Shown here: positions 1 to 64,000 of the stretch, one piece after another
Numbering within the stretch: position 1 is the stretch's first letter
Layout of the letters: the number at the start of each line of letters is the position of its first letter
Assembly: GCF_964204645.1 (NCBI RefSeq)
Contig: NC_134029.1
Span: 12,426,850-12,490,849 of the forward strand
DNA length: 64,000 nt
Direction of reading: 5' to 3'
Source: Tubulanus polymorphus
Lineage: Eukaryota > Animalia > Nemertea
The notes under the pieces: generated by a model
The model's input: only the letters and a program-made list of their open reading frames with translations
Told to the model about the DNA's origin: nothing
Database searches by the model: none
Program-made: the position numbers and the translations under genes

Positions 1-585
1 GGTTGGGTTTATTTTATTTTAGAAAATAGTGAAGGTTTTACTAAAGCTGGTATACAAAGAATAAATCAATCAATTAGAACTTATTTGATTTGCATATTAT
101 GATCACAGGTTGAAACAAGATCCCCAATAATTGGAAATTCAAATACATCATTTGATACACAAAAACAAGTATTATTTGAAGATTCCATTTATAATGATGT
201 AAATAGATCAATTCCAGAAAATATAGTAAGATATCAAAATTATTTAGATAAATCTCATGTAAGATTAAATTATTGTATAGGACCCAATTTATTAATTATT
301 TCTGATGATTTAATATTAAAGATGGAAAATATAATTGGTTATAATAATCTAATTAAAACCGCAACAATGAATAATAAGTTTGGATTAAATGATATAAATA
401 AAAAGATTATCACTGCTCCAAAATTAATGGAAGGTGAAAAAAATTAAAAAACATATTCAATCAACAGAAACTAAAACTAAGAATATTAGATTGGATAATG
501 ATTCTAAAATAAAAGATTACAATACTACAGAAAATATAAAAACTGATATTATTCAACATGAAATAATTAAAACTAAATATACCTG
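1..585 (+). pseudogene. Decayed AT-rich ORF fragment, possibly a Polinton/Maverick-associated uncharacterised protein; truncated by the window edge and by the repeat at ~585
   Basis: Frame 1 reads GWVYFILENSEGFTKAGIQRINQSIRTYLICIL*SQVETRSPIIGNSNTSFDTQKQVLFEDSI...RYQNYL...IIGYNNLIKTAT. There is one TGA at 100-102 and an apparent frameshift near 440-447. The Polinton link is recalled similarity only. Confidence 0.4.
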
Positions 586-944
586 CAAAGCAGCGATAAC
601 AGGTTTTCTGCACAGTCTTAGAATCCTGTTCAACGGTGGATTTCGACATAGCATTTGATAATGCACAACATCAGCCATTACTAACTAAACAGGCTATTAG
701 GAAACAGTATCAATGACAGGTCGCCCAAATGGCTCAGCAGTTATCTCTGAACGAAAACTTGTAGCCGAAATCAACGGAACGCCTCATTTTGGAATGAGTC
801 GGTCTAACGCAAGGTAGTATCCTAAGTCGTCTTCTGTTCAATGTCCTGACAAATGACATACACAGTAATCCAAAATATACCAGACCGAGTAAATTTCCAA
901 AACGACCTTAACACACTGTTCGACCAAAAAACTTAATGTTCCGA

Positions 945-3900
945 CAAAACCACGGGGACAAAACCAAAATTATGAATTGTCGCGGGTGACAAAACCAAAA
1001 TATTGAATTGTCACGGGCGACAAAACAAAAATAATGAATTGTCGCGGGCGATAAAACCAAAATAATGAATTGTAGCGGGCGATAAAACCACAATAATGAA
1101 TTGTCGCGGACGTTAAAACCAAAATATTGAATTGTCGCGGCGATAAAACCAAAATAATGAATTGTCGCGGACGACAAAAACAAAATATTGAATTGTTGCG
1201 TGCGACAAAACCAGAATAATGAATTGTCGCGGGAGACAAAACCAAACTAGGGGTCCAGGGACACCATGCTCACTTGGGAAGTGGTTTCAAATGCTCTACA
1301 ATCTAACAATTCCAATACTTAACGCCCTCTAGTGACCATATACAAAAACCAATGACCTTGAAACCCACCACAATCATAGAACATGTGAGCAGCTATGATT
1401 TTGTAATTGATTGTGATAACAAAATATGCCTCGTTACCAATTTAATATGGAAATACTAAGTTATTCTACTATTCAACGCCCCCTGGTGACCATATGCAAA
1501 ACCCAATGGCCTTAAAACTCACCACAATCGTAGTACATGTCATGAAATACAACTTTGCAATTGATCATAGTAACAAAATATGCCTAGGTACCAATCTAAT
1601 AAGGAAATACTAAGCCATTCTACTATTCAACGCCCCCTGGTGACTATATGGAATAACTAATGTCCTTAAAAACTCACCACAATCATAGACGATGTCATGA
1701 TCTACAACTTTGCAATGGATCATGGTAACAAACTATGCCTAGGTACCAATCTAATAAGGAAAAACTAAGCTTTTCTACTATTCAACGCCCCGTGGTGACT
1801 ATATGGAATAACTAATGTCCTTGAAAACTCACCACAATCATAGACGATGTCATGAACTACAACTTTGCAATGGATCATGGTAACAAAATATGCCTTGGTA
1901 CAAATATAATATAGCAATACTAAGTTATTGTATAATTCAACGCCCCCTGATGGCCACATGCTAAAACTAATGACCTTGAAACTCACTAAAATCATAGAAC
2001 ACGTTATGGGCTACAACTTTCCAATTGAATATAGTAACACAATATGCTTAGGTATCAATTTAATGTGGAAAAACTTTTTCCCACCTACGAATGAGTACTG
2101 ATGACACCAAGATGGCCGCCAATTGCGTCATAATTGGCTGATCAAAAATATAAATATATCCCAGGTATAAAACATCCCCCTCTAAAGAATACCCATCAGC
2201 AATTGCAATGAGAAATGGAAAACCAGTAGGAAGCTACAGGACCTAGAATTCGGGCCAAAATTGACATTTTTGGGCACTAAAAGGGTCATAGGACGGCCAT
2301 CTTGAGTCAGATCGACCCAATTTTCTTATGCTGATGGGCCTTTGGTAGATTCAAATATAAACGAAAGATCAAGGTAATTGATCAAAGCGTCTTCAAAATT
2401 TCCCAAGAAAACTTCGAAAATGTTTAAAAAGTGCTGATTTTGGCAAACAACAATGATTGCCAGTCGGCCATCTTGAATCTGAAAGGGCCAGTTTTTGGGC
2501 TGACGATGTGTCTAGGGTAGATACATGTATAAACCAAATATCAAGACATTACCTTGAAGCGTCTTCAAAACTTCCAAAAATAACTGGATTCCGTCTATGG
2601 ACGGACGGACGAAAAATGAACACAATAGCCCGCTGGGACTTAAGTCCCAAGTGGACTGAAAAAGAATTGTCGCGGGCGATAAAACCAAACTAATGAATTG
2701 TCGCGGGTGATAAAACCAAAATATTGAATTGTCGCGGGCGACAAAATCAAAAAAAAAATTGTCGCGGGCGACAAAAACAAAGTATAAAACCAAAATAATG
2801 AATTGTCGCGGGCGTCAAAACCAAAAACAAGAATTGTCGCAGGCGACAAAACCAAAATAATGAATTGTCACTGGAGATAAAACCAAAGTAATGAATTGTC
2901 GTGGGCGATAAAACCAAAATATTGAATTGTCGCGGGCGATAAAACCAAAATATTGAATTGTCGCGGGCGACAAAACCAAACTAATTAATTGCCGCGGGCG
3001 ACAAAACCAAAATAATGAATTGTCGCGGGTGATAAAACTAAAATAATGAATTGTCTCGGGCGACAAAACCAAAATAATGAATTGTCGCGGGCGATAAAAC
3101 CAAAATAATGAATTATCGCGGGCGATAAAACCAAAATATTGAATTGTCGCGGGCGATAAAAACAAAATAATGAATGTCGCGGGCGACAAAACCAAAATAT
3201 TGAATTGTCGCGGGCGACAAAACCAAACTAATGAATTGTCGCGGGTGATAAAACCTAACTAATGAATTGTCGCGGGCGATAAAACAAAAATATTGAATTG
3301 TCACGGGCGATAAAACCAAAATAATGAATTGTCTCGGGCGATAAAACCAAAATAATGAATTGTCGCGGGCGACAAAACCAAAATATTGAATTGTCGCGGG
3401 CGACAAAACCAAAAAAAATTGTCGCGGGCGACAAAAACAAAGTATAAAACCAAAATAATGAATTGTCGCGGTCGTCAAAACCAAAAACAAGAATTGTCGC
3501 GGGCGACAAAACAAAAATAATGAATTGTCGCTGGAGATAAAACCAAAGTAATGAATTGTTGTGGGCGATAAAACCAAAATATTGAATTGTCGCGGGCGAC
3601 AAAACCAAACTAATGAATTGTCGCAGGCGACAAAACCAAAATAATGAATTGTCGCGGGCGACAAAAGCAAAATGGTGAATTGTCCAGGCGACAAAACCAA
3701 AATGGTGAATTGTCGCGGGTGACAAAACCAAAATAATGAATTGTCGCGGGCGATAAAACCAAAATAATGAATCGTCGCGGGCGACAAAACCAAAAAAAAA
3801 ATTGTCGCGGGCGACAAAAACAAAATATAAAACCAAAATAATGAATTGTCGCGGGCGACAAAACCAAAAGAAGAATTGTCGCGGGCGACAAAACCAAAAT

Positions 3901-4362
3901 AATGAATTGTCGCTGGAGATAAAACCAAAGCAATGAATTGTTGTGGGCGATAAACCAAAATATTGAATTGTCGCGGGCGACAAAACCAAACTAATGAATT
4001 GTCGCGGGCGATAAAACCAAAATAATGAATTATCGCGGGCGACAAAACCAAAATATTGAATTGTCGCGGGCAACAAAACCAAAAAAAAATTGTCGCGGCG
4101 ACAAAACCAAAATAATGAATTGTCGCAGCCGACAAAACCAAAATGGTGAATTGTCCAGGCAACAAAACCAAAATGGTGAATTGTGGCGGGCGAAAAACCA
4201 AAATAATGAATTATCGCGGGCGATAAAACCAAAATAATGAATTGTCGCGGGCGACAAAATCAAAATCATTGTTTTCTCGCGTTATTTTAGTTTTGTCGTT
4301 TTGTCGTAATGTCGCCCTCATTTGCATATTCGTGTTTTTTTTAAATCTTATCAGCCACCATA
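945..4362. repeat. 31-bp minisatellite array A (AAAACCAAAATAATGAATTGTCGCGGGCGAY), split by a Helentron-like insertion and ending in a TIR-like terminus ...CAGCCACCATA
   Basis: Tandem units at 945-1246 and 2660-4267, then a conserved ~95-bp tail to 4362. Confidence 0.95.
1247..2659. mobile_element. Non-autonomous Helentron/HINE-like element with ~155-bp internal tandem repeats
   Basis: Starts (aaa)CTAGGGGTCC. About five internal repeats start at 1320, 1473, 1628, 1783 and 1938. It has a GGAC microsatellite and a terminal hairpin CTGGGACT-TA-AGTCCCAAG followed by an A-run. No TSD; inserted in an A-tract. Confidence 0.7.
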
Positions 4363-5379
4363 CTAAAGCCTTAAGGTCGTGTAAAACTCGATAAACACTT
4401 CAAGCGACACAGCGAACGATCTCCTTTCCCCCACAGCGAACGCTTACTCCGAATGTCAAGTGTGAGTCCAGCATACGGATACGAGTGTGTTTTATACTTG
4501 TATTTAGTAAATACCTTGTGGATTTGACAATGATCGGTATGTACTGTAGGAAATATAGAGCATTGATGGTATTGATATGGAGGCCCGCGGCCGAATAAAG
4601 TAATATATTCTTTTATTTTGATACCTCGTCGACATAACAGCTTTTCTCCGCTATATCTCTTCGGCGTGTTTAGTTTAGGCCTACGACTCCCCGGTACACT
4701 TATGATTTATCTTTGTAAAAACACGGTAAATTTGGTAAAGAAAAATAGGTATTGCTAAATTAACTGCTTGACGCCCTCAGCCATATCACTGGTAGTAATA
4801 AATTAATTTGTACTCGATTTGATTCTCAGAATGAGGAGAAACTCGCAGCTGATTCCCGGAACGACGATGTAGTGACACACGTCGATTTGTCGATGTTTAC
4901 GGCTCGACAGTGCTTTTAAAATCTAAAGTAGTAAATTTCCTGTGTATTGGTATTATAATTTGATGAGGAAAATGGGTTATTGTTAAAATTAGTTTTTAAA
5001 AACCGCGACAGAATGTGCAATCTTTCGGTAATAAATTTGTTAATTTATGCTTGAATTGATAATCGATGTGACAAGAAACGTGCGGTAGATTTCGGAAAGA
5101 CGACTTAGAAAAACATGTCGGCTCGTTGAATGGGGCTCAATTTTCGATGTTTACGGCCCGACAGTGCTTTTGTAACGTTGATTCTTAAAAATTCGCACGG
5201 AGTATTTGTAGATCGAAGTGAGCTGAATGATATCAAACGGATCGTATCGGCAACAGCGGTAATGTAAAAAAGCCTATGTACTTTTGACAAAAAATGTGTG
5301 GAAAAAAATAATAATAGATATAGCTGCAAAGCAGCGATAACGGGTTTTCTGCACAGTCTTTGAATCCTGTTCAATGGTT

Positions 5380-5710
5380 AACACAGTTTTATAAGAGGAA
5401 GCTCGACAAACAGTCAATTAGACCTTCTTGAAACCATGGACAACTGGACTTGATGTCCTATTTGACTCTGGAAAATCGACTGTTAGGCGATAATTACCCT
5501 TTATGATTTCGACAAAGCATTTGATAAGGTACAACATCAGCCATTACTAAACAAAGCTATTAGGAAACAGTATCAATGATAGGTTGCCGAAATGGCTCAG
5601 CATTATATCTGAACGAAAACTTGTAGCCAAAATCAACGGAACGCCTCATCTTGGAATAAATCGGTCTAACTAGTGGAGTCACGCAAGGTAGTATCCTAAG
5701 TCGTCTTCTA
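5380..5710 (+). pseudogene. Decayed CR1/L2-type LINE reverse-transcriptase fragment inside the composite repeat (other copies at ~640-835, 7890-8095, 14560-14890, 17290-17490, 56750-56955, 60860-61060)
   Basis: Frameshifted motifs HSFIRGSSTNSQL...ETMDNWT, YDFDKAFDKVQHQPLLNK and TSGVTQGSILSRLL correspond to LINE RT motifs HGFxxGRST, DFxKAFDxVxH and SGVPQGSxLGPLL. Confidence 0.75.
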
Positions 5711-6299
5711 ATGTCCTGACAAATGACATACACAGTAATCCAAAATATACCAGACCGAGTAAATTTCCAAAACGACCTTAACACGTTGCTCGACCAAAAA
5801 ACTTAATGATCCGACAAGAAAATCTTGTACGCTTTTTGTTTGAACCAAAACTTTTCTTCATTCTGAAAGCTATGTTATTGTTGAAATGAAAAACTCTTTG
5901 TCCCGGCAAAAAATTTGGTTGAGCGAAAACAATTTTTTCGAACGAATGTTTGAATGAAAACAATTCTGTTCGATTGAACAAAATACTTAATACTTTTGGT
6001 TCGGAGAAAAAACTTTTTACAATATACTTGTTCGAACGAAAAACTTAATGTTCTGACAAGAAAATTCTGTTCAAATTTAAGCGATTCTGTTAGATCGGAC
6101 GATTGTTCAAACGAAAAAACCTTTTGTTTCAACAAAAAAGTTTGTTCAACTTTGTTCTAACGATTTTTTTCAAATTGGTTCAATCGAACAGAATATTATT
6201 GGTTCGAACGAAATAAATTTTGTTCCGTAGAAAGAATTTACAAGCGAAAGGTCTTTTGAACGAGAAAAAAGATATTTCTGGGGCTCCTCAGTAACTCAA

Positions 6300-6627
6300 A
6301 GCCGGACGTAGGTTGGCCTTGTGACGCGATGCGATCCTCGCGTTGCATCGCAAGTTTCGGTGCAAATCGGTTGCGATACGATTGTCAGCGACTGTGTGCG
6401 ACTAGTTTCTGCCAGTCGCAAGAGCACGTAGGTCGGTTGTGACAGTCGTGTCGCGTTGCAGAAAGTAGAACACGTGCGACTCCTTGTCACTGGCGTTGCT
6501 GACAGTCACAACCTGTTGCAAGGGAGCGTAGGTCGATGAGTCGTTGCGACACAATCGTCGCTGGTGGTCGCAGTGAATGGCCTCGCAGTGAGTCACAAGC
6601 CATCGCAAGGCCGACCCACCCCCGGCT
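6300..6627. mobile_element. PIF/Harbinger-like MITE, copy within the composite repeat
   Basis: Homologous to 15486-15810, with more decayed TIRs. Confidence 0.5.
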
Positions 6628-8201
6628 TAGGTCATAGGAATTAAAGAAATACCAGTTTCATTTATGATGAAAAGTCTGGCTTATAAAGCTGTCTGCTCAG
6701 ACGAAATTTTCAAAAAATCTTCATTTTTGTCAATAAAATTGATAATTGTGATTGATCGTTACAAGTCAGAACCAGTAAATCACTAATTAACATGCACTTT
6801 AATAAATCTGATTCCTCCTTTACAGTGAACTTAGCTTTTACCTAGTAGAGGCTACTAGCCTATGTAGGCCTATGTATATGCGTAGGCCTAACATCCGGAC
6901 AGATTGGTCGTGGGCCTATTGAATAACAACCCTCCTAAATGTCGAAAATTTTGTTTTGAAGTTCAATCCAATGAGTCCGTTAATAAACGCAACAATTATA
7001 CTGTGTTTGTTTGAGACAGTAAAGCTCAATACCGGTAGGCCTAAAGCCACGTAAAACTCGATAAACACTTCAAGCGACACAGCGAACGATCTCCTTTCCC
7101 CCACAGCGAACGCTTACTCCAAATTTCAAGTGTGACTCCAGCATACGGACAGGAGTGTGTTATATACTTGTATTTAGTAAATACCTTGTGCATTTGACAA
7201 TGATCGGTATGTACTGTAGGAAATATAGAGTATTGATGGTATTGATATAGAGGTTGAAGCCCGCGGCCGAATAAAGTAATGTATTATTTTATTTTGATAC
7301 CTCGTCGACATAACAGCTTTTCTCCGCTATATCTCTTCGGCGTGTATACTTTAGGCCTACGACTCCCCGGTACACTCATGATTTATCTTAGTAAATACAC
7401 GGTTAATTTGGAAAAGAAAAATAGGTATTGCTAAATTAACTGCTTAACGCCCGCAGCCAAATCACTGGTAGTAATAAATTAATTTGTACTCGATTTGATT
7501 CTCAGCCCCGGAACGACGATGTAGTGACACACGTCGATTTGTCGATGTTTGCGGCTCGACAGTGCCTTTAAAATCTAAAGTAGTAAATTTCCTGTGTATC
7601 AGTAATATAATTTGATGAGGAAAATGGGTTACTGTTAAAATTAGTTTTTTTTAGACCGCGACAGAATGTGCAATCTTTCGGTAATAAATTTGTTAATTTA
7701 TGCTTGAATTGATAATCGATGTGACAAGAAACTCGCGGTAGATTTCGGAAAGACGACTTAGAAAAACATGTCGGCTCTTTGAATGGGGCTCAATTTTCGA
7801 TGTGGAAAAAAAAATAATAATAATAATAAATATAGCTGCAAAGCAGCGATAACGGGTTTTCTGCACAGTCTTAGAATCCTATTCAACGGTGGATTTCAAC
7901 AAAGCATTTGATAAGGCTCAACATCAGCCATTACTAAACAGGCTATTAGGAAACAGTATCAATGATAGGTCGCCCAAATGGCTCAGCAGTTATCTCTGAA
8001 CGGAAACTTGTAACCAAAATCAACGGAACGCCTCATCTTGGAATGAGACGGTCTAACTAGTGGAGTAACGCAAGTTAGTATCCTACGTCGTCTTCTGTTT
8101 AATGTCCTGACAAATGACATACACAGTAATCCAAAATATACCAGACCGAGTAAATTTCCAAAACGACCTTAACACACTGTTCGACCAAAAAACTTAATGT
8201 T

Positions 8202-11200
8202 CCGACAAAACCACGGGCGACAAAACCAAAATATTGAATTGTCACGGGCGATAAAACCAAAATAATGAATTTTCGCGGGCGATAAAACCACAATAATGAA
8301 TTGTCGCGGGCGTTAAAACCAAAATATTGAATTTTCGCGGGCGATAAAACCAAAATAATGAATTGTCGCGGACGGCAAAAACAAAATATTGAATTGTTGC
8401 GTGCGACAAAACCAAAATAATGAATTGTCGGGGGCGACAAAACCAAACTAGGGGTCCAGGGACACCATGCTCACTTGGGAAATGGTTTCAAATGCTCAAC
8501 AATCTAACAATTCCAATACTTAACGCCCTCTAGTGACCATATACAAAAACCAATGACCTTGAAACCCACCACAATCATAGAACATGTGAGCAGCTTTGAT
8601 TTTGTAATCGATTGTGATAACAAAATATGCCTCGTTACCAATTTAATATGGAAAACTAAGTTATTCTACTATTCAACGCCCCCTGGTGACCATATGCAAA
8701 ACCCAATGACCTTAAAACTCACCACAATCGTAGTACATGTCATGAAATACAACTTTGCAATTGACCATAGTAACAAAATATGCCTAGGTATCAATCTAAT
8801 AAGGAAATACTAAGCCGTTCTACTATTCAGCGCCTCCTGGTGACTATATGGAATAACTAATGTCCTTAAAAGCTCACCACAATCATAGACGATGTCATGA
8901 ACTACAACTTTGCAATGGATCATGGTAACAAACTATGCCTAGGTACCAATCTAATAAGGAAAAACTAAGCTTTTCAACTATTCAACGCCCCCTGGTGTCT
9001 ATATGGAATAACAAATGTCCTTAAAAACTCACCACAATCATAGAAGATGTCATGAACTACAACTTTGCAATTGATCATGGTAACAAAATATGCCTTGGTA
9101 CAAATATAATATAGCGTTACTAAGTTATTGTATTATTCAACGCCCCCTGATGGCCACATACAAAAACCAATGACCTTGAAACTCACGAAAATCATAGAAC
9201 ACGTTATGGGCTACAACTTTCCAATTGAATATAGTAACACAATATGCTTAGGTATCAATTTAATGTGGAAAAACATTTTCCCACCTACGAATGAGTACTG
9301 ATGACACCAAGATGGCCGCCAATTGCGTCATAATTGGCTGATCAAAAATACCTGTCCCAGGTATAAAACATCAGCAATTGCAATGAGAAATGGCAAACCA
9401 AATTGACATTTTTCGGCACTAAAAAGGTCATAGGACGCCATCTTGAGTCAGATCGACCCAATTTTCTTATGCTGATGGGCCTTTGGTAGATTCAAATATA
9501 AACGAAAGATCAAGGTAATTGATCAAAGCGTCTTCAAAATTTCCCACGAAAACTTCGAAAATGTTTAAAAAGTGCTGATTTTGGCAAACAACAATGGCTG
9601 CCAGTCGACCATCTTGAATCTGACAAGGCCAGTTTTTGGGATGTGTCTAGGGTAGATACATGTATAAACCAAATATCAAGACATTACCTTGAAGCGTCTT
9701 CAAAACTTCCCGAAATAACTGGATTCCGTCTATGGATGGACGGATGGACGAAAAGTGAACGCAATAGCCCGCTGGGACTAAAGTCCCAAGTGGACTGAAA
9801 AAGAATTGTCACGGGCGACAAAACCAAACTAATGAATTGTCGCGGGTGATAAAATCAAAATATTGAATTGTCACGGGCGACAAAACCAAACTAATGAATG
9901 GTCGGGGGCGATAAAACCAAACTATGAATTGTCGCGGGCGATAAAACAAAAATATTGAATTGTCGCGGGTGATAAAACCAAAATATTGAATTGTCACGGG
10001 CGATAAAACCAAACTATGAATTGTCGCGGGCGATAAAACAAAAATATTGAATTGTCGCGGGCGATAAAACCAAAATAATGAATTGTTTCGGGCGACAAAA
10101 ACAAAATATTGAATTGTCACGTGCGACAAAACCAAAATAATTAATTGTCGCAGGCGACTAAACCAAAAGAAGAATTGTCGCGGGGGACAAAACCAAAATA
10201 TTGAATTGTCACGTGCGACAAAACCAAAGTAATGAATTGTCGCGGGCGAAAAACCAAAATAATCAATTGTTGCGGGCGATAAAACCAAAATAATGAATTC
10301 TCGGGGGCGACAAAACCACAAAAAAAAATTGTCGCGGGTGACAAAAACAAAAGATAAAACCAAAATAATGAATTGTCGCGGGCGACAAAACCAAAATAAT
10401 GAATTGTCCATGGCGATAAAATCAAAGTAATGAATTGTCGTGGGTGATAAAACCAAAATATTGAATTGTCGCGGGCGACAAACCCGAACTAATGAATTGT
10501 CGCAGGCGACAAAACCAAAAGAAGAATTGTCGCGGGGGACAAAACCAAAATATTGAATTGTCACGTGCGACAAAACCAAAATAATGAATTGTTGCGGGCG
10601 AGAAAACCAAAATAATGAATTGTTGCGGGCGATAAAACCAAAATAATGAATTGTCTTGTGCGACAAAACCAAAATAATGAATTGTTGCTGGAGATAAAAC
10701 CAAAGTAATGAATTGTGGCGGGCGATAAAACCAAAATATTGAATTGTCGCGGGAGACAAAACCAAACTAATGAATTGTCACGGGCGACGAAACCAAAAAA
10801 ACGAATTGTCGGGGCGACAAAACCAAAATAATGAATTGTCGCGGGCGACAAAACCAAAATGGTGAATTGTCCAGGGGACAAAACCGAAATGGTGAATTGT
10901 CGTGGGCGACAAAACCAAAATAATGAATTGTCGCGGACGATAAAACCAAAATAATGAATTGTCGCTGGCGATAAAACCAAAATAATGAATTGTCTCGGGC
11001 GATTAAATCAAAATAATGAATTGTCGCGGGCGACAAAACCAAAAAAATAATTGTCGCGGGCGACAATACCAAAATGATGAATTGTCGCTGGAGATAAAAC
11101 CAAAGTAACAAATTGTCGCGGGCGATAAAACCAAAATATTGAATTGTCGCGGGCGACAAAAACAAAATATTGAATTGTCGCGGGCGACAAAAACAAAATA

Positions 11201-13261
11201 TTGAATTGTCGCGGGCGACAAAAACAAAATATTGAATTGTCGCGGGCGACAAAACCAAACTAATGAATTGTCGTGGGCGACAAAACCAAAAAAAAGATTG
11301 TCGCGGGCGACAAAACCAAAATGGTGAATTGTCGCGGGCAACAAAACCAAAAAAAATTGTCGCGGACGTCAAAAACTAAATATTAAAAAAAAATAATGAA
11401 TTGTCTCGGGCGACAAAACCAAAAAGAAGAATTGTCGTGGGCGACAAAACCAAAAAGAAGAATTGTCGCGGGCGACAAAACCAAACTAATGAATTGTCGC
11501 GGGCGACAAAACCAAAAAAAGAATTGTTGCGGGCGACAAAACCGAAAGAAATTGTCGTGGGCGACAAAAACAAAATATAAAACCAAAATAATGAATTGTC
11601 GCGGGCGATAAAATCGTAATAATGAATTGTCGCGGGCGATAAATCCAAAATAATGAATTATTGCGGGCGACAAAACCAAAATAATGAATTATCGCGGGCG
11701 ATAAAACCAAAATATTGAATTGTCGCGGGCGACAAAACCAAAAAAAAAATTGTTGCGGGCGACGAAACCCAAAAAAAATTGTCGCGGGCGACAAAAACAA
11801 AATATAAAACCAAAATAATGAATTGTCGCGGGCGACAAAACTAAAAATAAGGATTGTCGCGGGCGACAGAACCAAAATAATGAATTGTCGCTGGCGATAA
11901 AACCAAAATAATGAATTGTCGCTGGCAATAAAACCAAAAACATTGAATTGTCGCGTGGGACAAAACCAAAATATTGAATTGTCGCGGGCGACAAAACATA
12001 ACTAATGAATTGTCGCGGGCGATAAAACCAAAATAATGAATTGTCGCGGGCGATAAAACCAAAATAATGAATTGTCGCTGGCGATAAAACCAAAATATTG
12101 AATTGTCGCAGGTGATAAAAACAAAACATTGAAGTGACGCAGGCGATAAAACCGGGACAAAAAAATATTGTCGCGGGCGATAAAACCAAAATAATGAATT
12201 GTCGCGGGCGATAAACCCAAAATATTGAATTGTCGTGGGCGACAAAACCAAAATATTGATTTGTCGCGGGTGACAAAACCAAATTAATGAATTGTCGCGG
12301 GCGATAAAACCAAAATAATCAATTGTTCCGGGCGATAAAACCAAAATAATCAATTGTTCCAGGCGACAAAACCAAAATATTGATTTGTCGCAGGTGACAA
12401 AACCAAATTAATGAATTGTCGCGGGCGATAAAACCAAAACAATGAATTGTCGCGGGCGATAAAACCAAAAAATTGAATTGTCGTGGGCGACAAAACCAAA
12501 ATACTGATTTGTCGCGGGTGACAAAACCAAATTAATGAATTTTCGCGGGCGATAAAACCAAAATATTTAATTGTCGCGGGCGATAAAACCAAAATCTTGA
12601 ATTGTCGCGGGCGACAAAACCAAAATATTGAATTGTCGCGGGCGACAAAACCAAACTAATGAATTGTTGCGGGCGATAAAACCAAAATAATGAATTGTCG
12701 CGGGCGATAAAACCGCGACCAAAAAAAAATTGTCGCGGGCGATAAAACCAAAATAATGAATTGTCGCGTGCGACCATACCAAAATAATGAATTGTCGCGG
12801 GCGATAAAACCAAAATAATGAATTGTCGCGGGCGATAAAACCAAAATAATGAATTGTCGCGGGCGATAAAACCGCGACCAAAAAAAAATTGTCGCGGGCG
12901 ATGAAACCAAAATAATGAATTGTCGCGTGCGACCATACCAAAATAATGAATTGTCGCGGGCGATAAAACCAAAATAATGAATTGTCGCGGGCGATAAAAC
13001 CAAAATATTGAATTGTCGTGGGCGACAAAACCAAAATATTGATTTGTCGCGGGTGACAAAACCAAATTAATGAATTGTCGCGGGCGACAAAATCAAAATA
13101 ATGAGTTGTCGCGGGCGATAAAACCGAAATAATGAATTGTCGCGGGCGACAAAACCAAAATTATTGTTTTGTCGCGTTATTTTAGTTTGTCGTTTTGTCA
13201 TAATGTCGCCCTCATTTGCATATACGTGTTTTTTTACGCATGGCCCTTATCAGCCACCATA
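8202..13261. repeat. 31-bp minisatellite array B, with the same Helentron-like insertion and the same ...CAGCCACCATA terminus
   Basis: Units at 8202-8447 and 9797-13162; tail ends GGCCCTTATCAGCCACCATA at 13261. Confidence 0.95.
8448..9796. mobile_element. Second copy of the Helentron/HINE-like element, at the same position as the first (segmental duplicate)
   Basis: Near-identical to 1247-2659 with the same flanks; small internal deletions. Confidence 0.7.
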
Positions 13262-16200
13262 CTAAAGCCTTAAGATCGCGTAAAACTCGATAAACACTTC
13301 AAGCGACACAGCGAACGATCTCCTTTCCCCTACAGCGAACGCTTAACCTAGTGAGGCTACTAGCCTATGTAGGCCTATGTATATGCGTAGGCCTAACATC
13401 CGGACAGATTGGTCGTAGGCCTATTGAATTTAACAACCCACCTAAATATCGTAAATTTTGTTTTGAAGTTCAATCCAATGAGTCCGTTAATAAACGCAAC
13501 AATTGTACTGCGTTTGTTTGATACAGTAAAGCTCAGTACCGGTAGGCCTAAAGCCGCGTCAAACTCGATAAACACTTCAAGCGACACAGCGAACGATCCC
13601 TTTCCCCCACAGCGAACGCTTACTCCGAATGTCAAGTGTGAGTCCAGCATACGGATAGGAGTGTGTTATATACTTGTATTTAGTAAATACCTTGTGCATT
13701 TGACAATGATCGGTATGTACTGTAGGAAATATAGAGTATTGATGGTATTGATATAGAGGTTGAAGCCCGCGGCCGAATAAAGTAATGTATTATTTTATTT
13801 TGATACCTCGTCGACATAACAGCTTTTCTCCGCTATATCTCTTCGGCGTGTTTACTTTAGGCCTACGACTCCCCGGTACACTCATGATTTATCTTAGTAA
13901 ATACACGGTTAATTTGGAAAAGAAAAATAGGTATTGCTAATTTAACTGCTTGACGCCCACAGCCAAATCATTGGTAGTAATAAATAAATTTGTACTCGAT
14001 TTGATTCTCATGATGAGGAGAAACTCGCAGCTGATCCACGGAACGACGATGTAGTTACACACATCGATTCGTCGATGTTTACGGCTCGACAGTGCTTTTA
14101 AAATCTAAAGTAGTAAATTTCCAGTGTATCGGTAATATGATTTGATGAGGAAATTTGGGCTATTGTTAAAATCACTTTTTGAAGACCGCGACTGAATTTG
14201 AAGTCTGCGGCAATAAATTAGTTCATTTATACTTGAATTGATAATCGAAGTGACAGTCGGCCTGCGGGTTGATTTCGGGATGACGACTCGAAAAACATGT
14301 CGCCCCATTGAATGGGGCTAAATTTTCGATGTTTACGGCCCGACAGCGCTTTTGTAACGATGATTCGTGAAAAAACACGCGGGCTATTTGTAGATCTCAG
14401 TGAGCTGAACGATATTATATGGATTGTATATGAAACAGTGGTAAGGTAACAAAGCCTATGTGCTTTTGGTAAAAATAGTGTGGAAGAAAATAATAATAAA
14501 TATAGCTGCAAAGCAGCGATAACGGGTTTTCTGCACAGTCTTTGAATCCTGTTCAATGGTTAATACAGTTTTATAAGAGGAAGCTCGACAAACAGTCAAT
14601 TAGACCTTCTTGAAACCATGGACAACTGAACCAGATGTCCTATTTGACTCTGGAAAATCGACTGTTAGGCGATAATTACTCTTTATGATTTCGACAAAGC
14701 ATTTAATAAGGTACAACATCAGCCATTACTAAACAAGGCTTTTAGGAAACAGTATCAATGATAGGTTGCCGAAATGGCTCAGCATTATCTCTCAACGAAA
14801 ACTTGTAGCCGAAATCAACGGAACGCTTCATCTTGGATTAAGTCGGTCTAACTAGTCGAGTCACGCAAGGTAGTATCCTAAGTTGTCTTCTGTTTAATGT
14901 CCTGACAAATGACATACACAGAAATCCAAAATATACAGACCGAGTAAATTTCCAAAACGACCTTAACACGCTGTTCGACCAAAAAACTTAATGATCCGAC
15001 AAGAAAATCTTGTAGTCTTTTTGTTTGAACCAAAACTTTTCTTCATTCTGAAAGCTTTGTTATTGTTGAAATGAAAAACTTTTTGTCCCGGCAAAAAAAT
15101 TTGGTTGAGCGAAAACAATTTTTTCGAACGAATGTTTGAATGAAAACAATTCTGTTCGGTTGAACGAAATACTTAATACTTTTGGTTCGAAGGAAAAACT
15201 TTTTACAATATACTCGTTCGAACGAAAAACTTAATGTTCTGAAAAGAAAATTCTGATTAAATTCAAACGATTATGTTCAATCGAACAATTGTTCGAACAA
15301 AAAACCTTTCGTTTGGACAAAAAAAAGTTTGTTCAACTTTGTTCTAACGTTTTTTTCGAATTGGTTCAAGCGAACAGAATATTATTGGTTGAAACGAAAT
15401 AAATTTTGTTCCGACAAAAGAATTTTCAAGCGAAAGGTCTTTTGAACGAAAAAAAAGATATTTCTGGGGCTCTGCAGTAACTTAAAGCCGGACGTAGGTC
15501 AGCCTTGTGACGCGATGCGATCCTCGCGTTGCATCGCAAGTTTCGGTGCAAGTCGGTTGCGATACGATTGTCAGCGACTGTGTGCGACTAGTTTCTGCCA
15601 GTCGCAAGAGCGCGTCGGTTGGTTGTGACAGTCGTGTCGCGTCGCAGAAAGTAGAACACGTGCGACTCCTTGTGACTGGCGTTGCTGAAAGTCCAACCCG
15701 TCGCAAGGGAGCGTAGGTCGATGAGTCGTTGCGACACAATCGTCGCTGGCGGTCGCAGTGAGGCGTCGCAGTGAATCACAAGCCGTCGCAAGGCCGACCT
15801 ACGCCCTGCTTAAATCATAAGAAATTAATGAAATAACAGTTTCAAAAACTCAAATGAAAAGTCTGGCTTATAAAGCTGTCTGCGACGAAATTTTCAAAAA
15901 AATCTTCATTTTTGGCAATAAAATTGATAATTGTGATTGATCGTTGCAAGTCACAACCAGTTAAACACTAATTAACATGCATTTTAATAAATCTTGATTC
16001 CTCCTTTACAGTGAACTTAGCTTTAACCTAGTAGAGGCTACTAGCCTATGTAGGCCTATGTATATGCGTAGGCCTAAAATCTGGACAGATTGGTCGTAGG
16101 CCTATTGAATAACAACCCACCTAAATATCGTAAATTTTGTTTTGAAGTTCAATCCAATGAGTCCGTTAATAAACGCAACAATTATACTGTGTTTGTTTAG

Positions 16201-18140
16201 TAAAGCTCAGTACCGGTAGGCCTAAAGCCGCGTAAAACTCGATTAACACTTCAAGCGACACAGCGAACGATCTCCTTTCCCCCACAGCGAACGCTTACTC
16301 CGAATGTCAAGTGTGAGTCCAGCATACGGAAAGGAGTGTGTTATATACTTGTTTTTAGTAAATACCTTGTGCATTTGACAATGATCGGTATGTACTGTAG
16401 GAAATATAGAGTATTGATGGTATTGATATAGAGGTTGAAGCCCGCGGCCGAATAAAGTAATATATTCTTTTATTTTGATACCTCGTCGACATAACAGCTT
16501 TTCTCCGCTATATCTCTTCGGCGTGTTTAGTTTAGGCCTACGATTCCCCGGTACACTAAAGATTTATCTTAGTAATTACACGGTTAATTCGGTAAAGAAA
16601 AATAGGTATTGTTATACTAACTCCTTGAAACCCGCAGCCAAATCACTGGTAGTAATAAATTAATTTGTACTCGATTTGATTCTCATGATGAGGAGAAACT
16701 CGCAGCTGATCCCCGTAACGACGATGTACTAACACACGTCGATTCGTCGATGTTTACGGCTCGACAGTGCTTTTAAATCTAAAGTAGTAAATTTCCAGTG
16801 TATCGGTAATATGATTTGATGAGGAAAATGGGCTATTGTTAAAATCACTGTTTGAAGACCGCGACTGAATTTGAAGTCTGCGGCAATAAATTAGTTCATT
16901 TATACTTGAATTGATAATCGAAGTGACGGTCGGCCTGCGGGTTGATTTCGGGATGACGACTCGAAAAACATGTCGCCCCATTGAATGGGGCTAAATTTTC
17001 GATGTTTACGGCCCGACAGCGCTTTTGGAACGATGATTCGTGAAAAAACACGCGGGCTTTTTGTAGATCTCAGTGAGCTGAACGATATTATATGGATTTT
17101 ATATGAAACAGCGGTAAGGTAACAAAGCCTATGTTCTTTTGGTAAAAATAGTGTGGAAGAAAATAATAATAATAATAATCACGCGGATATCAATAGGGTT
17201 TTCTGTGAAATAACAGAAAACCCTAAATATAGCTGCAAAGCAGCGATAACGGGTTTTCTGCACAGTCTTAGAATCCTGTTCAACAGTGGATTTCGACGAA
17301 GCATTTGATAAGGCGCAATATCAGCCATTACTAAACAGGCTATTAGGAAACAGTATCAATGATAGGTCGCCAAAATGGCTCAGCAGTTATCTCTGAACGA
17401 AAACTTGTAGCCGAAATCAACGGAACGCCTCATCTTGGAATAAGTCGGTCAAACTAGTGGAGTCACGCAAGGTAGTATCCTAAGTTGTCTTCTGTTTATT
17501 GTCCTGACAAATGACATACACAGTAATCCAACATATACCAGACCGAGTAAATTTCCAAATCGACCTTAACACGCTGTTCGACCAAAAAACTTAATGTTCC
17601 AACAAGAAAATCTTGTTCGAATGAAAATAATTCTGTTTGATCGAACAATACGCTTTTTGCTTGAACCAAAAATTTTCTTCATTCTGACAAAAAATGTGTT
17701 CGAATAAAAAGCTATGTTATTGTTGAAATGAAAAATTTTTAGTCCCGGCAAAAAAATTTGGTTGAGCGAAAACAATTTTTTCGAACGAATGTTTGAATGA
17801 AAACAATTCTGTTTGATTGAACGAAATACTTAATACTTTCGGTTCGGAGAAAAAACTGTTTTCAATATACTTGTTCGAACGAAAAACTTAATGTTCTGAC
17901 AAGAAAATTCTGTTCAAATTAAAACGATTCTGTTCAATTGAACGATTGTTCGAACGAAAAACCTTTCGTTTGGACAAAAAAAAGTTTGTTCAACTTTGTT
18001 CTTACGATTTTTTCAAATTGGTTCAATCGTATAGAATATTATTGGTTCGAACGAAATAAATTTTGTTCCGACGAAAGAATTTTCAAGCGAAAGGTCTTTT
18101 GAACGAAAAAAAAAGATATTTCCGGTGCTCCGCAGTAACT
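13262..18140. repeat. ~2.67-kb composite tandem repeat, about 1.8 units
   Basis: Collinear with 4363-8201. Confidence 0.85.
15486..15810. mobile_element. PIF/Harbinger-like MITE
   Basis: TIRs AGCCGGACGTAGGTCAGCCTTGTGACG ... CGTCGCAAGGCCGACCTACGCCCTGCT, flanked by TAA on both sides. Confidence 0.6.
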
Positions 18141-18999
18141 TAATTCATATTCATGTCGAATTGATGCGATATATCGCGATATATCGACATAAATATGGCG
18201 ACTTGTCGAGTTGGAACGCGACAACTCGAGGCCCTTTATCGCTTCCGTAGATCTTTCATTAAGTAGGATCACTTGAATGATCGCTTTAATATCACAAAAA
18301 AAAAAAAAATAATCTGTGATCGATTGCCTCTAAGATGTCTTCTCTCCAAAAATCAAACTAACGACCAGGCAATCTCATAGGATCTACTGCTGACAACTGT
18401 CCTGGTGGCTGCCAAAAATTGAACTCCCTCTCTTTACTTGTTCCCCGACTTAACTAGTATCTCCCTCTACCAAGTTTCAACCACGTGATCTCTCCCTACC
18501 AAATTTAGTGTGGTTTCTACAGAATCTGCAGCCTCCATCAACCACTCTCCGCCTAGAAATATATTCCCAACCACCAACACTACATACCAAGTTTCTGAAT
18601 CATGTTTTCTGAACTATTCCCTTAGACTAAGATATTTCTTGTTTGCTTCGTTAAACCCAACTGTTCCCATTAAATCATTATTTTTTTTCCCAGACGTTAC
18701 TAATATTTATTTCATTATTTGGTTAACCCTAGTCAACTATCATCTGCCAAAATGACCTTAATATTCGACACTATAGCTACGGAAGCGATAAGGGGCCTCG
18801 AGATGTCGCGTTCCAACTCGACAAGTCGCCATATTTTTGTCGACATACCACGATATATCGCGTCAAGTCGACATGAATATGTCAATATATCGTTACGTTT
18901 TGACGACATATTTCGTTTTCTCAACCATTTTCCTTGCGACAAGTCGACATATTCATGACGACTTGAAACTCAGTCGTCATATTACTGGCGTCCTCATCT

Positions 19000-19211
19000 T
19001 GTGATGGAGTGTCTATCACCACAGAGAGTTGACCAGATCCGAAGGAGTAAAGTCGAAGAGCGTGTTGTATTTTGTGAATCTAAACAGCATCTAACTTTAT
19101 TACTACAGTATAGGGTTACAGTATAGTACACATGGCGCGAAACAGCAACCAATCATATAAGAGAGACATCAACGAATCATATAAGAGAACCAACACATGT
19201 CGTTCTCGACA
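19000..19211 (-). repeat. 3' LTR of the BEL/Pao element
   Basis: TGTGATGG...TCTCGACA. On the minus strand it is preceded by GCCCCCGGAG, a BEL-type junction. Confidence 0.95.
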
Positions 19212-19746
19212 CTCCGGGGGCGGCGGTAAGCGCCGAATTTGAAAGTTTTCTCCAAGATAACATGTATCGCATTAAATTGAAAGATATTAATAATCACTAT
19301 ACTAAGTAATAGTTTCACGTATGAAATTGAATCGCCATAAGGGCTAGAAATAGGGACATTGCGTTGTGTTGAATAAATGAGTACATAAAGAATATTTCAT
19401 AATAAATGACTATCTATAGAAAGCAAGTTAACATCGTATCGAATAACATTTAAATTCATTAATCCGCTTTAAAGTAATAATAAGTAATTCCCAACACCAA
19501 GAGTGATTAAACAATATTTCAAGTCCTTTCCGGTAAAGAAAAGTTTCGAAGCGAACGCGTTATTTGTTTAAGATCGGAAACGATTAAAGTTCAGAAAACG
19601 CGTAAAAAACGATAACGTGTTTGACCTCGCGGCCGACGAAGAATTTAACGTAAACACGCATGCAGAATCACGTGATGTAAACATAGTCGAGTAAAAAGGC
19701 AATAATAGCCTACGCATCGGTTTCATACATATAATCCAGACAGAGT

Positions 19747-22700
19747 TCAGTCTTTTAATAATTTCGTCCAATTTCTAATCTTTCGCTGAGCGTTGGCTGC
19801 GGCCAGCCTGGTCGCACGCGTTTTCGGTTGATTTGTATCGGTATTCGTACCGGTATCCGATGAATCATCGACAGATTTCGTGTTAATTTCCAGCGGATAT
19901 AATTTCGATACGGGTCGGTTCGTACGGCCGGTACTTGTTCGAATATCCGCTGATCGCACAAGTCCATCGGCGCTAACGTTTAATTTCTCGACGAGTGCCA
20001 TACGCCAGTGTATTCGCTTCTTGTTGTCCCCGTGCACTAAAACAATGTCGCCAGTTTTTATTTTGTTTTCGAGTTTCCCGTTGAGTTTCGCACGTTCTCT
20101 GAGCGCTATCAAGTATTCACGGCTCCAACGTCGTTTGAACGAACTCAAAAGTTCTCGCAACGTTTGATTACGGCGTTGAATATCGGTATACGAAACGTTA
20201 AAGTCCTGATCATTTAGATCAATGTCCTCATACGGCAACAGAGTTAATTGGCGACCGCATAACAGTTGTGACGGGGATAACGGAAGAGGCTCGTCTTCCG
20301 TACTATACACATACGTGAGAGGTCGATCGTTGATCGTAGCCTCAATTTCACACAAGAGAGTTCGTAATTCATCGTCCGTGACGATGCTTCTACCGAGAAT
20401 CTTTCTGAGGCATTCTTTCGTTACGCCTACCATCCTTTCCCAGAATCCCCCGAACCAAGGGGCTCGTTTGGGAATGAATGTCCATCTAATTCGATTGTTC
20501 GCCATATATCTCGCGACGATCGGCGAATTGACGATTTCTTCTATCTCTACGCAAGATTTTAGAAAGTATGACCCGTTGTCACTGATCAGTTCATGCGGTA
20601 ACGATCTACGCGAAACGAATCTCCGGAATGCTCGAATAAACGCGGCATGTGTCATATTAATGACTGATTCGAGATGGACTGCTCGCGTGGTGGCGCATGT
20701 AAACAGACAAATGTAACGTTTATGGCGCTTGTCAGACGTGCCTCTGACCCAAATTTCACCTGAATAATCTACTCCGGTAACAGTAAAGGGCGGAGCATTC
20801 GTAACGCGCGAAACTGGAAGTGGCGGTGGTATAGGTCTGCAGTAGGCGGAGCCTCGTACTATAGCGCACGTAACACATTTCCTGAGAACTGATTTTACGA
20901 CTTGTCTAATTTTCGGTATCCAGTATCTTTGCCTGATAGCAGTAACAGTCCCGCCGATTCTTAAATGTTTACACCTCCTGTGGTGAAACAACACGATCAA
21001 ACGCGTAATATGGTGATCTGGTAAAAGAATTGGAAATTTGGCATCGTAGGGTAAAGACGAATTTTGCACACGACTGCCGCATCGAATAAGTCCCCTGTCA
21101 TCGATAAAGATTTTCAGTTGTTTGACCAGGTTACCGCGTTTGAGTTTCTGGTCTGTCAATTGATTCAATTCAGATCTAAAGTATGTTTTCTGTAAGTCCA
21201 TGACCCATTTGTTTTCTGCTGTTTTTATCTTATCGGCGGTGAGTTCCCCGCTAACCCGATCGGCTGGATTCCTCAGATTATGTAAATATCTGAGGAAATA
21301 AGCGGTAACACGCACGAGTTCGGTCAACGATCCATATTTTTCCGGATCAATGATCTTTAAGATACCCGCTTTTTCTAACTGTTCGTGTTGTATCGACATG
21401 GTAGTCTCGTCGACAGATTCATCAGTTTTAATTTCGTTATCGGCTTGAAATCGCGAGACTGGCCAATCGCCGACTTTCAACCAGTCGGGCCCGTGCCACC
21501 ATAGTGTTGAATTGGCCAGTTGATGAGTGGTTATACCGCGTGTTAGTAGATCCGCTGGATTATCTTGAGTCGGTACGTAATTCAATTCCACATCGAGATT
21601 GTCTAGCTTCAAGGAGTTTATCTCGTGCACCCGATTTTGAACGAAACACGGAAGTCGATTTTCACTCCTAGTCCTACTTAGGACTATCTCGCTATCGGAC
21701 CAGATAATCGCTTTGCTGAAATTGTAGCATGGATTGAGCGCATCGAATGAATATTTGATCAAACGGGCGCCGACGACGGCGGCCATTAGCTCGAGGCGCG
21801 GTAACGAGAGCTGTTTAACGGGTGCAACTCTGTTTTTCGCTATGACAAGCGCGGTTTTTTTCCCTTGACGTAGATAAACGGTGGCTCCGTAGCCACGTGA
21901 ACTCGCGTCCACAAAGCAATGTAACTCAGTATCGGTATCCTCCGACGGCGCAGAAAAATACTTCCGGTTAATCGTTATTTTTCTCGCATTTTGTAGATCT
22001 CGGTACAAAGTTTTCCAGTTATTGCTCACCTCGTCTGGTAATAATTCATCCCACGAGACATTCGCCTTCCATAATTCTTGGATGAATATTTTTGATTTGA
22101 TGTGAACCGGCGATAACAGTCCTAACGGATCATAGAGACTCGCCACGCTCCTGACGATTTCGCGCTTCGTAATAATTTCTGGTTCGCTATGCTCGATCGC
22201 TTGTTTGTATTTAAGCCTGTCCTGATTGACATCCCACAGGAGTCCTAGGTTGCTGACAACGTCATGTCCGTTCAATAAGTTGTCTTTACTCGCAATATGT
22301 CTGAGGTTTTCGTTGTTACTAGTCCACTCACATAGTTTAAATCCTGCATCGGACATCATCCGATTCGCGTTATGGTAATAATCGATCGCTGTCGATTCGT
22401 CTTTCACCGACGTAACGACGTTGTCTACGTATATGCTCGATTTCATGTCGTTAGCTACCGTGCTCTTATCTTTGTCCAAATGTGATTTTATGAGGGCATT
22501 GAGAATAAACGGCGAGCACGCTGCTCCGAATAATACAGATTTAAATTGATACGTAATGAATTTGCTTTCGGGGTCGTTTGGATCGCTTAGCCAGAAAAAT
22601 TTCGTGAATTTCCGGTCTGGCTCGGCTAGGCCCACTTGAAGGAAGGCCTTTTTGATGTCGCTACTAAGTCCAACGTCGCATGTACGAAAGTTCATCAAGA

Positions 22701-25086
22701 TCGAACCAAGATCGTTAAGCAGTAGCGGTCCTTTTTCCAGGCAGTCATTTAAACTCGGAGACTGACGCGTACGGAAGCTACAATCGTAGACGACGCGAAT
22801 TGGTGTTGTAGCTGAGTCTTTCTTCACCGAGTGGTGCGGTATATAATGCCCTTCGGATTCGTTTTCCTCGTGGATCGACTCGATGAATCCACGCGCTATT
22901 TGATCTTCGATAATTCGATCATAGATTTTTCGGGTATCGTTATTTAGTTTCCTGACCATCGCTCGCGTTCGGTTGGCTGTGTTCAGTCTATTGGTCGGTA
23001 ATGGAGGGTGTTCCGGCCTCCATGGTAGCTGCGCAACGTATTGGTTTCCCGCCATTTCGATACAATCCGTCGTGTAATTTTCAAACGTAAGTTCTTCGTT
23101 TATCGGGTGTTTTATCCCGAGTGTTTCGACTCTCCAAAAATTTTCGAGTTGGTCTCGTTCATGAGTATCATCGGTGAGGATAAAGTTCGCGTAGTCACGA
23201 CGGTCGTGACTCGAGTTTTTTAGCGGACCCGAAAGAAGATAACCGAGTTTTGACGCAACCGCTGTGGGGCCGTTGCCCCTGACGACTTTGTCCTCAACTA
23301 AGGACCAGTAGTAGTCGGATCCAATTAATAGAGCGATTTCGAACGATTCACGACCGCTAACAGGGTGCGCCAGTTTCAGACCCGATAGATAATGTAAATT
23401 ACGTGTATCTTTGATGTGATTACTCATAGGTGTCGTAATGTTCGATTTTACGAGTGCGCTTATCGGCACGTCTCCAGTTTCGGTTTTAATGGCTAACTTG
23501 ACCCGGTCGTATTTCCTTTGTTTAGATTTAGTATCTCCAAAGATCGAAAGATTCAGTATTTCGCTCGACTCCGGTTTCAAGTTTAATTTCACGGCTGTTT
23601 CCTCCGTGATCCATGTTCGGGTCGAGCCTTCATCAAACAATATGCTGACGGTCTCGGAGTTTTGATGTTTTTCATCAGTAATTTCAGCAACAGCTGTCTT
23701 TAAGACGACTGGCGTCGATACGGTGATTGAGTCTTGTGAATTTAGCACGCCGATGTACATTTGCCTGTCATCGCATCGCGGGTTCTGATCGTTATGACCA
23801 GCTGATTGTGGTTTTTTGCCGCATAGAGATGTATGGTGTTTATCTGAACATACGGAACAGCTATAGCGTGACCTGCAATCTCTGGCTTTGTGATTTTTTC
23901 TCAAACAATTTCGGCAGAGATTTTCTCTTTTCACTATATCCATCCGTTTTTCCAGAGTGTTATAGATCAGACAATCCCTTGATTTGTGGTCTTTCTTGCA
24001 GTAGTTACATTGAATTTTATAATTACGGTCTAGACGGCTTGTTTGATTTCGTTTTCTGTGATGAATTAATAATGACGTGTCTGTGGTTTCGTCTTCTGAA
24101 TCGCTGATGAGCACACTTTGAATGGCTTGTCCTGCTAGACCCGCTTGAATCTCTTTCTGTAACGCTTTCTTCAATTCAGTTAAATTCCATGCTGAATCAC
24201 CATGGTCGCGTGTGATCTGAGTTTTAATTCCCGATGGGAGTTTCTCGAATATGACTGGAATCAGGAGATCCCCATAGCTTTCCTCGGTCTTACCGAGCGA
24301 TTTTAGACCCCTGATATAGCCTTCCAGTTCATCGTAGAACTTTTTCATCTGTTGTACATTTTCGCGTGGTTTTGGCAATTCCCACAATGCCTTCATATAA
24401 ACGTTGATCAATTTATGAGTTTGTCCGTACCTGTTTTTCAAAAGTTCAATGGCTTCGACGTAGTTGTTATTGGTCAGTGATAAGCCCTCGACGCATCGGG
24501 CCGCTTCTCCGCTGAGTTGCGCACGAAGATACTGGAATTTTTGGATGTCGTCTAATCCGGTATCGTTGTGGATAGCTGATTCGAATGCATCTATAAAGCC
24601 GATCCATTGTAGTAAATCCCCGCTGAATGTCGGTAAATGTAACTTAGGTAGATTGACTTGCCTTGATTTGTTGTTAATCGGTTGATGAGTTGTCGTTGTC
24701 GTCGGTTTCGTGTCGTTATTGAACGTTTCAATAAAGAATCTATATCTTTGTATTTCGATAATCCGTTCGAATGCGAAATCATCTGCTTCTGCGATAGATG
24801 ATTGTAGATTTTCATCTGGCGTCAACGAAAGAATTGTTTGATCTAGTTCTTGTATGAGGTTTAGCTTTGTGACCGCTGATGATATGATTGCTACCAGATC
24901 TTGAACTTCGGCTAGGCCTACTTCTGTTGATCCGGATTGTAGGCTCTGGTAGACCTCTTCTGCACGATTGAGGTATTTAGATAACTGCCCTCGGTGGGCC
25001 AACCGAGATGCTGTAGGACGCTTCGTTTGGTCCATTTCGTTTTGACGCTCAGTTTCGTCATACGCATTTTCCGATGTCGTCGACAT
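19747..25086 (-). CDS. BEL/Pao gag-pol polyprotein, ~1779 aa (DUF1759 gag, CCHC knuckles, aspartic protease, RT, RNase H, integrase)
   Basis: LPKLHLPTFSGD; CxxC...H...C knuckles; protease LFDEGS; RT DIKKAF, LFGAACSP, YVDN; RNase H FVDAS; integrase GVDY, SDNGS, GGFWERMV. The likely ATG (MSTTSEN) lies at 25086 just after the PBS; the track start at 25260 is inside the LTR. Confidence 0.95.
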   Translation of the reverse strand: MSTTSENAYDETERQNEMDQTKRPTASRLAHRGQLSKYLNRAEEVYQSLQSGSTEVGLAEVQDLVAIISSAVTKLNLIQELDQTILSLTPDENLQSSIAEADDFAFERIIEIQRYRFFIETFNNDTKPTTTTTHQPINNKSRQVNLPKLHLPTFSGDLLQWIGFIDAFESAIHNDTGLDDIQKFQYLRAQLSGEAARCVEGLSLTNNNYVEAIELLKNRYGQTHKLINVYMKALWELPKPRENVQQMKKFYDELEGYIRGLKSLGKTEESYGDLLIPVIFEKLPSGIKTQITRDHGDSAWNLTELKKALQKEIQAGLAGQAIQSVLISDSEDETTDTSLLIHHRKRNQTSRLDRNYKIQCNYCKKDHKSRDCLIYNTLEKRMDIVKRENLCRNCLRKNHKARDCRSRYSCSVCSDKHHTSLCGKKPQSAGHNDQNPRCDDRQMYIGVLNSQDSITVSTPVVLKTAVAEITDEKHQNSETVSILFDEGSTRTWITEETAVKLNLKPESSEILNLSIFGDTKSKQRKYDRVKLAIKTETGDVPISALVKSNITTPMSNHIKDTRNLHYLSGLKLAHPVSGRESFEIALLIGSDYYWSLVEDKVVRGNGPTAVASKLGYLLSGPLKNSSHDRRDYANFILTDDTHERDQLENFWRVETLGIKHPINEELTFENYTTDCIEMAGNQYVAQLPWRPEHPPLPTNRLNTANRTRAMVRKLNNDTRKIYDRIIEDQIARGFIESIHEENESEGHYIPHHSVKKDSATTPIRVVYDCSFRTRQSPSLNDCLEKGPLLLNDLGSILMNFRTCDVGLSSDIKKAFLQVGLAEPDRKFTKFFWLSDPNDPESKFITYQFKSVLFGAACSPFILNALIKSHLDKDKSTVANDMKSSIYVDNVVTSVKDESTAIDYYHNANRMMSDAGFKLCEWTSNNENLRHIASKDNLLNGHDVVSNLGLLWDVNQDRLKYKQAIEHSEPEIITKREIVRSVASLYDPLGLLSPVHIKSKIFIQELWKANVSWDELLPDEVSNNWKTLYRDLQNARKITINRKYFSAPSEDTDTELHCFVDASSRGYGATVYLRQGKKTALVIAKNRVAPVKQLSLPRLELMAAVVGARLIKYSFDALNPCYNFSKAIIWSDSEIVLSRTRSENRLPCFVQNRVHEINSLKLDNLDVELNYVPTQDNPADLLTRGITTHQLANSTLWWHGPDWLKVGDWPVSRFQADNEIKTDESVDETTMSIQHEQLEKAGILKIIDPEKYGSLTELVRVTAYFLRYLHNLRNPADRVSGELTADKIKTAENKWVMDLQKTYFRSELNQLTDQKLKRGNLVKQLKIFIDDRGLIRCGSRVQNSSLPYDAKFPILLPDHHITRLIVLFHHRRCKHLRIGGTVTAIRQRYWIPKIRQVVKSVLRKCVTCAIVRGSAYCRPIPPPLPVSRVTNAPPFTVTGVDYSGEIWVRGTSDKRHKRYICLFTCATTRAVHLESVINMTHAAFIRAFRRFVSRRSLPHELISDNGSYFLKSCVEIEEIVNSPIVARYMANNRIRWTFIPKRAPWFGGFWERMVGVTKECLRKILGRSIVTDDELRTLLCEIEATINDRPLTYVYSTEDEPLPLSPSQLLCGRQLTLLPYEDIDLNDQDFNVSYTDIQRRNQTLRELLSSFKRRWSREYLIALRERAKLNGKLENKIKTGDIVLVHGDNKKRIHWRMALVEKLNVSADGLVRSADIRTSTGRTNRPVSKLYPLEINTKSVDDSSDTGTNTDTNQPKTRATRLAAANAQRKIRNWTKLLKD

Positions 25087-25087
25087 A

Positions 25088-25105
25088 ATCCTGGTCACGG
25101 CACCA
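25088..25105 (-). promoter_or_regulatory. Primer-binding site complementary to the tRNA-His 3' end
   Basis: Minus strand TGGTGCCGTGACCAGGAT, 2 nt from the LTR. The plus strand ATCCTGGTCACGGCACCA matches the invertebrate tRNA-His 3' end plus CCA. Confidence 0.85.
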
Positions 25106-25107
25106 AA

Positions 25108-25319
25108 TGTGATGGAGTGACTATCACCACAGAGAGTTGACCAGATCCGAAGGAGTAAAGTCGAAGAGCGTGTTGTATTTTGTGAATCTAAACAGCATCT
25201 AACTTTATTACTACAGTATAGGGTTACAGTATAGTACACATGGCGCGAAACAGCAACCAATCATATAAGAGAGACATCAACGAATCATATAAGAGAACCA
25301 ACACATGTCGTTCTCGACA
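25108..25319 (-). repeat. 5' LTR of the BEL/Pao element
   Basis: Matches 19000-19211 except at one site (A25120 vs T19012). Confidence 0.95.
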
Positions 25320-25607
25320 CATCTTACATTTAGACATGTCTTTAAATGACGGCTTGTCCCGTGGAAAATGAGCAAAAAAGCGAAATTTGTCGCGAAAACG
25401 TCACGATATGTAGACATATTCATGTGGACTTCACGCGATATATCGCGATATATCGACATAAATATGGCGACTTGTCGAGTTTGAACGCGACAACTCGAGG
25501 CCCTTTATCGCTTCCATACTATATCAGATTAATCGACTTCAAAATAGGCGAAAGCATAAGTCTTTATTACGTTATAAATTGGCCTAATTATTCAAAAGCT
25601 AATAAAG

Positions 25608-28600
25608 TGGGCGACAAAACAAAAAACATTAATTGTCGCGGGCGACAAAACCAAAAAAATGAATTGTCGCGGGCGATAAAACTAAAATCTTGAATTGTCG
25701 CAGGCGACAAAACCAAAATATTGAATTGTCGCGGGCGACAAAACCAAACCAATGAATTGTCGCGGGCGATAAAACCAAAATAATGAATTGTCGCGGGCGA
25801 TAAAACCAAAATAATGAATTGTCGCTGGCGATAAAACCAAAATATTGAATTGTCGCAGGCGATAAAACCAAAATATTGAATTGTCGCGTGGGACAAAACC
25901 AAAATATTGAATTGTCGCGGGCGACAAAACCAAACTAATGAATTGTCGCGGGAGATAAAACCATAATAATGAATTGTCGCGGGCGATAAAACCAAAATAA
26001 TGAATTGTCGCTGGCGATTAAACCAAAATAATGAAATGTCGCGTGCGACAAAACCAAAATAATGAATGTCGTGGGCGATAAAACCAAAATAATGAATCGT
26101 CGCGTGTGACAAAACCAAAAAAATGAATTGTCGGGGGCGACAAAACCAAAATATTGAATTGTCGCGGGCGACTAAACCAAACTAATGAATTGTTACGGGC
26201 GATAGAACCAAAATAATGAATTGTCGCTGGCGATAAAACCAAAATATTGAATTGTCACTGGTGGTAAAACCAAAATACATGTAATGAATTGTCGCAGGCG
26301 ATAAAACCAAAATAATGAGTTCTCGCTGGCGATAAAACCAAAATAATGAATTGTTGCTGGCGATAAAACCAAAATATTGAATTGTCGCAGGCGATATAAC
26401 CAAAATATTGAAGTGTCGCAGGCGATAAAACCTCGACAAAAAAAAAAATTGTCGCGGGCGATAAAACCAAAATAATGAATTGTCGCGTGCGACAAAACCA
26501 AAATAATGAATGTCGTGGGCGATAAAACCAAAATATTGAATTGTCGCGTGTGACAAAACCAAAAAAATGAATTGTCTCGGGCGATAAAACCAAAATCTTG
26601 AATTGTCGCGGGCGACAAAACCAAAATAATGAATTGTCGCGGGCAACTAAACCAAACTAATGAATTGTTACGGGCGATAAAACCAAAATAATGAATTGTC
26701 GCTGGCGATAAAACCAAAATATTGAATTGTCGCGGGCGATAAAACCAAAATAATGAATTGTCGCTGGCGACAAAACCAAAATATTGAATTGTAGCGGGCG
26801 ACAAATCCAAAAAAATGAATTGTCGCGGGCAACAAAACCAAAATGGTTAATTGTTGCGGGCGATAAAACCGTAATAATGAATTGTCGCAGGTGATAAAAC
26901 CAAAATAATGAAGTGTCTCGGGCGACAAAACCAAAATAATGAATTATCGCGGGCGATAAAACGAAAATATTGAATTGTCGCGGGCGACAAAACCATAAAA
27001 AAAATTGTCGCGGGCGACAAAAACAAAATAATGAATTGTCGCGGGCGATAAAACCAAAATAATGAATTGTCGCGGGCGATAAAACCAAAATAATAAATTG
27101 TCTCGGGCGACAAAACCAAAATAATGAATTATCGCCGGCGATAAAACCAAAATATTGAATTGTCGCCGGCGACAAAACCAAAAAAAAATTGTCGCGGGCG
27201 ACAAAAACAAAATATAAAACCAAAATAATGAATTGTCGCTGGCGATAAAACCAAAGTAATGAATTGTCGTGGGCGATCAAACCAAAATAATGAATTGTCT
27301 CGGGCGACAAAAACAAAATATTGAATTGTCACGTGCGACAAAACCAAAATAATGAATTGTCGCGGGCAACAAAACCAAAATAATGAATTGTTGCGGGCGA
27401 TAAAACCAAAATAATGAATTGTCTCGTGCGACAAAACCAAAATAATGAATTATCGCGGGCGATAAAACCAAAATATTGAATTGTTGCAGGCGATAAAACC
27501 AAAATATTGAATTGTCGCGGGTGACAAAACCAAAAAAAAATTGTCGCGGGCGACAAAAAAAAAATATAAAACCAAAATAATGACTTGTCGCGGGCGACAA
27601 AACTAAAAAGAAGGATAAAAAATTGTCGCGGGCGACAAAAACAAAATATAAAACCAAAATAATGACTTGTCGCGGGCGACAAAACCAAAATAATGAATTG
27701 TCGCTGGCGATAAAACCAAAGTAATGAATTGTCGTAGGCGATAAAACCAAAATATTGAATTTTTCGCGGGCGACAAAACCAAAATATTGAATTGTCGTGG
27801 GCGACAAAAAACAAAATATTGAATTGTCGCGGGCAACAAAACCCAAAAAAAATTGTCGCGGACGATAAAAACAAAATATTTAAAAAAAATAATGAATTGT
27901 CTCGGTCGACAAAACCAAAAAGAAGAATTGTCGCGGGCGACAAAACCAAAATAATGAATTGTCGCTGGAGATAAAACCAAAGTAAGGAATTGTCGCGGGC
28001 GATAAAACCAAAATATTGAATTGTCGCGGGCGACAAAACCAAAATGGTGAATTGTCGCGGGCGACAAAACCAAAATAATGAATTGTTGCGGGCGATAAAA
28101 CCAAAATAATGAATTGTCTCGTGCGACAAAACCAAAATAATGAATTATCGCGGGCGATAAAACCAAAATATTGAATTGTTGCAGGCGATAAAACCAAAAT
28201 ATTGAATTGTCGCGGGTGACAAAACCAAAAAAAAATTGTCGCGGGCGACAAAAAAAAAATATAAAACCAAAATAATGACTTGTCGCGGGCGACAAAACTA
28301 AAAAGAAGGATAAAAAATTGTCGCGGGCGACAAAAACAAAATATAAAACCAAAATAATGACTTGTCGCGGGCGACAAAACCAAAATAATGAATTGTCGCT
28401 GGCGATAAAACCAAAGTAATGAATTGTCGTAGGCGATAAAACCAAAATATTGAATTTTTCGCGGGCGACAAAACCAAAATATTGAATTGTCGTGGGCGAC
28501 AAAAAACAAAATATTGAATTGTCGCGGGCAACAAAACCCAAAAAAAATTGTCGCGGACGATAAAAACAAAATATTTAAAAAAAATAATGAATTGTCTCGG

Positions 28601-29486
28601 TCGACAAAACCAAAAAGAAGAATTGTCGCGGGCGACAAAACCAAAATAATGAATTGTCGCTGGAGATAAAACCAAAGTAAGGAATTGTCGCGGGCGATAA
28701 AACCAAAATATTGAATTGTCGCGGGCGACAAAACCAAAATGGTGAATTGTCGCGGGCGACAAAACCAAAATGGTGAATTGTCGCGAGCGACAAAACCAAA
28801 ATAATGAATTGTCGCGGGCGATAAAACCGTAATAATGAATTGTCGCGGGCGATAAAACCAAAATAATGAATTGTCTCGGGCGACAAAACCAAAATAATGA
28901 ATTATTGCGGGCGATAAAACCAAAATATTGAATTGTCGAGGGCGACAAAACCAAAATGGTGAATTGTCGCGGGCGACAAAACCAAAATGGTGAATTGTCG
29001 CGAGCGACAAAACCAAAATAATGAATTGTCGCGGGCGATAAAACCGTAATAATGAATTGTCGCGGGCGATAAAACCAAAATAATGAATTGTCTCGGGCGA
29101 CAAAACCAAAATAATGAATTATTGCGGGCGATAAAACCAAAATATTGAATTGTCGCGGGCGACAAAACCACGTAGCGGGCGACAAAAACAAAATATAAAA
29201 CCAAAATAATGAATTGTCGCGGGCGGCAAAACTAAAAAGAAGGATTGTCGCGGGCGACAAAACCAAAATAATGAATTGTCGCTGGCGATAAAACCAAAGT
29301 AATGAATTGTCGTGGGCGATAAAACCAAAATATTGAATTTTTCGCGGGCGACAAAACCAAAATATCGAATTGTCGCGGGCGACAAAATCAAAATCATTGT
29401 TTTCTCGCGTTATTTTAGTTTTGTCGTTTTGTCGTAATGTCGCCCTCATTTGCATATTCGTGTTTTTTATCGTATCAGCCACCATA
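25608..29486. repeat. 31-bp minisatellite array C with higher-order duplications and the ...CAGCCACCATA terminus
   Basis: Tandem units to ~29395; internal 695-bp and 217-bp duplications. Confidence 0.95.
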
Positions 29487-30783
29487 CTTAAGCCTTAAGG
29501 TCGCGTAAAACTCGATAAACACTTCAAGCGACACAGCGAACGATCCCTTTCCCCCACAGCGAACGCTTACTCCGAATGTCAAGTGTGAGTCCAGCATACG
29601 GATAGGAGTGTGTTATATACTTGTATTTAGTAAATACCTTGTGCATTTGACAATGATCGGTATGTACTGTAGGAAATATAGAGTATTGATGGTATTGATA
29701 TAGAGGTTGAAGCCCGCGGCCGAATAAAGTAATATATTCTTTTATTTTGATACCTCGTCGACATAACAGCTTTTCTCCGTTATATCTCTTGTTTAGTTTA
29801 GGCCTACGACTCCCCGGTACACTTATGATTTATCTTAGTAAATACACGGTTAATTTGGTAAAGAAAAATAGGTATTGCTAAACTAACTGCTTGACGCCCG
29901 CAGCCAAATCACTGGTAGTTATAAATTAATTTGTACTCGATTTGATTCTCATGATGAGGAGAAACTCGCAGCTGATCCCCGGAACGACGATGTAGTAACA
30001 CACGTCTGTTGGAGTAGTATTCAGGGAACCGCTTGAATCGAGGAACCGGTAGATGGCGGGTCAATCGCTCATTCAATAGATGGCGTTCCTTTCATCAGTA
30101 GGAGCAATGGCTGCCAATCGAACTGTAAATATCGAAAAAATGCACTCAAAAAATGATGATAGGATGAGCTTAGCCTTAGGCCTTAATTTCAAGCTAGATT
30201 TTTATGCTTCCACCGTGCTCGAATTTAGGGGATCCAGAAGGGAGGTTTTACCTGGATCAAAGTTCCGTGACGAATGAGGTTGTGTAACAACGCGCAAAAT
30301 CATGCGGAAATCTTTGCTGCATGAATTGAATGTACTAATTACACTTACAGCGCCCTAGGCTACAAGCCATGGATGAATCAAATTGTCTTAATTTGGACAA
30401 AGTTCTATATTCGGCCTATCCCAGTTGGTTTTAGCAAGGTTCCACTGATTGATTTATTCTCTTGAACTTTGAAACATGCCATAATAGGAGCCCTAAATCA
30501 ATTTGGTCTTAATTTGATAGTACCGATACCAAAGTCGTCATTGAATCAATTTCTTTCAATCTGAATCAGAGCAGAGAATACTTAATGAACTATGCCTAAA
30601 TCAATTTTAACAATTTGTTCACGTGCCCAACGTTTTAAATTAATCTCAAATCATCAAAAATATGGTTTATAAGCATGGAAACAGGAAACATCTCAAGAAT
30701 TTCAAACCTTTTCTCTTCAACATGAGAAAATGAAGACTTTTTGACAATCCTTCAATGCCATGTGAAAAATCAATGGATATAAA

Positions 30784-33700
30784 ATGATGGTAGGCCTATA
30801 TTGAGACTGCACAGTTTCACGGGTGGTATTTAATTAAGACCAAATTTGAGGTATGTGTTGAAAAGATTAAGCAAAATATCCCCAAAAAATTGGGTGCTGA
30901 TCAGGCCAAATATGAAGGCACTTTGGGTCTTTGAGGGGGTCCCTGGACTCGGGGCCAAGAATAGTCCCCAGGGTTGTATTGTAAAGCCACCAGGAGTCCA
31001 TTTACCTGTTAGGGGGGTCCCTGGGCCCGGGGCCAAGACTCATCGGGCAAATGTGATGAGGGTTTGGTTAATCGTAAAGGGGTACACCCTGCAGGTTCTT
31101 GTTAAATTTAGCACTAATCGGACCACAGGTAAAGCCACCAGGAGTCCATTTATCTGTTAGGGGGGGTCCCTGGGCCCGGGGCCAAGACTCATCGGGCAAA
31201 TGTGATGAGGGTTTGGTTAATCGTAAAGGGGTACACCCTGCAGGTGCTTGTTAAATTTAGCACTAATCGGACCACAGGTAAAGCCACCAGGAGTCCATTT
31301 ACCTGTTAGGGGGGTCCCTGGTCCCGGGGCCAAGACTCATCGGGCAAATGTGATGAGGGTTTGGTTAATCGTTAAAAGGTACACCGTGCAGGTGCCTGTT
31401 GAATTTAGCACCAATCGGACCACAGGTAAAGCCACTAGGAGTCCATTTACTTGGTAGGGGCCAAGACTCATCGGGCAAATGTGATGAGGGTTTGGTTAAT
31501 CGTTAAAAGGTACACCCTGCAGGTGCTTGTTGAATTTTGTGCCGATACAAGGTAGTTAATCTGTAATTGATTGTTTCATTGTAGGTGCTTCCTCCAGGTC
31601 TTAGAAACCCTGGTAATGTCTGTTTCCTCAATTCTGTCGTGCAATGTCTTCGGGCCACCCGAGGCTTTTTACATCGCTTTTTTAAGAAAGCATGTTCGCA
31701 GCCCTGTAGGCCTACCTGCAATGCATGTAACATTCAGCAATCGTTACTTGGCAACACTGAGCCACTTATTGATAACATAAAAGGTATGTATAATTTTCAT
31801 TGCAGTTTTTAAATGACAGACTTGTATGATAGATGAAACAACAATTTTTGATTGAAATGGTTTTAACTTGCAGCGTTGTTATTTGACAATTGTTGTTTCA
31901 CTGTCGAGTTAGAATATCTACTTAATTCACAGTGGATAAGTACATGCCTATTGTCAGACAGACCATCAAATTTGTGTCTGAATGAAAGGTCAAGGCAACG
32001 TGGGCTCCAAAAGCACAAGATAAATCCATGGGCACAAGATTATCAGTAGGTGAAGGAACTACATTACAGAGCCGCAGCTTTCGATGTTCCTGAGATCGTA
32101 CATAGTCTCTATGGGCATAGAAAATCTCATAGTGTTCATACGATTATTCTTGATGAAAAGAAACGTGGGTTTTTTGCTAGCATTGAAGTGCATGTAGCAA
32201 TTTTGCGATCTTTATCAGAAAGCATTGTTATTGAATATGACTCCCTATGTACTTTTGTAATTATATTTTCCAGACTTCGTGGTCGATGCAGAAAAGCACC
32301 AACAGCAAGATGTGATGGAATTTTTTCATGGCGTGTGTTTGAAAATCAAAGAAAAGTAATTATTTTGTTCTCATCTTTTTAGCCAACTTGGTACCCACTT
32401 GGTACCATCCCCCCTGGTAGGGCTTGAAATCTGATGGCATTGATTGAGACTTGCCACTTCATGAAACCTTACCATACTAGACAGAGAATGCAGCTTAGAA
32501 GATGCAATTATAAGCCAATCATAAATCCTGATTAATTTAAGCCCAGGTTTTTCCATTGATAGTTTATCTGTGAAATTATTCTCGGTGATTATTCAATCAA
32601 TCTGATTGGTGCCGCAAGTTTTCAAACCTGCATCTAGTGTGGCAGAGTTTCGTGCCGCTGCTAAGTCTAGCAATGCCATCAAGTTCTTATCCCTGCCAGG
32701 GGGATAACTTAGGATTTACATCCCACTTCTTTCATCATCTGTAGACAGAATCTAGTTTTCAATACGCTTTGATTATGACCTTTCCAAGTCATAGGTTTGT
32801 GCATATATGTTCACCAGAGGGCATTGAATTTTGAAATTGTCAGATGAAATTGTCAGATTGTTGACCAGTTCAGATGGCGCGGTGTCCTTGGACCTCAGAC
32901 CGGCCTGGTCAGAATCAAGATGGCCGACTGGTGCTGGCACTGTATCGTGGTTCAGTTCATTTTTCTAATCAAGACAAAATCTACTCCTACCTTTAATTGC
33001 ATTCCTGTTTCGTTATCTGATATAAGCATTTCATAAGGCTGTGGTAAACCTCTTGGCGCATTATTATTATTATTTCAAACCACCTTCCAAGTGGGCATGG
33101 TATCCCTATGGACCCCTAGTCAACTTTTTACCCTAAGAGGTATGGGTATGATTTCCATATTTTACTTTTTCATACTGGTATATTTTGTGATCAATCTATT
33201 CTGTATTTGCTGTCACCTAGCGTACTATATTTTCAGTTTTCACTTTTGTTCTCTCTAGCTTCACTTGTGTATTTATTTGCAGAATGCCGCTTTGTTTTGA
33301 ATTTGTGCTGAAAACAACAGGTAGGTCGATGTGACTTTTCACAGAAAATTGCTGATATTTTCCTAATCAATTTTTGTAATGATGTAGCTATCCATTTGCA
33401 GACACTTGCCTGGAATGTGGAAAAGAGAGCATACGTCAGTCGGAACATTTGAATATGTCTTGTGCCATCGAGGTGAATATTAAGAATGTATTATATGCTA
33501 GTATTAGAAATTGCTCCACTGTTGTTGGATTGTATACAACCATGGAAGATGAACCGTGTCGACCCCTGATAGATTCAAACAGCTCATATCAGTGACTTGG
33601 AATTAATTTTGACCAGTTCCAAGATATACGGATATTCTGATTATGTGAAAAATTGGCCTTTAGTGGGTGTGGCAGGAGGTGGTATATCGCGGGTTTGGTT

Positions 33701-36700
33701 CACTGCAAGTTTTTTTAGTAAAATAACAATAATTACGCAGAAGCTCATCTGCAATTTGACTTATAATAGTGGTAGGGCTACAAGATCTGTTAATGCAAAT
33801 ATGCTTATGGTACCTAGAACACTCATTAGGTCTGGTGATCATGTCTTTAAATCTTATGGACCTCGTTTATGGAATACACTTCCTGTGGATATGAGAACAA
33901 TTGTTACATTGAGACATATAAAAACTTATTTAAGAATTGTCTGTTTAAAAGGGCCTTCCTCGACCAAGAGATAGCACAGTTAGCAAGTTTTTCAGTATAG
34001 TGCTTTACAAATTACTTGTGCTATGTCAATGACAAACCTATAATTAGATTCATCTTTGAATTCATTTTGTAGTCAGAAGAACGGAAAGCATTCCAGACCA
34101 TTCAGGAATGCGTAACTAATTTCTTCAGTCTAGAGGAGGTGACGGTTCGGTGTTCAGAGTAAGATATCAAAGATTAAGTACCAGTATACTCTCTTTCAGT
34201 CCACTTCTAATACAAATGATGTAACCTTGTTATTCTTATAGTATTAACAACTATAAGTTTGGTTGTGTGCACTGTATATGTATAACCTACCGGTAAATAT
34301 CATCAGATATAATACATGTCCCCACTTAATCCATCAACAGGTGTCCGTGTGAACAAGCTTTTCGCTTTCAAGAACTTGTGAATGCACCTGATTTCATTGT
34401 CATTGATTTGAAAAGGTTAGCCATGTTATTTGTATTTTTTGAGCTGTTTCACATCGTAAATTTGATAATATCTATAATGGAAATATAATGATAATATATA
34501 TAATATATGAACTTTCTAATTGAAATACTTATAATGGATTTCATATAGATATCGTTGGTTCGGCAATGCAGGGAAACTCATGCACCACGTAAACATTGGA
34601 AAGAATTTAGATATTCTTGTTGGAAATGATCAGGTAATCTTCTACTATTTCACTTGGAAGTTGTTTAAAACAATGTAAAACGCTTGCATGACATTGTGGC
34701 ATGCTCTAGGGGAAATTTTTTCCCAGTTACGTTTTAACTCCTGACACTATTAATCATTATAATCAGTATTACTCAATAGCGTATTTTATTATCATGATCA
34801 TTTGAAGTGCTTTGATCAAAGTAAATCTTGAGTGTCAAGAATCAGTCATCATGTTTTTTGTATGTGTGATTTCAGTATGTTTATGAGTTATATGCTGTCA
34901 TTACTCATCGAGGTGTCGAGGTAACCAGTGGGCACTTTGTTGCGTATCTGAAAGTTCTGAATGGTTGGGCTCTTGCCGATGATGATAATGTAAGTTTAGC
35001 AAATCAATAATGAAATGAAAGCTAATTTATGATCAAAGTATGATTTGGGTCGTTGAATTCTAATGCAGTTCATGTTAATACAAATGTATTCCAAAACCTG
35101 TCATCAATTAAATCTATTGATATATAATGAGATTAGGCTATACATTATTTTTTCATCTGTCAGGTTTCCAGTATGAGAGCTCCAATCTTTCAAGGAGGCG
35201 AGCCGTATGGTTGCTTTTACGAAAAGAAAATTCACTCTGTAAGTACAATTTGCTTATTCATATTGATACACGGATATATGTATCAATAACCACAATCAAT
35301 TGCAAAATTGTAACTCCTGGTGGCTTTACCTGTGGTCCGATTAGTGCTAAATTTAACAAGCACCTGCAGGGTGTACCCCTCAACGATTAACCAAACCCTC
35401 ATCACATTTGATTAGTTTTTAGTATATGGTCACCAGGGGACATTGAATATTGGAGTATTCTGATTGTTGAGCAGCATTTCAAACCACATCCCATGGTGTC
35501 CCTGGATAGTTTAATATTGACAAGTTCGATCCCTACGTTATCTTGACTTAAGCACGTACAGAAGATTCCTATCTGTTTAATCAATCACATCAGTTTAATA
35601 AAAAAAAAGACCTTGCCTACAAGGCTGTCAAATTTGTATTATCATGTATAGTATATATTTAGCCCACATTTGATTTGTGAAGTGTTAGAAATTTTCTTAT
35701 CATTATTACTATAAGATATATCATTTATTATAGAGGTTTTGATTCGCAATTATTGTGCAAAGCTTGGAGCACAGGTTGACATGACTACAGTTTTTTATGT
35801 ATTGCTCAGCCTTTTTTTAAATGTCTTTCAATTCATATATTGCAGGTTTATACATCAGAAATGCCTCAAACTGTAAGTAGAAATAATTTATTTCTTATTC
35901 CTGAATTGTACCTCATTGGGTTTTGAACCAACTTTTGACGTATGTGGTCCTGAGCTTAATTTCTATATATAAACGTCTGAATCAGACAGTGATTATGTAT
36001 ATTTGTGACAATTTGCTGAAATCTAATTTACCGGTAGTTAACTCAACCTATGTTCAACGGAGGAATGATAAATTGCTGATCTTAGTTAAGATTCAAATAG
36101 ATGATTTGGGGAATTAATACACTTATCATATCGAAATTTGTATGGGAAAATTTAGAGGTTTAACAAGTTTTGAACCTATGAGTTTTAGAAGTTTTGTAGA
36201 AAAAGATTTTTAATTAATCATTGTTTAAAGTTTGGCCCATCACCATAAGAAAAATTTGGTCGATCGGACTCAAGTTGGCAGTCCTATGACCTTTTTAGTG
36301 CCCAAAAATGTCAATTTTGGCACAAATTCTGAGTCCTGTAGCTTCTTACTGGTTTGCCATTTCTCATTGCAATTTGTGATGGGTATTCTTTGGACCCCTA
36401 GTTTGTGTGGCGAAAATGGACCGTGTTTAACATCTCCGGTTCGTTTTCGTTACAACATCTCATCCTTTCCTCCGATATCTCCAGGTGGAGCGATTTCATA
36501 TATATAAATATGTTTTGTATTGTGTAAATTTGTATCTGTGTACTACTGTCAATTTTTCGGGCGTCTCGTTACGGTCTATCGCGTTCGGGTTGGGGGTTTT
36601 GGTCGGTTTCTGTCGGGAAATAGCACGATCACATCTTTTTATTCGGCTTTTATCATAAATTCGCGCTATGACATTCTGGTTACTTACCGGCAGTCTATTC

Positions 36701-39700
36701 CTTTGTATTCGCTTTTCAATTTTGAACTGCCGTTTTGTGATGTCATAATCCCACTTTCATCATATTTCCGTAGTTTGATTTGTTCTCATCGGTTTCTCGC
36801 TCGCGAGTTGAGCATTGTCGCACTGCTAGGCGGCTCACTATTATTGCGCGCGGATATCAAACTCGGGTTTGATTTTCAAATTCCGCTTTTGACCTTTCAA
36901 ACTTATTCTTTTGGCATTTTTATCGCGTATATCGTGATATCCCTTACAAAAAATCACTCATGTGATTTTTTAAAAAACACGTGTGATTCACATGTGTAAA
37001 AATGGGACATTATCACACATGTGATTCTGTATGTGAATCACACGTGTGATTTTGTATGTGAATCACACGTGTGATTTTGTCCCATTTTTACACATGTGAA
37101 TCACACATGTGATTCACATGTGATTTTGTCCCATTTTTACACATGTGAATCACACGTGTGATACAGCCCTGAATGTAAATCACACATGTCATATAACACA
37201 GTTATGTGTGATTTATAACGCATGTGATCTGCAGTCATCCTCATTGTTCCAGCTCCACACGACTGTATTCAAGAAGAAGTATAAGTACACATTCATAATG
37301 GTCAAAATTTGACCTCTTCCTTCATTGGACATGATGTTTCATCCATACTTCACAATTTCCTAAAAACTCATTGCCTGAAAGGAGATCTGCATATTGGCAA
37401 AACGAAATGAAGTTTCAAAATTACCAACCAAATGTAATAACTCACTTGTGTAAGCTTACATGTTAATGGGAATTTTATTTTCAAATATTTACAGATTTAC
37501 TTCGTCAATTTATACTGTTTCAGCATTTGTCCAATCTTCTTTCTAATTTGGGCCGCGGTAACCCCCAATCTACAATTCAGAACATGATCTGGAATGAGAC
37601 AAAATTATAAAACATTTAAATACTACACACAATTCCAAACAATAAATCAATAAATCAATATCCCTAATATCAATCATCTGATGAAAAAAGCCAAAGTTAC
37701 ATTATTATGATAAGTGAAACCAGACGAAAAACGGCGCTATTGTAACACTAGCTTATAAATTTTTTCAATCAACACTTACCATAACAGGGCTCAAAACCTC
37801 TTTTTCAGTAATTTGTTCCGGCTGAAAGTATACGTTTCATTCTCCGTGTAGATAAATTACTACTCGAGGAAATGTACTGACTCCCTAGATTAATAACGGA
37901 AAATTCCATTTTAATTTGTAAATGATTCATTCCAATGTAGAAAGAATTGGCAAATACTGTTCAATACCGGCTGAGCATTCAGTTTAGGAATGATACAATA
38001 TAGCATTAGTATGCAAACGAGTGTCTTATTCCTGGACATATCGTGATTTAAAAATAGTTCATGGTGTAATCTAGGCCTACTTGTTAGGCATGGACATGTT
38101 GTACTTTGCATGCATCAATCATGTCCATGAAATAAAGTTTGGATGAATTTGATTTAATTGATTGATTGGTACACGCCACTGATTTTACCGATTACAGTAC
38201 ATTCAATTAACATCATCGACTATGAATATTTGACGAAACACAATAATACTTGCTTTTGAGCTTGGATTCAAACACCAGACTTTTCGAACTAAGAAATTAA
38301 CCATCAAAATTGATTAAAAACAGCAACGACTATCCTCGAAATAATTGCAAATGGCGCCGTGCGTGCCTGCATGCTCATTCCAAGTCCTTTGCTAGCCGTC
38401 GTCAACGGTTCGAATCCCGTAAATACCTGCTAATTTTTCGAAGTCGTTTTTGAATATTAATATTTTTTTAGAACTCAACAGCGAATGTAAAAACATATCA
38501 TAACCTTATTTTATTCATTTAGCGGAATGAAAATACAAACTCACTAGTCCGTGGACATTGGTTCTTGGTTTTTGCACAGTAGGGGTGTCAGTGTTAGATA
38601 AAATCTAACCATGTGTTGAAAATGTTGAAATAATGAGTACAGTTATGGAAATATTCTTATTCCAACATGGATTCTATGACTAAAATGCAGATGTTCAGAA
38701 TTTGGAACCAACATGGGAATGGTTCATATCCGAAATATTCACACTGTGTTGTAGATTGGAATAACTGATGTTAATCACATGTGTTATTCTAATGACACGC
38801 GTGATCCTAGCGGTTACACATGTGATCTGTGTTGTTGAGCCAATCACATGTGTGAATCACACATGTATTTCTCAATCACACATGTATTTCAGAATCACAC
38901 ATGTGATCATGTGTTATTCACACATGTGATATGCTCCACAACACAGATCACACATGTGATAGCTGGAATCACATGTGTTTTCTGTGTCTTTCACACCTTT
39001 CACACATGTAATGTGTGTTATTCACACATATAACATGTGTGAATTTTTTGTAAGGGATCACTAATGGCCAATGAGCGCCCCCGGATTTCTATAAAATGCG
39101 GGTCGTTCGAGCACAGTCATTCTGATTTTCGAATCACACGCACGTACTTATAGTATCAGCGAACAACTTACAGCAATTAAATTCTTAATCGAATATAACT
39201 ATTAAAATGTAAGCGATAAGAGACGCGCCCTCTCTATCCCGCCTTCGGGTTGGATAGGGTCATCTTGTCCAACCCGAAGGATGAGATATATTCACTTTTA
39301 GATCGTCCGGCCAAGTTAGATGTTGACCGAGTTTGATTTTGGCCAAGTTTGATTCCGGCCCAGTTTGATTTCAACCAAGTTTGATTTTTTCGGTCTCCTA
39401 GTCTAGCAAAATCTACCGACCGAGAGCGTCACTATGATGGACAGTCATGATCAATTTTGTTTAGTTTAGTCGAGCTGACTTTTGTTCATACGTAAAATCA
39501 TTTTCCGGGCGTATTGATCGTCACATCATTTTCAACTACGACTGTATTGATCCACTCTCGGTCGAGCGATTTTGCTCCGATTGTATATAAAATATATATG
39601 TTTCTACATTTGAGCGCGATTGAATAATGATTTGAGATCGTCGCTATAATTTTCAAATCATCTCTCACCGTACGCCCGAATAAGGTGACTCTAACGTAAT

Positions 39701-42700
39701 TTCGTGACTTCGTATAATTTGACGTTCCTGACGCGAGACCGTACGGAGATGCACCCGAGGTGTAAACTTTATGAACTGGAGAAATGATTAAATTCAGGAG
39801 TTCAACTCTTGACATGATTAATTTTATACAAGTCTTACATTTTCGTCTTTTCTGAACAAGGAGAGGAGTTCCACCGCTATTTTCTGTCTCAGTGCCAATT
39901 ATTATTATTCGTCTTAATGAGAGGACCAGTTCGATCGGGGACGTATCGGCAGTAGTTAGATGAAGACCATCAATCGAGGATTCGAACCCCCAATCTTTGT
40001 ATCGACTGACGGCCTTTATCCAGGGGAAGTCATGACAAAGTGTCATACGGAGCGAACGGTAGATGTTGGGAGAACTAGGTTCGATCGCGTGCGAAATCCT
40101 GGCCAGGTAGTCGCCTACGAGGATGCTGAGCCCTGATCATGGAATGAGAAGACTGAATATTTTTATTTGATTATAATTTCGACAAGAACTGATATCTTTT
40201 CCCTGAGGAGGAATTACTTCCCCCAATATTTTCGCATAACCCGATTATATTGTCTCAGGGCGAACCCTAGTAGCAAACGCCTATTGCATCTATTATATAC
40301 GTAAACATATAAAGACCCGCTACCCAGGAGAGATACGCTACATTTGCTATTCTACCAGTTTGGATGGATTACCGAATAGACTAGTACCGTTATAGGCCGA
40401 CTCTACTGTATATCACTTAGGGCGAGACCGCCACCTCTACTGTATATCACTTTGGGGTGAGAGGACGTTAACAGAATTATCCAACTCAAAACAGAACAAA
40501 CTATATTTTGAAGAAGAATTCACGATTGATTTTTATTAATTATCTTATGTTGCGATACATCATAGGACGATTCACACTGTAGAGCATCAAACATTCGATT
40601 TAACAACTTAAATATCGGTATAAACAGAAGATGCTACATATTCACATAGTTTCAAGCTGCATATTTACAATTTCATATTATAATATTCATTGGCCCTGTT
40701 ACTTATTTGATTGGTATTTTTTTTTCATTTGGTATAACAAACTCATCACACCTTCTGGAGACAAAACAGGGGCTTTGATTTTGAAATCAAAGATTCACAT
40801 ATAGTTGTGTGATTGGTGGTCAAATAAACAGAGTTTTCTTGTGGAAATTTTATGTTTTGGTAGTTTTCCCTGTATGAATAGTTGTTTTTAAACCCAACTT
40901 CGTACAATACCATTATAGTTTATCAATGTTAGCTATGCATTTTGTTATTTTAGATAAATACATCTCGGGGACCATCAGCTCTCAGCGACGATGTGTATGA
41001 GATCATGCTTTCTGTGCTAAGTGGAAAGAAGATGCTCTCATCATATCCAGTTACTTCCGGTGACAAAAAATATGATGCTGTGCGCAAAAATGCTGCAAAT
41101 AAGTTATCTTCAAAAGCTTACATATGTCAAAAAGTTAACAACAAAAATGAAATTATATTCCTAAAAACGAGAAAAATTATTCCAAAATCATCAGCCATTG
41201 CCTCAATTATTGATCAGTACCACACGAGCATGGCTGGATCAGGTTCATCCAAATTAGTAGGAGCAATCAGCAGCAGTTTCCATGGTATATCAAAGCAAAC
41301 TATCCAAGATCATCTTAATTCGAAGCCAACGCACACGATACGGAATCCATTATTTACGAACAAGCCACCTATTAAGAATATAACAGCATCTGCTCCGATG
41401 AGCCGGGTACAAATAGATTTAGTACTAATGGAAGAAGTTGAGAACGAAGGATCTACGTACAGATATGTGTGCAGTGTGATTGACGTATTTAGTAGGTTCC
41501 TTTGGTTACGCCCAATTCAGAACAAAACATCGAAAACGGTGGCCGAAGTGACAAAAAATATATTCTGTGAGTTCGGCAACCCGCAATACGTACAGACCGA
41601 TAATGGAACGGAATTCAAAGGAGAGTTTGATTCATTTTTGAAGACTGCAAAAATAAAGCATATATTTGGTTCGCCTAGGCATCCCCAATCACAAGGAAAA
41701 GTAATGATTATATTTTGATTGAAAAAATTGGGAAGTAGTTTTTGTATTACAAATTTAACAATGTTTTTACCGTTCTTTACAGTCCGAAAGATCACATGGG
41801 AGCTGGAAGAAGATGCTTCGGTACCTACTCGGGAGAGATGATGAGACAAATTGGGTTGCGCACATTCCTGAGCTCCAGAGAATTATGAATCAACGATCAC
41901 ATAAAGCATTTTGTATGTAATTAGGGTATTCTGCCTACCTTTGTTAGAAACCTTATTGTTATCCTAGCTATCATAATAATAGCCCTACTCCTCTGTTATT
42001 TCTAAACTGCAAATTTGCAGTATAGAAGATACTACACCTTAATATCTACCGCGCTGGAACCGGGTGTATTGTACCTTTCAAATTTTAGGGGTCCAAAGAT
42101 AGATATACCCCTTGGCAATAAGCTTCGTGCGGTATTGTCATCACCTGTCTCCATCTGGGCAGGGTGATGTGAAATAGGCATTATGGAACTCGTTCTTGCT
42201 CTACAATCTACACTTTTTAATGATTTTTGTATGTGTATGAAACTTGTCAGGAATATGTACCCTATTACAATTTTGTGATCTGAACATGACTCACTCACTG
42301 GCCGAAGGGTATTCGTTACGTATGTCTGGTTTAACCAGGCTTTTCCTATCAATTCATCTGCTATGAAAATACTAATTTTCTTTTTCAGCCGATAAGATGA
42401 CTCCTTTCGAAGTATTTTTTGCCAGGAAGCACAATCAAGGTGAAGGCCTTCAAAATGGTCAGATGACGAAAGCAGACTCCGTAGATGAAGAAAATACTTC
42501 AGATGTGGCTTCTTCAAATGTGAATACAGTAAAACCCCTTGCATGAATACCTCCCTATAGTGAACACCTCCTATAATGAACACCCTATGTGCGGTCCCAA
42601 AACCTAAAATACATGCATCAGTACTTATGCGTTAACACAGTCATAGACGCAGTATTACATCAAGATCATGACCTCCCTATAGTGGACAGTGAGCACTTTT

Positions 42701-45700
42701 TCTAGTAGAGATGGTCCGTTATGGTATGTGCCAACCTGGCTATTTAGTCACTTCGATCACACATTCTGCTCAGGTGTTGTACCAAACTATCTCTCTAAAG
42801 TACTTGGATAATTGATGCGATAAGTTATCCTACTTTAATGAAAGTGTATTGCAGTCATGATTTAGATCAATTTAGTGTTTGGCTGTGTAGTTGTGGATTC
42901 ATAAGAACATACCTGGTGTCGTCCCATGTCACATCATTACCTAACCCTCCCCATAGTGAACACTTTGCTTGGTCCCGATGGCGTTCACTATACAGAGGCT
43001 TTACTCTACTTCAGATGTGACTAGTAATAATACATGTTGATGATGTGTTATATAACACATGAAACTTTTGTACTTTAAAATTTCAAGCTCACTGCCTGGG
43101 GGAATGAATCCGCTTCAAAGCGAAAAGCAGCTGAAGCACTTTCAACTGTATATAATGCTGCAATGGTCAAGGGACATAAGAATAGATACCCTTGTTCCCA
43201 GTATGAACCTGGACACCGTGTTTTGGTGAATGTAAGTACTTGTTAAATCTGCATTCTTTCATCCAGTGTGGAAATAAAGCTTGAAATGCTTTTATCTTCC
43301 ATTTATACACATTGTGTATTCAATCAACATTACTGGCTTAGGGGTATTGCCATCTGTCAGGAAGAGAATGCTCCTGCTCTAAAGTCTACTTCTGTTTTGA
43401 ACCAATTTTCTGATTACATGGTAGGTGAATAATGGATGGAAGATGTGCTGTATTGTTTTTACTCGTGTAGATTATCCAAGATAGCCGCCACAGCTATATT
43501 TATAGAGCCTTCATAGTGTAGCTCTAGTTACATTTTATGTACAATTATTAAAGAATTTACCAATTTTCAACCCCCTCCCTATATTTTACAAACTTCCAAA
43601 AAATCTGCTTCCCCTAGTACGTGCAATGAGTTCTAAATCAGTTTATCATTATCAGGCAACAGCAATGAAAAAGACGAAACTTTATAGTAAGACTGGGCCA
43701 AAGTGCCATAAAGGAGTCATCCTAAAGGTCGGTAAAATGGGAAGAAAGTACCAAGTCCTGGTCAAAAATTCTCTGTTGTGGGTGGATATTAGTATGCTGA
43801 CATCCCTGACAAGGATGAAGCAAAAGAAGCTTTTAGGAACTAAATGTAAGTACTAACGGAATTAACTGTTTCCAAAAGTGCACTGATTCATTAGAATTAT
43901 TCACACTTGCATAAAAGAGGTTTTACTGTAATTACTGATGAATGATGTTGTTTTATTCTATGACAGCTCCTCTAAATAGATATTGTATGTGTGTTTCCAA
44001 GTGCAAGAAGACAAGGGCACCGAAGTGTGAAAACTATATGCACAGAGACTGCTGCAAGAGTGCAGGAAAAAAGTGTGCTCTTCACAATATCCTGTAAGTA
44101 ATCATCCGATTGATTGATTTGTAGATAGATGAAATTTATCTGAAATTTATCTCAAGTGAGTGGTGAGAATTATATATATATATATGGTGTATCTGCACAT
44201 ATTCTGTCTTTTATAACACGTTCTCAATATACTCGTAATGGCTCAAGTCCATTATAGCATTAAATAGTTCCAGCAGAGACTTATCACATTGGAACGGTAT
44301 TTGGAATTAATCCGCCAATATTGGACTGATTGAATCTTACGACATTACGCCATAGGGACGTGCGAACATACCGACATACCGACAAACCGACGAACCGACA
44401 AACCGACGAACCGACAAACCGACGAACCGACATACCGACGAACCGACATACCGACGAACCGACAAAAAGACAAATCCGTGCGTGGATTACCCTTATATAA
44501 AGTGGCTGGGATCGAGGGGCTGCGTGGTTGCGTGGATTACCCTGGTTATATAATGTGGCTGGGATCGAGGGGCTGCGTGGTTGCATGGATTACCCTTATA
44601 TAATGTGGCTGGGATCGAGGGGCTGGGTGGTGCGTGGATTACCCTTATATAATGTGGCTGGGATCGAGGGGTTGTGTGGTGCATGGATTACCCTTTTATA
44701 AAGTGGTTGGGATCGAGGGGCTGTGTGGTTGAGTGGATTACCCTTATATAATGTGGCTAGGATCGACGGACAGGGTTTTTCCGTGGATTACACGTGGCTG
44801 GATCGAGGGCATACGAGTTTGTCGGTTTAACGGTATGTCGGTTTGTCGGTTCGTCGGTTTGTCGGTATGTCGGTTCGTCGGTTTGTCGGTATGTCGGTTT
44901 GTCGGTTTGTCGGTTTGTTTTGAAAAATACGCAGCCGAATTACTCCTTTTCTAAAAATGTATCCTTGAGCGGGAACTATTCCACGCTATACTGGACTTGA
45001 ACCCTGGTAAGATTTTATGATGGCTTATATGATGGATTTAATGGACAACTATGAAAGTGTATTTAATTGAGAATGGTTTTCCATTTTAGGGGTGATGAAA
45101 CCATTTCTACTGAAACCAGGCACATTATGGATCGCGTTGTTGGTGAGGTAGAGCATTTTTTGTGAATTCTGTCAAATCAATCCTATCGGATCTTTTCATT
45201 TGAAATCTTCATTTAGAGTACCAGATCTATTTAAGGACTTGAATTGTTGTGTTAATGAATATACATAATAGGAGGCTAAACTTTGCCATAATTTTTCAGT
45301 TTAAGATAGTTGCTAATTCGTAAGTATTTTTTGGCTCACACCAAATCATGTGTATACAAGTGACGCATGCACATGGTTTCTGTTTTGATTTTCACACCAT
45401 TTAATTTAATGTGAGTGGTTTAAATTAATTCGAAAATAACAGTTGGTATTATTTGTCAAAGGGTATATATATATATTTACATCTTGGTGTATGTGCACAT
45501 ATTCTGCCTTTTATAACACGCTATCAATGTGAAACACATGTATTTACTTTAATCTCTGCAGGTGCTTTAGCGTATGTGTCTGTGTGTCTGGAAGACACAT
45601 GGACCAGTACACTATTGATATCTTAACAAATCATATATCATATTCTTTGATTATCCCGTGATCAGTTTACGGTCTAGGTATTGTGTCATTGCTTTTTAGC

Positions 45701-47806
45701 CAACTAGTCCCAGCGGGCTATGAAGGTTCAGTTTGTAGGTCCGTAGACAGAATCCAGTTATTTAAGGAAGTTTTACAGATGCTGCGGTAGACAGTTGATA
45801 GTTAAGCACTTCAAACCAGCTCCCAAGTGGGCAAAGTGGGCCTGCACCCCTAGTCTTAGTGTATTTTTCTAATTCTGCTACACTATGCTTTTACGCTATG
45901 TATGTAGTGAAATAATCATGTAATATCCATAAAACCCCTGTGTGATCACATTAATTGTATCGTTTTTCTTTAACATTCCAGTTGAATGCAGACACTCATC
46001 ATATTGATCAATGTGCGCAACAAATATCTGATAAGATTAAAGCTAGTAACAGGTAAGCCATACTATAAACTATAACTGTAATGGTTTGCAATTTCCACAC
46101 GTTAATTCATACCAATATCTCATTCCTGAATATTTCAGCTCTGATCAGGGTGACAGCAACGCTCACAAGCAGGGCGTGGAAGGAATGATGACTCTTATTA
46201 AGACAGTGAAGTGAGTAGTCATGATGAATGTACAGTCCACCCCGATATCCCGCCCTCCCCGCCTACCGCCAGGTTTTCTCCATGTACATCTCAAAACACC
46301 TCCGATATACCGCCATACTCTCTATAGTGTCATACTCTCTATACCGCCAAAATCGTTCTGCACTGATGTGGGCGCAGTATACCAGGGGTTGACATTAGTG
46401 GTAAAGCAAAATTATTTTGATATTAGACACTGGTATCAAACTGCCTCAAGCTTTATTGTATTTAATCCTAATGGTCTAAGAGCAGTCAATGGTAAAGTAT
46501 GAATCATTTTTACTTACAGAGATGTTTCGCAGCTAGAAGATAAGCAATTAACTTATTTGGTTATGCAGAATGAGTGCTATTTGAGGAATATTTTCCAGGG
46601 AAAGGTAGTGTACTTAAAATAATCATATATACCAGTCATTAGCGATTAATTTTGTGTTCAGGTGTCGTACAAAACTATCTCTCTAAGGTATTATATTAGT
46701 CTTCCATGACTGATATGTATCACAGTATTCATTACTTGTAGTCAACAGTAATGCTCATTTTATATATATATACTTTTAGACTAAATGTCGACGCCATGAA
46801 GACTACAAGAATGGCGGAAAGAGCAGGCGTAAGTTGAAAATTAAGTACAATAACCAGTAACTAATACCCTGGTAACCAAGTGTTTATGTGCCTTGCTTAC
46901 TGTATTTCAGGTAACTTGACCTTGCAAGTACCAATCACTTTGTACAGTGATGCGCAATGTGATGTAATAATAAAGGGATTAATGGACATGTTTTGCCCAA
47001 CTGATACGAAGGTTTGTATATACCGGTAAAGCTTTAAGTAATTTACCCTAGTATATCAAATATTGCGTATGTAACCCACTTAAGTGAGCCATTTCTGTGT
47101 AGACGAAATATTTTGGGTTGTTTTAAATATGCTTCAATGCTTGTCTCGCTATGTTCACCAGGGGTTGTTTAATAGTAGATGTTCCATCCTCCCCCGGCAG
47201 GGTTCGTACCCGATGGCATTGGCACAAAACCCTGCCACACTAGACTGAGTGCGCAGCTACCAGGCAGCTTAGATGATGACATTATTAGCAAATCAGATAT
47301 CCCGGGTTTTCCCATTCTTAGTTGTTCCGTGAAATTTACCTCCGCGATTCTACAACAAGCAATCTGATTGGTGCCGTAAGTTTTCGCGTGGCAAAGCTGC
47401 ACACCCGGTCAAGTGTGGCAGGGGTTTGTGCCGTGTGGCTGAGTGAAGCGATGCCATCGGGTTCGAATCCCTGCTGTGGGAGGATGTAGATGTACCTGCA
47501 TATATTGTTATATTTTGTATGTACTGCATTTTAATGTCATTGATTCCTTAATTTGTTCACAGGGGGCATTGAATATTGAAATTGTCTGATTGCTAAGCAT
47601 TTCAGCGAATGTGCATGTTGTCTCTTAACACTTTGTTAGCCCGACCTCACCAAACTTTTGAATTATATTTTCAGTACATGGATTATGTGTTTCGAGTTTT
47701 GTTGCCAGAAACACTGATAAAGATCTATATGGAGGTCCATCAAACATCACATGAACTAGCAGAAGAACGCTTGGCCGATGCTCTTTTGGGAAGTGAAAGT
47801 GATTAA
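30784..47806 (+). CDS. Spliced USP(C19)-integrase fusion transposase, ~974 aa, ~26 exons
   Basis: GT-AG exons with consistent phase and no internal stop: 30784-30789 (tentative), 31585-31783, 32274-32355, 33283-33320, 33402-33472, 34073-34158, 34341-34415, 34549-34633, 34876-34989, 35164-35238, 35846-35872, 40954-41700, 41783-41912, 42389-42519, 43088-43231, 43656-43845, 43967-44093, 45090-45147, 45300-45319, 45562-45571 (tentative), 45982-46052, 46139-46210, 46520-46604, 46780-46828, 46911-47011, 47675-47806 (TAA). Confidence 0.72.
30935..31545. repeat. ~148-bp tandem repeat (~4 copies) in the first intron
   Basis: AAGACTCATCGGGCAAATGTGATGAG recurs at ~31035, 31184, 31332 and 31463. Confidence 0.9.
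31585..35238 (+). CDS. Ubiquitin-specific protease (peptidase C19) domain, 9 exons
   Basis: Cys box GLRNPGNVCFLNSVVQCL (Cys 31621); QQQDVMEFF; finger pairs CLEC and CSEC; PDFIVIDLKRY; His box YELYAVITHRGVEVTSGHFVAY (His 34933); WALADDD; YGCFY. Confidence 0.9.
32378..33120 (-). mobile_element. Decayed Helentron/HINE-like copy containing a palindromic MITE (~32406-32706), intronic
   Basis: The end TTCAAACCACCTTCCAAGTGGGCATGG...GGACCCCTAGT is the reverse complement of the start of the 1247 element. The inner MITE resembles 47185-47486. Confidence 0.5.
33750..33960 (+). pseudogene. L2/CR1-type LINE ORF2 3' fragment in an intron
   Basis: RATRS...LMVPRT...GDHVFKSYGPRLWNTLPVDMR resembles the L2 C-terminal GDRAFSxxxPxLWNxLP motif. 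Confidence 0.65.
35313..35410 (-). repeat. Inverted partial copy of the intron-1 148-bp repeat
   Basis: Reverse complement of 31197-31294 with 2 mismatches in 98 nt. Confidence 0.92.
36230..36404 (-). mobile_element. Internally deleted Helentron/HINE-like fragment
   Basis: Reverse complement of ~2185-2340 joined to the element start GGACCCCTAGTTT. Confidence 0.6.
36941..39056. mobile_element. CACTA/EnSpm (CMC)-like non-autonomous element
   Basis: TIRs CCCTTACAAAAAAT ... ATTTTTTGTAAGGG, 2-bp TSD AT, dense subterminal CACATGTG repeats at both ends. Confidence 0.75.
40954..43845 (+). CDS. Retroviral-like DDE integrase (KRBA2/SCAND3/GingerRoot type) and its C-terminal region, 5 exons
   Basis: RVQID (D 41416), VIDVFSRFLWLRP, QTDNGTEF (D 41599), HPQSQGK|SERSH (E 41786, across an intron; D34E), NWVAHIP, TPFEVFFAR, YEPGHRVLV, WVDISMLTSLT. 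Confidence 0.9.
42527..43006. mobile_element. Tc1/pogo (Tigger-like) MITE in an integrase intron
   Basis: TA|CAGTAAAACCCCT ... AGAGGCTTTACTC|TA, with internal inverted TATAGTGAACA motifs. Confidence 0.55.
44240..45003. mobile_element. Palindromic MITE with inverted 8-bp microsatellite arms and a ~52-bp central minisatellite
   Basis: TIRs GGCTCAAGTCCATTATAGC / GCTATACTGGACTTGAACC. (ACCGACAA/ACCGACGA)n on the left, its reverse complement on the right. GGATTACCCTTATATAATGTGGCTGGGATCGAGGGG repeats in the centre. Confidence 0.7.
45693..45853 (-). mobile_element. Minimal Helentron/HINE-like remnant retaining both ends
   Basis: AGTCCCAGCGGGCTAT...AATCCAGTTATTT...TTCAAACCAGCTCCCAAGTGGGC...CCCCTAGT matches the reverse complement of both ends of 1247-2659. 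Confidence 0.55.
47185..47486. mobile_element. TIR MITE with a 9-bp TSD in the last intron
   Basis: CATCCTCCC...GGGAGGATG with long imperfect arms; flanks TAGATGTTC / TAGATGTAC. Confidence 0.7.
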
Positions 47807-49957
47807 GACACTGAAAGCTGATCAATTGCCATATCTATAGTCGTTATTACGAGGTTCCACTGTTACATGATTGAAGTGTATGTTCCATCCATGCTTTTCG
47901 TAATTGACTTTGTGTTTTACATAGAGCAAAATATTTTTCATATACGTGGCAATGTACGTTGTATATTATAATTCATTGATACTGAAACAAAGTAATTTTG
48001 TATTGGTATATTAAGTATGTTGAACTGTTCTGACAATCACATATCACTGATGTTTTTCATATTCTTTTTTATTGTTTGGTGAAAACGAAAACATTCAAAT
48101 AATGTACGTAGAGTAGGTATTGGGTTAGGAAAATTTTATCAACAAAACAAACGTCCGTTGTGTTTTGTCTTTTATAAGCTTCGAGAGAACTAAGTATCAG
48201 TGGATAGAAAGAGGTACATGTATATAATATTCCTGTGTATATATTTTTTAATGTCAACGCAGAGGGATGTAAAATTAGAATCTTGTAAAATTGACATGTT
48301 CATTTTAAAAGAGATTATACATATGGTTATTATATTAATTTGGTCCTTTAGATGTAATATGCATTTGTATGTTTACTGATATATTTTATATGATAATAGA
48401 GCATAATTCAGACACATACATAGATGTACTGGCCATATCTTTTATCCTATTTTTATCAAATGTCAAAATGCTCAATAACATATTAAATCATTTCATACTT
48501 ATAACTACATATCTAGCTCTGTTTTCGAATAGATCTGAAGTTAACTAGTCTACATATCATATAACTCAATAAAAAGTCTAATTCACTTAGGCTTAGATGC
48601 ATGAAATCAAAATATTTGATATGCGTAGTATGAAAACTTGGGCCTAGTCAAATGTTTACACTAAATTTGGCTAAATGAAATAGATTAAAATACTTACCTG
48701 TAAATATCAGCGAATAGAAAGAGTAAGATATATAAAATTCATGTGTATATGTATCGAGAGATTTAAAATCTGAATAACTTTCTGAGTCACTGCGACTATA
48801 TATCTACCCTTGGGCTAGCTGGTGTCAGATGGCCTAATATTTAATTAAATACAAACTATTCGTGCAATCGATCGCTATTACTCGTCGATTACTGCACGCT
48901 ATTACTACCTTGTTTGAGTGTATCGTCAAACCGCCAGATTGTATAACATTGATAATGGATAAGTTTGTTTAATGATAATAGTGATAAATATCAATTGAGC
49001 AAGATGGTAGATACACAGGTGCTCACAGTAATTCACAGTTTTAATTCGACTGATTTTCCTGAAAATTGAGACAAAACAACGTGTTTGCCGATAAATAATC
49101 AAAGTAAAATAAAGTCTGCCTTTCCGTCTGCCATCTAAACTTCGCATCAATGAAAAACTGATATTATCAGATTGACACATGCATTTACAATAAAGAATAT
49201 ATGTGAAATTAAGTGTTGCTAAATATTTGTAATATGCTCACACTATACATGCTACGTTTCACAAGTACGATCGTCTTTCCAGTATGCATAGCAATTTAGT
49301 TATTTTTTGAATTACACTACTTATATTTTCTAGACGAATCATTTGTAGTGCATTTATGAATGACATAAATAAAGGTATTTTGTATTAATTAAGTTTGGTT
49401 TCAATTGTTTTTATGCCATTCTTTGTAACAAGGCTACGTACGTTGCTGACGAGCAAAGAAGATTGCATACAGATCGTTGCAATTCCTAGATACGATTCCT
49501 GTCAATTAAGTTCTCTCTATGTTTGTTGTAAAAAATACGTTCTGGATCTGGAACTTGGCAATAAGCAAATGAAACATGGTGTATAGACTGCCAAAAGAAC
49601 TATCGTTTCAAGAGCATCGCCACTAGGAATAATCATCTAGAAATTCGAGGAAAAGCTGTGCGATTTGTTAGGGATAAGTGAATAACTTAAATTTCACAAT
49701 TTTCAAAGATTGCCCTAGCTACGCTTATAGGGGTAGGAGATAGAAAATATCTATGCACGTTGTATGTATATTCGAAAGAATACCCACAATGAGCTAGTTT
49801 TTTTGTAATTTATACATGAAATATCAAATTAACATATAACTGAATAGTGCATGGAGATTTCATACACTAGTTTGTTAGTTATTCGAATCAAATGTTTCGT
49901 TGAAAGCACTGGCTTGAAATTATGTTTTTGTTGTTATAATTTTGAATATGAATAAAC

Positions 49958-51553
49958 GGTTGTAGGTAAAAATCCCCTGGGTAAAAATCCCCTAGGTAAA
50001 AATCCCCAATTATTCAAAGTAGGTAAAAGTCCCCCACCTTTTGAATGGAGTCCAAATTAGATACAATTTTAAGGTCAATTTATTCGTATTAATATATTCT
50101 ATTTATTATTTACCTTATAATTGCGTTACATAGAAATATCATGTATAGAAGTTATCGCATTTCAATGAAAAATACAAAATTAGAAGTTAATTAATTCACA
50201 AAATCGCATCACAATAAAAATTACAAATTGGTTGTTCATTAATACTGTATCGCACAAAATATAAGTTAAAAAGAAAACAATCGCACAGTTCAAACATATT
50301 ATGATTTTAATTTTCAAAAAGCACTCTAAATTAAAAGTCTATTTATAACGCACAGCTTAAATAATATATCACAAGTAAAAAATGGCTCATCAAATAGGTA
50401 AAAGATATTACATTTTGAAGTTTAAAAAGTATTACAAATTAGAAGTTAATTAATGTACAAAATCGCATCACATTGTAAATCACATCGCACAGTACTGCAT
50501 CGCGCAAAATATAAGTTAAAAAGAGGTCATCGCACAGTTCAGTTTTATTTTCAAAAAGTACTCCAAGTTAAAAGTTACTTTAGTTAACGTTTATCAATTC
50601 TAATTTCCAAGCGGAATGTTATGACCCACACCACGCAGGAAATCGGCCATATTCAAATGTCCATCATTGTATTGTCGACACAGTATTTTTAATCGTTCGT
50701 GTAACGGACGATGGATGTTGCTAACCCGTCGTTGTGGAACTCCACCGATGGCGTTTTCCATTATCTTGGTGCTTGTGACACTCTGTTCCATTTGAATGGT
50801 ACGGATGGCGCGCCATATAGAAGGGTGTTTGTGCCCAATCAAATTGCGGAATCTGTTGTTCCATCCTTCTGAAACATTATTAGTTTTGGGGTCAGAGTTT
50901 AAAGTTGCTCGATTTACGTTCCATCTCTCGGGTGCGAATCTCGGAGCAATTCTCCGTATTATGTGTCGATTCTCTTCTCCGATTCTTCTTTCCCTATATG
51001 TTCCATTAACATATGTCGCATCGAAGTAGTTAATAAGAGGATCACAACCATCTGGGGCAACATCTCGTAGATGTTGCATTCCCGCCACAACATCCGCAGT
51101 GGGAAGAAATGCCAAACCATCAAGCCCACAGAATAACTTGAAATCGTCCTCATTCTGATACCTGAATACATAAGAGTAAATGAGTCAACAACAATTTGTA
51201 CAAAATCATTCAATTATTTTAAAAATTAAAAAAAGGTCATTTTCTTACCGATTTGCCATCCCGAGCTCTTGTATCTTGCGCCAGGTTGATTGTCTTAGGT
51301 GATAAAAACAACCCTGAATCTGCAGTGCATCGCCGAAGACAGCTCTTAACGCGTGATGAACATCTCAAAGTCCACTATAACTGTATCGGGATCAATACCA
51401 TCGACATTTTCACTGATGGCATTGAACAAATCCTCGTATGTACCTTCTGACTTCCGCTGTAAGAATGTGTACACTAAAGGAACTGTTATATTGTCAACCA
51501 AAGGAGCATGGATGACATACACCTGAGAAAAAAGTGGTGGTGCCATCGCAAAG
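49958..51553 (-). mobile_element. Truncated Mutator (MULE) transposon, one TIR plus the 3' part of the transposase
   Basis: TIR GGTTGTAGGTAAAAATCCCC with internal repeats at 49958; transposase remnants upstream on the minus strand. Confidence 0.8.
50600..51553 (-). pseudogene. MULE transposase pseudogene fragment (two exons, 5' truncated, frameshifted)
   Basis: FAMAPPLFSQVYVIH...VPLVYTFL...KSEGTY...IVDFE; FYHLRQSTWRKIQELG; AFLP...YFDATYV...WNV...TNNVSEGWNNRF...HPSIW. Confidence 0.88.
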
Positions 51554-51659
51554 TTCACAAAGGATATTGGTGAGGAATTAAAAACTTGAAAGCAGCAAGC
51601 GGAAAACAGTTCGATTTAAATTTTTCGTAATTCAAAGTAAGCATAGACAAAGAGCTAAC

Positions 51660-52342
51660 GGTTGTAGTTAAAAGCCCCCTCTGTAAAAATCCTCTAGGTA
51701 AAAATCCCCAAATATTCAAAGTAGGTAAAATTCCCCACTTTTCAATGATGTTCAAGAACATTTCAAAGCAAAATGTTTCTGAAATTTTATTTATTTGCAA
51801 TGAGATTGAAATATGTTTGAACTGTGCAATGAAATCTTTCGTTGGGGTGAATTAGTTAACTCTTAGAATAAGATAAATTGTTAGAATTAATAAGAATAAT
51901 GAACTTATTATTCTTTATATCGTACAATTCGAACTGCAATGGTATATTTTTGAACTGTGAAATCGTGTTAACTTGTATTTCAGCTGTGCGATGCCATGAG
52001 TTAATAGAAATAATGAACGTTTAATTTGAAATACTTTAGATTCAAGCTAGTGCGATAAATTTTAAATGTGCGATGAACCCTTTCATTAACTGCTATAACT
52101 TAAAGTACTAATTTGGTATTAATGAACTGTTAATTTGTTGTAAGTTTTAATGCAATTAGTGTATACTATAGTTTGTACGCTCGTGATATCCTTATGGTTT
52201 TCCACGGTAAAATATAAATAAATTGGATATGTGTATCTGAATTAATTTACCTCAAATTGTATCACTTCATTCAAAAGGAGGGGGATTTTTACCTACTCTG
52301 AAGAATTGGGGATTTTTACCTAGGGGATTTTTACCGCTAACC
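51660..52342. mobile_element. Mutator-family MITE
   Basis: TIRs of the same family as 49958; 9-bp TSD AGAGCTAAC / AGAGCTTAC. Confidence 0.8.
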
Positions 52343-52759
52343 AGAGCTTACAAGCCATTATACATTGAACCTTATTTAATCTAGATGACCCCGTAATTCC
52401 TTCAATTACGTACGTACACAATATGATCACGGAAAGCGTACCAGGTGATAACGAATAATTACTCGGCCACTATATATTGATATTACGAATCGATGTATTT
52501 AATTCGGTTATCTAAACTCAGTCTACAATTCTTTAAATCACTAGTTAATTAAAAGGGTTAGGGGTAAAAAAAATCACCTAGTTAAAGATCCCCTATAGGT
52601 AATGTCCCCTCGGTGAAAAACCCCAATTCTCCAAAGTAGGTAACCCCCTACATTTTGATTTGGAGCGCAAGTAGATACAATTTTAAGGTCAATTTATTCA
52701 TATTATTTACGTACTTCTACGAATCTACGAGCAATTATCTGAAATTCAAACCATAGAAC

Positions 52760-52933
52760 CACAGGGGCTCGTTTCAGAGTTGTAGATTATGTAAAAACGA
52801 TAATCTGTTAATGCAATGTATATAGTATATGTAAAATAACTTTATATATTATATTATTTTATATATACTATATACATTGGATTAACAGATTATCGTTTTA
52901 ACATTACCTACAACTCTGATACGAGCCCCTGTG
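52760..52933. mobile_element. Hairpin MITE (174 bp)
   Basis: CACAGGGGCTCGT...ACGAGCCCCTGTG with ~80-bp arms; flanks CATAGAAC / CATAGCAC (8 bp). Confidence 0.7.
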
Positions 52934-54941
52934 CATAGCACAGGTGGATCCGTTTCATTTATGATTGTGCACTAAAAAGAACAAATTGCTGCTTATACCA
53001 TAGCTAGAAATGTCTTCACATTGCTTAAGACCATAAAAACACCTTTTAGCAACAATTCTACTTGACCTCCCTACCATGTCGCCAGGATCGAGGTTCCCAG
53101 CGCCTAGTTTTGCCTGTGCACAATTCGAAAGAGCGCTTTGAAAAGGGTACTCCCAAAAACTTGGTGATCTTTCATTGTATTTCCAAGTGACCATTTCATT
53201 TGAATAACCAACACTCTCGTAAAACCATCAAAATTGTCAATTTGTTTATGTTCAATATGCTGCAAATGCAATATCTTTTTATTTCTCCAAAAACAACTTG
53301 TCATTTCTTCAAGTCGATCACGGAGTGGGGTTTATCACGATCTAGGCGCTTTTTTCAGATTAATTCAAAAGACGCATGAATCTTTTCTGCCATGTTTACA
53401 GTGATAACCCTTATGGCCTTATCCCCAGTGATCCTGACAAGTAAGCGTTGATAAACGTTGCATTTTACGGTACTTGATGGGCCAGCCAAAGGTTTCTTTG
53501 AACTTTTTGGTTGAGTGAATTCTCTACAATTTTTATCTTTTCGAAATTTCAAACCTGAACTCAGTTCACAAAAATTCCCCTGACGTCAATAATCATAATT
53601 AGATAAAAATTACACAATATGTTTTTGACAAATATTTATTAATATATGTAATAAAAATGTGCATTTTTTATTAAAATTGTTAGATGGAAGATGGGAAGAT
53701 TGTTAGATGGGAAATTCAATGATTTTAAAGCAGGGCCACATTCAGGCATCGGCTACTGGCAGCTCTAGTACCTGCATTGATTAAAGTAGGTCTGTAAACG
53801 AATTAATACGGTATGGGAGAAAATGGCCTCTATATCCTGCAAGTCTGGTCTGGATTTTTCGCCGATGAGTCAACAGCCGAAACTTCGTAGTTTGATTTTG
53901 ATAAATTCCGTCGTATAAAATTGTTATGTGAGATCAAATGTAATAAATATAGAATGTGTGAAGGGCTGGGATCACCTGCAATCTCCATTTCCTTAGAAAC
54001 AAAATCCACATTGGAATCAGATAGATAAAACGAAAATTTCCATACAAAGACTTTATTATTATTCAAGCTTTATTTTCATTTTTCAATCACATATTCAATC
54101 TATACATGCCACTTGTAAAAAAAATAGAAATAAGGCAGTTGGATGATACATGCTGTATACTGCTATATACACATCTACCAGCTACATAACCTCATATTTT
54201 AACGTTAACCTGATACTAATTAAAAGTTCATCATTATCATACCAGTCCCCAAATTAATCAGCCATTATAAAGCATCAACCAAGATTACAGTTTGATAATC
54301 ATTATGTTTATAACTCCAGAGATGTTTACAAGGAAGTCAATCCAAAGTCAAATTTGGTTAAGTGCTCATAATGATAAGTCAAAGTGATGTTTGAAACATA
54401 AATACTCAAGTCACAATCTGTATTTCTAATATGTATTTATAATCAAATCTGCCAAATGTAAGTGATCATCTGGATAAGTCGTCACTTTTATCACAATCCC
54501 CAAAGTGTCGAGTTAACCGTGGTTAACTGTTTTAGTTGAATCAACACATCAAAAGGGACTCCCACCCTACGGTCTTATAATCACTCGATACGGTTCAGAT
54601 ACGGTTCAGAAGAAGAGTTAACAGCGTGATAAGTCTTATTGGTTCCCACTCTGTTTCTCTGTTTGTAGTTTTCTGTCAGTATGCTGCAAGTAGATAAAAA
54701 AATGTATGTCAATTATCAAAATTTTATGTGATTTTGTATAAATATGTAATAATGAATACTCACAACTGTTCACAGCATTTCTTCTTTATGCTCGCCAGTT
54801 CAGCATTCATCATAACCTGGTAACATATTATCTGCCAATCCATTTACTTATAACCCTAGGAGGCACTGGTGGTCGACTCAATACGAAAACAGCAATCTTC
54901 CCTGCTAATAAAAACGTGGACAATACATAAATGTCTATTAT

Positions 54942-55231
54942 GATGGGCGTCACCAGGATTTTTTTGGAGTTCATTTTTAGGAATAAGGGGGTCTGGGTGT
55001 CCTCCCCAGAAAATTTTGTGCAAGCAGGCGTGTTCTGGTGCAATCTGAGGCCGATAGGTAGACTGGTTCCCGTTTATAGGTAGACTGGTTCCCGTTTACT
55101 TTGTCTTTGCATGTATTGATTTTATTTTGCTAATTTAGCAAATGCAAACCATGAGCCGACGTTCGTCGACGTTTGAAAATTCAAAAAAAGGGGGTTCGTT
55201 TTAACTACCGAATCCCCCTAGCGACGCCCAT
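54942..55231. mobile_element. Small TIR element, possibly hAT-like MITE
   Basis: ATGGGCGTCACCAGG ... CCTAGCGACGCCCAT inverted ends. Confidence 0.45.
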
Positions 55232-55981
55232 GATTACTGATACACACACAGGCCCAGACTGTGGTATTAACTTTAACCCGGGGGCCAACTCAATTAAGAA
55301 AAAAATTAATGTGCATGATCACCCAGACAGCATATTTCACAATAACAGATGTACACACTCTCACGAGCAGTTTCCAGCAAAAAATAAATATCTCCTATCT
55401 GTCCAGCAAGTAAGTAAGAAATGCTTGTGAAAACCAAGCAATGTGACATGTGACAATATAAGCATCCCAGGGGCAGATCCAGGCTGGGAAAAATGGGGTG
55501 GGGGTTCACTTTATATGACAAGGGCATTTTATCGTTGTGAAAAGTGTCCAGTCGCATTGAGTGGGGCAGGCGCGACACACCACTAAGCTGCAGACTTTTG
55601 TCATATGCTGAGATCATTTGTAGGGTGGAATCTTTTGTAGTGAGATTTTCTAAAGGGCTGGTCAGAAAAGGAGTTGCAACCCTGGATCTGAGCATCCCTC
55701 AAAACAAGTTAGACAATCCCGTCCGAAAAACTCCCAGTAATTTACTCTACATACCATACCGGGGCAAGTTGGTAGGCTCCAAAAGTTACCAAAACCATTG
55801 GCATTGCCATTTGGCCAGTGTCTATTTCCAAAGACGTTGGACTGGTTCAACGTCCCTTTGGTTTTGGAGATGATATCGATGATTTTGAATGATAGGACCT
55901 AAACATGCAGTAAATTAGGACATGCAAAAAATTAGCCAGTTTTGTTGAATAAGACAAGTGACGTGAAAAACATGACAGAGC

Positions 55982-56101
55982 AGATCTTTACACGGACTTG
56001 ACACAAAACGATTTTGACCTCAGTATCCTAGGTACTGTCTTTTTATATATAGTACCTAGGATACTGGGGTCAAAATCCTTTTTTCAAGTCCCTGTGGATC
56101 T
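55982..56101. repeat. ~120-bp imperfect palindrome near the right TIR
   Basis: GGACTTGA...GATTTTGACCTCAGTATCCTAGGTACT / AGTACCTAGGATACTGGGGTCAAAATC...TCAAGTCC. Confidence 0.8.
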
Positions 56102-56248
56102 TTTAGTTAAATGTTTAAATTCCAAAGCGGAACCAAGAAGTGACAGCGTAGCGCAGCGCACCTAGAGCGGCGCGCAGCCGTGAAGGTTGAAAATGACACC
56201 CTCTAGCGGTTCCTTGTTTGATGTGGTTCCTCGAATGCTACCCCGACA

Positions 56249-57785
56249 CACGTCGATTCGTCGATGTTTACGGCTCGACAGTGCTTTTAAAATCTAAAGT
56301 AGTAAATTTCCAGTGTATCGGTAATATGATTTGATGAGGAAAATGGGCTATTGTTAAAATCACTGTTTGAAGACCGCGACTGAATTTGAAGTCTGCCGCA
56401 ATAAATTAGTTCATTTATACTTGAATTGATAATCGAAGTGACAGTCGGCCTGCGGGTTGATTTCGGGATGACGACTCGAAAAACATGTCGCCCCATTGAA
56501 TGGGGCTAAATTGTCGATGTTTACGGCCCGACAGCGCTTTTGTAACGATGATTCGTGAAAAAACACGCGGGCTATTTGTAGATCTCAGTGAGCTGAACGA
56601 TATTATATGGATTGTATATGAAACAGCGGTAAGGTAACAAAGCCTATGTTCTTTTGGTAAAAATAGTGTGGAAGAAAATAATAATAATAAATATAGCTGC
56701 AAAGCAGCGATAACGGGTTTTCTGCACAGTCTTAGAATCCTGTTCAACGGTGGATTTCGACGAAGCATTTGATAATGCACAACATCAACCATTACTAAAC
56801 AGGCTCCATGGAAACAGTAACCATGATAGGTCGCTCAAATGGCTCAGCAGTTATCTCTGAACGAAAACTTGTAGCCGAAATCAACGGAACACCTCATCTT
56901 GGAATAAGTCGATCTAACTAGTGGAGTCACGCATGGTAGTATCCTGAGTTGTCTTCTGTTTATTGTCCTGACAAATGGCATACACAGTAATCCAACATAT
57001 ACCTGACCGAGTAAATTTCCAAATCGACCTTAACGCGCTGTTCGACCAAAAAACTTAATGTTCCAACAAGAAAATCTTGTTCGAATGAAAATAATTCTGT
57101 TTGATAGAACAATACGCTTTTTGCTTGAACCAAAAATTTTCTTCATTCTGACAAAAAATGTGTTCGAACAAAAAGCTATGTTATTGTTGAAATGAAAAAA
57201 AATTTGGTTGAGCGAAAACAATTTTTTTCGAACAAATGTTTGAATGAAAACGATTCTGTTCGATTGAACAAAATACTTAATACTTTCGGTTCGGAGAAAA
57301 AACTTTTTTCAATATACTTGTTCGAACGAAAAACTTAATGTTCTGACAAGAAAATTCTGTTCAAATTAAAACGATTCTGTTCAATTGAATGATTGTTCGA
57401 ACGAAAAACCTTTCGTTTGGACAAAAAAAAGTTTGTTCAACTTTGTTCTAACGATTTTTTCAAATTGGTTCAATTGTATAGAATATTATTGGTTCGAACG
57501 AAATAAATTTTGTTCCGACGAAAGAATTTTCAAGCGAAAGGTCTTTTGAACGAAAGAAAAAGATATTTCTGGTGCTCCGCAGTAACTTAAAGCCAGACGT
57601 AGGTTGTTCTTGTGACACGATGCGATCCTCGCGTTGCATCGCAAGTTTCGATGCAAGTCGCTTGCAATACGATTGTGTGCAACTAGTTTCTGCCAGTCGC
57701 AAGAGCGCGTCGGTTGGTTGTGACAGTCGTGTCGCGTCGCAGAAAGTAGAACACCTACGACTCCATGTGACTGGCGTTGCTGAAA
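56249..57785. repeat. Continuation of the composite repeat unit interrupted at 30006
   Basis: 29487-30006 plus 56255 onward is collinear with 59744-61739. Confidence 0.9.
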
Positions 57786-58037
57786 GATGAGGACGCCAGT
57801 GATATGACGACTGAGTTTCAAGTCGTCGAAACGTCACGATATGTCGACATATTCATGTCGAATTGATGCGATATATCGACATGAATATGGCGACTTGTCG
57901 AGTAGGAACGCAACAACTCGAGGCCCTTTATCGCTTCCGTAGATCTTTCATTGAGTAGGATCACTTGAATGATCGCTTTAATATCACTCTAAAAAAAAAG
58001 AATCTGCCAAAATGACCTTAATATTCGACACTATATC

Positions 58038-58454
58038 TACGGAAGCGATAAGGGGCCTCGGAGATGACGCGTTCCAACTCGACAAGTCGCCATATTATTG
58101 TCGACATACCGCGATGTATCGCGTCAAGTCGACATGAATATGTCGATATATCGTGACGTTTTGACGACATATTTCGTTTTCTTAACCATTTTCCTCGCGA
58201 CAAGTCGACATATTCATGACGACTTGAAACTCAGTCGTCATATTACTGGCGTCCTCATCTTACATTTAGACATGTCTTCAAATGACGGCTTGTCCCGTGG
58301 AAAATGAGCAAATAAGCGAAATTTGTCGTGAAAACGTCACGATATGTAGACATATTCATGTGGACTTGACACGATATATCGCGATATATCGACATAAATA
58401 TGGCGACTTGTCGAGTTTGAACATGAAAACTCGAGGCCCTTTATCGCTTCCGTA
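58038..58454. mobile_element. IS3EU-like MITE, the BEL-free equivalent of 18778-25518
   Basis: TACGGAAGCG...CGCTTCCGTA flanked by CTATATC on both sides; single CATCT at the BEL site. Confidence 0.8.
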
Positions 58455-58543
58455 CTATATCAGATTAATCGACTTCAAAATAGGCGAAAGCATAAGTCTT
58501 TATAACGTTATTAATTTGCCTAATTATTCAAAAGCTAATAATG

Positions 58544-59743
58544 TGGGCGACAAAACCAAAAAAATTAATTGTCGCGGGCGATAAAACCAAAATAATCAAT
58601 TGTCGCGGGCGATAAAACCAAAATAATCAATTGTCGCTGGCGATAAAACCAAAATATTCAATTGTCGCGGGCGACAAAACCAAAAAAATGAATTGTCGCG
58701 GGCGATAAAACCAAAACAATGAATTGTCGCGGGCGACAAAACCAAAATATTCAATTGTCGTGGGCAACAAAACCAAACTAATGAATTGTCGCGGGCGATA
58801 AAACCAAAATAATAAATTGTCCCAGGCGATAAAACCAAAAAAATGAATTGTCGCGGGCGATAAAACGAAAATCATGAATCGTCGCGGGCGACAAAACCAA
58901 ACTAATGAATTGTCGCGGGCGATAAAGCCAAAATAATGAATTGTCGCGGGCGATTAAACCAAAATATTGAAGTGTCGCAGGCGATAAAACGGCGACAAAA
59001 AGAGAAAAAAATTGTCGCGGGCGATAAAACCAAAATATTGAATTGTCGTGGGCGACAAATCCAAAAAATGAATTGTCGCGGGCGATAAAACCAAAATCTT
59101 GAATTGTCGCCATTGTCACGTGCGACAAAACCAAAATAATGAATTGTTGCGGGCGATAAAACCAAAATATTGAAGTGTCGCAGGCGATAAAACCGCGACA
59201 AAAAGAGAAAAAAATTGTCGCGGGCGATAAAACCAAAATAATGAATTGTCGCGGGCGATAAAACCAAAATATTGAATTGTCATGGGCGACAAATCCAAAA
59301 AATGAATTGTCGCGGGCGATAAAACCAAAATCTTGAATTGTCGCCATTGTCGTGTGCGACAAAACCAAAATAATGAATTGTCGCGGGCGATAAAACCAAA
59401 ATAATGAATTGTCGCGGGCGACAAAATCAAAATATTGAATTGTCGTGGGCGACAAAATCAAAATATTGTTTTGTCGCGGGTGACAAAACCAAATTAATGA
59501 ATTGTCGCGGGCGATAAAACCAAAATAATGAATTGTCGCGGGCGATAAAACCGAAATAATGAATTGTCGCGGGCGATAAAACCAAAATATTGAATTGTCA
59601 CGTGTGACAAACCAAAATAATGAATTGTCGTGGGCGACAAAATCAAAGTCATGGTTTTCTCGCGTAATTTTAGTTTTGTCGTTTTGTCGTAATGTCGCCC
59701 TCATTTGCATATTCTTGTTTTTTTTATCTTATCAGCCACCATA
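58544..59743. repeat. 31-bp minisatellite array D with the ...CAGCCACCATA terminus
   Basis: Same left flank as array C; shorter array. Confidence 0.95.
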
Positions 59744-62726
59744 CTAAAGCCTTAAGGTCGCGTAAAACTCGATAAACACTTAAAGCGACACAGCGAACGA
59801 TCTCCTTTCCCCCACAGCGAACGCTTACTCCGAATGTCAAGTGTGAGTCCAACATACGGATAGGAGTGTGCTATATAATTGTATTTAGTAAATACCTTGT
59901 GCATTTGACAATGATCGGTATGTACTGTAGGAAATATAGAGTATTGATAAATGGTTGAAGCCCGCGGCCGAATAAAGTAATATATTCTTTTATTTTGATA
60001 CCTCGTCGACATAACAGCTTTTCTCCGCCATATCTCTTCGGCCTGTTTAGTTTAGGCCTACGATTCCCCAGTACACTAAAGATTTATCTTAGTAAATACA
60101 CGGTTAATTCGGTAAAGAAAATAGGTATTGTTAAACTAACTCCTTGAAACCCGCAGCCAAATCACTGGTAGTAATAAATTAATTTGTACTCGATTTGATT
60201 CTCATGATGAGGAGAAACTCGCAGCTGATCCCCGGAACGACGATGTAGTAACACACGTCGATTCGTCGATGTTTACGGCTCGACAGTGCTTTTAAAATCT
60301 AAAGTAGTAAATTTCCAGTGTATCGGTAATATGATTTGATGAGGAAAATGGGCTATTGTTAAAATCACTGTTTGAAGACCGCGACTGAATTTGAAGTCTG
60401 CGGCAATAAATTAGTTCATTTATACTTGAATTGATAATCGAAGTGACAGTCGGCCTGCGGGTTGATTTCGGGATGACGACTCGAAAAACATGTCGCCCCA
60501 TTGAATGGGGCTAAATTTTCGATGTTTACGGCCCGACAGCGCTTTTGTAACGATGATTCGTGAGAAAACACGCGGGCTATTTGTAGATCTCAGTGAGCTG
60601 AACGATATTATATGGATTGTATATGAAACAGCGGTAAGGTAACAAAGCCTATGTTCTTTTGGTAAAAATAGTGTGGAAGAAAATAATAATAATAATAATC
60701 ACGCGGATATCAATAGGGTTTTCTGTGAAATAACAGAAAACCCTAATAATCACGCGGATATCAATAGGGTTTTCTGTGAAATAACAGAAAACCCTAAATA
60801 TAGCTGCAAAGCAGCGATAACGGGTTTTCTGCACAATCTTAGAATCCAGTTCAACGGTGGATTTCGACAAAGCATTTGATAAGGCACAACATCAGGCATT
60901 ACTAACCAGGCAATTAGGAAACATCATTAATGATAGGTCACTCAAATGGCTCAGCAGTTATCTCTGAACGAAAACTTGTAGCCGAAATCAACGGTACGCC
61001 TCATCTTGGAATAAGTCAGTCTAACTAGTGGAGTCACGCAAGGTATTATCCTAAGTTGTCTTCTGTTTAATGTCCTGACAAATGACATACACAGTAATCC
61101 AACATATACCTGACCGAGTAAATTTCCAAATCGAACTTAACGCGCTGTTCGACCAAAAAACTTAATGTTCCAACCAGAAAATCTTGTTCGAATGAAAATA
61201 ATTCTGTTTGATCGAACAATACGCTTATTGCTTGAACCAAAAATTTTCTTCATTCTGACAGAAAATGTGTTCGAATAAAAAGCTATGTTATTGTTAAAAT
61301 GAAAAATTTGGTTGAGCGAAAACAATTTTTTCGAACGAATATTTGAATGAAAAAAATTCTGTTCGATTGAACGAAATACTTAATACTTTCGGTTCGGAGA
61401 AAAAACTTTTTTCAATATACTTGTTCGAACGAAAAACTTAATGTTCTGACAAGAAAATTCTGTTCAAATTAAAACGATTCTGTTCAATTGAATGATTGTT
61501 CGAACGAAAACCCTTTCGTTTGGACAAAAAAAAGTTTGTTCAACTTTGTTCTAACGATTTTTTCAAATTGGTTCAATTGTATAGAATATTATTGGTTCGA
61601 ACGAAATAAATTTTGTTCCGACGAAAGAATTTTCAAGCGAAAGGTCTTTTGAACGAAAAAAAAGATATTTCTGGTGCTCCGCAGTAACTTAAAGCCAGAC
61701 GTAGGTTGTTCTTGTGACACGATGCGATCCTCGCGTTGCTACGGAAGCGATAAGGGGCCTCGAGTTGTCGCGTTCCAACTCGTCAAGTCGCCATATTTAT
61801 GTCGACATTTCGCGATATATCGCGTCAAGTCGACATGAATATGTCGTAATATCGTAACGTTTTCACGACAAATTTCGCTTTCTCGACCACTTTCCTCGCG
61901 ACAAGTCGACATATTCACGACGACTTGAAACTCAGTCGTCATATTACTGGCGTCCTCATCTTACATTTAGACATGTCTTCAAATGACCGTTTGTCCCGTG
62001 GAAAATGGGCGAAAAAGCGAAATTTGTCGTGAAAACGTCACGATATATCGACATATTCATGTCGACTTGACGCGATATTTCGCGATATGTCGAAATAAAT
62101 ATGGCGACTTGTCGAGTTGGAACGCGACATCTCGAGGCCCCTTATCGCTTCCGTACGTTGCATCGCAAGTTTCGATGCAAGTCGCTTGCAATACGATTGT
62201 GTGCGACTAGTTTCTGCCAGTCGTAAGAGCGTGTCGGTTGGTTGTGACAGTCGTGTCGCGTCGCAGAAAGTAGAACACCTACTCCATGTGACTGGCGTTG
62301 CTGAAAGATGAGGACGCCAGTGATATGACGACTGAGTTTCAAGTCGTCAAAACGTCACGATATGTCGACATATTCATGTCGAATTGATGCGATATATCGA
62401 CATAAATATGGCGACTTGTCGAGTTGGAACGCAACAACTCGAGGCCCTTTATCGCTTCCGTAGATCTTTCATTCACGTAGATCTTTCATTCAAGTAGGAT
62501 CACTTGAATGATCGCTTTAATATCACTTTAAAAAAAAAGAATCTGCCAAAATGACCTTAATATTCGACACTATATCTACGGAAGCGATAAGGGGCCTCGA
62601 GATGACGCGTTCCAACTCGACAAGTCGCCATATTATTGTCGACATACCGCGATGTATCGCGTCAAGTCGACATGAATATGTCGATATATCGTGACGTTTT
62701 GACGACATATTTCGTTTTCTCAACCA
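59744..62726. repeat. Composite repeat unit, containing the empty site of the giant transposon, with MITE copies
   Basis: Collinear with 29487-30006 plus 56255-58190. Confidence 0.85.
61740..62155. mobile_element. IS3EU-like MITE, 416 bp, 6-bp TSD CGTTGC
   Basis: TIRs TACGGAAGCGATAAGGGGCCTCGAG / CTCGAGGCCCCTTATCGCTTCCGTA. TSD at 61734-61739 and 62156-62161. Empty site at ~57632. TAY..RTA termini with a 6-bp TSD match IS3EU. Confidence 0.85.
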
Positions 62727-63727
62727 AGTGTTTGGCCTTCACCGTTTCAGAACCAAATTCAGCGAAGAATTACAGCAGAACCTTCAGAAAGTTTGGTCGG
62801 AAGCGTTACGGAAAGTTACGAGAGAAATCAGACCAATCGGCATATTATTACGATAAAAAGGTCCATGGTTGCGCACTAGCAGTAGGTGATACTGTTCTAG
62901 TTCGAAATGTCGGCCTGAAAGGTAGACAGAAACTAGCTGACAACTGGGAATCTGTACTGTATAAAGTAATCGAACAACCTGATGAGGACTTTCCAGTATT
63001 CGTTGTACAGGGTGAAGAAGGCAGGAAAAAACGGACATTGCATCGAAATATGCTGTTCCCCCTGGTATTTCTGGTAAGAGAGACTTTTGAATTGAAACAG
63101 CCTAAACCTGTAAAAGAAAAAGTTATGAAAAGGACGGGTGAGAGTAAATCAATTGAGGAAGAAACTGTAGATGAAACCAATGATTTTGACAGTCCATCTG
63201 ATAACAGTTCAGATGATCAAGTGGTTCTGATCACCATTTCGAAAGATTGTCCGGAGTTGTCTACACAGAATGAAGGTCATGAGATCTCAACTTCTGAGAA
63301 TTTACTCGAATCACCAGTCCTCGAGGATAACCGTAACCGTAGTCGTAGCAAAACAACAGATGAATCCAGTATTGTCCTGGAAAATAGAGACAACACTATT
63401 CGAGAACCATCACTACCTCCTGTGGACTCGCCTAATCAGAAAATGAATGTCAATAATGCGGAATTAGATGTAAATAATTTGAACTTAGACATACACGATG
63501 CAGAATCAGACGTAGATGATACGGAATTGAAAGAGACGTCCCCGGAAGTTCCAATAAAACGTTCGACACGAGTTCGAAAGCCTCCGGTTAAATTACAGAA
63601 TTATGTAGTAGGAGCGACGACAGTTTCTGACTGGCAACTTAAAGCTGAGATGTTACTCTCTGTGGCCAAGGATCCTGCCATCGCATCAAATCCGTTGATT
63701 TTGCAATCCTTACTATCTGTAATCTAG
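62727..63727 (+). pseudogene. Ty3/Gypsy pol 3' fragment (post-integrase region)
   Basis: YYDKKV...LAVGDTVLVRN...KLADNWE...YKV...PVFVV...RTLHRNMLFP and PIKRSTRVRKPPVKLQNY. The first ~30 aa of the tracked ORF are MITE sequence. Confidence 0.8.
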
Positions 63728-64000
63728 CAACGCTGAACATTTAGTATGTGTATATATAGAAAAAAAAAAACAGAATGAAAACCAGTATTGACATGTCTGA
63801 GGCATCTGAGATGACGATTGAGATGATGACATGTTAGGAATTAATCTGCAGCAAGTTGACTCATGACTGGTTGTGAGTTTACGTCTGGGTAATAAACGGT
63901 TGACTTAAAGTATGAGTGGCACAGGTACATTAAGTAGTGAGTTTACATGGGATGTATTTTGATATCCTTTGGTATTGTGGTTAGGATAATTTTTTTTTGG

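Follow-up and report, generated by a model that had tools for sequence, protein, structure and literature searches.

A large multi-copy transposon of Tubulanus polymorphus with a predicted Ginger2-type integrase, a 6-bp target-site duplication and a predicted USP gene

Ginger2/Tdd transposons, in the accessible part of the paper that defined them (Bao, Kapitonov, Jurka 2010, PMC2836005), have TGTNR termini, terminal inverted repeats (TIRs) of ~50 bp and a Gypsy-integrase-like DDE transposase with an H2C2 finger ahead of its core and no YPYY or GPY/F motif seen. Their target-site duplications (TSDs) measure 4 bp (5 in TDD) and lie in RTATAY, and autonomous members are 2.7-6.7 kb long. The available sections of PMC6839031 place Ginger2/TDD among elements with 6-bp TSDs, contrary to PMC2836005 and PMC3845634. 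Ginger1, as far as the excerpted text of PMC2836005 goes, shares the TGTNR termini and has a 4-bp CCGG/CCGT TSD, the YPYY, H2C2 and GPY/F motifs, 0-4 transposase introns and a ubiquitin-family protease, OTU or Ulp1, fused C-terminally. GingerRoot/IS3EU elements (PMC6839031 and PMC10045372, in the portions available) have a 6-bp GC-rich TSD, no HHCC finger, mostly TA...TA ends with TIRs of 100-150 bp, a core of the form WHID/MDSYDK...RVRSD...S(T/V)HNQ(R/K)IE, and lengths of 3.9-12.9 kb, their cargo consisting of fragments (PMC6839031).

Ubiquitin/SUMO proteases are found in many transposons, for reasons that have been a matter of conjecture from 2010 or earlier (PMC2836005, accessible part). 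The proposed role is to shield transposition proteins from the proteasome (PMC9741609 and PMC2836005, accessible parts). In the available text of PMC9741609, Helitrons and Helentrons carry OTU and VTD deubiquitinases fused to their transposition protein, and the OTU domains of transposons are called untested; in that of PMC2836005, a Trichomonas transposase of another class is fused to a peptidase C19.

We analysed a window of 64,000 nt from the nemertean Tubulanus polymorphus (NC_134029.1, 12,426,850..12,490,849, forward strand), to which all coordinates refer. Within it, a high-copy host repeat (left piece 29401..30006) breaks off after CACGTC (30001..30006, + strand) and resumes at 56249-57590 with a second CACGTC (56249..56254, + strand); at empty sites this hexamer is present in a single copy. 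The intervening element, 30007-56248, is a genuine insertion into the host repeat. When the flanks were rejoined (40+40 nt), they matched five empty sites, at 4844, 7496, 14026, 16701 and 60220, with 3, 10, 3, 5 and 0 mismatches per 80, respectively, the site at 14026 reading CACATC, and over 600 nt their identity to these five sites was 90.4-97.7%. All four uninterrupted sites given in the preliminary description (~4877, 7530, 16735 and 60253) are present, and its list lacks the fifth, at 14026. In reads of run X5, which comes from a different study than runs X1-X4, the empty site at 30006 was seen 3,117 times.

The left TIR (30007..30058, + strand) begins TGTTG and the right TIR (56197..56248, - strand) terminates ...CCCCGACA, beginning TGTCG when reverse-complemented, so that both ends fit TGTNR, as in Ginger1 and Ginger2. 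Ungapped, the two 52-bp ends match at 39 positions (binomial p ~8e-13), the value reported previously, and are thus only 75% alike; identity drops beyond base 52 (41/60, 44/80), and among random position pairs inside the element a match of at least 39/52 occurred once in 200,000. Their length falls within the ~45-300 bp range of Ginger2/Tdd TIRs.

The reads fix the right end. Of 17 X5 reads at that terminus, split ~6/7/4 over three flanks, about six enter the window's own flank through the right CACGTC copy, seven exit exactly after 56248 to another flank and four exit after 56247, and two discordant X1 contigs likewise exit after 56248. A 4-bp TSD (CGTC), with the right end 2 nt further out, is allowed by the sequence, a point that the preliminary description did not raise, and was ruled out by these X5 and X1 exits, the read-junction listing containing no loose end at 56250. 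We therefore place the end at 56248, where other copies also end, and take the TSD to be 6 bp, a length measured at one site (30001-30006 / 56249-56254) because no second full copy with both ends was seen. The TGT...ACA ends and 6-bp CACGTC duplication of the preliminary description are thereby upheld.

Given that right ends were seen on other flanks in the same species, the element is a multi-copy family with a 6-bp TSD. In X1, three contigs run to other flanks and the window's own right flank has no depth. Runs X2 and X4 gave no sequence over the right end, possibly through filtering, and X6 and X7 matched almost nothing, which says nothing about expression. The four right-flank hexamers, CACGTC, GATGTC, GACACG and GTCGCC, agree with GACGTC in 17 of their 24 bases, which random hexamers equalled in 16 of 20,000 draws; this target preference is based on four imperfect observations, since the flank GTCGCC departs 1 nt early and GACACG is a consensus of two discordant contigs. 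In contrast to the 4-bp duplications in RTATAY reported for Ginger2/Tdd in the accessible part of PMC2836005, the target here is 6 bp long, GC-rich and GACGTC-like.

The transposase gene (40954..47806, + strand) was modelled, as was the second gene described below, by eye from the sequence. Its 13 predicted exons encode 681 aa, start codon not located, with GT-AG borders at 12/12 introns and no internal stop. A 14th exon at 44935-45006, containing an in-frame stop, was discarded because it lies inside a nested insert (44240..45009) that is missing from an X1 contig, and because skipping it keeps the frame open. The predicted DDE triad is intact (D155 at 41416, D216 at 41599 and E251 in the first codons of exon 2), Pfam rve matches with E 1e-17, and structure matches include foamy-virus and other integrases. 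A Cys-rich finger on exon 43967-44093 is backed by BLAST alignments to three relatives (P0002, P0019 and P0055), its pattern count of 0 among relatives reflecting too strict a pattern; homologues align up to aa 482-491. We take one stretch of the protein to be SH3-like, and the C-terminus has a weak likeness to PWP3A-B_C (E 0.016, below cut-off).

The core reads RVQIDL...VIDVFSRF.W.RP...QTDNG.EF...RHPQSQGKSERSH, which is the Ginger2 pattern. In the accessible part of Data S3 of PMC10045372, Ginger2-1_CGi, -2_CGi and -3_CGi, Ginger2-1/2_CySi and Ginger2-2_TeGr share with it RxQIDL, (I/V)DV(F/Y)SR(F/Y), QxDNGxEF and PxSQGKxExSH/N, and over 102 core columns identity counted by eye was 57 to Ginger2-2_CGi and 50 to Ginger2-1_CGi. 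On these predicted features the element is a Ginger2-type transposon with a 6-bp TSD and a predicted USP gene. Repbase records of those Ginger2 elements may already include a 6-bp TSD or cargo; in literature outside Repbase and subscription journals we found no giant or USP-carrying Ginger element.

The preliminary description had assigned the element to GingerRoot, a group known for cargo that shares the 6-bp GC-rich TSD and the lack of an HHCC finger, and 5 of 77 GingerRoots, in the portion of the source available, have TG...CA ends like those found here. That assignment did not hold and is now scarcely credible: motifs found in all IS3EU/GingerRoot rows of the available alignment are missing from the core whereas Ginger2 motifs are present, with Ginger2-1/2/3_CGi nearest, which sets the element in a different transposase clade by core motifs; the TIRs span 52 bp as against 100-150 bp; and rva_4, the Pfam model that appears to represent IS3EU/GingerRoot, matches with E 0.053 against 1e-17 for rve.

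A stripped-down Polinton, or another endogenous DNA virus that retained its integrase alone, is also very improbable. Polintons do have 6-bp TSDs and integrases without an H2C2 finger, and crab nimaviruses contain intron-bearing Ginger2-like integrases (PMC10871703). However, in the selection of element ORFs and exons scanned (not all frames; longest ORF 254 aa), there was no match to polB, capsid, ATPase or adenoviral protease, genes of which the first three characterize Polinton/Maverick elements; nor was any LTR or RT found there, in agreement with the earlier reading. The ends are TGT...ACA, the core RHPQSQGK is missing from the Polinton rows examined, and viral contigs held no close relative, the best reaching 36% across part of the core.

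In the transposase, Integrase_H2C2 gave no Pfam match, and the H2C2 CxxC, which precedes the core in Ginger2/Tdd (PMC2836005, accessible part), is lacking, as it is in 74 close relatives out of 76 scored (from a set of 96), but is present in 7/7 more distant ones. Neither YPYY nor GPY/F appears in the model, whose N-terminus is incomplete and which has GPK at the equivalent place, and no OTU or Ulp1 was found in the exons scanned. Among 40 relatives picked for length, OTU was fused in 30 and Ulp1 in 1, the OTU-bearing proteins ceasing to align at ~aa 445-520. A tree of 72 of 140 core rows (P0160 omitted for short coverage; named Ginger, GingerRoot and Polinton references not included) places the transposase next to the clade that bears OTU domains (support 79/86) rather than within it, a placement that is not firm. 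Of 80 related metagenome loci, sets of 15 and 10 were searched for TIRs with a 4-8-bp duplication, and none was convincing, most contigs being too short.

The main cargo, left unnamed in the preliminary description, proved to include a predicted USP (peptidase C19) deubiquitinase gene at 31585..35872 (+ strand), separate from the transposase within the same element. The model comprises 10 predicted exons and 284 aa, first and last exons not located, with 9/9 introns GT-AG and an open frame. Its predicted Cys/His/Asp triad is intact, the catalytic positions being C 31621 in the Cys box, D 32309 in QQD, His 34933 and Asp 34978; both boxes exceed the Pfam UCH cut-off of 23.9 bits, scoring 30.8 and 31.5, and the model matches USP structures in the PDB. 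Whereas Ginger1 proteases, the Helitron/Helentron deubiquitinases and the Trichomonas C19 are fused to a transposition protein, the USP here would be a free-standing, intron-rich gene. With 12 introns in the transposase and a second gene, the element differs also from Ginger2/Tdd as described in the accessible part of PMC2836005.

Nested repeats account for at least 7.3 kb of the 26.2-kb element, so the core is at most ~19 kb, roughly three times any Ginger2 of the defining paper. A 148-bp tandem array (30981..31537), probably a nested repeat, has a partial inverted copy at 35313-35410 that is absent from an X1 contig (joint 35311->35417). A high-copy short repeat (36234..36394) also lies outside the element at 2181-2340 and 9400-9481 and reaches >1,300x per strand in X5. 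At 36941..39056 there is a nested TIR element of raised depth, presumably CMC/EnSpm-like, with 14/14 CCC...GGG ends, a 2-bp AT duplication and minus-strand exon-like pieces at 37497-37822 that have a weak Myb/SANT match (E 0.037). A stop-free frame of 212 codons in a multi-copy stretch (39498..40136, - strand) gave no Pfam match and no homologue, and its structure prediction had a pLDDT of 28. The nested MITE-like insert of 770 bp in transposase intron 6 (44240..45009) is missing in an X1 contig (44239->45010, depth 76.7), and a decayed MULE nest (49955..52705, - strand) includes TIR-like sequence in four copies as well as a disrupted transposase at ~50600-51540 (Pfam MULE E 0.0015, below cut-off). 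Given these repeats and the X1 copy that lacks two of them, part of the length may post-date insertion, and the proposal that the element moved as a single 26-kb unit was not sustained. Its description as a DNA transposon of animals that is unusually large, intron-rich and cargo-bearing and has a transposase of the integrase type is borne out by the ends, gene models and junction reads.

The extent of the nested repeats also fits an ordinary-sized Ginger2 that passively took up a host USP and other DNA by Pack-type capture, the USP having no role in transposition, and GingerRoot elements are known to carry intron-containing host gene fragments (PMC6839031, available sections). Expressed in single-junction units, X5 depth was 2.2-4.0 in USP bins and 1.7-4.4 in transposase bins (a measure that is not copy number, with no single-copy host gene for calibration), and the USP values are also compatible with a single captured copy in addition to both alleles of a host gene. 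On the other hand, the USP and transposase genes are alike in depth, X1 contigs across both reaching 73-104x vs ~47x for most junction contigs, and alike in low divergence, with 2 differences from the window per 635-1156 nt in the listed contigs of X1, a run in which the window's right junction was not seen. Against captured fragments of 84-1,654 bp in the accessible part of PMC6839031, the USP catalytic domain is whole; related transposases mostly have a fused deubiquitinase where this one has none; and a weak search with USP exon 1 (3 candidates) brought up nothing closely related. We consider such capture unlikely, if well short of negligible. Five of 40 listed differences are coding (three synonymous, two conservative), too few to show selection, and no read or contig connects the USP gene with an element end outside this locus. 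The element is apparently young and polymorphic.

Taken together, we favour, with a probability of about 0.7, a large multi-copy transposon, likely cut-and-paste and recently mobile, with a predicted Ginger2-type integrase, a 6-bp TSD and, likely as its own accessory gene, the predicted USP. The DDE transposase would bind the 52-bp TGT...ACA ends and cut out the unit, whose CA-3' ends would be joined to the target strands with a 6-bp stagger and a weak preference for GACGTC-like sites. As has been proposed for the OTU and Ulp1 domains that related transposases carry as fusions, the USP may deubiquitinate the transposase, or else chromatin or repair factors, and would likely aid the element past host protein-destruction or silencing defences. 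More tentatively, and with the odds somewhat against it, the element may still be active and belong to a so far undescribed lineage of Ginger2-related animal transposons that are giant, rich in introns and equipped with several genes, lack a zinc finger, duplicate 6 bp at GACGTC-like sites and use a free-standing USP in place of the OTU fused to the transposases of the sister clade.

Because the predicted protease is a separate gene beside an open transposase frame, its role is testable by comparing transposition in its presence and in its absence. The element widens the range of Ginger2 in TSD length and also in size, to some three- to fourfold the listed maximum. It serves as a warning that integrase-type transposons are misclassified when TSD length is the sole criterion. 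Some "lineage-specific USP expansions" annotated in animals may consist of transposon genes, provided that genes of this kind are common. Were the giant lineage real, ubiquitin removal would be a selected transposon function for which the enzymes are interchangeable, and these animals would harbour a natural cut-and-paste system for ~20-26 kb.

The element occupies 26,242 bp (30007-56248) and is flanked on either side by CACGTC. Its termini read TGT...ACA, and the two ends match without gaps at 39 of 52 bases, a likeness with a binomial p of ~8e-13 that 1 of 200,000 random pairs equalled. When the flanks were rejoined, the uninterrupted site was found five times in the window, with one copy identical at 80 of 80 bases and an identity of 90-98% across 600 nt, which bears out the 6-bp target site duplication and empty sites claimed in the preliminary description. 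The empty site at 30006 was seen in 3,117 raw reads of sequencing run X5, or ~470 junction-depth units (the X5 depth of a single junction), and the host repeat is therefore very abundant.

This repeat contains long 31-bp minisatellite arrays (2500-4260, 9800-13160, 25590-29490 and 58600-59730) and palindromic segments (57822-58454). A BEL/Pao LTR retrotransposon apparently inserted into the same repeat family; its unbroken ORF of 1,837 codons (19747-25260, minus strand) encodes DUF1759, protease, RT, Peptidase_A17, H2C2, integrase and DUF5641 domains. Elsewhere in the window, a 114-aa frame in an AT-rich stretch (103-447, plus strand), which we take to resemble a Polinton-associated gene, gave no Pfam match and no relative among viral contigs, and a 373-aa frame (62606-63727, plus strand), presumably a Gypsy-type integrase C-terminal end, gave no Pfam match.

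At the right end, 180 nt of sequence were compared with four runs, X5 coming from a different study from X1-X4. X5 depth at the terminus was ~17: ~6 reads run on into the window's own flank, 7 have 56248 as their last element base and pass into a flank beginning GATGTC, and 4 depart after 56247 into one beginning GTCGCC. The window alone would also allow a right end extended by 2 nt and a duplication of 4 bp, a reading that the reads leaving at 56248 exclude. Among the X1 contigs, one carries the GTCGCC flank and two discordant ones depart after 56248; in this comparison X1 did not cover the window's own right flank, and X2 and X4 did not cover the right end. X1 may lack the window insertion, or a contig filter could account for the missing coverage. 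Together, the X5 reads and X1 contigs reveal a family with at least four right junctions, ending at ACA. Compared with GACGTC, the four right-flank hexamers agree at 17 of 24 positions, a fit reached by 16 of 20,000 random sets; this does no more than suggest a GACGTC-like target preference.

The predicted transposase gene (40954 to 47806, plus strand), drawn by eye, has 13 exons with GT-AG introns and 681 codons without a stop; an extra stop-bearing exon in the first model lay inside a 770-bp nested insert missing from an X1 contig. Exon 1 scores E 1e-17 against Pfam rve and also matches solved retroviral integrase structures, and the predicted protein retains D155, D216 and E251. Since the alignment of relatives extends to aa 482-491, across a stretch that we take to be SH3-like and a Cys-rich finger, exons 1-6 are supported; exons 7-13 have little outside support, the last bearing a weak likeness to PWP3A-B_C (E 0.016, below cut-off).

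Homology searches returned 31 representatives at E <=1e-30, with 33-45% identity. A domain scan of 40 relatives, picked mainly for length, found OTU in 30, Ulp1 in one and the integrase core alone among relevant domains in seven, while two were LTR polyproteins; relatives P0071 and P0080 combine integrase, OTU and a weak F-box-like domain. The CxxC of the H2C2 finger is missing from the window protein and from 74 of 76 close relatives, and in a tree of 72 unnamed rows the protein adjoins an OTU-bearing clade with weak support (79/86). In the accessible part of the PMC10045372 alignment supplement, the window's core is shared by Ginger2-1/2/3_CGi, Ginger2-1/2_CySi and Ginger2-2_TeGr, two Ginger2 rows giving 57 and 50 identities by eye over 102 columns, whereas the IS3EU and GingerRoot rows have unlike motifs. 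The GingerRoot-like identity first proposed must accordingly be given up, and we regard a GingerRoot element as the least credible of the readings. A 3-kb TGT...ACA element at a related metagenome locus (L007:627-3691; TIRs 24/25) encloses a distant Ginger2-like ORF, and its ends showed no duplication exceeding 2 bp.

The element also carries a predicted USP (peptidase C19) deubiquitinase gene (31585 to 35872), whose 10 exons join in frame to encode 284 aa. Its Cys and His boxes each score above the Pfam UCH cut-off; their alignments are to human USP21/36/2 and USP14/36/12, and Cys, His and Asp are retained. USP and transposase have similar X5 depth (~2-4 junction units), and the X1 contigs listed over them (73-104x) show 1-5 differences per 630-1,160 nt. 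Depth and divergence are consistent with, and short of proof for, a USP that travels with the transposon family; passive capture of a host USP is the rival account, which we consider unlikely.

Ten nested or probably nested repeats, two of them missing from X1 contigs, sum to 7,331 bp, so that the element's core is at most ~18.9 kb. One of the ten (36941-39056) has CCC...GGG ends and a 2-bp duplication, another is a MULE nest in a decayed state (49955-52705), and several more are MITE-like; the label CMC/EnSpm-like for the first, and a Harbinger-like label, are our assumptions. The CCC...GGG element has palindromic subterminal arrays rich in CACATGTG and minus-strand exon-like pieces, one with an in-frame stop. 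Adjacent to it, 39057-40200 is multi-copy (72-81x in X5 vs ~13x in the USP gene) and has a 212-codon open frame; no TIR was found around it. Close to the right end (54640-55410, minus strand), candidate small exons yielded neither an open multi-exon model nor a family match.

For comparison, autonomous Ginger2 elements are given as 2.7-6.7 kb and Ginger1 as 2.6-7.1 kb in the accessible text of Bao et al. (PMC2836005), and GingerRoot reaches 12.9 kb in the sections available of PMC6839031 and PMC10045372. The window element resembles Ginger2 in its presumed mode of action and groups by motif with the Repbase Ginger2 rows consulted, but it lacks both the 4-bp duplication and the H2C2 of the 2010 definition as excerpted, and is thus a Ginger2 variant rather than a plain member. 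No giant or USP-bearing Ginger element turned up in the literature searched; Repbase or the GingerRoot supplements may already hold the subgroup's 6-bp duplication. Taken singly, large size and a C19 protease both have precedents: far larger DNA has been mobilised by Ginger2-like integrases in crab nimaviruses (PMC10871703, in part) and a transposase-C19 fusion is on record in Trichomonas (PMC2836005, in part). A remnant of a Polinton or virus is, in our estimate, very improbable.

With the insertion, its ends and duplication, further right junctions and intact predicted genes all observed, we assign a probability of roughly 0.72 to a mobile Ginger2-type element whose transposase, by analogy with its family, would act by cut-and-paste with a 6-bp staggered attack on the target, and whose own USP may counter ubiquitin-dependent degradation, silencing or repair signalling, much as has been proposed, in the parts of these papers at hand, for Ginger OTU/Ulp1 (PMC2836005) and Helitron VTD/OTU (PMC9741609).

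Follow-up and report, generated by a model that had tools for sequence, protein, structure and literature searches.

Why transposases carry ubiquitin/SUMO proteases is a question that was raised by Bao et al. 2010 (PMC2836005) and has been open since. A preliminary description of a 64,000-nt stretch of Tubulanus polymorphus DNA (the window; NC_134029.1 in GCF_964204645.1, forward strand, in whose positions all coordinates are given) had proposed that an intact USP deubiquitinase is fused there to an intact DDE integrase. This raises the question of whether the two halves form one mobile element, one transcription unit, and one protein. Inverted ends, a target-site duplication (TSD), empty sites and a spliced joint from 35872 to 41783 place the USP and integrase exons in one element and one transcription unit. 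The claim of a single protein with both enzymes intact did not hold for the spliced form that we see, which is without the catalytic exon of the integrase.

The insertion, its terminal inverted repeats (TIRs) and the repeats nested in it are:
30007-56248, unstranded: whole insertion, 26,242 bp (~26.2 kb), fixed against empty copies of the target repeat
30001-30006, unstranded: left TSD, CACGTC, 6 bp, from comparison with empty sites
56249-56254, unstranded: right TSD, CACGTC, 6 bp, from comparison with empty sites
30007-30056, plus strand: left TIR, 5' TGTTG, containing two GGAACC sub-repeats
56199-56248, minus strand: right TIR, ending CGACA (TGTCG read inward)
36940-39056, unstranded: nested inverted-repeat element, 2.1 kb, in intron 11
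49961-52340, minus strand: nested inverted-repeat element with approximate ends and a 194-codon frame (50600-51184)

The flanking TGT..ACA repeats anticipated in the preliminary description are present as an imperfect pair matching at 38 of 50 nt (76%; binomial p ~8e-13); the 64 kb contain the end pattern exactly two times, and 100 shuffles never produced it. Five copies of the target repeat within the same window are empty, and the breakpoints derived independently from them agree with these ends and with the 6-bp duplication; CACGTC is single in four of the five, and the remaining copy has a one-base variant. The insertion is young, since its flanks are nearly identical to the empty copies: the left flank is 96% identical (4/4 copies compared), and the right flank 98.5-99.2% in three of four, with 84.9% in the fourth. 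An 8-bp duplication was considered as well; it requires a right end lacking the terminal CA, and the symmetric TGT..ACA reading was preferred. Once six recognisable nested repeats are subtracted, the element measures ~20 kb, and the USP-integrase gene lies entirely inside it. Downstream of this gene, 47807-56248 gave no long frame and no Pfam match, and splice-site scans for a second gene returned scattered candidates with no in-phase chain, a search that intron-rich genes could escape. Pfam returned no match for the nested element at 49961-52340, ends and a TSD sought for a further nested element around 36420-40470 were not convincing, and all ten weak Rfam matches fell below the gathering score. 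The element ends, the 6-bp duplication and the empty sites are additions to the preliminary description, as is the C-terminal tail described below.

Our gene model has 24 exons and 23 introns, all GT-AG, and encodes 964 aa in a single open frame with 0 internal stops (2889 nt counted from 31585). The uninterrupted frame noted earlier is therefore upheld, and the earlier figures of 26 exons and 2919 nt are revised. We left out two optional exons, both in frame (43361-43420 and 43471-43515), because the public run X4 joins 43231 straight to 43656; including both gives 26 exons and 2994 nt. The 5' half comprises:
30784-30789, plus strand: exon 1, start codon, predicted from sequence with no junction seen (donor score 5.7)
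31585-31783, plus strand: exon 2, USP Cys box, catalytic Cys at 31621 (Pfam, alignment)
32274-32355, plus strand: exon 3, QQD box; X4 cover ends at the donor
33283-33320, plus strand: exon 4, USP
33402-33472, plus strand: exon 5, first CxxC
34073-34158, plus strand: exon 6, second CxxC, continuing into exon 7
34341-34415, plus strand: exon 7, LKR box; acceptor score weak, the sole in-phase AG nearby
34549-34633, plus strand: exon 8, USP; acceptor score weak
34876-34989, plus strand: exon 9, His box, His at 34933 and Asp at 34978 (Pfam, alignment)
35164-35238, plus strand: exon 10, YxxFY
35846-35872, plus strand: exon 11, 27-nt linker, its donor joined to 41783 in X4

The USP catalytic domain is split across nine short exons, whose order and frame are as first described, and the linker exon does end in phase 0. 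Pfam UCH matches the Cys-box exon (E 2.9e-7, above cut-off) and the His-box exon (E 1.8e-7). The residues C15 (nt 31621), H234 (34933) and D249 (34978) are all in place: the Cys box, with its oxyanion Asn and catalytic Cys, aligns with USP21, USP2 and USP36, and the His box and following Asp align with the His and Asp of USP14. On these Cys-box and His/Asp features, the domain is assigned by sequence to Peptidase C19/USP. A search for longer proteins carrying the Cys-box exon gave three candidates, none of which scored.

The 3' half of the gene comprises:
40954-41700, plus strand: exon 12, 747 nt, phase 0-0, N-terminal integrase domains with D441 and D502; absent from the spliced form seen
41783-41912, plus strand: exon 13, catalytic Glu at 41786 and the remainder of the core
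42389-42519, plus strand: exon 14; a second in-frame donor, 42528, is used in P0167, a protein of a second copy
43088-43231, plus strand: exon 15, long helix and beginning of the SH3/Tudor-like integrase C-terminal domain
43656-43845, plus strand: exon 16, SH3/Tudor-like domain
43967-44093, plus strand: exon 17, Cys/His-rich motif common to relatives P0002, P0021 and P0057
45090-45147, plus strand: exon 18; alternative RefSeq donor 45142, both routes open
45982-46052, plus strand: exon 19
46139-46210, plus strand: exon 20
46520-46604, plus strand: exon 21
46780-46828, plus strand: exon 22
46911-47011, plus strand: exon 23
47675-47806, plus strand: exon 24, stop at 47806

As had been predicted, the integrase exon starts in phase 0 at 40954, and Pfam rve matches it (E 1e-17) just as UCH matches the Cys-box and His-box exons. 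The D-D-E triad was located at D441 (41416), D502 (41599) and E537 (41786), with 34 residues between D502 and E537, and the predicted structure has a confident fold matching PFV integrase (E 2.4e-11). The reading frame of exon 12 runs open for 249 codons and includes both catalytic Asp residues. An in-frame stop lies immediately 5' of its acceptor and no Met precedes the conserved first helix, so exon 12 needs a start codon from an upstream exon; because it is symmetric in phase, forms that include it and forms that skip it are both open. Exons 19-24 make up a tail with a PWWP3A/B C-terminal-like domain at its end (Pfam PWP3A-B_C only). The tail found no lead in the ESM Atlas (best score 0.79), P0167 had no match among PDB sequences, and the tail of the P0167 structure model is low-confidence.

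All splice support comes from X4 alone, a public run not recorded as RNA, of which 15 of 111 joints were listed. Seven of these 15 are GT..AG, namely six introns of the model and 35872 to 41783, which connects the USP linker exon directly with exon 13, bypassing exon 12 and with it two of the three integrase catalytic residues. The junction from 35872 to 40954 on which the preliminary description depended is absent among these 15 of 111 joints, as are that from 41700 to 41783 and any joint between USP exons. X4 cover on the USP exons was 20, 3.84, 20.8 and 22.8 against 17, 4.0, 21 and 16 expected for one spliced contig, from which we infer that they are spliced as one. Record 12 starts exactly 30 nt upstream of 41783, which probably marks a branch at donor 35872, and a similar mark at donor 42519 agrees with the second donor that P0167 uses; plain intron retention is an alternative explanation of the branch at 35872. 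Run X2, from the same sample, has none of these joints, so spliced contigs from a processed retrocopy are disfavoured. Run X5 (guessed RNA) gave five partial pieces only.

The same evidence bears on whether two separate genes, a USP gene of the host and a transposase gene, are simply adjacent by chance, or brought together by segmental duplication or mis-assembly. An intron of 5,081 nt (between exons 11 and 12), in which nested repeats lie, separates the two parts, and RefSeq has only the 3' pieces, as separate short genes. However, the spliced contig runs from the USP linker exon into transposase exons, and both parts lie inside one TIR pair with the TSD at breakpoints set by the empty sites. 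The empty-site breakpoints and the spliced contig already largely refute this reading, which we regard as very improbable indeed.

On balance, we consider it probable that this is a transposon with a USP-integrase gene whose 747-nt catalytic exon is likely an on/off splice switch, with the descent and roles proposed here. Skipping of exon 12, the form seen, would give a predicted 715-aa protein unable to cut DNA; inclusion, so far unobserved, would yield a USP-transposase of 964 aa. The latter would bind the GGAACC-containing ends, excise the element and insert it with a 6-bp stagger, like retroviral-type integrases. Inclusion may be rare and is probably germline-restricted, by analogy with the Drosophila P element, whose transposase is controlled by splicing (PMC7776569). 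There too, alternative splicing of one transcription unit gives active transposase and a non-cutting isoform (PMC7776569); the P element, however, truncates its protein by intron retention, whereas the window gene skips an in-frame cassette exon and keeps both ends, including an enzyme domain. The skip form would retain the USP, the SH3/Tudor-like domain, the Cys-rich motif and the tail, and would therefore act on chromatin as a deubiquitinase, either keeping the element expressible in repeat-rich DNA or damping transposition. Self-stabilisation, histone deubiquitination and anti-silencing are candidate roles of the USP.

Two other readings accept the insertion and differ on exon 12. In one, two promoters are at work: a cutting transposase without USP would start from the stretch below or from another first exon, and the USP would be fused only to the non-catalytic 3' part.
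39065-39208, plus strand: candidate internal promoter (CCAAT, TATA, Inr-like; motifs only) with a strong donor at 39208, maybe nested-repeat sequence

The donor scores 10.0 (top 1%), CpG o/e reaches 1.25-1.7 in several bins of 36500-40000 against ~0.45 in the USP introns, X4 has an unspliced contig at 39436-40150, and the joint from 35872 among the 15 of 111 listed skips exon 12. But after a splice from 39208 to 40954 the earliest in-frame ATG is codon 18 of the exon, which falls within the first predicted helix, and it is preceded by two out-of-frame ATGs; the stretch is also more repeated than the element and maybe part of a nested repeat. We hold this to be unlikely. In the other reading, the locus is a domesticated or passenger USP-chromatin-reader gene with exon 12 in disuse, the element having moved earlier or via another copy. 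The skip form alone is seen, the inverted ends are just 76% alike, and 23 introns with a CpG-depleted gene body resemble a host gene; against this stand an exon 12 that remains open through 249 codons, keeps its two Asp residues and is confidently predicted to fold as an integrase, young flanks, a 6-bp duplication without mismatch and a second copy at 98% identity, and we find domestication decidedly improbable.

The core of the window protein groups in the tree with OTU-carrying relatives (support 0.88), and among 56 long relatives, 34 carry a C-terminal OTU, one an Ulp1 and none a UCH. USP similarity was absent among 163 homologous proteins (best E 0.17) and at 85 loci, which are short, mostly prokaryotic IS-like and could not show upstream exons; a UCH-integrase architecture elsewhere, as suggested earlier, was thus not found, and the fusion draws no support from conservation. 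The relatives include an HHCC-less rve and OTU lineage (P0001, P0021, P0025, P0057, L001-L003 and others) that shares an N-terminal motif and an SH3-like domain with the window protein, while P0002, P0021 and P0057 share its Cys/His motif, and 26 of 89 relatives end at the same HPQSQGK intron position. Their OTU or Ulp1 is C-terminal; in the window protein OTU is missing, and a USP stands at the N-terminus instead. The ancestor may therefore have been an HHCC-less, OTU-carrying Ginger2-like lineage; its OTU would have been lost, an intron-rich USP gene taken up from the host at the 5' end and the PWWP3A/B-like tail acquired at the 3' end, with the USP serving the element as OTU serves its relatives. 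For the donor of the USP, a USP36/42-like gene is a tentative lead. The fullest version, an active 26-kb, 23-intron transposon in which a whole host USP replaced the OTU and a cassette exon switches the product from a USP-transposase in the germline to a chromatin-binding deubiquitinase in the soma that protects or restrains the element, is one that we hold only tentatively.

The element works like Ginger2, yet departs from it in two defining features, the 6-bp TSD and the missing HHCC finger. It resembles Ginger2/Tdd in its integrase-type D-D-E core of D35E spacing, TGTNR termini, short TIR (~45-300 bp in that group) and absence of a GPY/F or YPYY string. Compared by eye only, by core without TSDs or accessory domains, and outside the present tree, Repbase Ginger2-1/2/3_CGi, Ginger2-1/2_CySi and Ginger2-2_TeGr (PMC10045372 supplement) have an alike signature (R.QID, DVFSR..L.P, DNG.EF.G, HPQSQGK.ERSH). 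The Ginger2/Tdd TSD is 4 bp, or 5 bp in TDD-4/5 (Bao et al. 2010, PMC2836005), against 6 bp here; Cerbin 2019, in conflict with Bao et al. 2010, gives 6 bp for Ginger2. The H2C2 (HHCC) finger before the core was found in a separate KRBA2-like branch. Ginger2/Tdd elements measure 2.7-6.7 kb against 26 kb, and the 23 introns, N-terminal USP, PWWP3A/B-like tail and skipped catalytic exon are further differences.

Ginger1 likewise joins an integrase-type transposase to a ubiquitin/SUMO-type cysteine protease and has TGT ends and splicing. Its C-terminal OTU/Ulp1, YPYY, H2C2, GPY/F, 4-bp CCGG/CCGT TSD and 0-4 introns (Bao et al. 2010, PMC2836005) set it apart: YPYY, H2C2 and GPY/F were absent from the window exon translations and by pattern, an OTU pattern from the whole element, and neither the C-terminal protease nor the TSD of Ginger1 was found. 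Polinton/Maverick elements share a 6-bp TSD and an HHCC-less integrase with the window, but have AG..CT termini with long TIRs rather than TGT..ACA over 50 nt; for their protein-primed polymerase, ATPase and capsid genes, 47807-56248 was again negative, with intron-rich genes missable. GingerRoot/IS3EU elements have a 6-bp TSD and TA..TA or TG..CA ends, with which the window element agrees, and some GingerRoot have TG..CA ends and gene fragments, but the core is by eye unlike their rows of the published alignment (rve 1e-17 vs rva_4 0.053). The novelty claimed in the preliminary description stands in part. Trichomonas vaginalis XP_001314237.1, as cited in Bao et al. 2010 (PMC2836005), already joins Peptidase C19 to transposase_11, that is, a USP to a DDE transposase of a different family. 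For a USP on an integrase-type transposon, a literature search made outside Repbase Reports, most subscription papers and bioRxiv supplements found no report.

A close relative of OTU-carrying transposases thus bears a different deubiquitinase at the opposite end of the protein, which suggests that the activity, not the domain, is kept; if true, independent OTU/Ulp1/USP swaps would show that deubiquitination is selected in this kind of transposition. The element is a clean test system: its ends are exact, empty sites are available, it has two natural isoforms, the full one predicted, and each enzyme can be controlled through single residues. It indicates that a cut-and-paste element can attain 26 kb with a 24-exon gene, and transposons may also limit themselves by skipping the catalytic core as a cassette exon.

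The annotation breaks this gene into short unnamed pieces, and similar elements have therefore probably been overlooked. A second copy of the 3' half, 98% identical, is annotated on a different long contig of Tubulanus polymorphus (XP_074640950.1); it is known from a 399-aa model of that half alone and may be a segmental duplication. P0167, on a 32.06-Mb contig, shows 6 differences from the window in 387 residues; P0165, on a 24.87-Mb contig, is identical. RefSeq reads exons 17-18 in a different frame from ours, with exon 17 acceptor 43980 in the second copy and exon 18 donor 45142; exons 19-24 match XP_074651077.1 at 169 of 169 residues.

Comparison of the window with itself reveals a short inverted match (30002-30056 against 56199-56253), and the sequences to the left of 30007 and to the right of 56248 each correspond to one half of a single repeat unit. 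Five more copies of this unit lie uninterrupted in the window, near 4883, 7535, 14065, 16740, and 60259. Compared with these empty sites, the insertion extends from 30007 to 56248, with TGTTG as its first and CGACA as its last bases. CACGTC flanks it on both sides and is single in the empty sites (four of five; the remaining one has a one-base variant). The TGT..ACA inverted repeats that the preliminary description proposed to look for are therefore present, at 30007-30056 and 56199-56248, with a 6-bp target duplication. The two ends agree at 38 of 50 positions. Their pattern is found nowhere else in the window and in none of 100 shuffles. Identity of the flanks to the empty copies is about 96% on the left and 98.5-99.2% on the right (three of the four copies compared). 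Together, the inverted ends, the duplication, and the near-identical empty sites place the USP and integrase exons inside one young insertion. That the two are chance neighbours or an artefact is thus very improbable, since both lie within a single insertion and a splice joint from 35872 to 41783 links them. Young retroelements and satellite arrays surround the element; a 31-bp satellite and a 155-bp repeat form long arrays, in which the target repeat unit is interspersed, at 953-13176, 25609-29394, and 58545-59647.

The exons were reconstructed by hand from splice sites. The model from 30784 to 47806 has 24 exons, 965 codons, 23 introns that are all GT-AG, and no internal stop. The preliminary description had counted 26 exons and 2919 nt; we obtain 2889 nt from 31585 with 24 exons, and 26 exons give 2994 nt. 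Most splice sites score well, each against a matrix built from the remaining sites; exons 7 and 8 have poorly scoring acceptors, yet no other in-phase choice lies nearby. The anticipated Pfam matches were recovered, UCH on exon 2 (Cys box) and exon 9 (His box), both above the cut-off, and rve on exon 12. All six catalytic residues described earlier as intact are in place in the spliced model (Cys15, His234, and Asp249 of the USP; Asp441, Asp502, and Glu537 of the integrase). In searches of PDB sequences, the USP exons align to the catalytic residues of USP21, USP2, USP36, and USP14, and do not single out one USP subfamily. Exons 17-18 (43967-45147) have two open routes, acceptor 43967 with donor 45147 or 43980 with 45142, which are different frames of one DNA; homology favours the former and the RefSeq models take the latter.

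Four public sequencing runs contain the integrase stretch, none recorded as RNA, and three of them were compared with the window. Run X4 contains spliced contigs. Among the 15 joints listed of 111, seven are GT..AG; all seven come from X4, and X2 from the same sample shows none of them. USP exon-exon junctions are absent among these 15. Six of the seven are model introns (41912-42389, 42519-43088, 43231-43656, 46210-46520, 46828-46911, and 47011-47675). In the seventh, 35872 is spliced to 41783; the 27-nt linker of exon 11 forms its short side, and the contig extends through exons 13 and 14, so that the spliced form seen in X4 lacks exon 12. The preliminary description had set separate USP and integrase mRNAs against a fused gene; this joint instead links both parts, and the form observed skips the main integrase exon. 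A depth figure of 53, used here as a contig label and not as an expression level, appears in X4 in exon 3, falls to 0 in the following intron, and returns in exon 10; a single spliced contig with this figure closely reproduces the cover in three of four USP bins. The skip-joint contig begins exactly 30 nt before 41783, as expected of a branch at donor 35872; donor 42519 shows the same pattern, in agreement with a second donor in XP_074640950.1, a predicted protein of the same species. A second continuation of exon 11, into either exon 12 or the intron, is therefore probable. Domestication with exon 12 unused, to which the skipped form could also belong, seems to us quite unlikely.

Exon 12 (40954-41700) comprises 249 codons in phase 0-0, and because it is symmetric, the skip form is an open frame of 715 codons. 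Its structure model is confident (pLDDT 89) and matches foamy-virus integrase across about 236 columns; the exon contains the N-terminal integrase domains and two of the catalytic residues, both Asp. The skip form retains the USP, the Glu helix, an SH3/Tudor-like domain (residues 94-163 in the model of XP_074640950.1, P0167; best Z 8.3, PFV integrase Z 6.3; a common fold), a Cys/His motif found in the gene and three relatives (P0002, P0021, and P0057), and the tail. As DDE enzymes require the full catalytic triad for transposase activity, the skip form cannot be a transposase. An in-frame stop lies directly 5' of the exon 12 acceptor and the first Met of the exon falls within the first conserved helix, so that a coding exon further upstream is required for the full transposase; exon 11 is one in phase with exon 12. 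An internal promoter yielding a transposase that lacks the USP is unlikely: a candidate CCAAT/TATA stretch accompanies a strong splice donor at 39208, but this route into exon 12 offers no in-frame start before codon 18.

Relatives of the integrase are numerous, with 13,681 proteins at E <= 0.001 in a HMMER search with exon 12, and none of the best 150 exceeds 56% identity. The preliminary description knew of no USP on such a transposase and proposed a search for UCH with rve elsewhere; among the 56 relatives of at least 400 aa within these best 150, UCH occurs in none, OTU in 34, and Ulp1 in one. The USP part likewise has no match in 163 homologous proteins or 85 loci. In a midpoint-rooted FastTree of 62 cores (proteins of at least 400 aa with at least 135 aligned core residues, without named reference elements), the window core falls with OTU-carrying proteins that lack HHCC (support 0.88), separate from the HHCC-bearing cores of KRBA2-like and Gypsy type. 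By eye, it matches six Repbase entries named Ginger2 (suffixes CGi, CySi, and TeGr), which we take to come from bivalves. Twenty-six of 89 relatives end at the HPQSQGK position where exon 12 ends, and from this shared break the intron there is old. Three loci (L001:165-3311, L002:3306-5699, and L003:1732-3948) are long single-frame relatives in which an OTU-like region comes after the integrase. In several such OTU-type relatives the frame opens after a pyrimidine-rich stretch, which suggests an upstream exon there too, and P0073 and P0082, two related proteins, have a weak F-box-like match C-terminal to OTU. A more distant HHCC-type relative (L006:621-3697), with a 605-codon frame between 57-bp inverted repeats that are 98% alike, is apparently a compact, complete Ginger2-like element.

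We consider it reasonably probable that the insertion is a Ginger2-like cut-and-paste element that lost its OTU, captured a host USP gene, and regulates itself through exon 12 in the manner of the P-element. Observed directly are the ends, the duplication, the empty sites, the open frames, the skip joint, and a second partial copy. Under this reading, OTU would have been lost from a Ginger2-like ancestor and the USP gene captured together with its introns; inclusion of exon 12 would give a full USP-transposase and skipping a non-cutting form, with inclusion perhaps under tissue control. The predicted USP might remove histone ubiquitin or stabilise its own protein, which would plausibly be helpful amid satellites and retroelements. 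The P-element offers a precedent for splice control of a transposase (PMC7776569). The element works like Ginger2. Because it has neither the 4-bp TSD nor the H2C2 finger listed for Ginger2 in Bao 2010 (PMC2836005), we do not file it as Ginger2 in that sense, and it also falls outside Ginger1, Polinton, and GingerRoot. Ubiquitin-system proteases are already known on transposases, among them one C19 peptidase on a transposase_11 protein (cited in PMC2836005). Our literature searches turned up neither a USP on an integrase-type transposase nor a 26-kb, 23-intron Ginger-like element.

A query with the last exon returned three annotated Tubulanus polymorphus proteins. XP_074651077.1 is identical across exons 19-24 (169 of 169 residues), and XP_074640950.1, on another long contig, differs at 6 of 387 residues across exons 14-24; its locus is a second copy, known over those exons from a protein model. 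XP_074658693.1 has only the final 130 residues in common with the gene (71%), a region with a weak PWWP3A/B C-terminal match below the Pfam cut-off, and may be the host source of the gene tail. Further features of the window are as follows.

19000-25320, minus strand: full-length BEL/Pao LTR retrotransposon, with Pao peptidase, RT, and integrase domains encoded in one open frame of 1837 codons
30981-31460: 148-bp tandem inside the element, part of which recurs inverted in intron 10 (35313-35410)
36940-39056: nested 2.1-kb element; CCCTTACAAAAAA inverted ends, AT on either side, sub-terminal repeats
44340-44919: 50-bp tandem between inverted 8-bp arrays, inside the element
49961-52340, frame on minus strand: nested inverted-repeat element with a 194-codon frame; its 72-nt ends are 93% alike
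52760-52933: 87-bp perfect-spacing palindrome, inside the element
54640-54901, minus strand: a small spliced transcript may lie close to the element's right end; acceptors 54901 (8.2) and 54683 (14.5), donor 54764
62606-63727, plus strand: open frame of 373 codons, similar to the 3' end of an LTR-retrotransposon integrase

The direct repeats of the BEL/Pao retrotransposon are 99.5% identical over 213 nt, so it is very young. Pfam gave no match for the 194-codon frame or for the 373-codon frame, and no in-phase exon chain was established at 54640-54901 on the minus strand. From their end motifs, we take the nested element at 36940-39056 to be CACTA-like and that at 49961-52340 to be MULE-like. 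Candidate minus-strand exons of the former (37501-37588 and 37780-37821) match Myb/SANT weakly (E 0.079), and more copies of an end of the latter lie near 51657 and 52579.

Follow-up and report, generated by a model that had tools for sequence, protein, structure and literature searches.

A 98-bp inverted part-copy of an intronic tandem array flanks the predicted USP exons of a Ginger2-like transposon in Tubulanus polymorphus

A 64,000-nucleotide stretch of Tubulanus polymorphus DNA (contig NC_134029.1; hereafter the window) carries a predicted gene of 24 exons and 967 aa, in which an open reading frame joins a USP (peptidase C19) block to an integrase-type transposase (Table 1). Repeats in opposite orientations lie in the introns on either side of the USP block, which raises the question of how they arose and what they might do to a transcript. 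A sequence-only reading had proposed that they could loop the block out of the pre-mRNA as a two-isoform switch or, alternatively, that they are a footprint left when the USP was captured. Our analysis favors a third answer: the two arms are an inverted duplication confined to this transposon, and it likely arose when 98 bases of a tandem array were copied backwards, and recently, into intron 10, within the remains of an old repeat. Any RNA product of their pairing would more probably be a by-product than a selected switch.

Table 1. Features of the locus, in window positions.
Feature	Position	Strand	Remarks
Ginger2-like DNA transposon (26,242 bp)	30007..56248	+	TGT...ACA ends, imperfect terminal inverted repeats
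Target-site duplication CACGTC, left copy (6 bp)	30001..30006	+	
Target-site duplication CACGTC, right copy	56249..56254	+	
Candidate first coding exon, more likely	30080..30124	+	ATG 30080 or 30107, phase-0 donor 30125; predicted
Exon 1 (MM) of the sequence-only reading, weaker candidate	30784..30789	+	adjoins dispersed-repeat remnant
148-bp tandem array, intron 1, upstream arm	30930..31546	+	copy number varies between samples
Short match to 35291-35305	31561..31575	+	marginal
Predicted USP (peptidase C19) block, exons 2-10 (825 nt)	31585..35238	+	phase 0 to 0
USP exons 2-6	31585-31783, 32274-32355, 33283-33320, 33402-33472, 34073-34158	+	
USP exons 7-10	34341-34415, 34549-34633, 34876-34989, 35164-35238	+	
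Decayed fragment of high-copy Helentron-like (HINE/pearl-like) repeat	35287..35506	-	155-bp core; hosts the arm
98-bp inverted part-copy of 148-bp unit, downstream arm	35313..35410	-	replaces ~36 nt of host repeat's unit
Exon 11 (27 nt), linker	35846..35872	+	phase 0 to 0; landing site of predicted skip
Predicted intron 11 (5.08 kb)	35873..40953	+	makes USP-integrase join uncertain
Integrase-type transposase and C-terminal region, exons 12-24	40954..47806	+	Pfam rve 1e-17; open to stop 47804-47806

Both arms lie where they had been reported. Homology to the array, which TRF calls at 30981-31460 (period 148, 3.2 copies) and which extends in partial copies to the limits given in Table 1, stops 36-45 nt before the acceptor AG of the first USP exon (31583-84), and the inverted copy lies 74 nt past the last USP donor (35239). 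The 98-nt arm, identical at 96, 95 and 90 positions to the array units at 31197, 31048 and 31345, respectively, exceeds chance; among the 253 possible pairings of introns in the 24-exon model there is no other long inverted match, and the remaining cross-intron matches of more than 30 nt are all direct and at most 89% identical. In Rfam, 16 hairpin families gave weak hits, all scoring under the gathering threshold and none lying on either arm. A further short match, previously listed as part of the pairing, is present but marginal, its score being reached by 31 of 500 shuffles.

The USP block begins and ends in phase 0, as had been claimed, but this symmetry is weak evidence because it is common in the gene: 12 of the 23 introns are in phase 0, intron 1 is phase-matched by 11 of its 22 possible partners, and 91 of the 253 pairs overall are symmetric. 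Likewise, the claim that the repeats bracket the module exactly holds for the flanking positions, but the exactness owes something to small introns, intron 10 measuring 607 nt and the array occupying approximately 620 nt of intron 1. Intron 10 makes up 4.6% of partner intron length (43% for introns 10 and 11 together, both at the domain boundary), and the arm is inverted and close to the donor; chance alone is thus unlikely to account for its position, a point against the origin favored here.

The 5′ end of the gene model probably needs revision. The two-residue exon 1 proposed earlier is probably wrong, since the phase-0 donor at 30125 scores better than that at 30790 (7.8 versus 6.0), and the candidate exon that it closes sits in a CpG-rich stretch (CpG o/e) beside the left end of the element. 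This swap leaves the skip frame unaffected, and joining exon 1 in frame to 35846 gives, as proposed, an open form of 692 aa. Exons 2-10 are predicted to encode a deubiquitinase, with the catalytic residues of peptidase C19 present in intact Cys and His boxes and the Pfam UCH domain above cut-off on exons 2 and 9. The Cys box matches USP21/USP2, matches are confined to that box, and among three candidates checked none was a homologue of exon 2.

The splice from the USP block to the integrase is likewise predicted, and it is made uncertain by the 5-kb intron 11 and its promoter-like sequence. Besides a HINE fragment (36234-36394) and several CpG-rich segments, this intron contains a 2.1-kb palindromic insertion (~36938-39058) and the sole TATA+Inr match of the element (39090-39123). 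A candidate antisense exon lies at 37588-37501; it looks BEN-like, but Pfam gave no confirmation. Such contents, together with an acceptor at 37495 that scores 10.5 (8.4 for exon 12) and is followed by a stop and AATAAA at 37641/37649, could mean that the USP and the integrase are transcribed separately, with exon 11 running to a terminal exon within "intron 11" and the integrase having its own promoter; the CpG-rich stretches, the TATA+Inr match and the possible antisense exon would all fit. We consider this arrangement unlikely. An in-frame stop stands just before the exon 12 acceptor and the conserved motif begins upstream of the first Met, so exon 12 needs a phase-0 coding exon upstream, and the donor of exon 11 (10.4) outscores every ATG-led candidate in the intron (best 6.8). 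Were the transcripts separate, the arms could at most circularize a stand-alone USP gene.

The predicted fusion gene belongs to an element delimited by TGTTG and TGTCG termini, with terminal inverted repeats identical at 36 of 47 positions and with three empty paralogous sites at 4866, 7518 and 60242. Its ends, its motifs and the published family descriptions suggest a Ginger2-like element. Like Ginger2/Tdd, it has a Gypsy-like DDE integrase (Pfam rve), TGTNR termini, short terminal inverted repeats and no YPYY motif, and no reverse transcriptase frame of at least 90 aa was found inside it. Unlike Ginger2/Tdd (PMC2836005, PMC10045372), it measures 26 kb rather than 2.7-6.7 kb, its target-site duplication, read from a single insertion with symmetric ends, is 6 bp rather than 4-5 bp, its zinc finger is degenerate (Pfam found no H2C2 family on exon 12, and no CxxC stands at the expected place), and it has 23 predicted introns and a USP upstream of the integrase. 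A relative has a 5-bp duplication. A 6-bp duplication is also described for the Polinton/Maverick family (PMC10045372), but no polymerase B, packaging ATPase or capsid gene was found among the long unspliced frames of the element, which are only exon 12 (254 aa), antisense frames of 212 and 199 aa, and a 194-aa remnant.

The combination of an integrase-type transposase with a ubiquitin-family cysteine protease, in a gene with introns, recalls the Ginger1 elements with OTU or Ulp1 (PMC2836005). Unlike in Ginger1, the predicted protease is a USP (C19) and is N-terminal, the YPYY and GPY/F motifs are absent from the gene model, and the duplication is not of the 4-bp CCGG type. Among 56 relatives scanned (the longer ones among 150 listed), 33 carry OTU, one carries Ulp1 and none carries UCH, the last being a weak negative because gene callers break at introns. 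No USP match was found in 86 related loci, although just 9 of the 80 metagenome loci span 3 kb upstream and one spans 5 kb, and the Atlas holds integrase clusters without UCH. In the relatives, which have no USP, the integrase begins approximately 1.0-1.3 kb inward of the left end. We found no description of a USP-class deubiquitinase in Ginger-like transposons in the literature searched, which leaves aside Repbase and supplementary element tables that may hold such families. Compared with the inverted-repeat layout, the host element is the newer part of the locus: it widens the Ginger-like range to 26 kb, a 6-bp duplication and a predicted deubiquitinase of the USP class in place of the OTU or Ulp1 domains described for such elements.

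In principle, a common dispersed repeat could have inserted twice, independently and in opposite orientations by chance, since the flanks of the downstream arm belong to a very high-copy family with seven fragments in the introns of the gene. DNA reads of another sample (run X5) largely refute this reading, which we regard as highly improbable. Over 35300-35425, 352 reads give a depth of approximately 320 within the arm and 9-11 on both flanks, and loose read ends lead into array spacer (109 + 136 reads) or the array end in intron 1 (10 reads), with four leading into other sequence. The extra read copies of the arm are array units, and the arm is also in place at element depth. The view of both arms as pieces of a dispersed family is overturned by these flanks, which are array and not foreign (245 array-spacer and 10 array-end reads versus 4), and the window holds no further copy of the arm.

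Nor was the arm missing from the reads of other samples, the comparison covering near-identical copies from one species: it is common to at least three samples (the window, X1 and X5) instead of private to one, which also weighs against the origin favored here. The gaps in assembly, with no contig across either arm junction in X2 and X3 (one sample) and none across the left junction in X1, are uninformative; run X6 gave no aligned read, and runs X6-X10 contained almost none of the sequence words sought. A single base separates the arm from the most frequent X5 unit (at 35381, 299 of 312 reads have T). The window, X1 and X5 all keep this private base, whereas the array varies from sample to sample (about 4 to 30 units); the arm is thus not tracking the array.

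The sequence that received the arm is itself a repeat. The host fragment is 74-82% like the family copy of the window at 1246-2665 (74% to the element at 1254-1353), which combines a core array of 155-bp units with a GACG (4-nt) microsatellite and a palindrome at its end; the family reaches a depth of 2000-4200 reads compared to ~10. These traits and the high copy number are those of non-autonomous Helentrons with central tandem repeats of 140-180 bp such as Cg_HINE and pearl (PMC7492417), except that no relationship is detectable between the 148-bp unit and the 155-bp core. The flanks of the arm align with the 155-bp-core repeat at a score reached in none of 500 shuffles; descent of the 148-bp unit from a diverged core was rejected, that alignment score being reached by 415 of 500 shuffles. 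The arm is therefore foreign to its host repeat, and 1190 host-family reads in X5 jump from 35316 to 35423, i.e. without the arm. All seven HINE fragments in the element share one orientation, and the arm pair is the exception, another point against the favored origin. The ends of the arm fall within a unit and not at array ends.

Because a near-identical insert replaces approximately 36 nt inside a decayed, high-copy fragment, the arm is likely a young templated copy of the array. In the mechanism that we favor, 98 bases from intron 1 would have been copied in reverse into intron 10, perhaps by a template switch during repair, and would have displaced the missing piece of the Helentron-like fragment. 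Templated insertions of the MMB-TI type (PMC8421209) are similar: they are short, inverted and copied from a local template, and a junction shows microhomology, here the 3 nt shared with the host family. The present case differs in that this microhomology is at the right end only and in that the template lies 4 kb away, compared to within 100 bp for MMB-TI, which therefore does not match the exact repair route. The alternative offered earlier, that the repeats record the capture of the USP, would explain why they flank the module but fails on relative age and is scarcely credible: the arms are 97-98% identical while the USP is divergent, the decayed insertion in which the arm sits must be older than the arm, and the USP exons are spread over eight internal introns with old repeat fragments.

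As proposed, the arms are able to pair, by computation: the duplex reaches -190 kcal/mol and would outcompete local structure, the net value being -123 kcal/mol while eight control introns range from -5 to -20. In the Drosophila laccase2 exon-2 circular RNA (PMC4617980), unconserved inverted transposon copies (DNAREP1_DM) of approximately 100 nt per arm suffice for back-splicing, and the present arms resemble them in being repeat-derived and near the outer splice sites. Unlike laccase2, the pair brackets nine exons making up a whole predicted protein domain in a transposon's own gene, and one of its arms is a tandem array that varies between samples. Pairing in the pre-mRNA could thus give some skip product or some USP circle, a candidate RNA of 825 nt that is stop-free with five Met per round.

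A selected switch would go further, pairing being kept since it loops out exons 2-10 to give a 692-aa USP-less transposase and the circle beside the 967-aa fusion, with array length tuning the ratio. The domain bracket, phase 0 at both ends, the open skip form, the stop-free circle, the strong duplex, the arm in place in X1 and X5 and the resemblance of the skip form to the USP-less relatives all speak for it; the youth of the arm inside a decayed repeat, the lack of any sign that it tracks the array, and the phase symmetry of half the partner introns anyway speak against it. The switch also depends on a USP-integrase splice that is only predicted, and we consider it quite improbable. Still more doubtful is its fullest form, in which the transposon would control its own transposase through RNA pairing, repeated rounds of translation along the circle could yield poly-USP, and the length of the array would act as a heritable dial. 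What stands of the looping-out proposal is the pairable geometry and an arm that is not dispersed; the capture alternative fails, and the MM exon is probably wrong.

A brief literature search found no DNA transposon with two transposase forms and a circular RNA made via intronic base-pairing, and this one would be such a transposon if pairing acts. Even if pairing is inactive, the likely origin of the arm illustrates how the exons of an entire protein domain can come to lie in a circle-prone arrangement through a single short act of copying.

The geometry proposed for the USP block (exons 2-10, 31585-35238, peptidase C19 domain) of this predicted USP-integrase gene was confirmed, and its interpretation finds partial support. 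Homology to the 148-bp tandem array of intron 1 ends 36-45 nt short of the acceptor AG of exon 2, the inverted arm starts 74 nt past donor 35239 and shares 96, 95 and 90 of its 98 bases with three array units, and exons 2-10 comprise 825 nt running from phase 0 to phase 0. Array and arm form the only long inverted match among the 253 intron pairs of the 24-exon model. The further short pairing claimed between the flanks is present as a 15-nt match but of marginal significance, its score being reached by 31 of 500 shuffles.

Host element and inverted repeat pair, in window positions
Feature	Position	Strand	Location	Remarks
Transposon insertion, 26,242 bp	30007-56248			TGT...ACA ends, 36/47 identical; CACGTC flanking both sides
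148-bp array, upstream arm	30981-31460 (TRF); partial copies 30930-31546		intron 1	
Downstream arm, 98 nt, inverted	35313-35410	minus relative to array	intron 10	

The gene model uses GT-AG at all 23 introns and yields an open reading frame of 967 aa, in which the predicted exons 2-10 encode both the Cys and His boxes of the USP and exon 12 the rve integrase domain. The first exon put forward by the sequence-only reading ('MM', 30784-30789) adjoins a remnant of a dispersed repeat and is outscored by a phase-0 exon ending at 30124 (6.0 versus 7.8), but the reading frame of a predicted skip to exon 11 is kept with either. Against a join of exon 11 to exon 12 stands a predicted intron of 5.08 kb with insertions nested in it, CpG-rich sequence, the sole TATA+Inr match of the element, a possible antisense exon and a strong alternative acceptor that would lead to a stop; the join is favored by the phase-0 coding exon that exon 12 requires and by exon 11 having the best donor. 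Candidate antisense-gene exons with strong splice scores lie in this intron at 37588-37501 and 36745-36688 (both minus), for which Pfam gave no match above noise. In intron 17, inverted 8-bp microsatellite arms enclosing a 50-bp tandem array form a self-contained hairpin (44340-44919). A donor-like site recurs in every array unit (score 7.4; 31129, 31278 and 31426), and a site at 31552 scores 8.9, higher than the 'MM' donor; cryptic splicing could respond to arm pairing or array length.

Since 12 of the 23 introns are phase 0, 11 of the 22 possible partners of intron 1 would give a symmetric block. Intron 10 accounts for 4.6% of partner intron length and introns 10 and 11, which both adjoin the domain boundary, for 43%; the arms lie near splice sites partly because the introns are small. 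The placement is noteworthy, yet it was chosen post hoc out of a large scan.

Run X5 (sample S3, raw DNA reads, about 12% of the run used) was examined for other copies of the arm. On 35300-35425, 352 reads mapped, at a depth of about 320 in the arm, 9-10 in the left flank and 11 in the right. Of the loose read ends, 109 and 136 fell in the array spacer and 10 in the array end by the USP acceptor; passage between adjacent units was seen in 128 reads. This indicates that the arm is limited to the array and a single in-place copy, whose depth is about that of the element. Our initial view of both arms as pieces of a dispersed family was thereby overturned, and with only 4 of the 352 reads ending in other sequence the repeat is not a common dispersed one. 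In run X1, from another sample, the right arm junction stood at single-copy depth (69.4) and no contig covered the left junction; contigs of X2 and X3, both from one sample, crossed neither. Base 35381 is private to the arm and common to the window, X1 and X5; at this position the array's base stands in 299 of 312 X5 reads.

The arm flanks belong to a repeat with a whole copy at 1246-2665 and another occurrence near 8447-9800; its 155-bp core, GACG microsatellite and terminal palindrome follow the plan of oyster HINE elements (PMC7492417). These flanks reach a depth of 2000-4200 in X5, where the gene has about 10, and in 1190 reads position 35316 is followed directly by 35423, so the host family lacks the arm. 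The joined flanks align to that family (0 of 500 shuffles reach the score), whereas kinship of the 148-bp unit with the 155-bp core was rejected (415 of 500); 98 foreign bases thus took the place of about 36 in a decayed repeat. All seven element-internal fragments of the 155-bp-core repeat (32781-47602; introns 3, 10, 11, 18 and 23) share one orientation, opposite to that of the 1246 copy.

Together with base 35381, the confinement of the arm to the array and one in-place copy fits a single recent event that would have copied 98 nt, inverted, from the array into the decayed repeat of intron 10. The alternative that the arms are the footprint of USP capture would also place them around the block, but foreign bases inside a decayed repeat fit a recent copy from the array, and we consider capture very improbable. 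Templated insertions in inverted orientation have precedent, but their templates lie within 100 bp (PMC8421209), so the repair route of the arm copying is one we infer.

Depth ratios give rough unit numbers per element copy of 15-30 for X5, about 10-16 for X1 and 4-6 for sample S2; the window has about 4. This suggests that array length varies between samples, although a separate array elsewhere may contribute. A second sequence class with at least 4 differences covers 35187-35313 (end of exon 10, start of intron 10): at 35276 it makes up 26 of 37 X5 reads, and an X1 contig shows it at twice the single-copy depth. As only about 10 reads carry the in-place arm, most second-class molecules lack it there, and a fragment at a different locus is the probable source of the class. 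Over 30600-32440 the depth in X5 is about 22, against 8-16 over 33176-36100, with variants at roughly half frequency; there may be a second copy, truncated or diverged.

The host element inserted into a tandem unit of which the window holds three empty sites. It works like a Ginger2 transposon (PMC2836005) and departs from it in duplication length and zinc finger (PMC10045372), hence 'Ginger2-like'. Among 34 related metagenome loci checked for end repeats, 7 have an inverted end pair; in 5 of these the ends enclose 4.3-4.7 kb, the integrase lying 1.0-1.3 kb in from the left one. Locus L015 shows a 5-bp duplication. Of at least 150 listed relatives, the 56 longer ones scanned for domains contained OTU (33) and Ulp1 (1) and no UCH domain, and no USP match occurred in 86 related loci, few of which extend far enough upstream. 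In 12 of 15 related loci (including L001:1460-1556, L009, L011, L012, L015, L016, L020, L023, L030 and L056), an in-frame hydrophobic stretch directly precedes the integrase, after a Met in 11 of the 12; where Met-led (L001, L012, L015, L020, for example) it is signal-peptide-like, odd in a transposase, and T-rich intron sequence may account for part of it. Three of the 15 have an acceptor at that place, like the window. A two-exon frame of about 50 aa (54815-54582, minus), followed by AATAAA near 54060, points inward from the element's right end. A nested element with inverted ends (49955-52335) holds a 194-aa transposase-like remnant (50600-51184) with no Pfam match, which we take to be MULE-like.

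Long 31-bp tandem arrays (953-29394 and 58545-59647) are part of a larger repeated unit, the target of the insertions, which accounts for most of the window. An 1837-aa open frame (19747-25260, minus) is presumably a BEL/Pao LTR retrotransposon polyprotein, and a 24-bp tandem repeated at 19142 and 25250 suggests LTRs around it.

The arm duplex was computed at -190 kcal/mol, and net pairing against local folding at -123 kcal/mol versus -5 to -20 in 8 controls, which is compatible with the proposed looping-out of the USP block. The predicted circle of exons 2-10 is stop-free with 5 Met per round, and stop-free circles can undergo rolling-circle translation. In Drosophila laccase2, an unconserved inverted repeat of about 100 nt drives circle formation, and many exons flanked by inverted repeats fail to circularize (PMC4617980). 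A selected two-isoform switch, which would draw on this pairing and on the in-frame skip, we rate as unlikely. Most probably the arm is an inverted duplication that is young and arose incidentally, and it may have side-effects on splicing; if the gene is transcribed, some circular or skip product of arm pairing is plausible.
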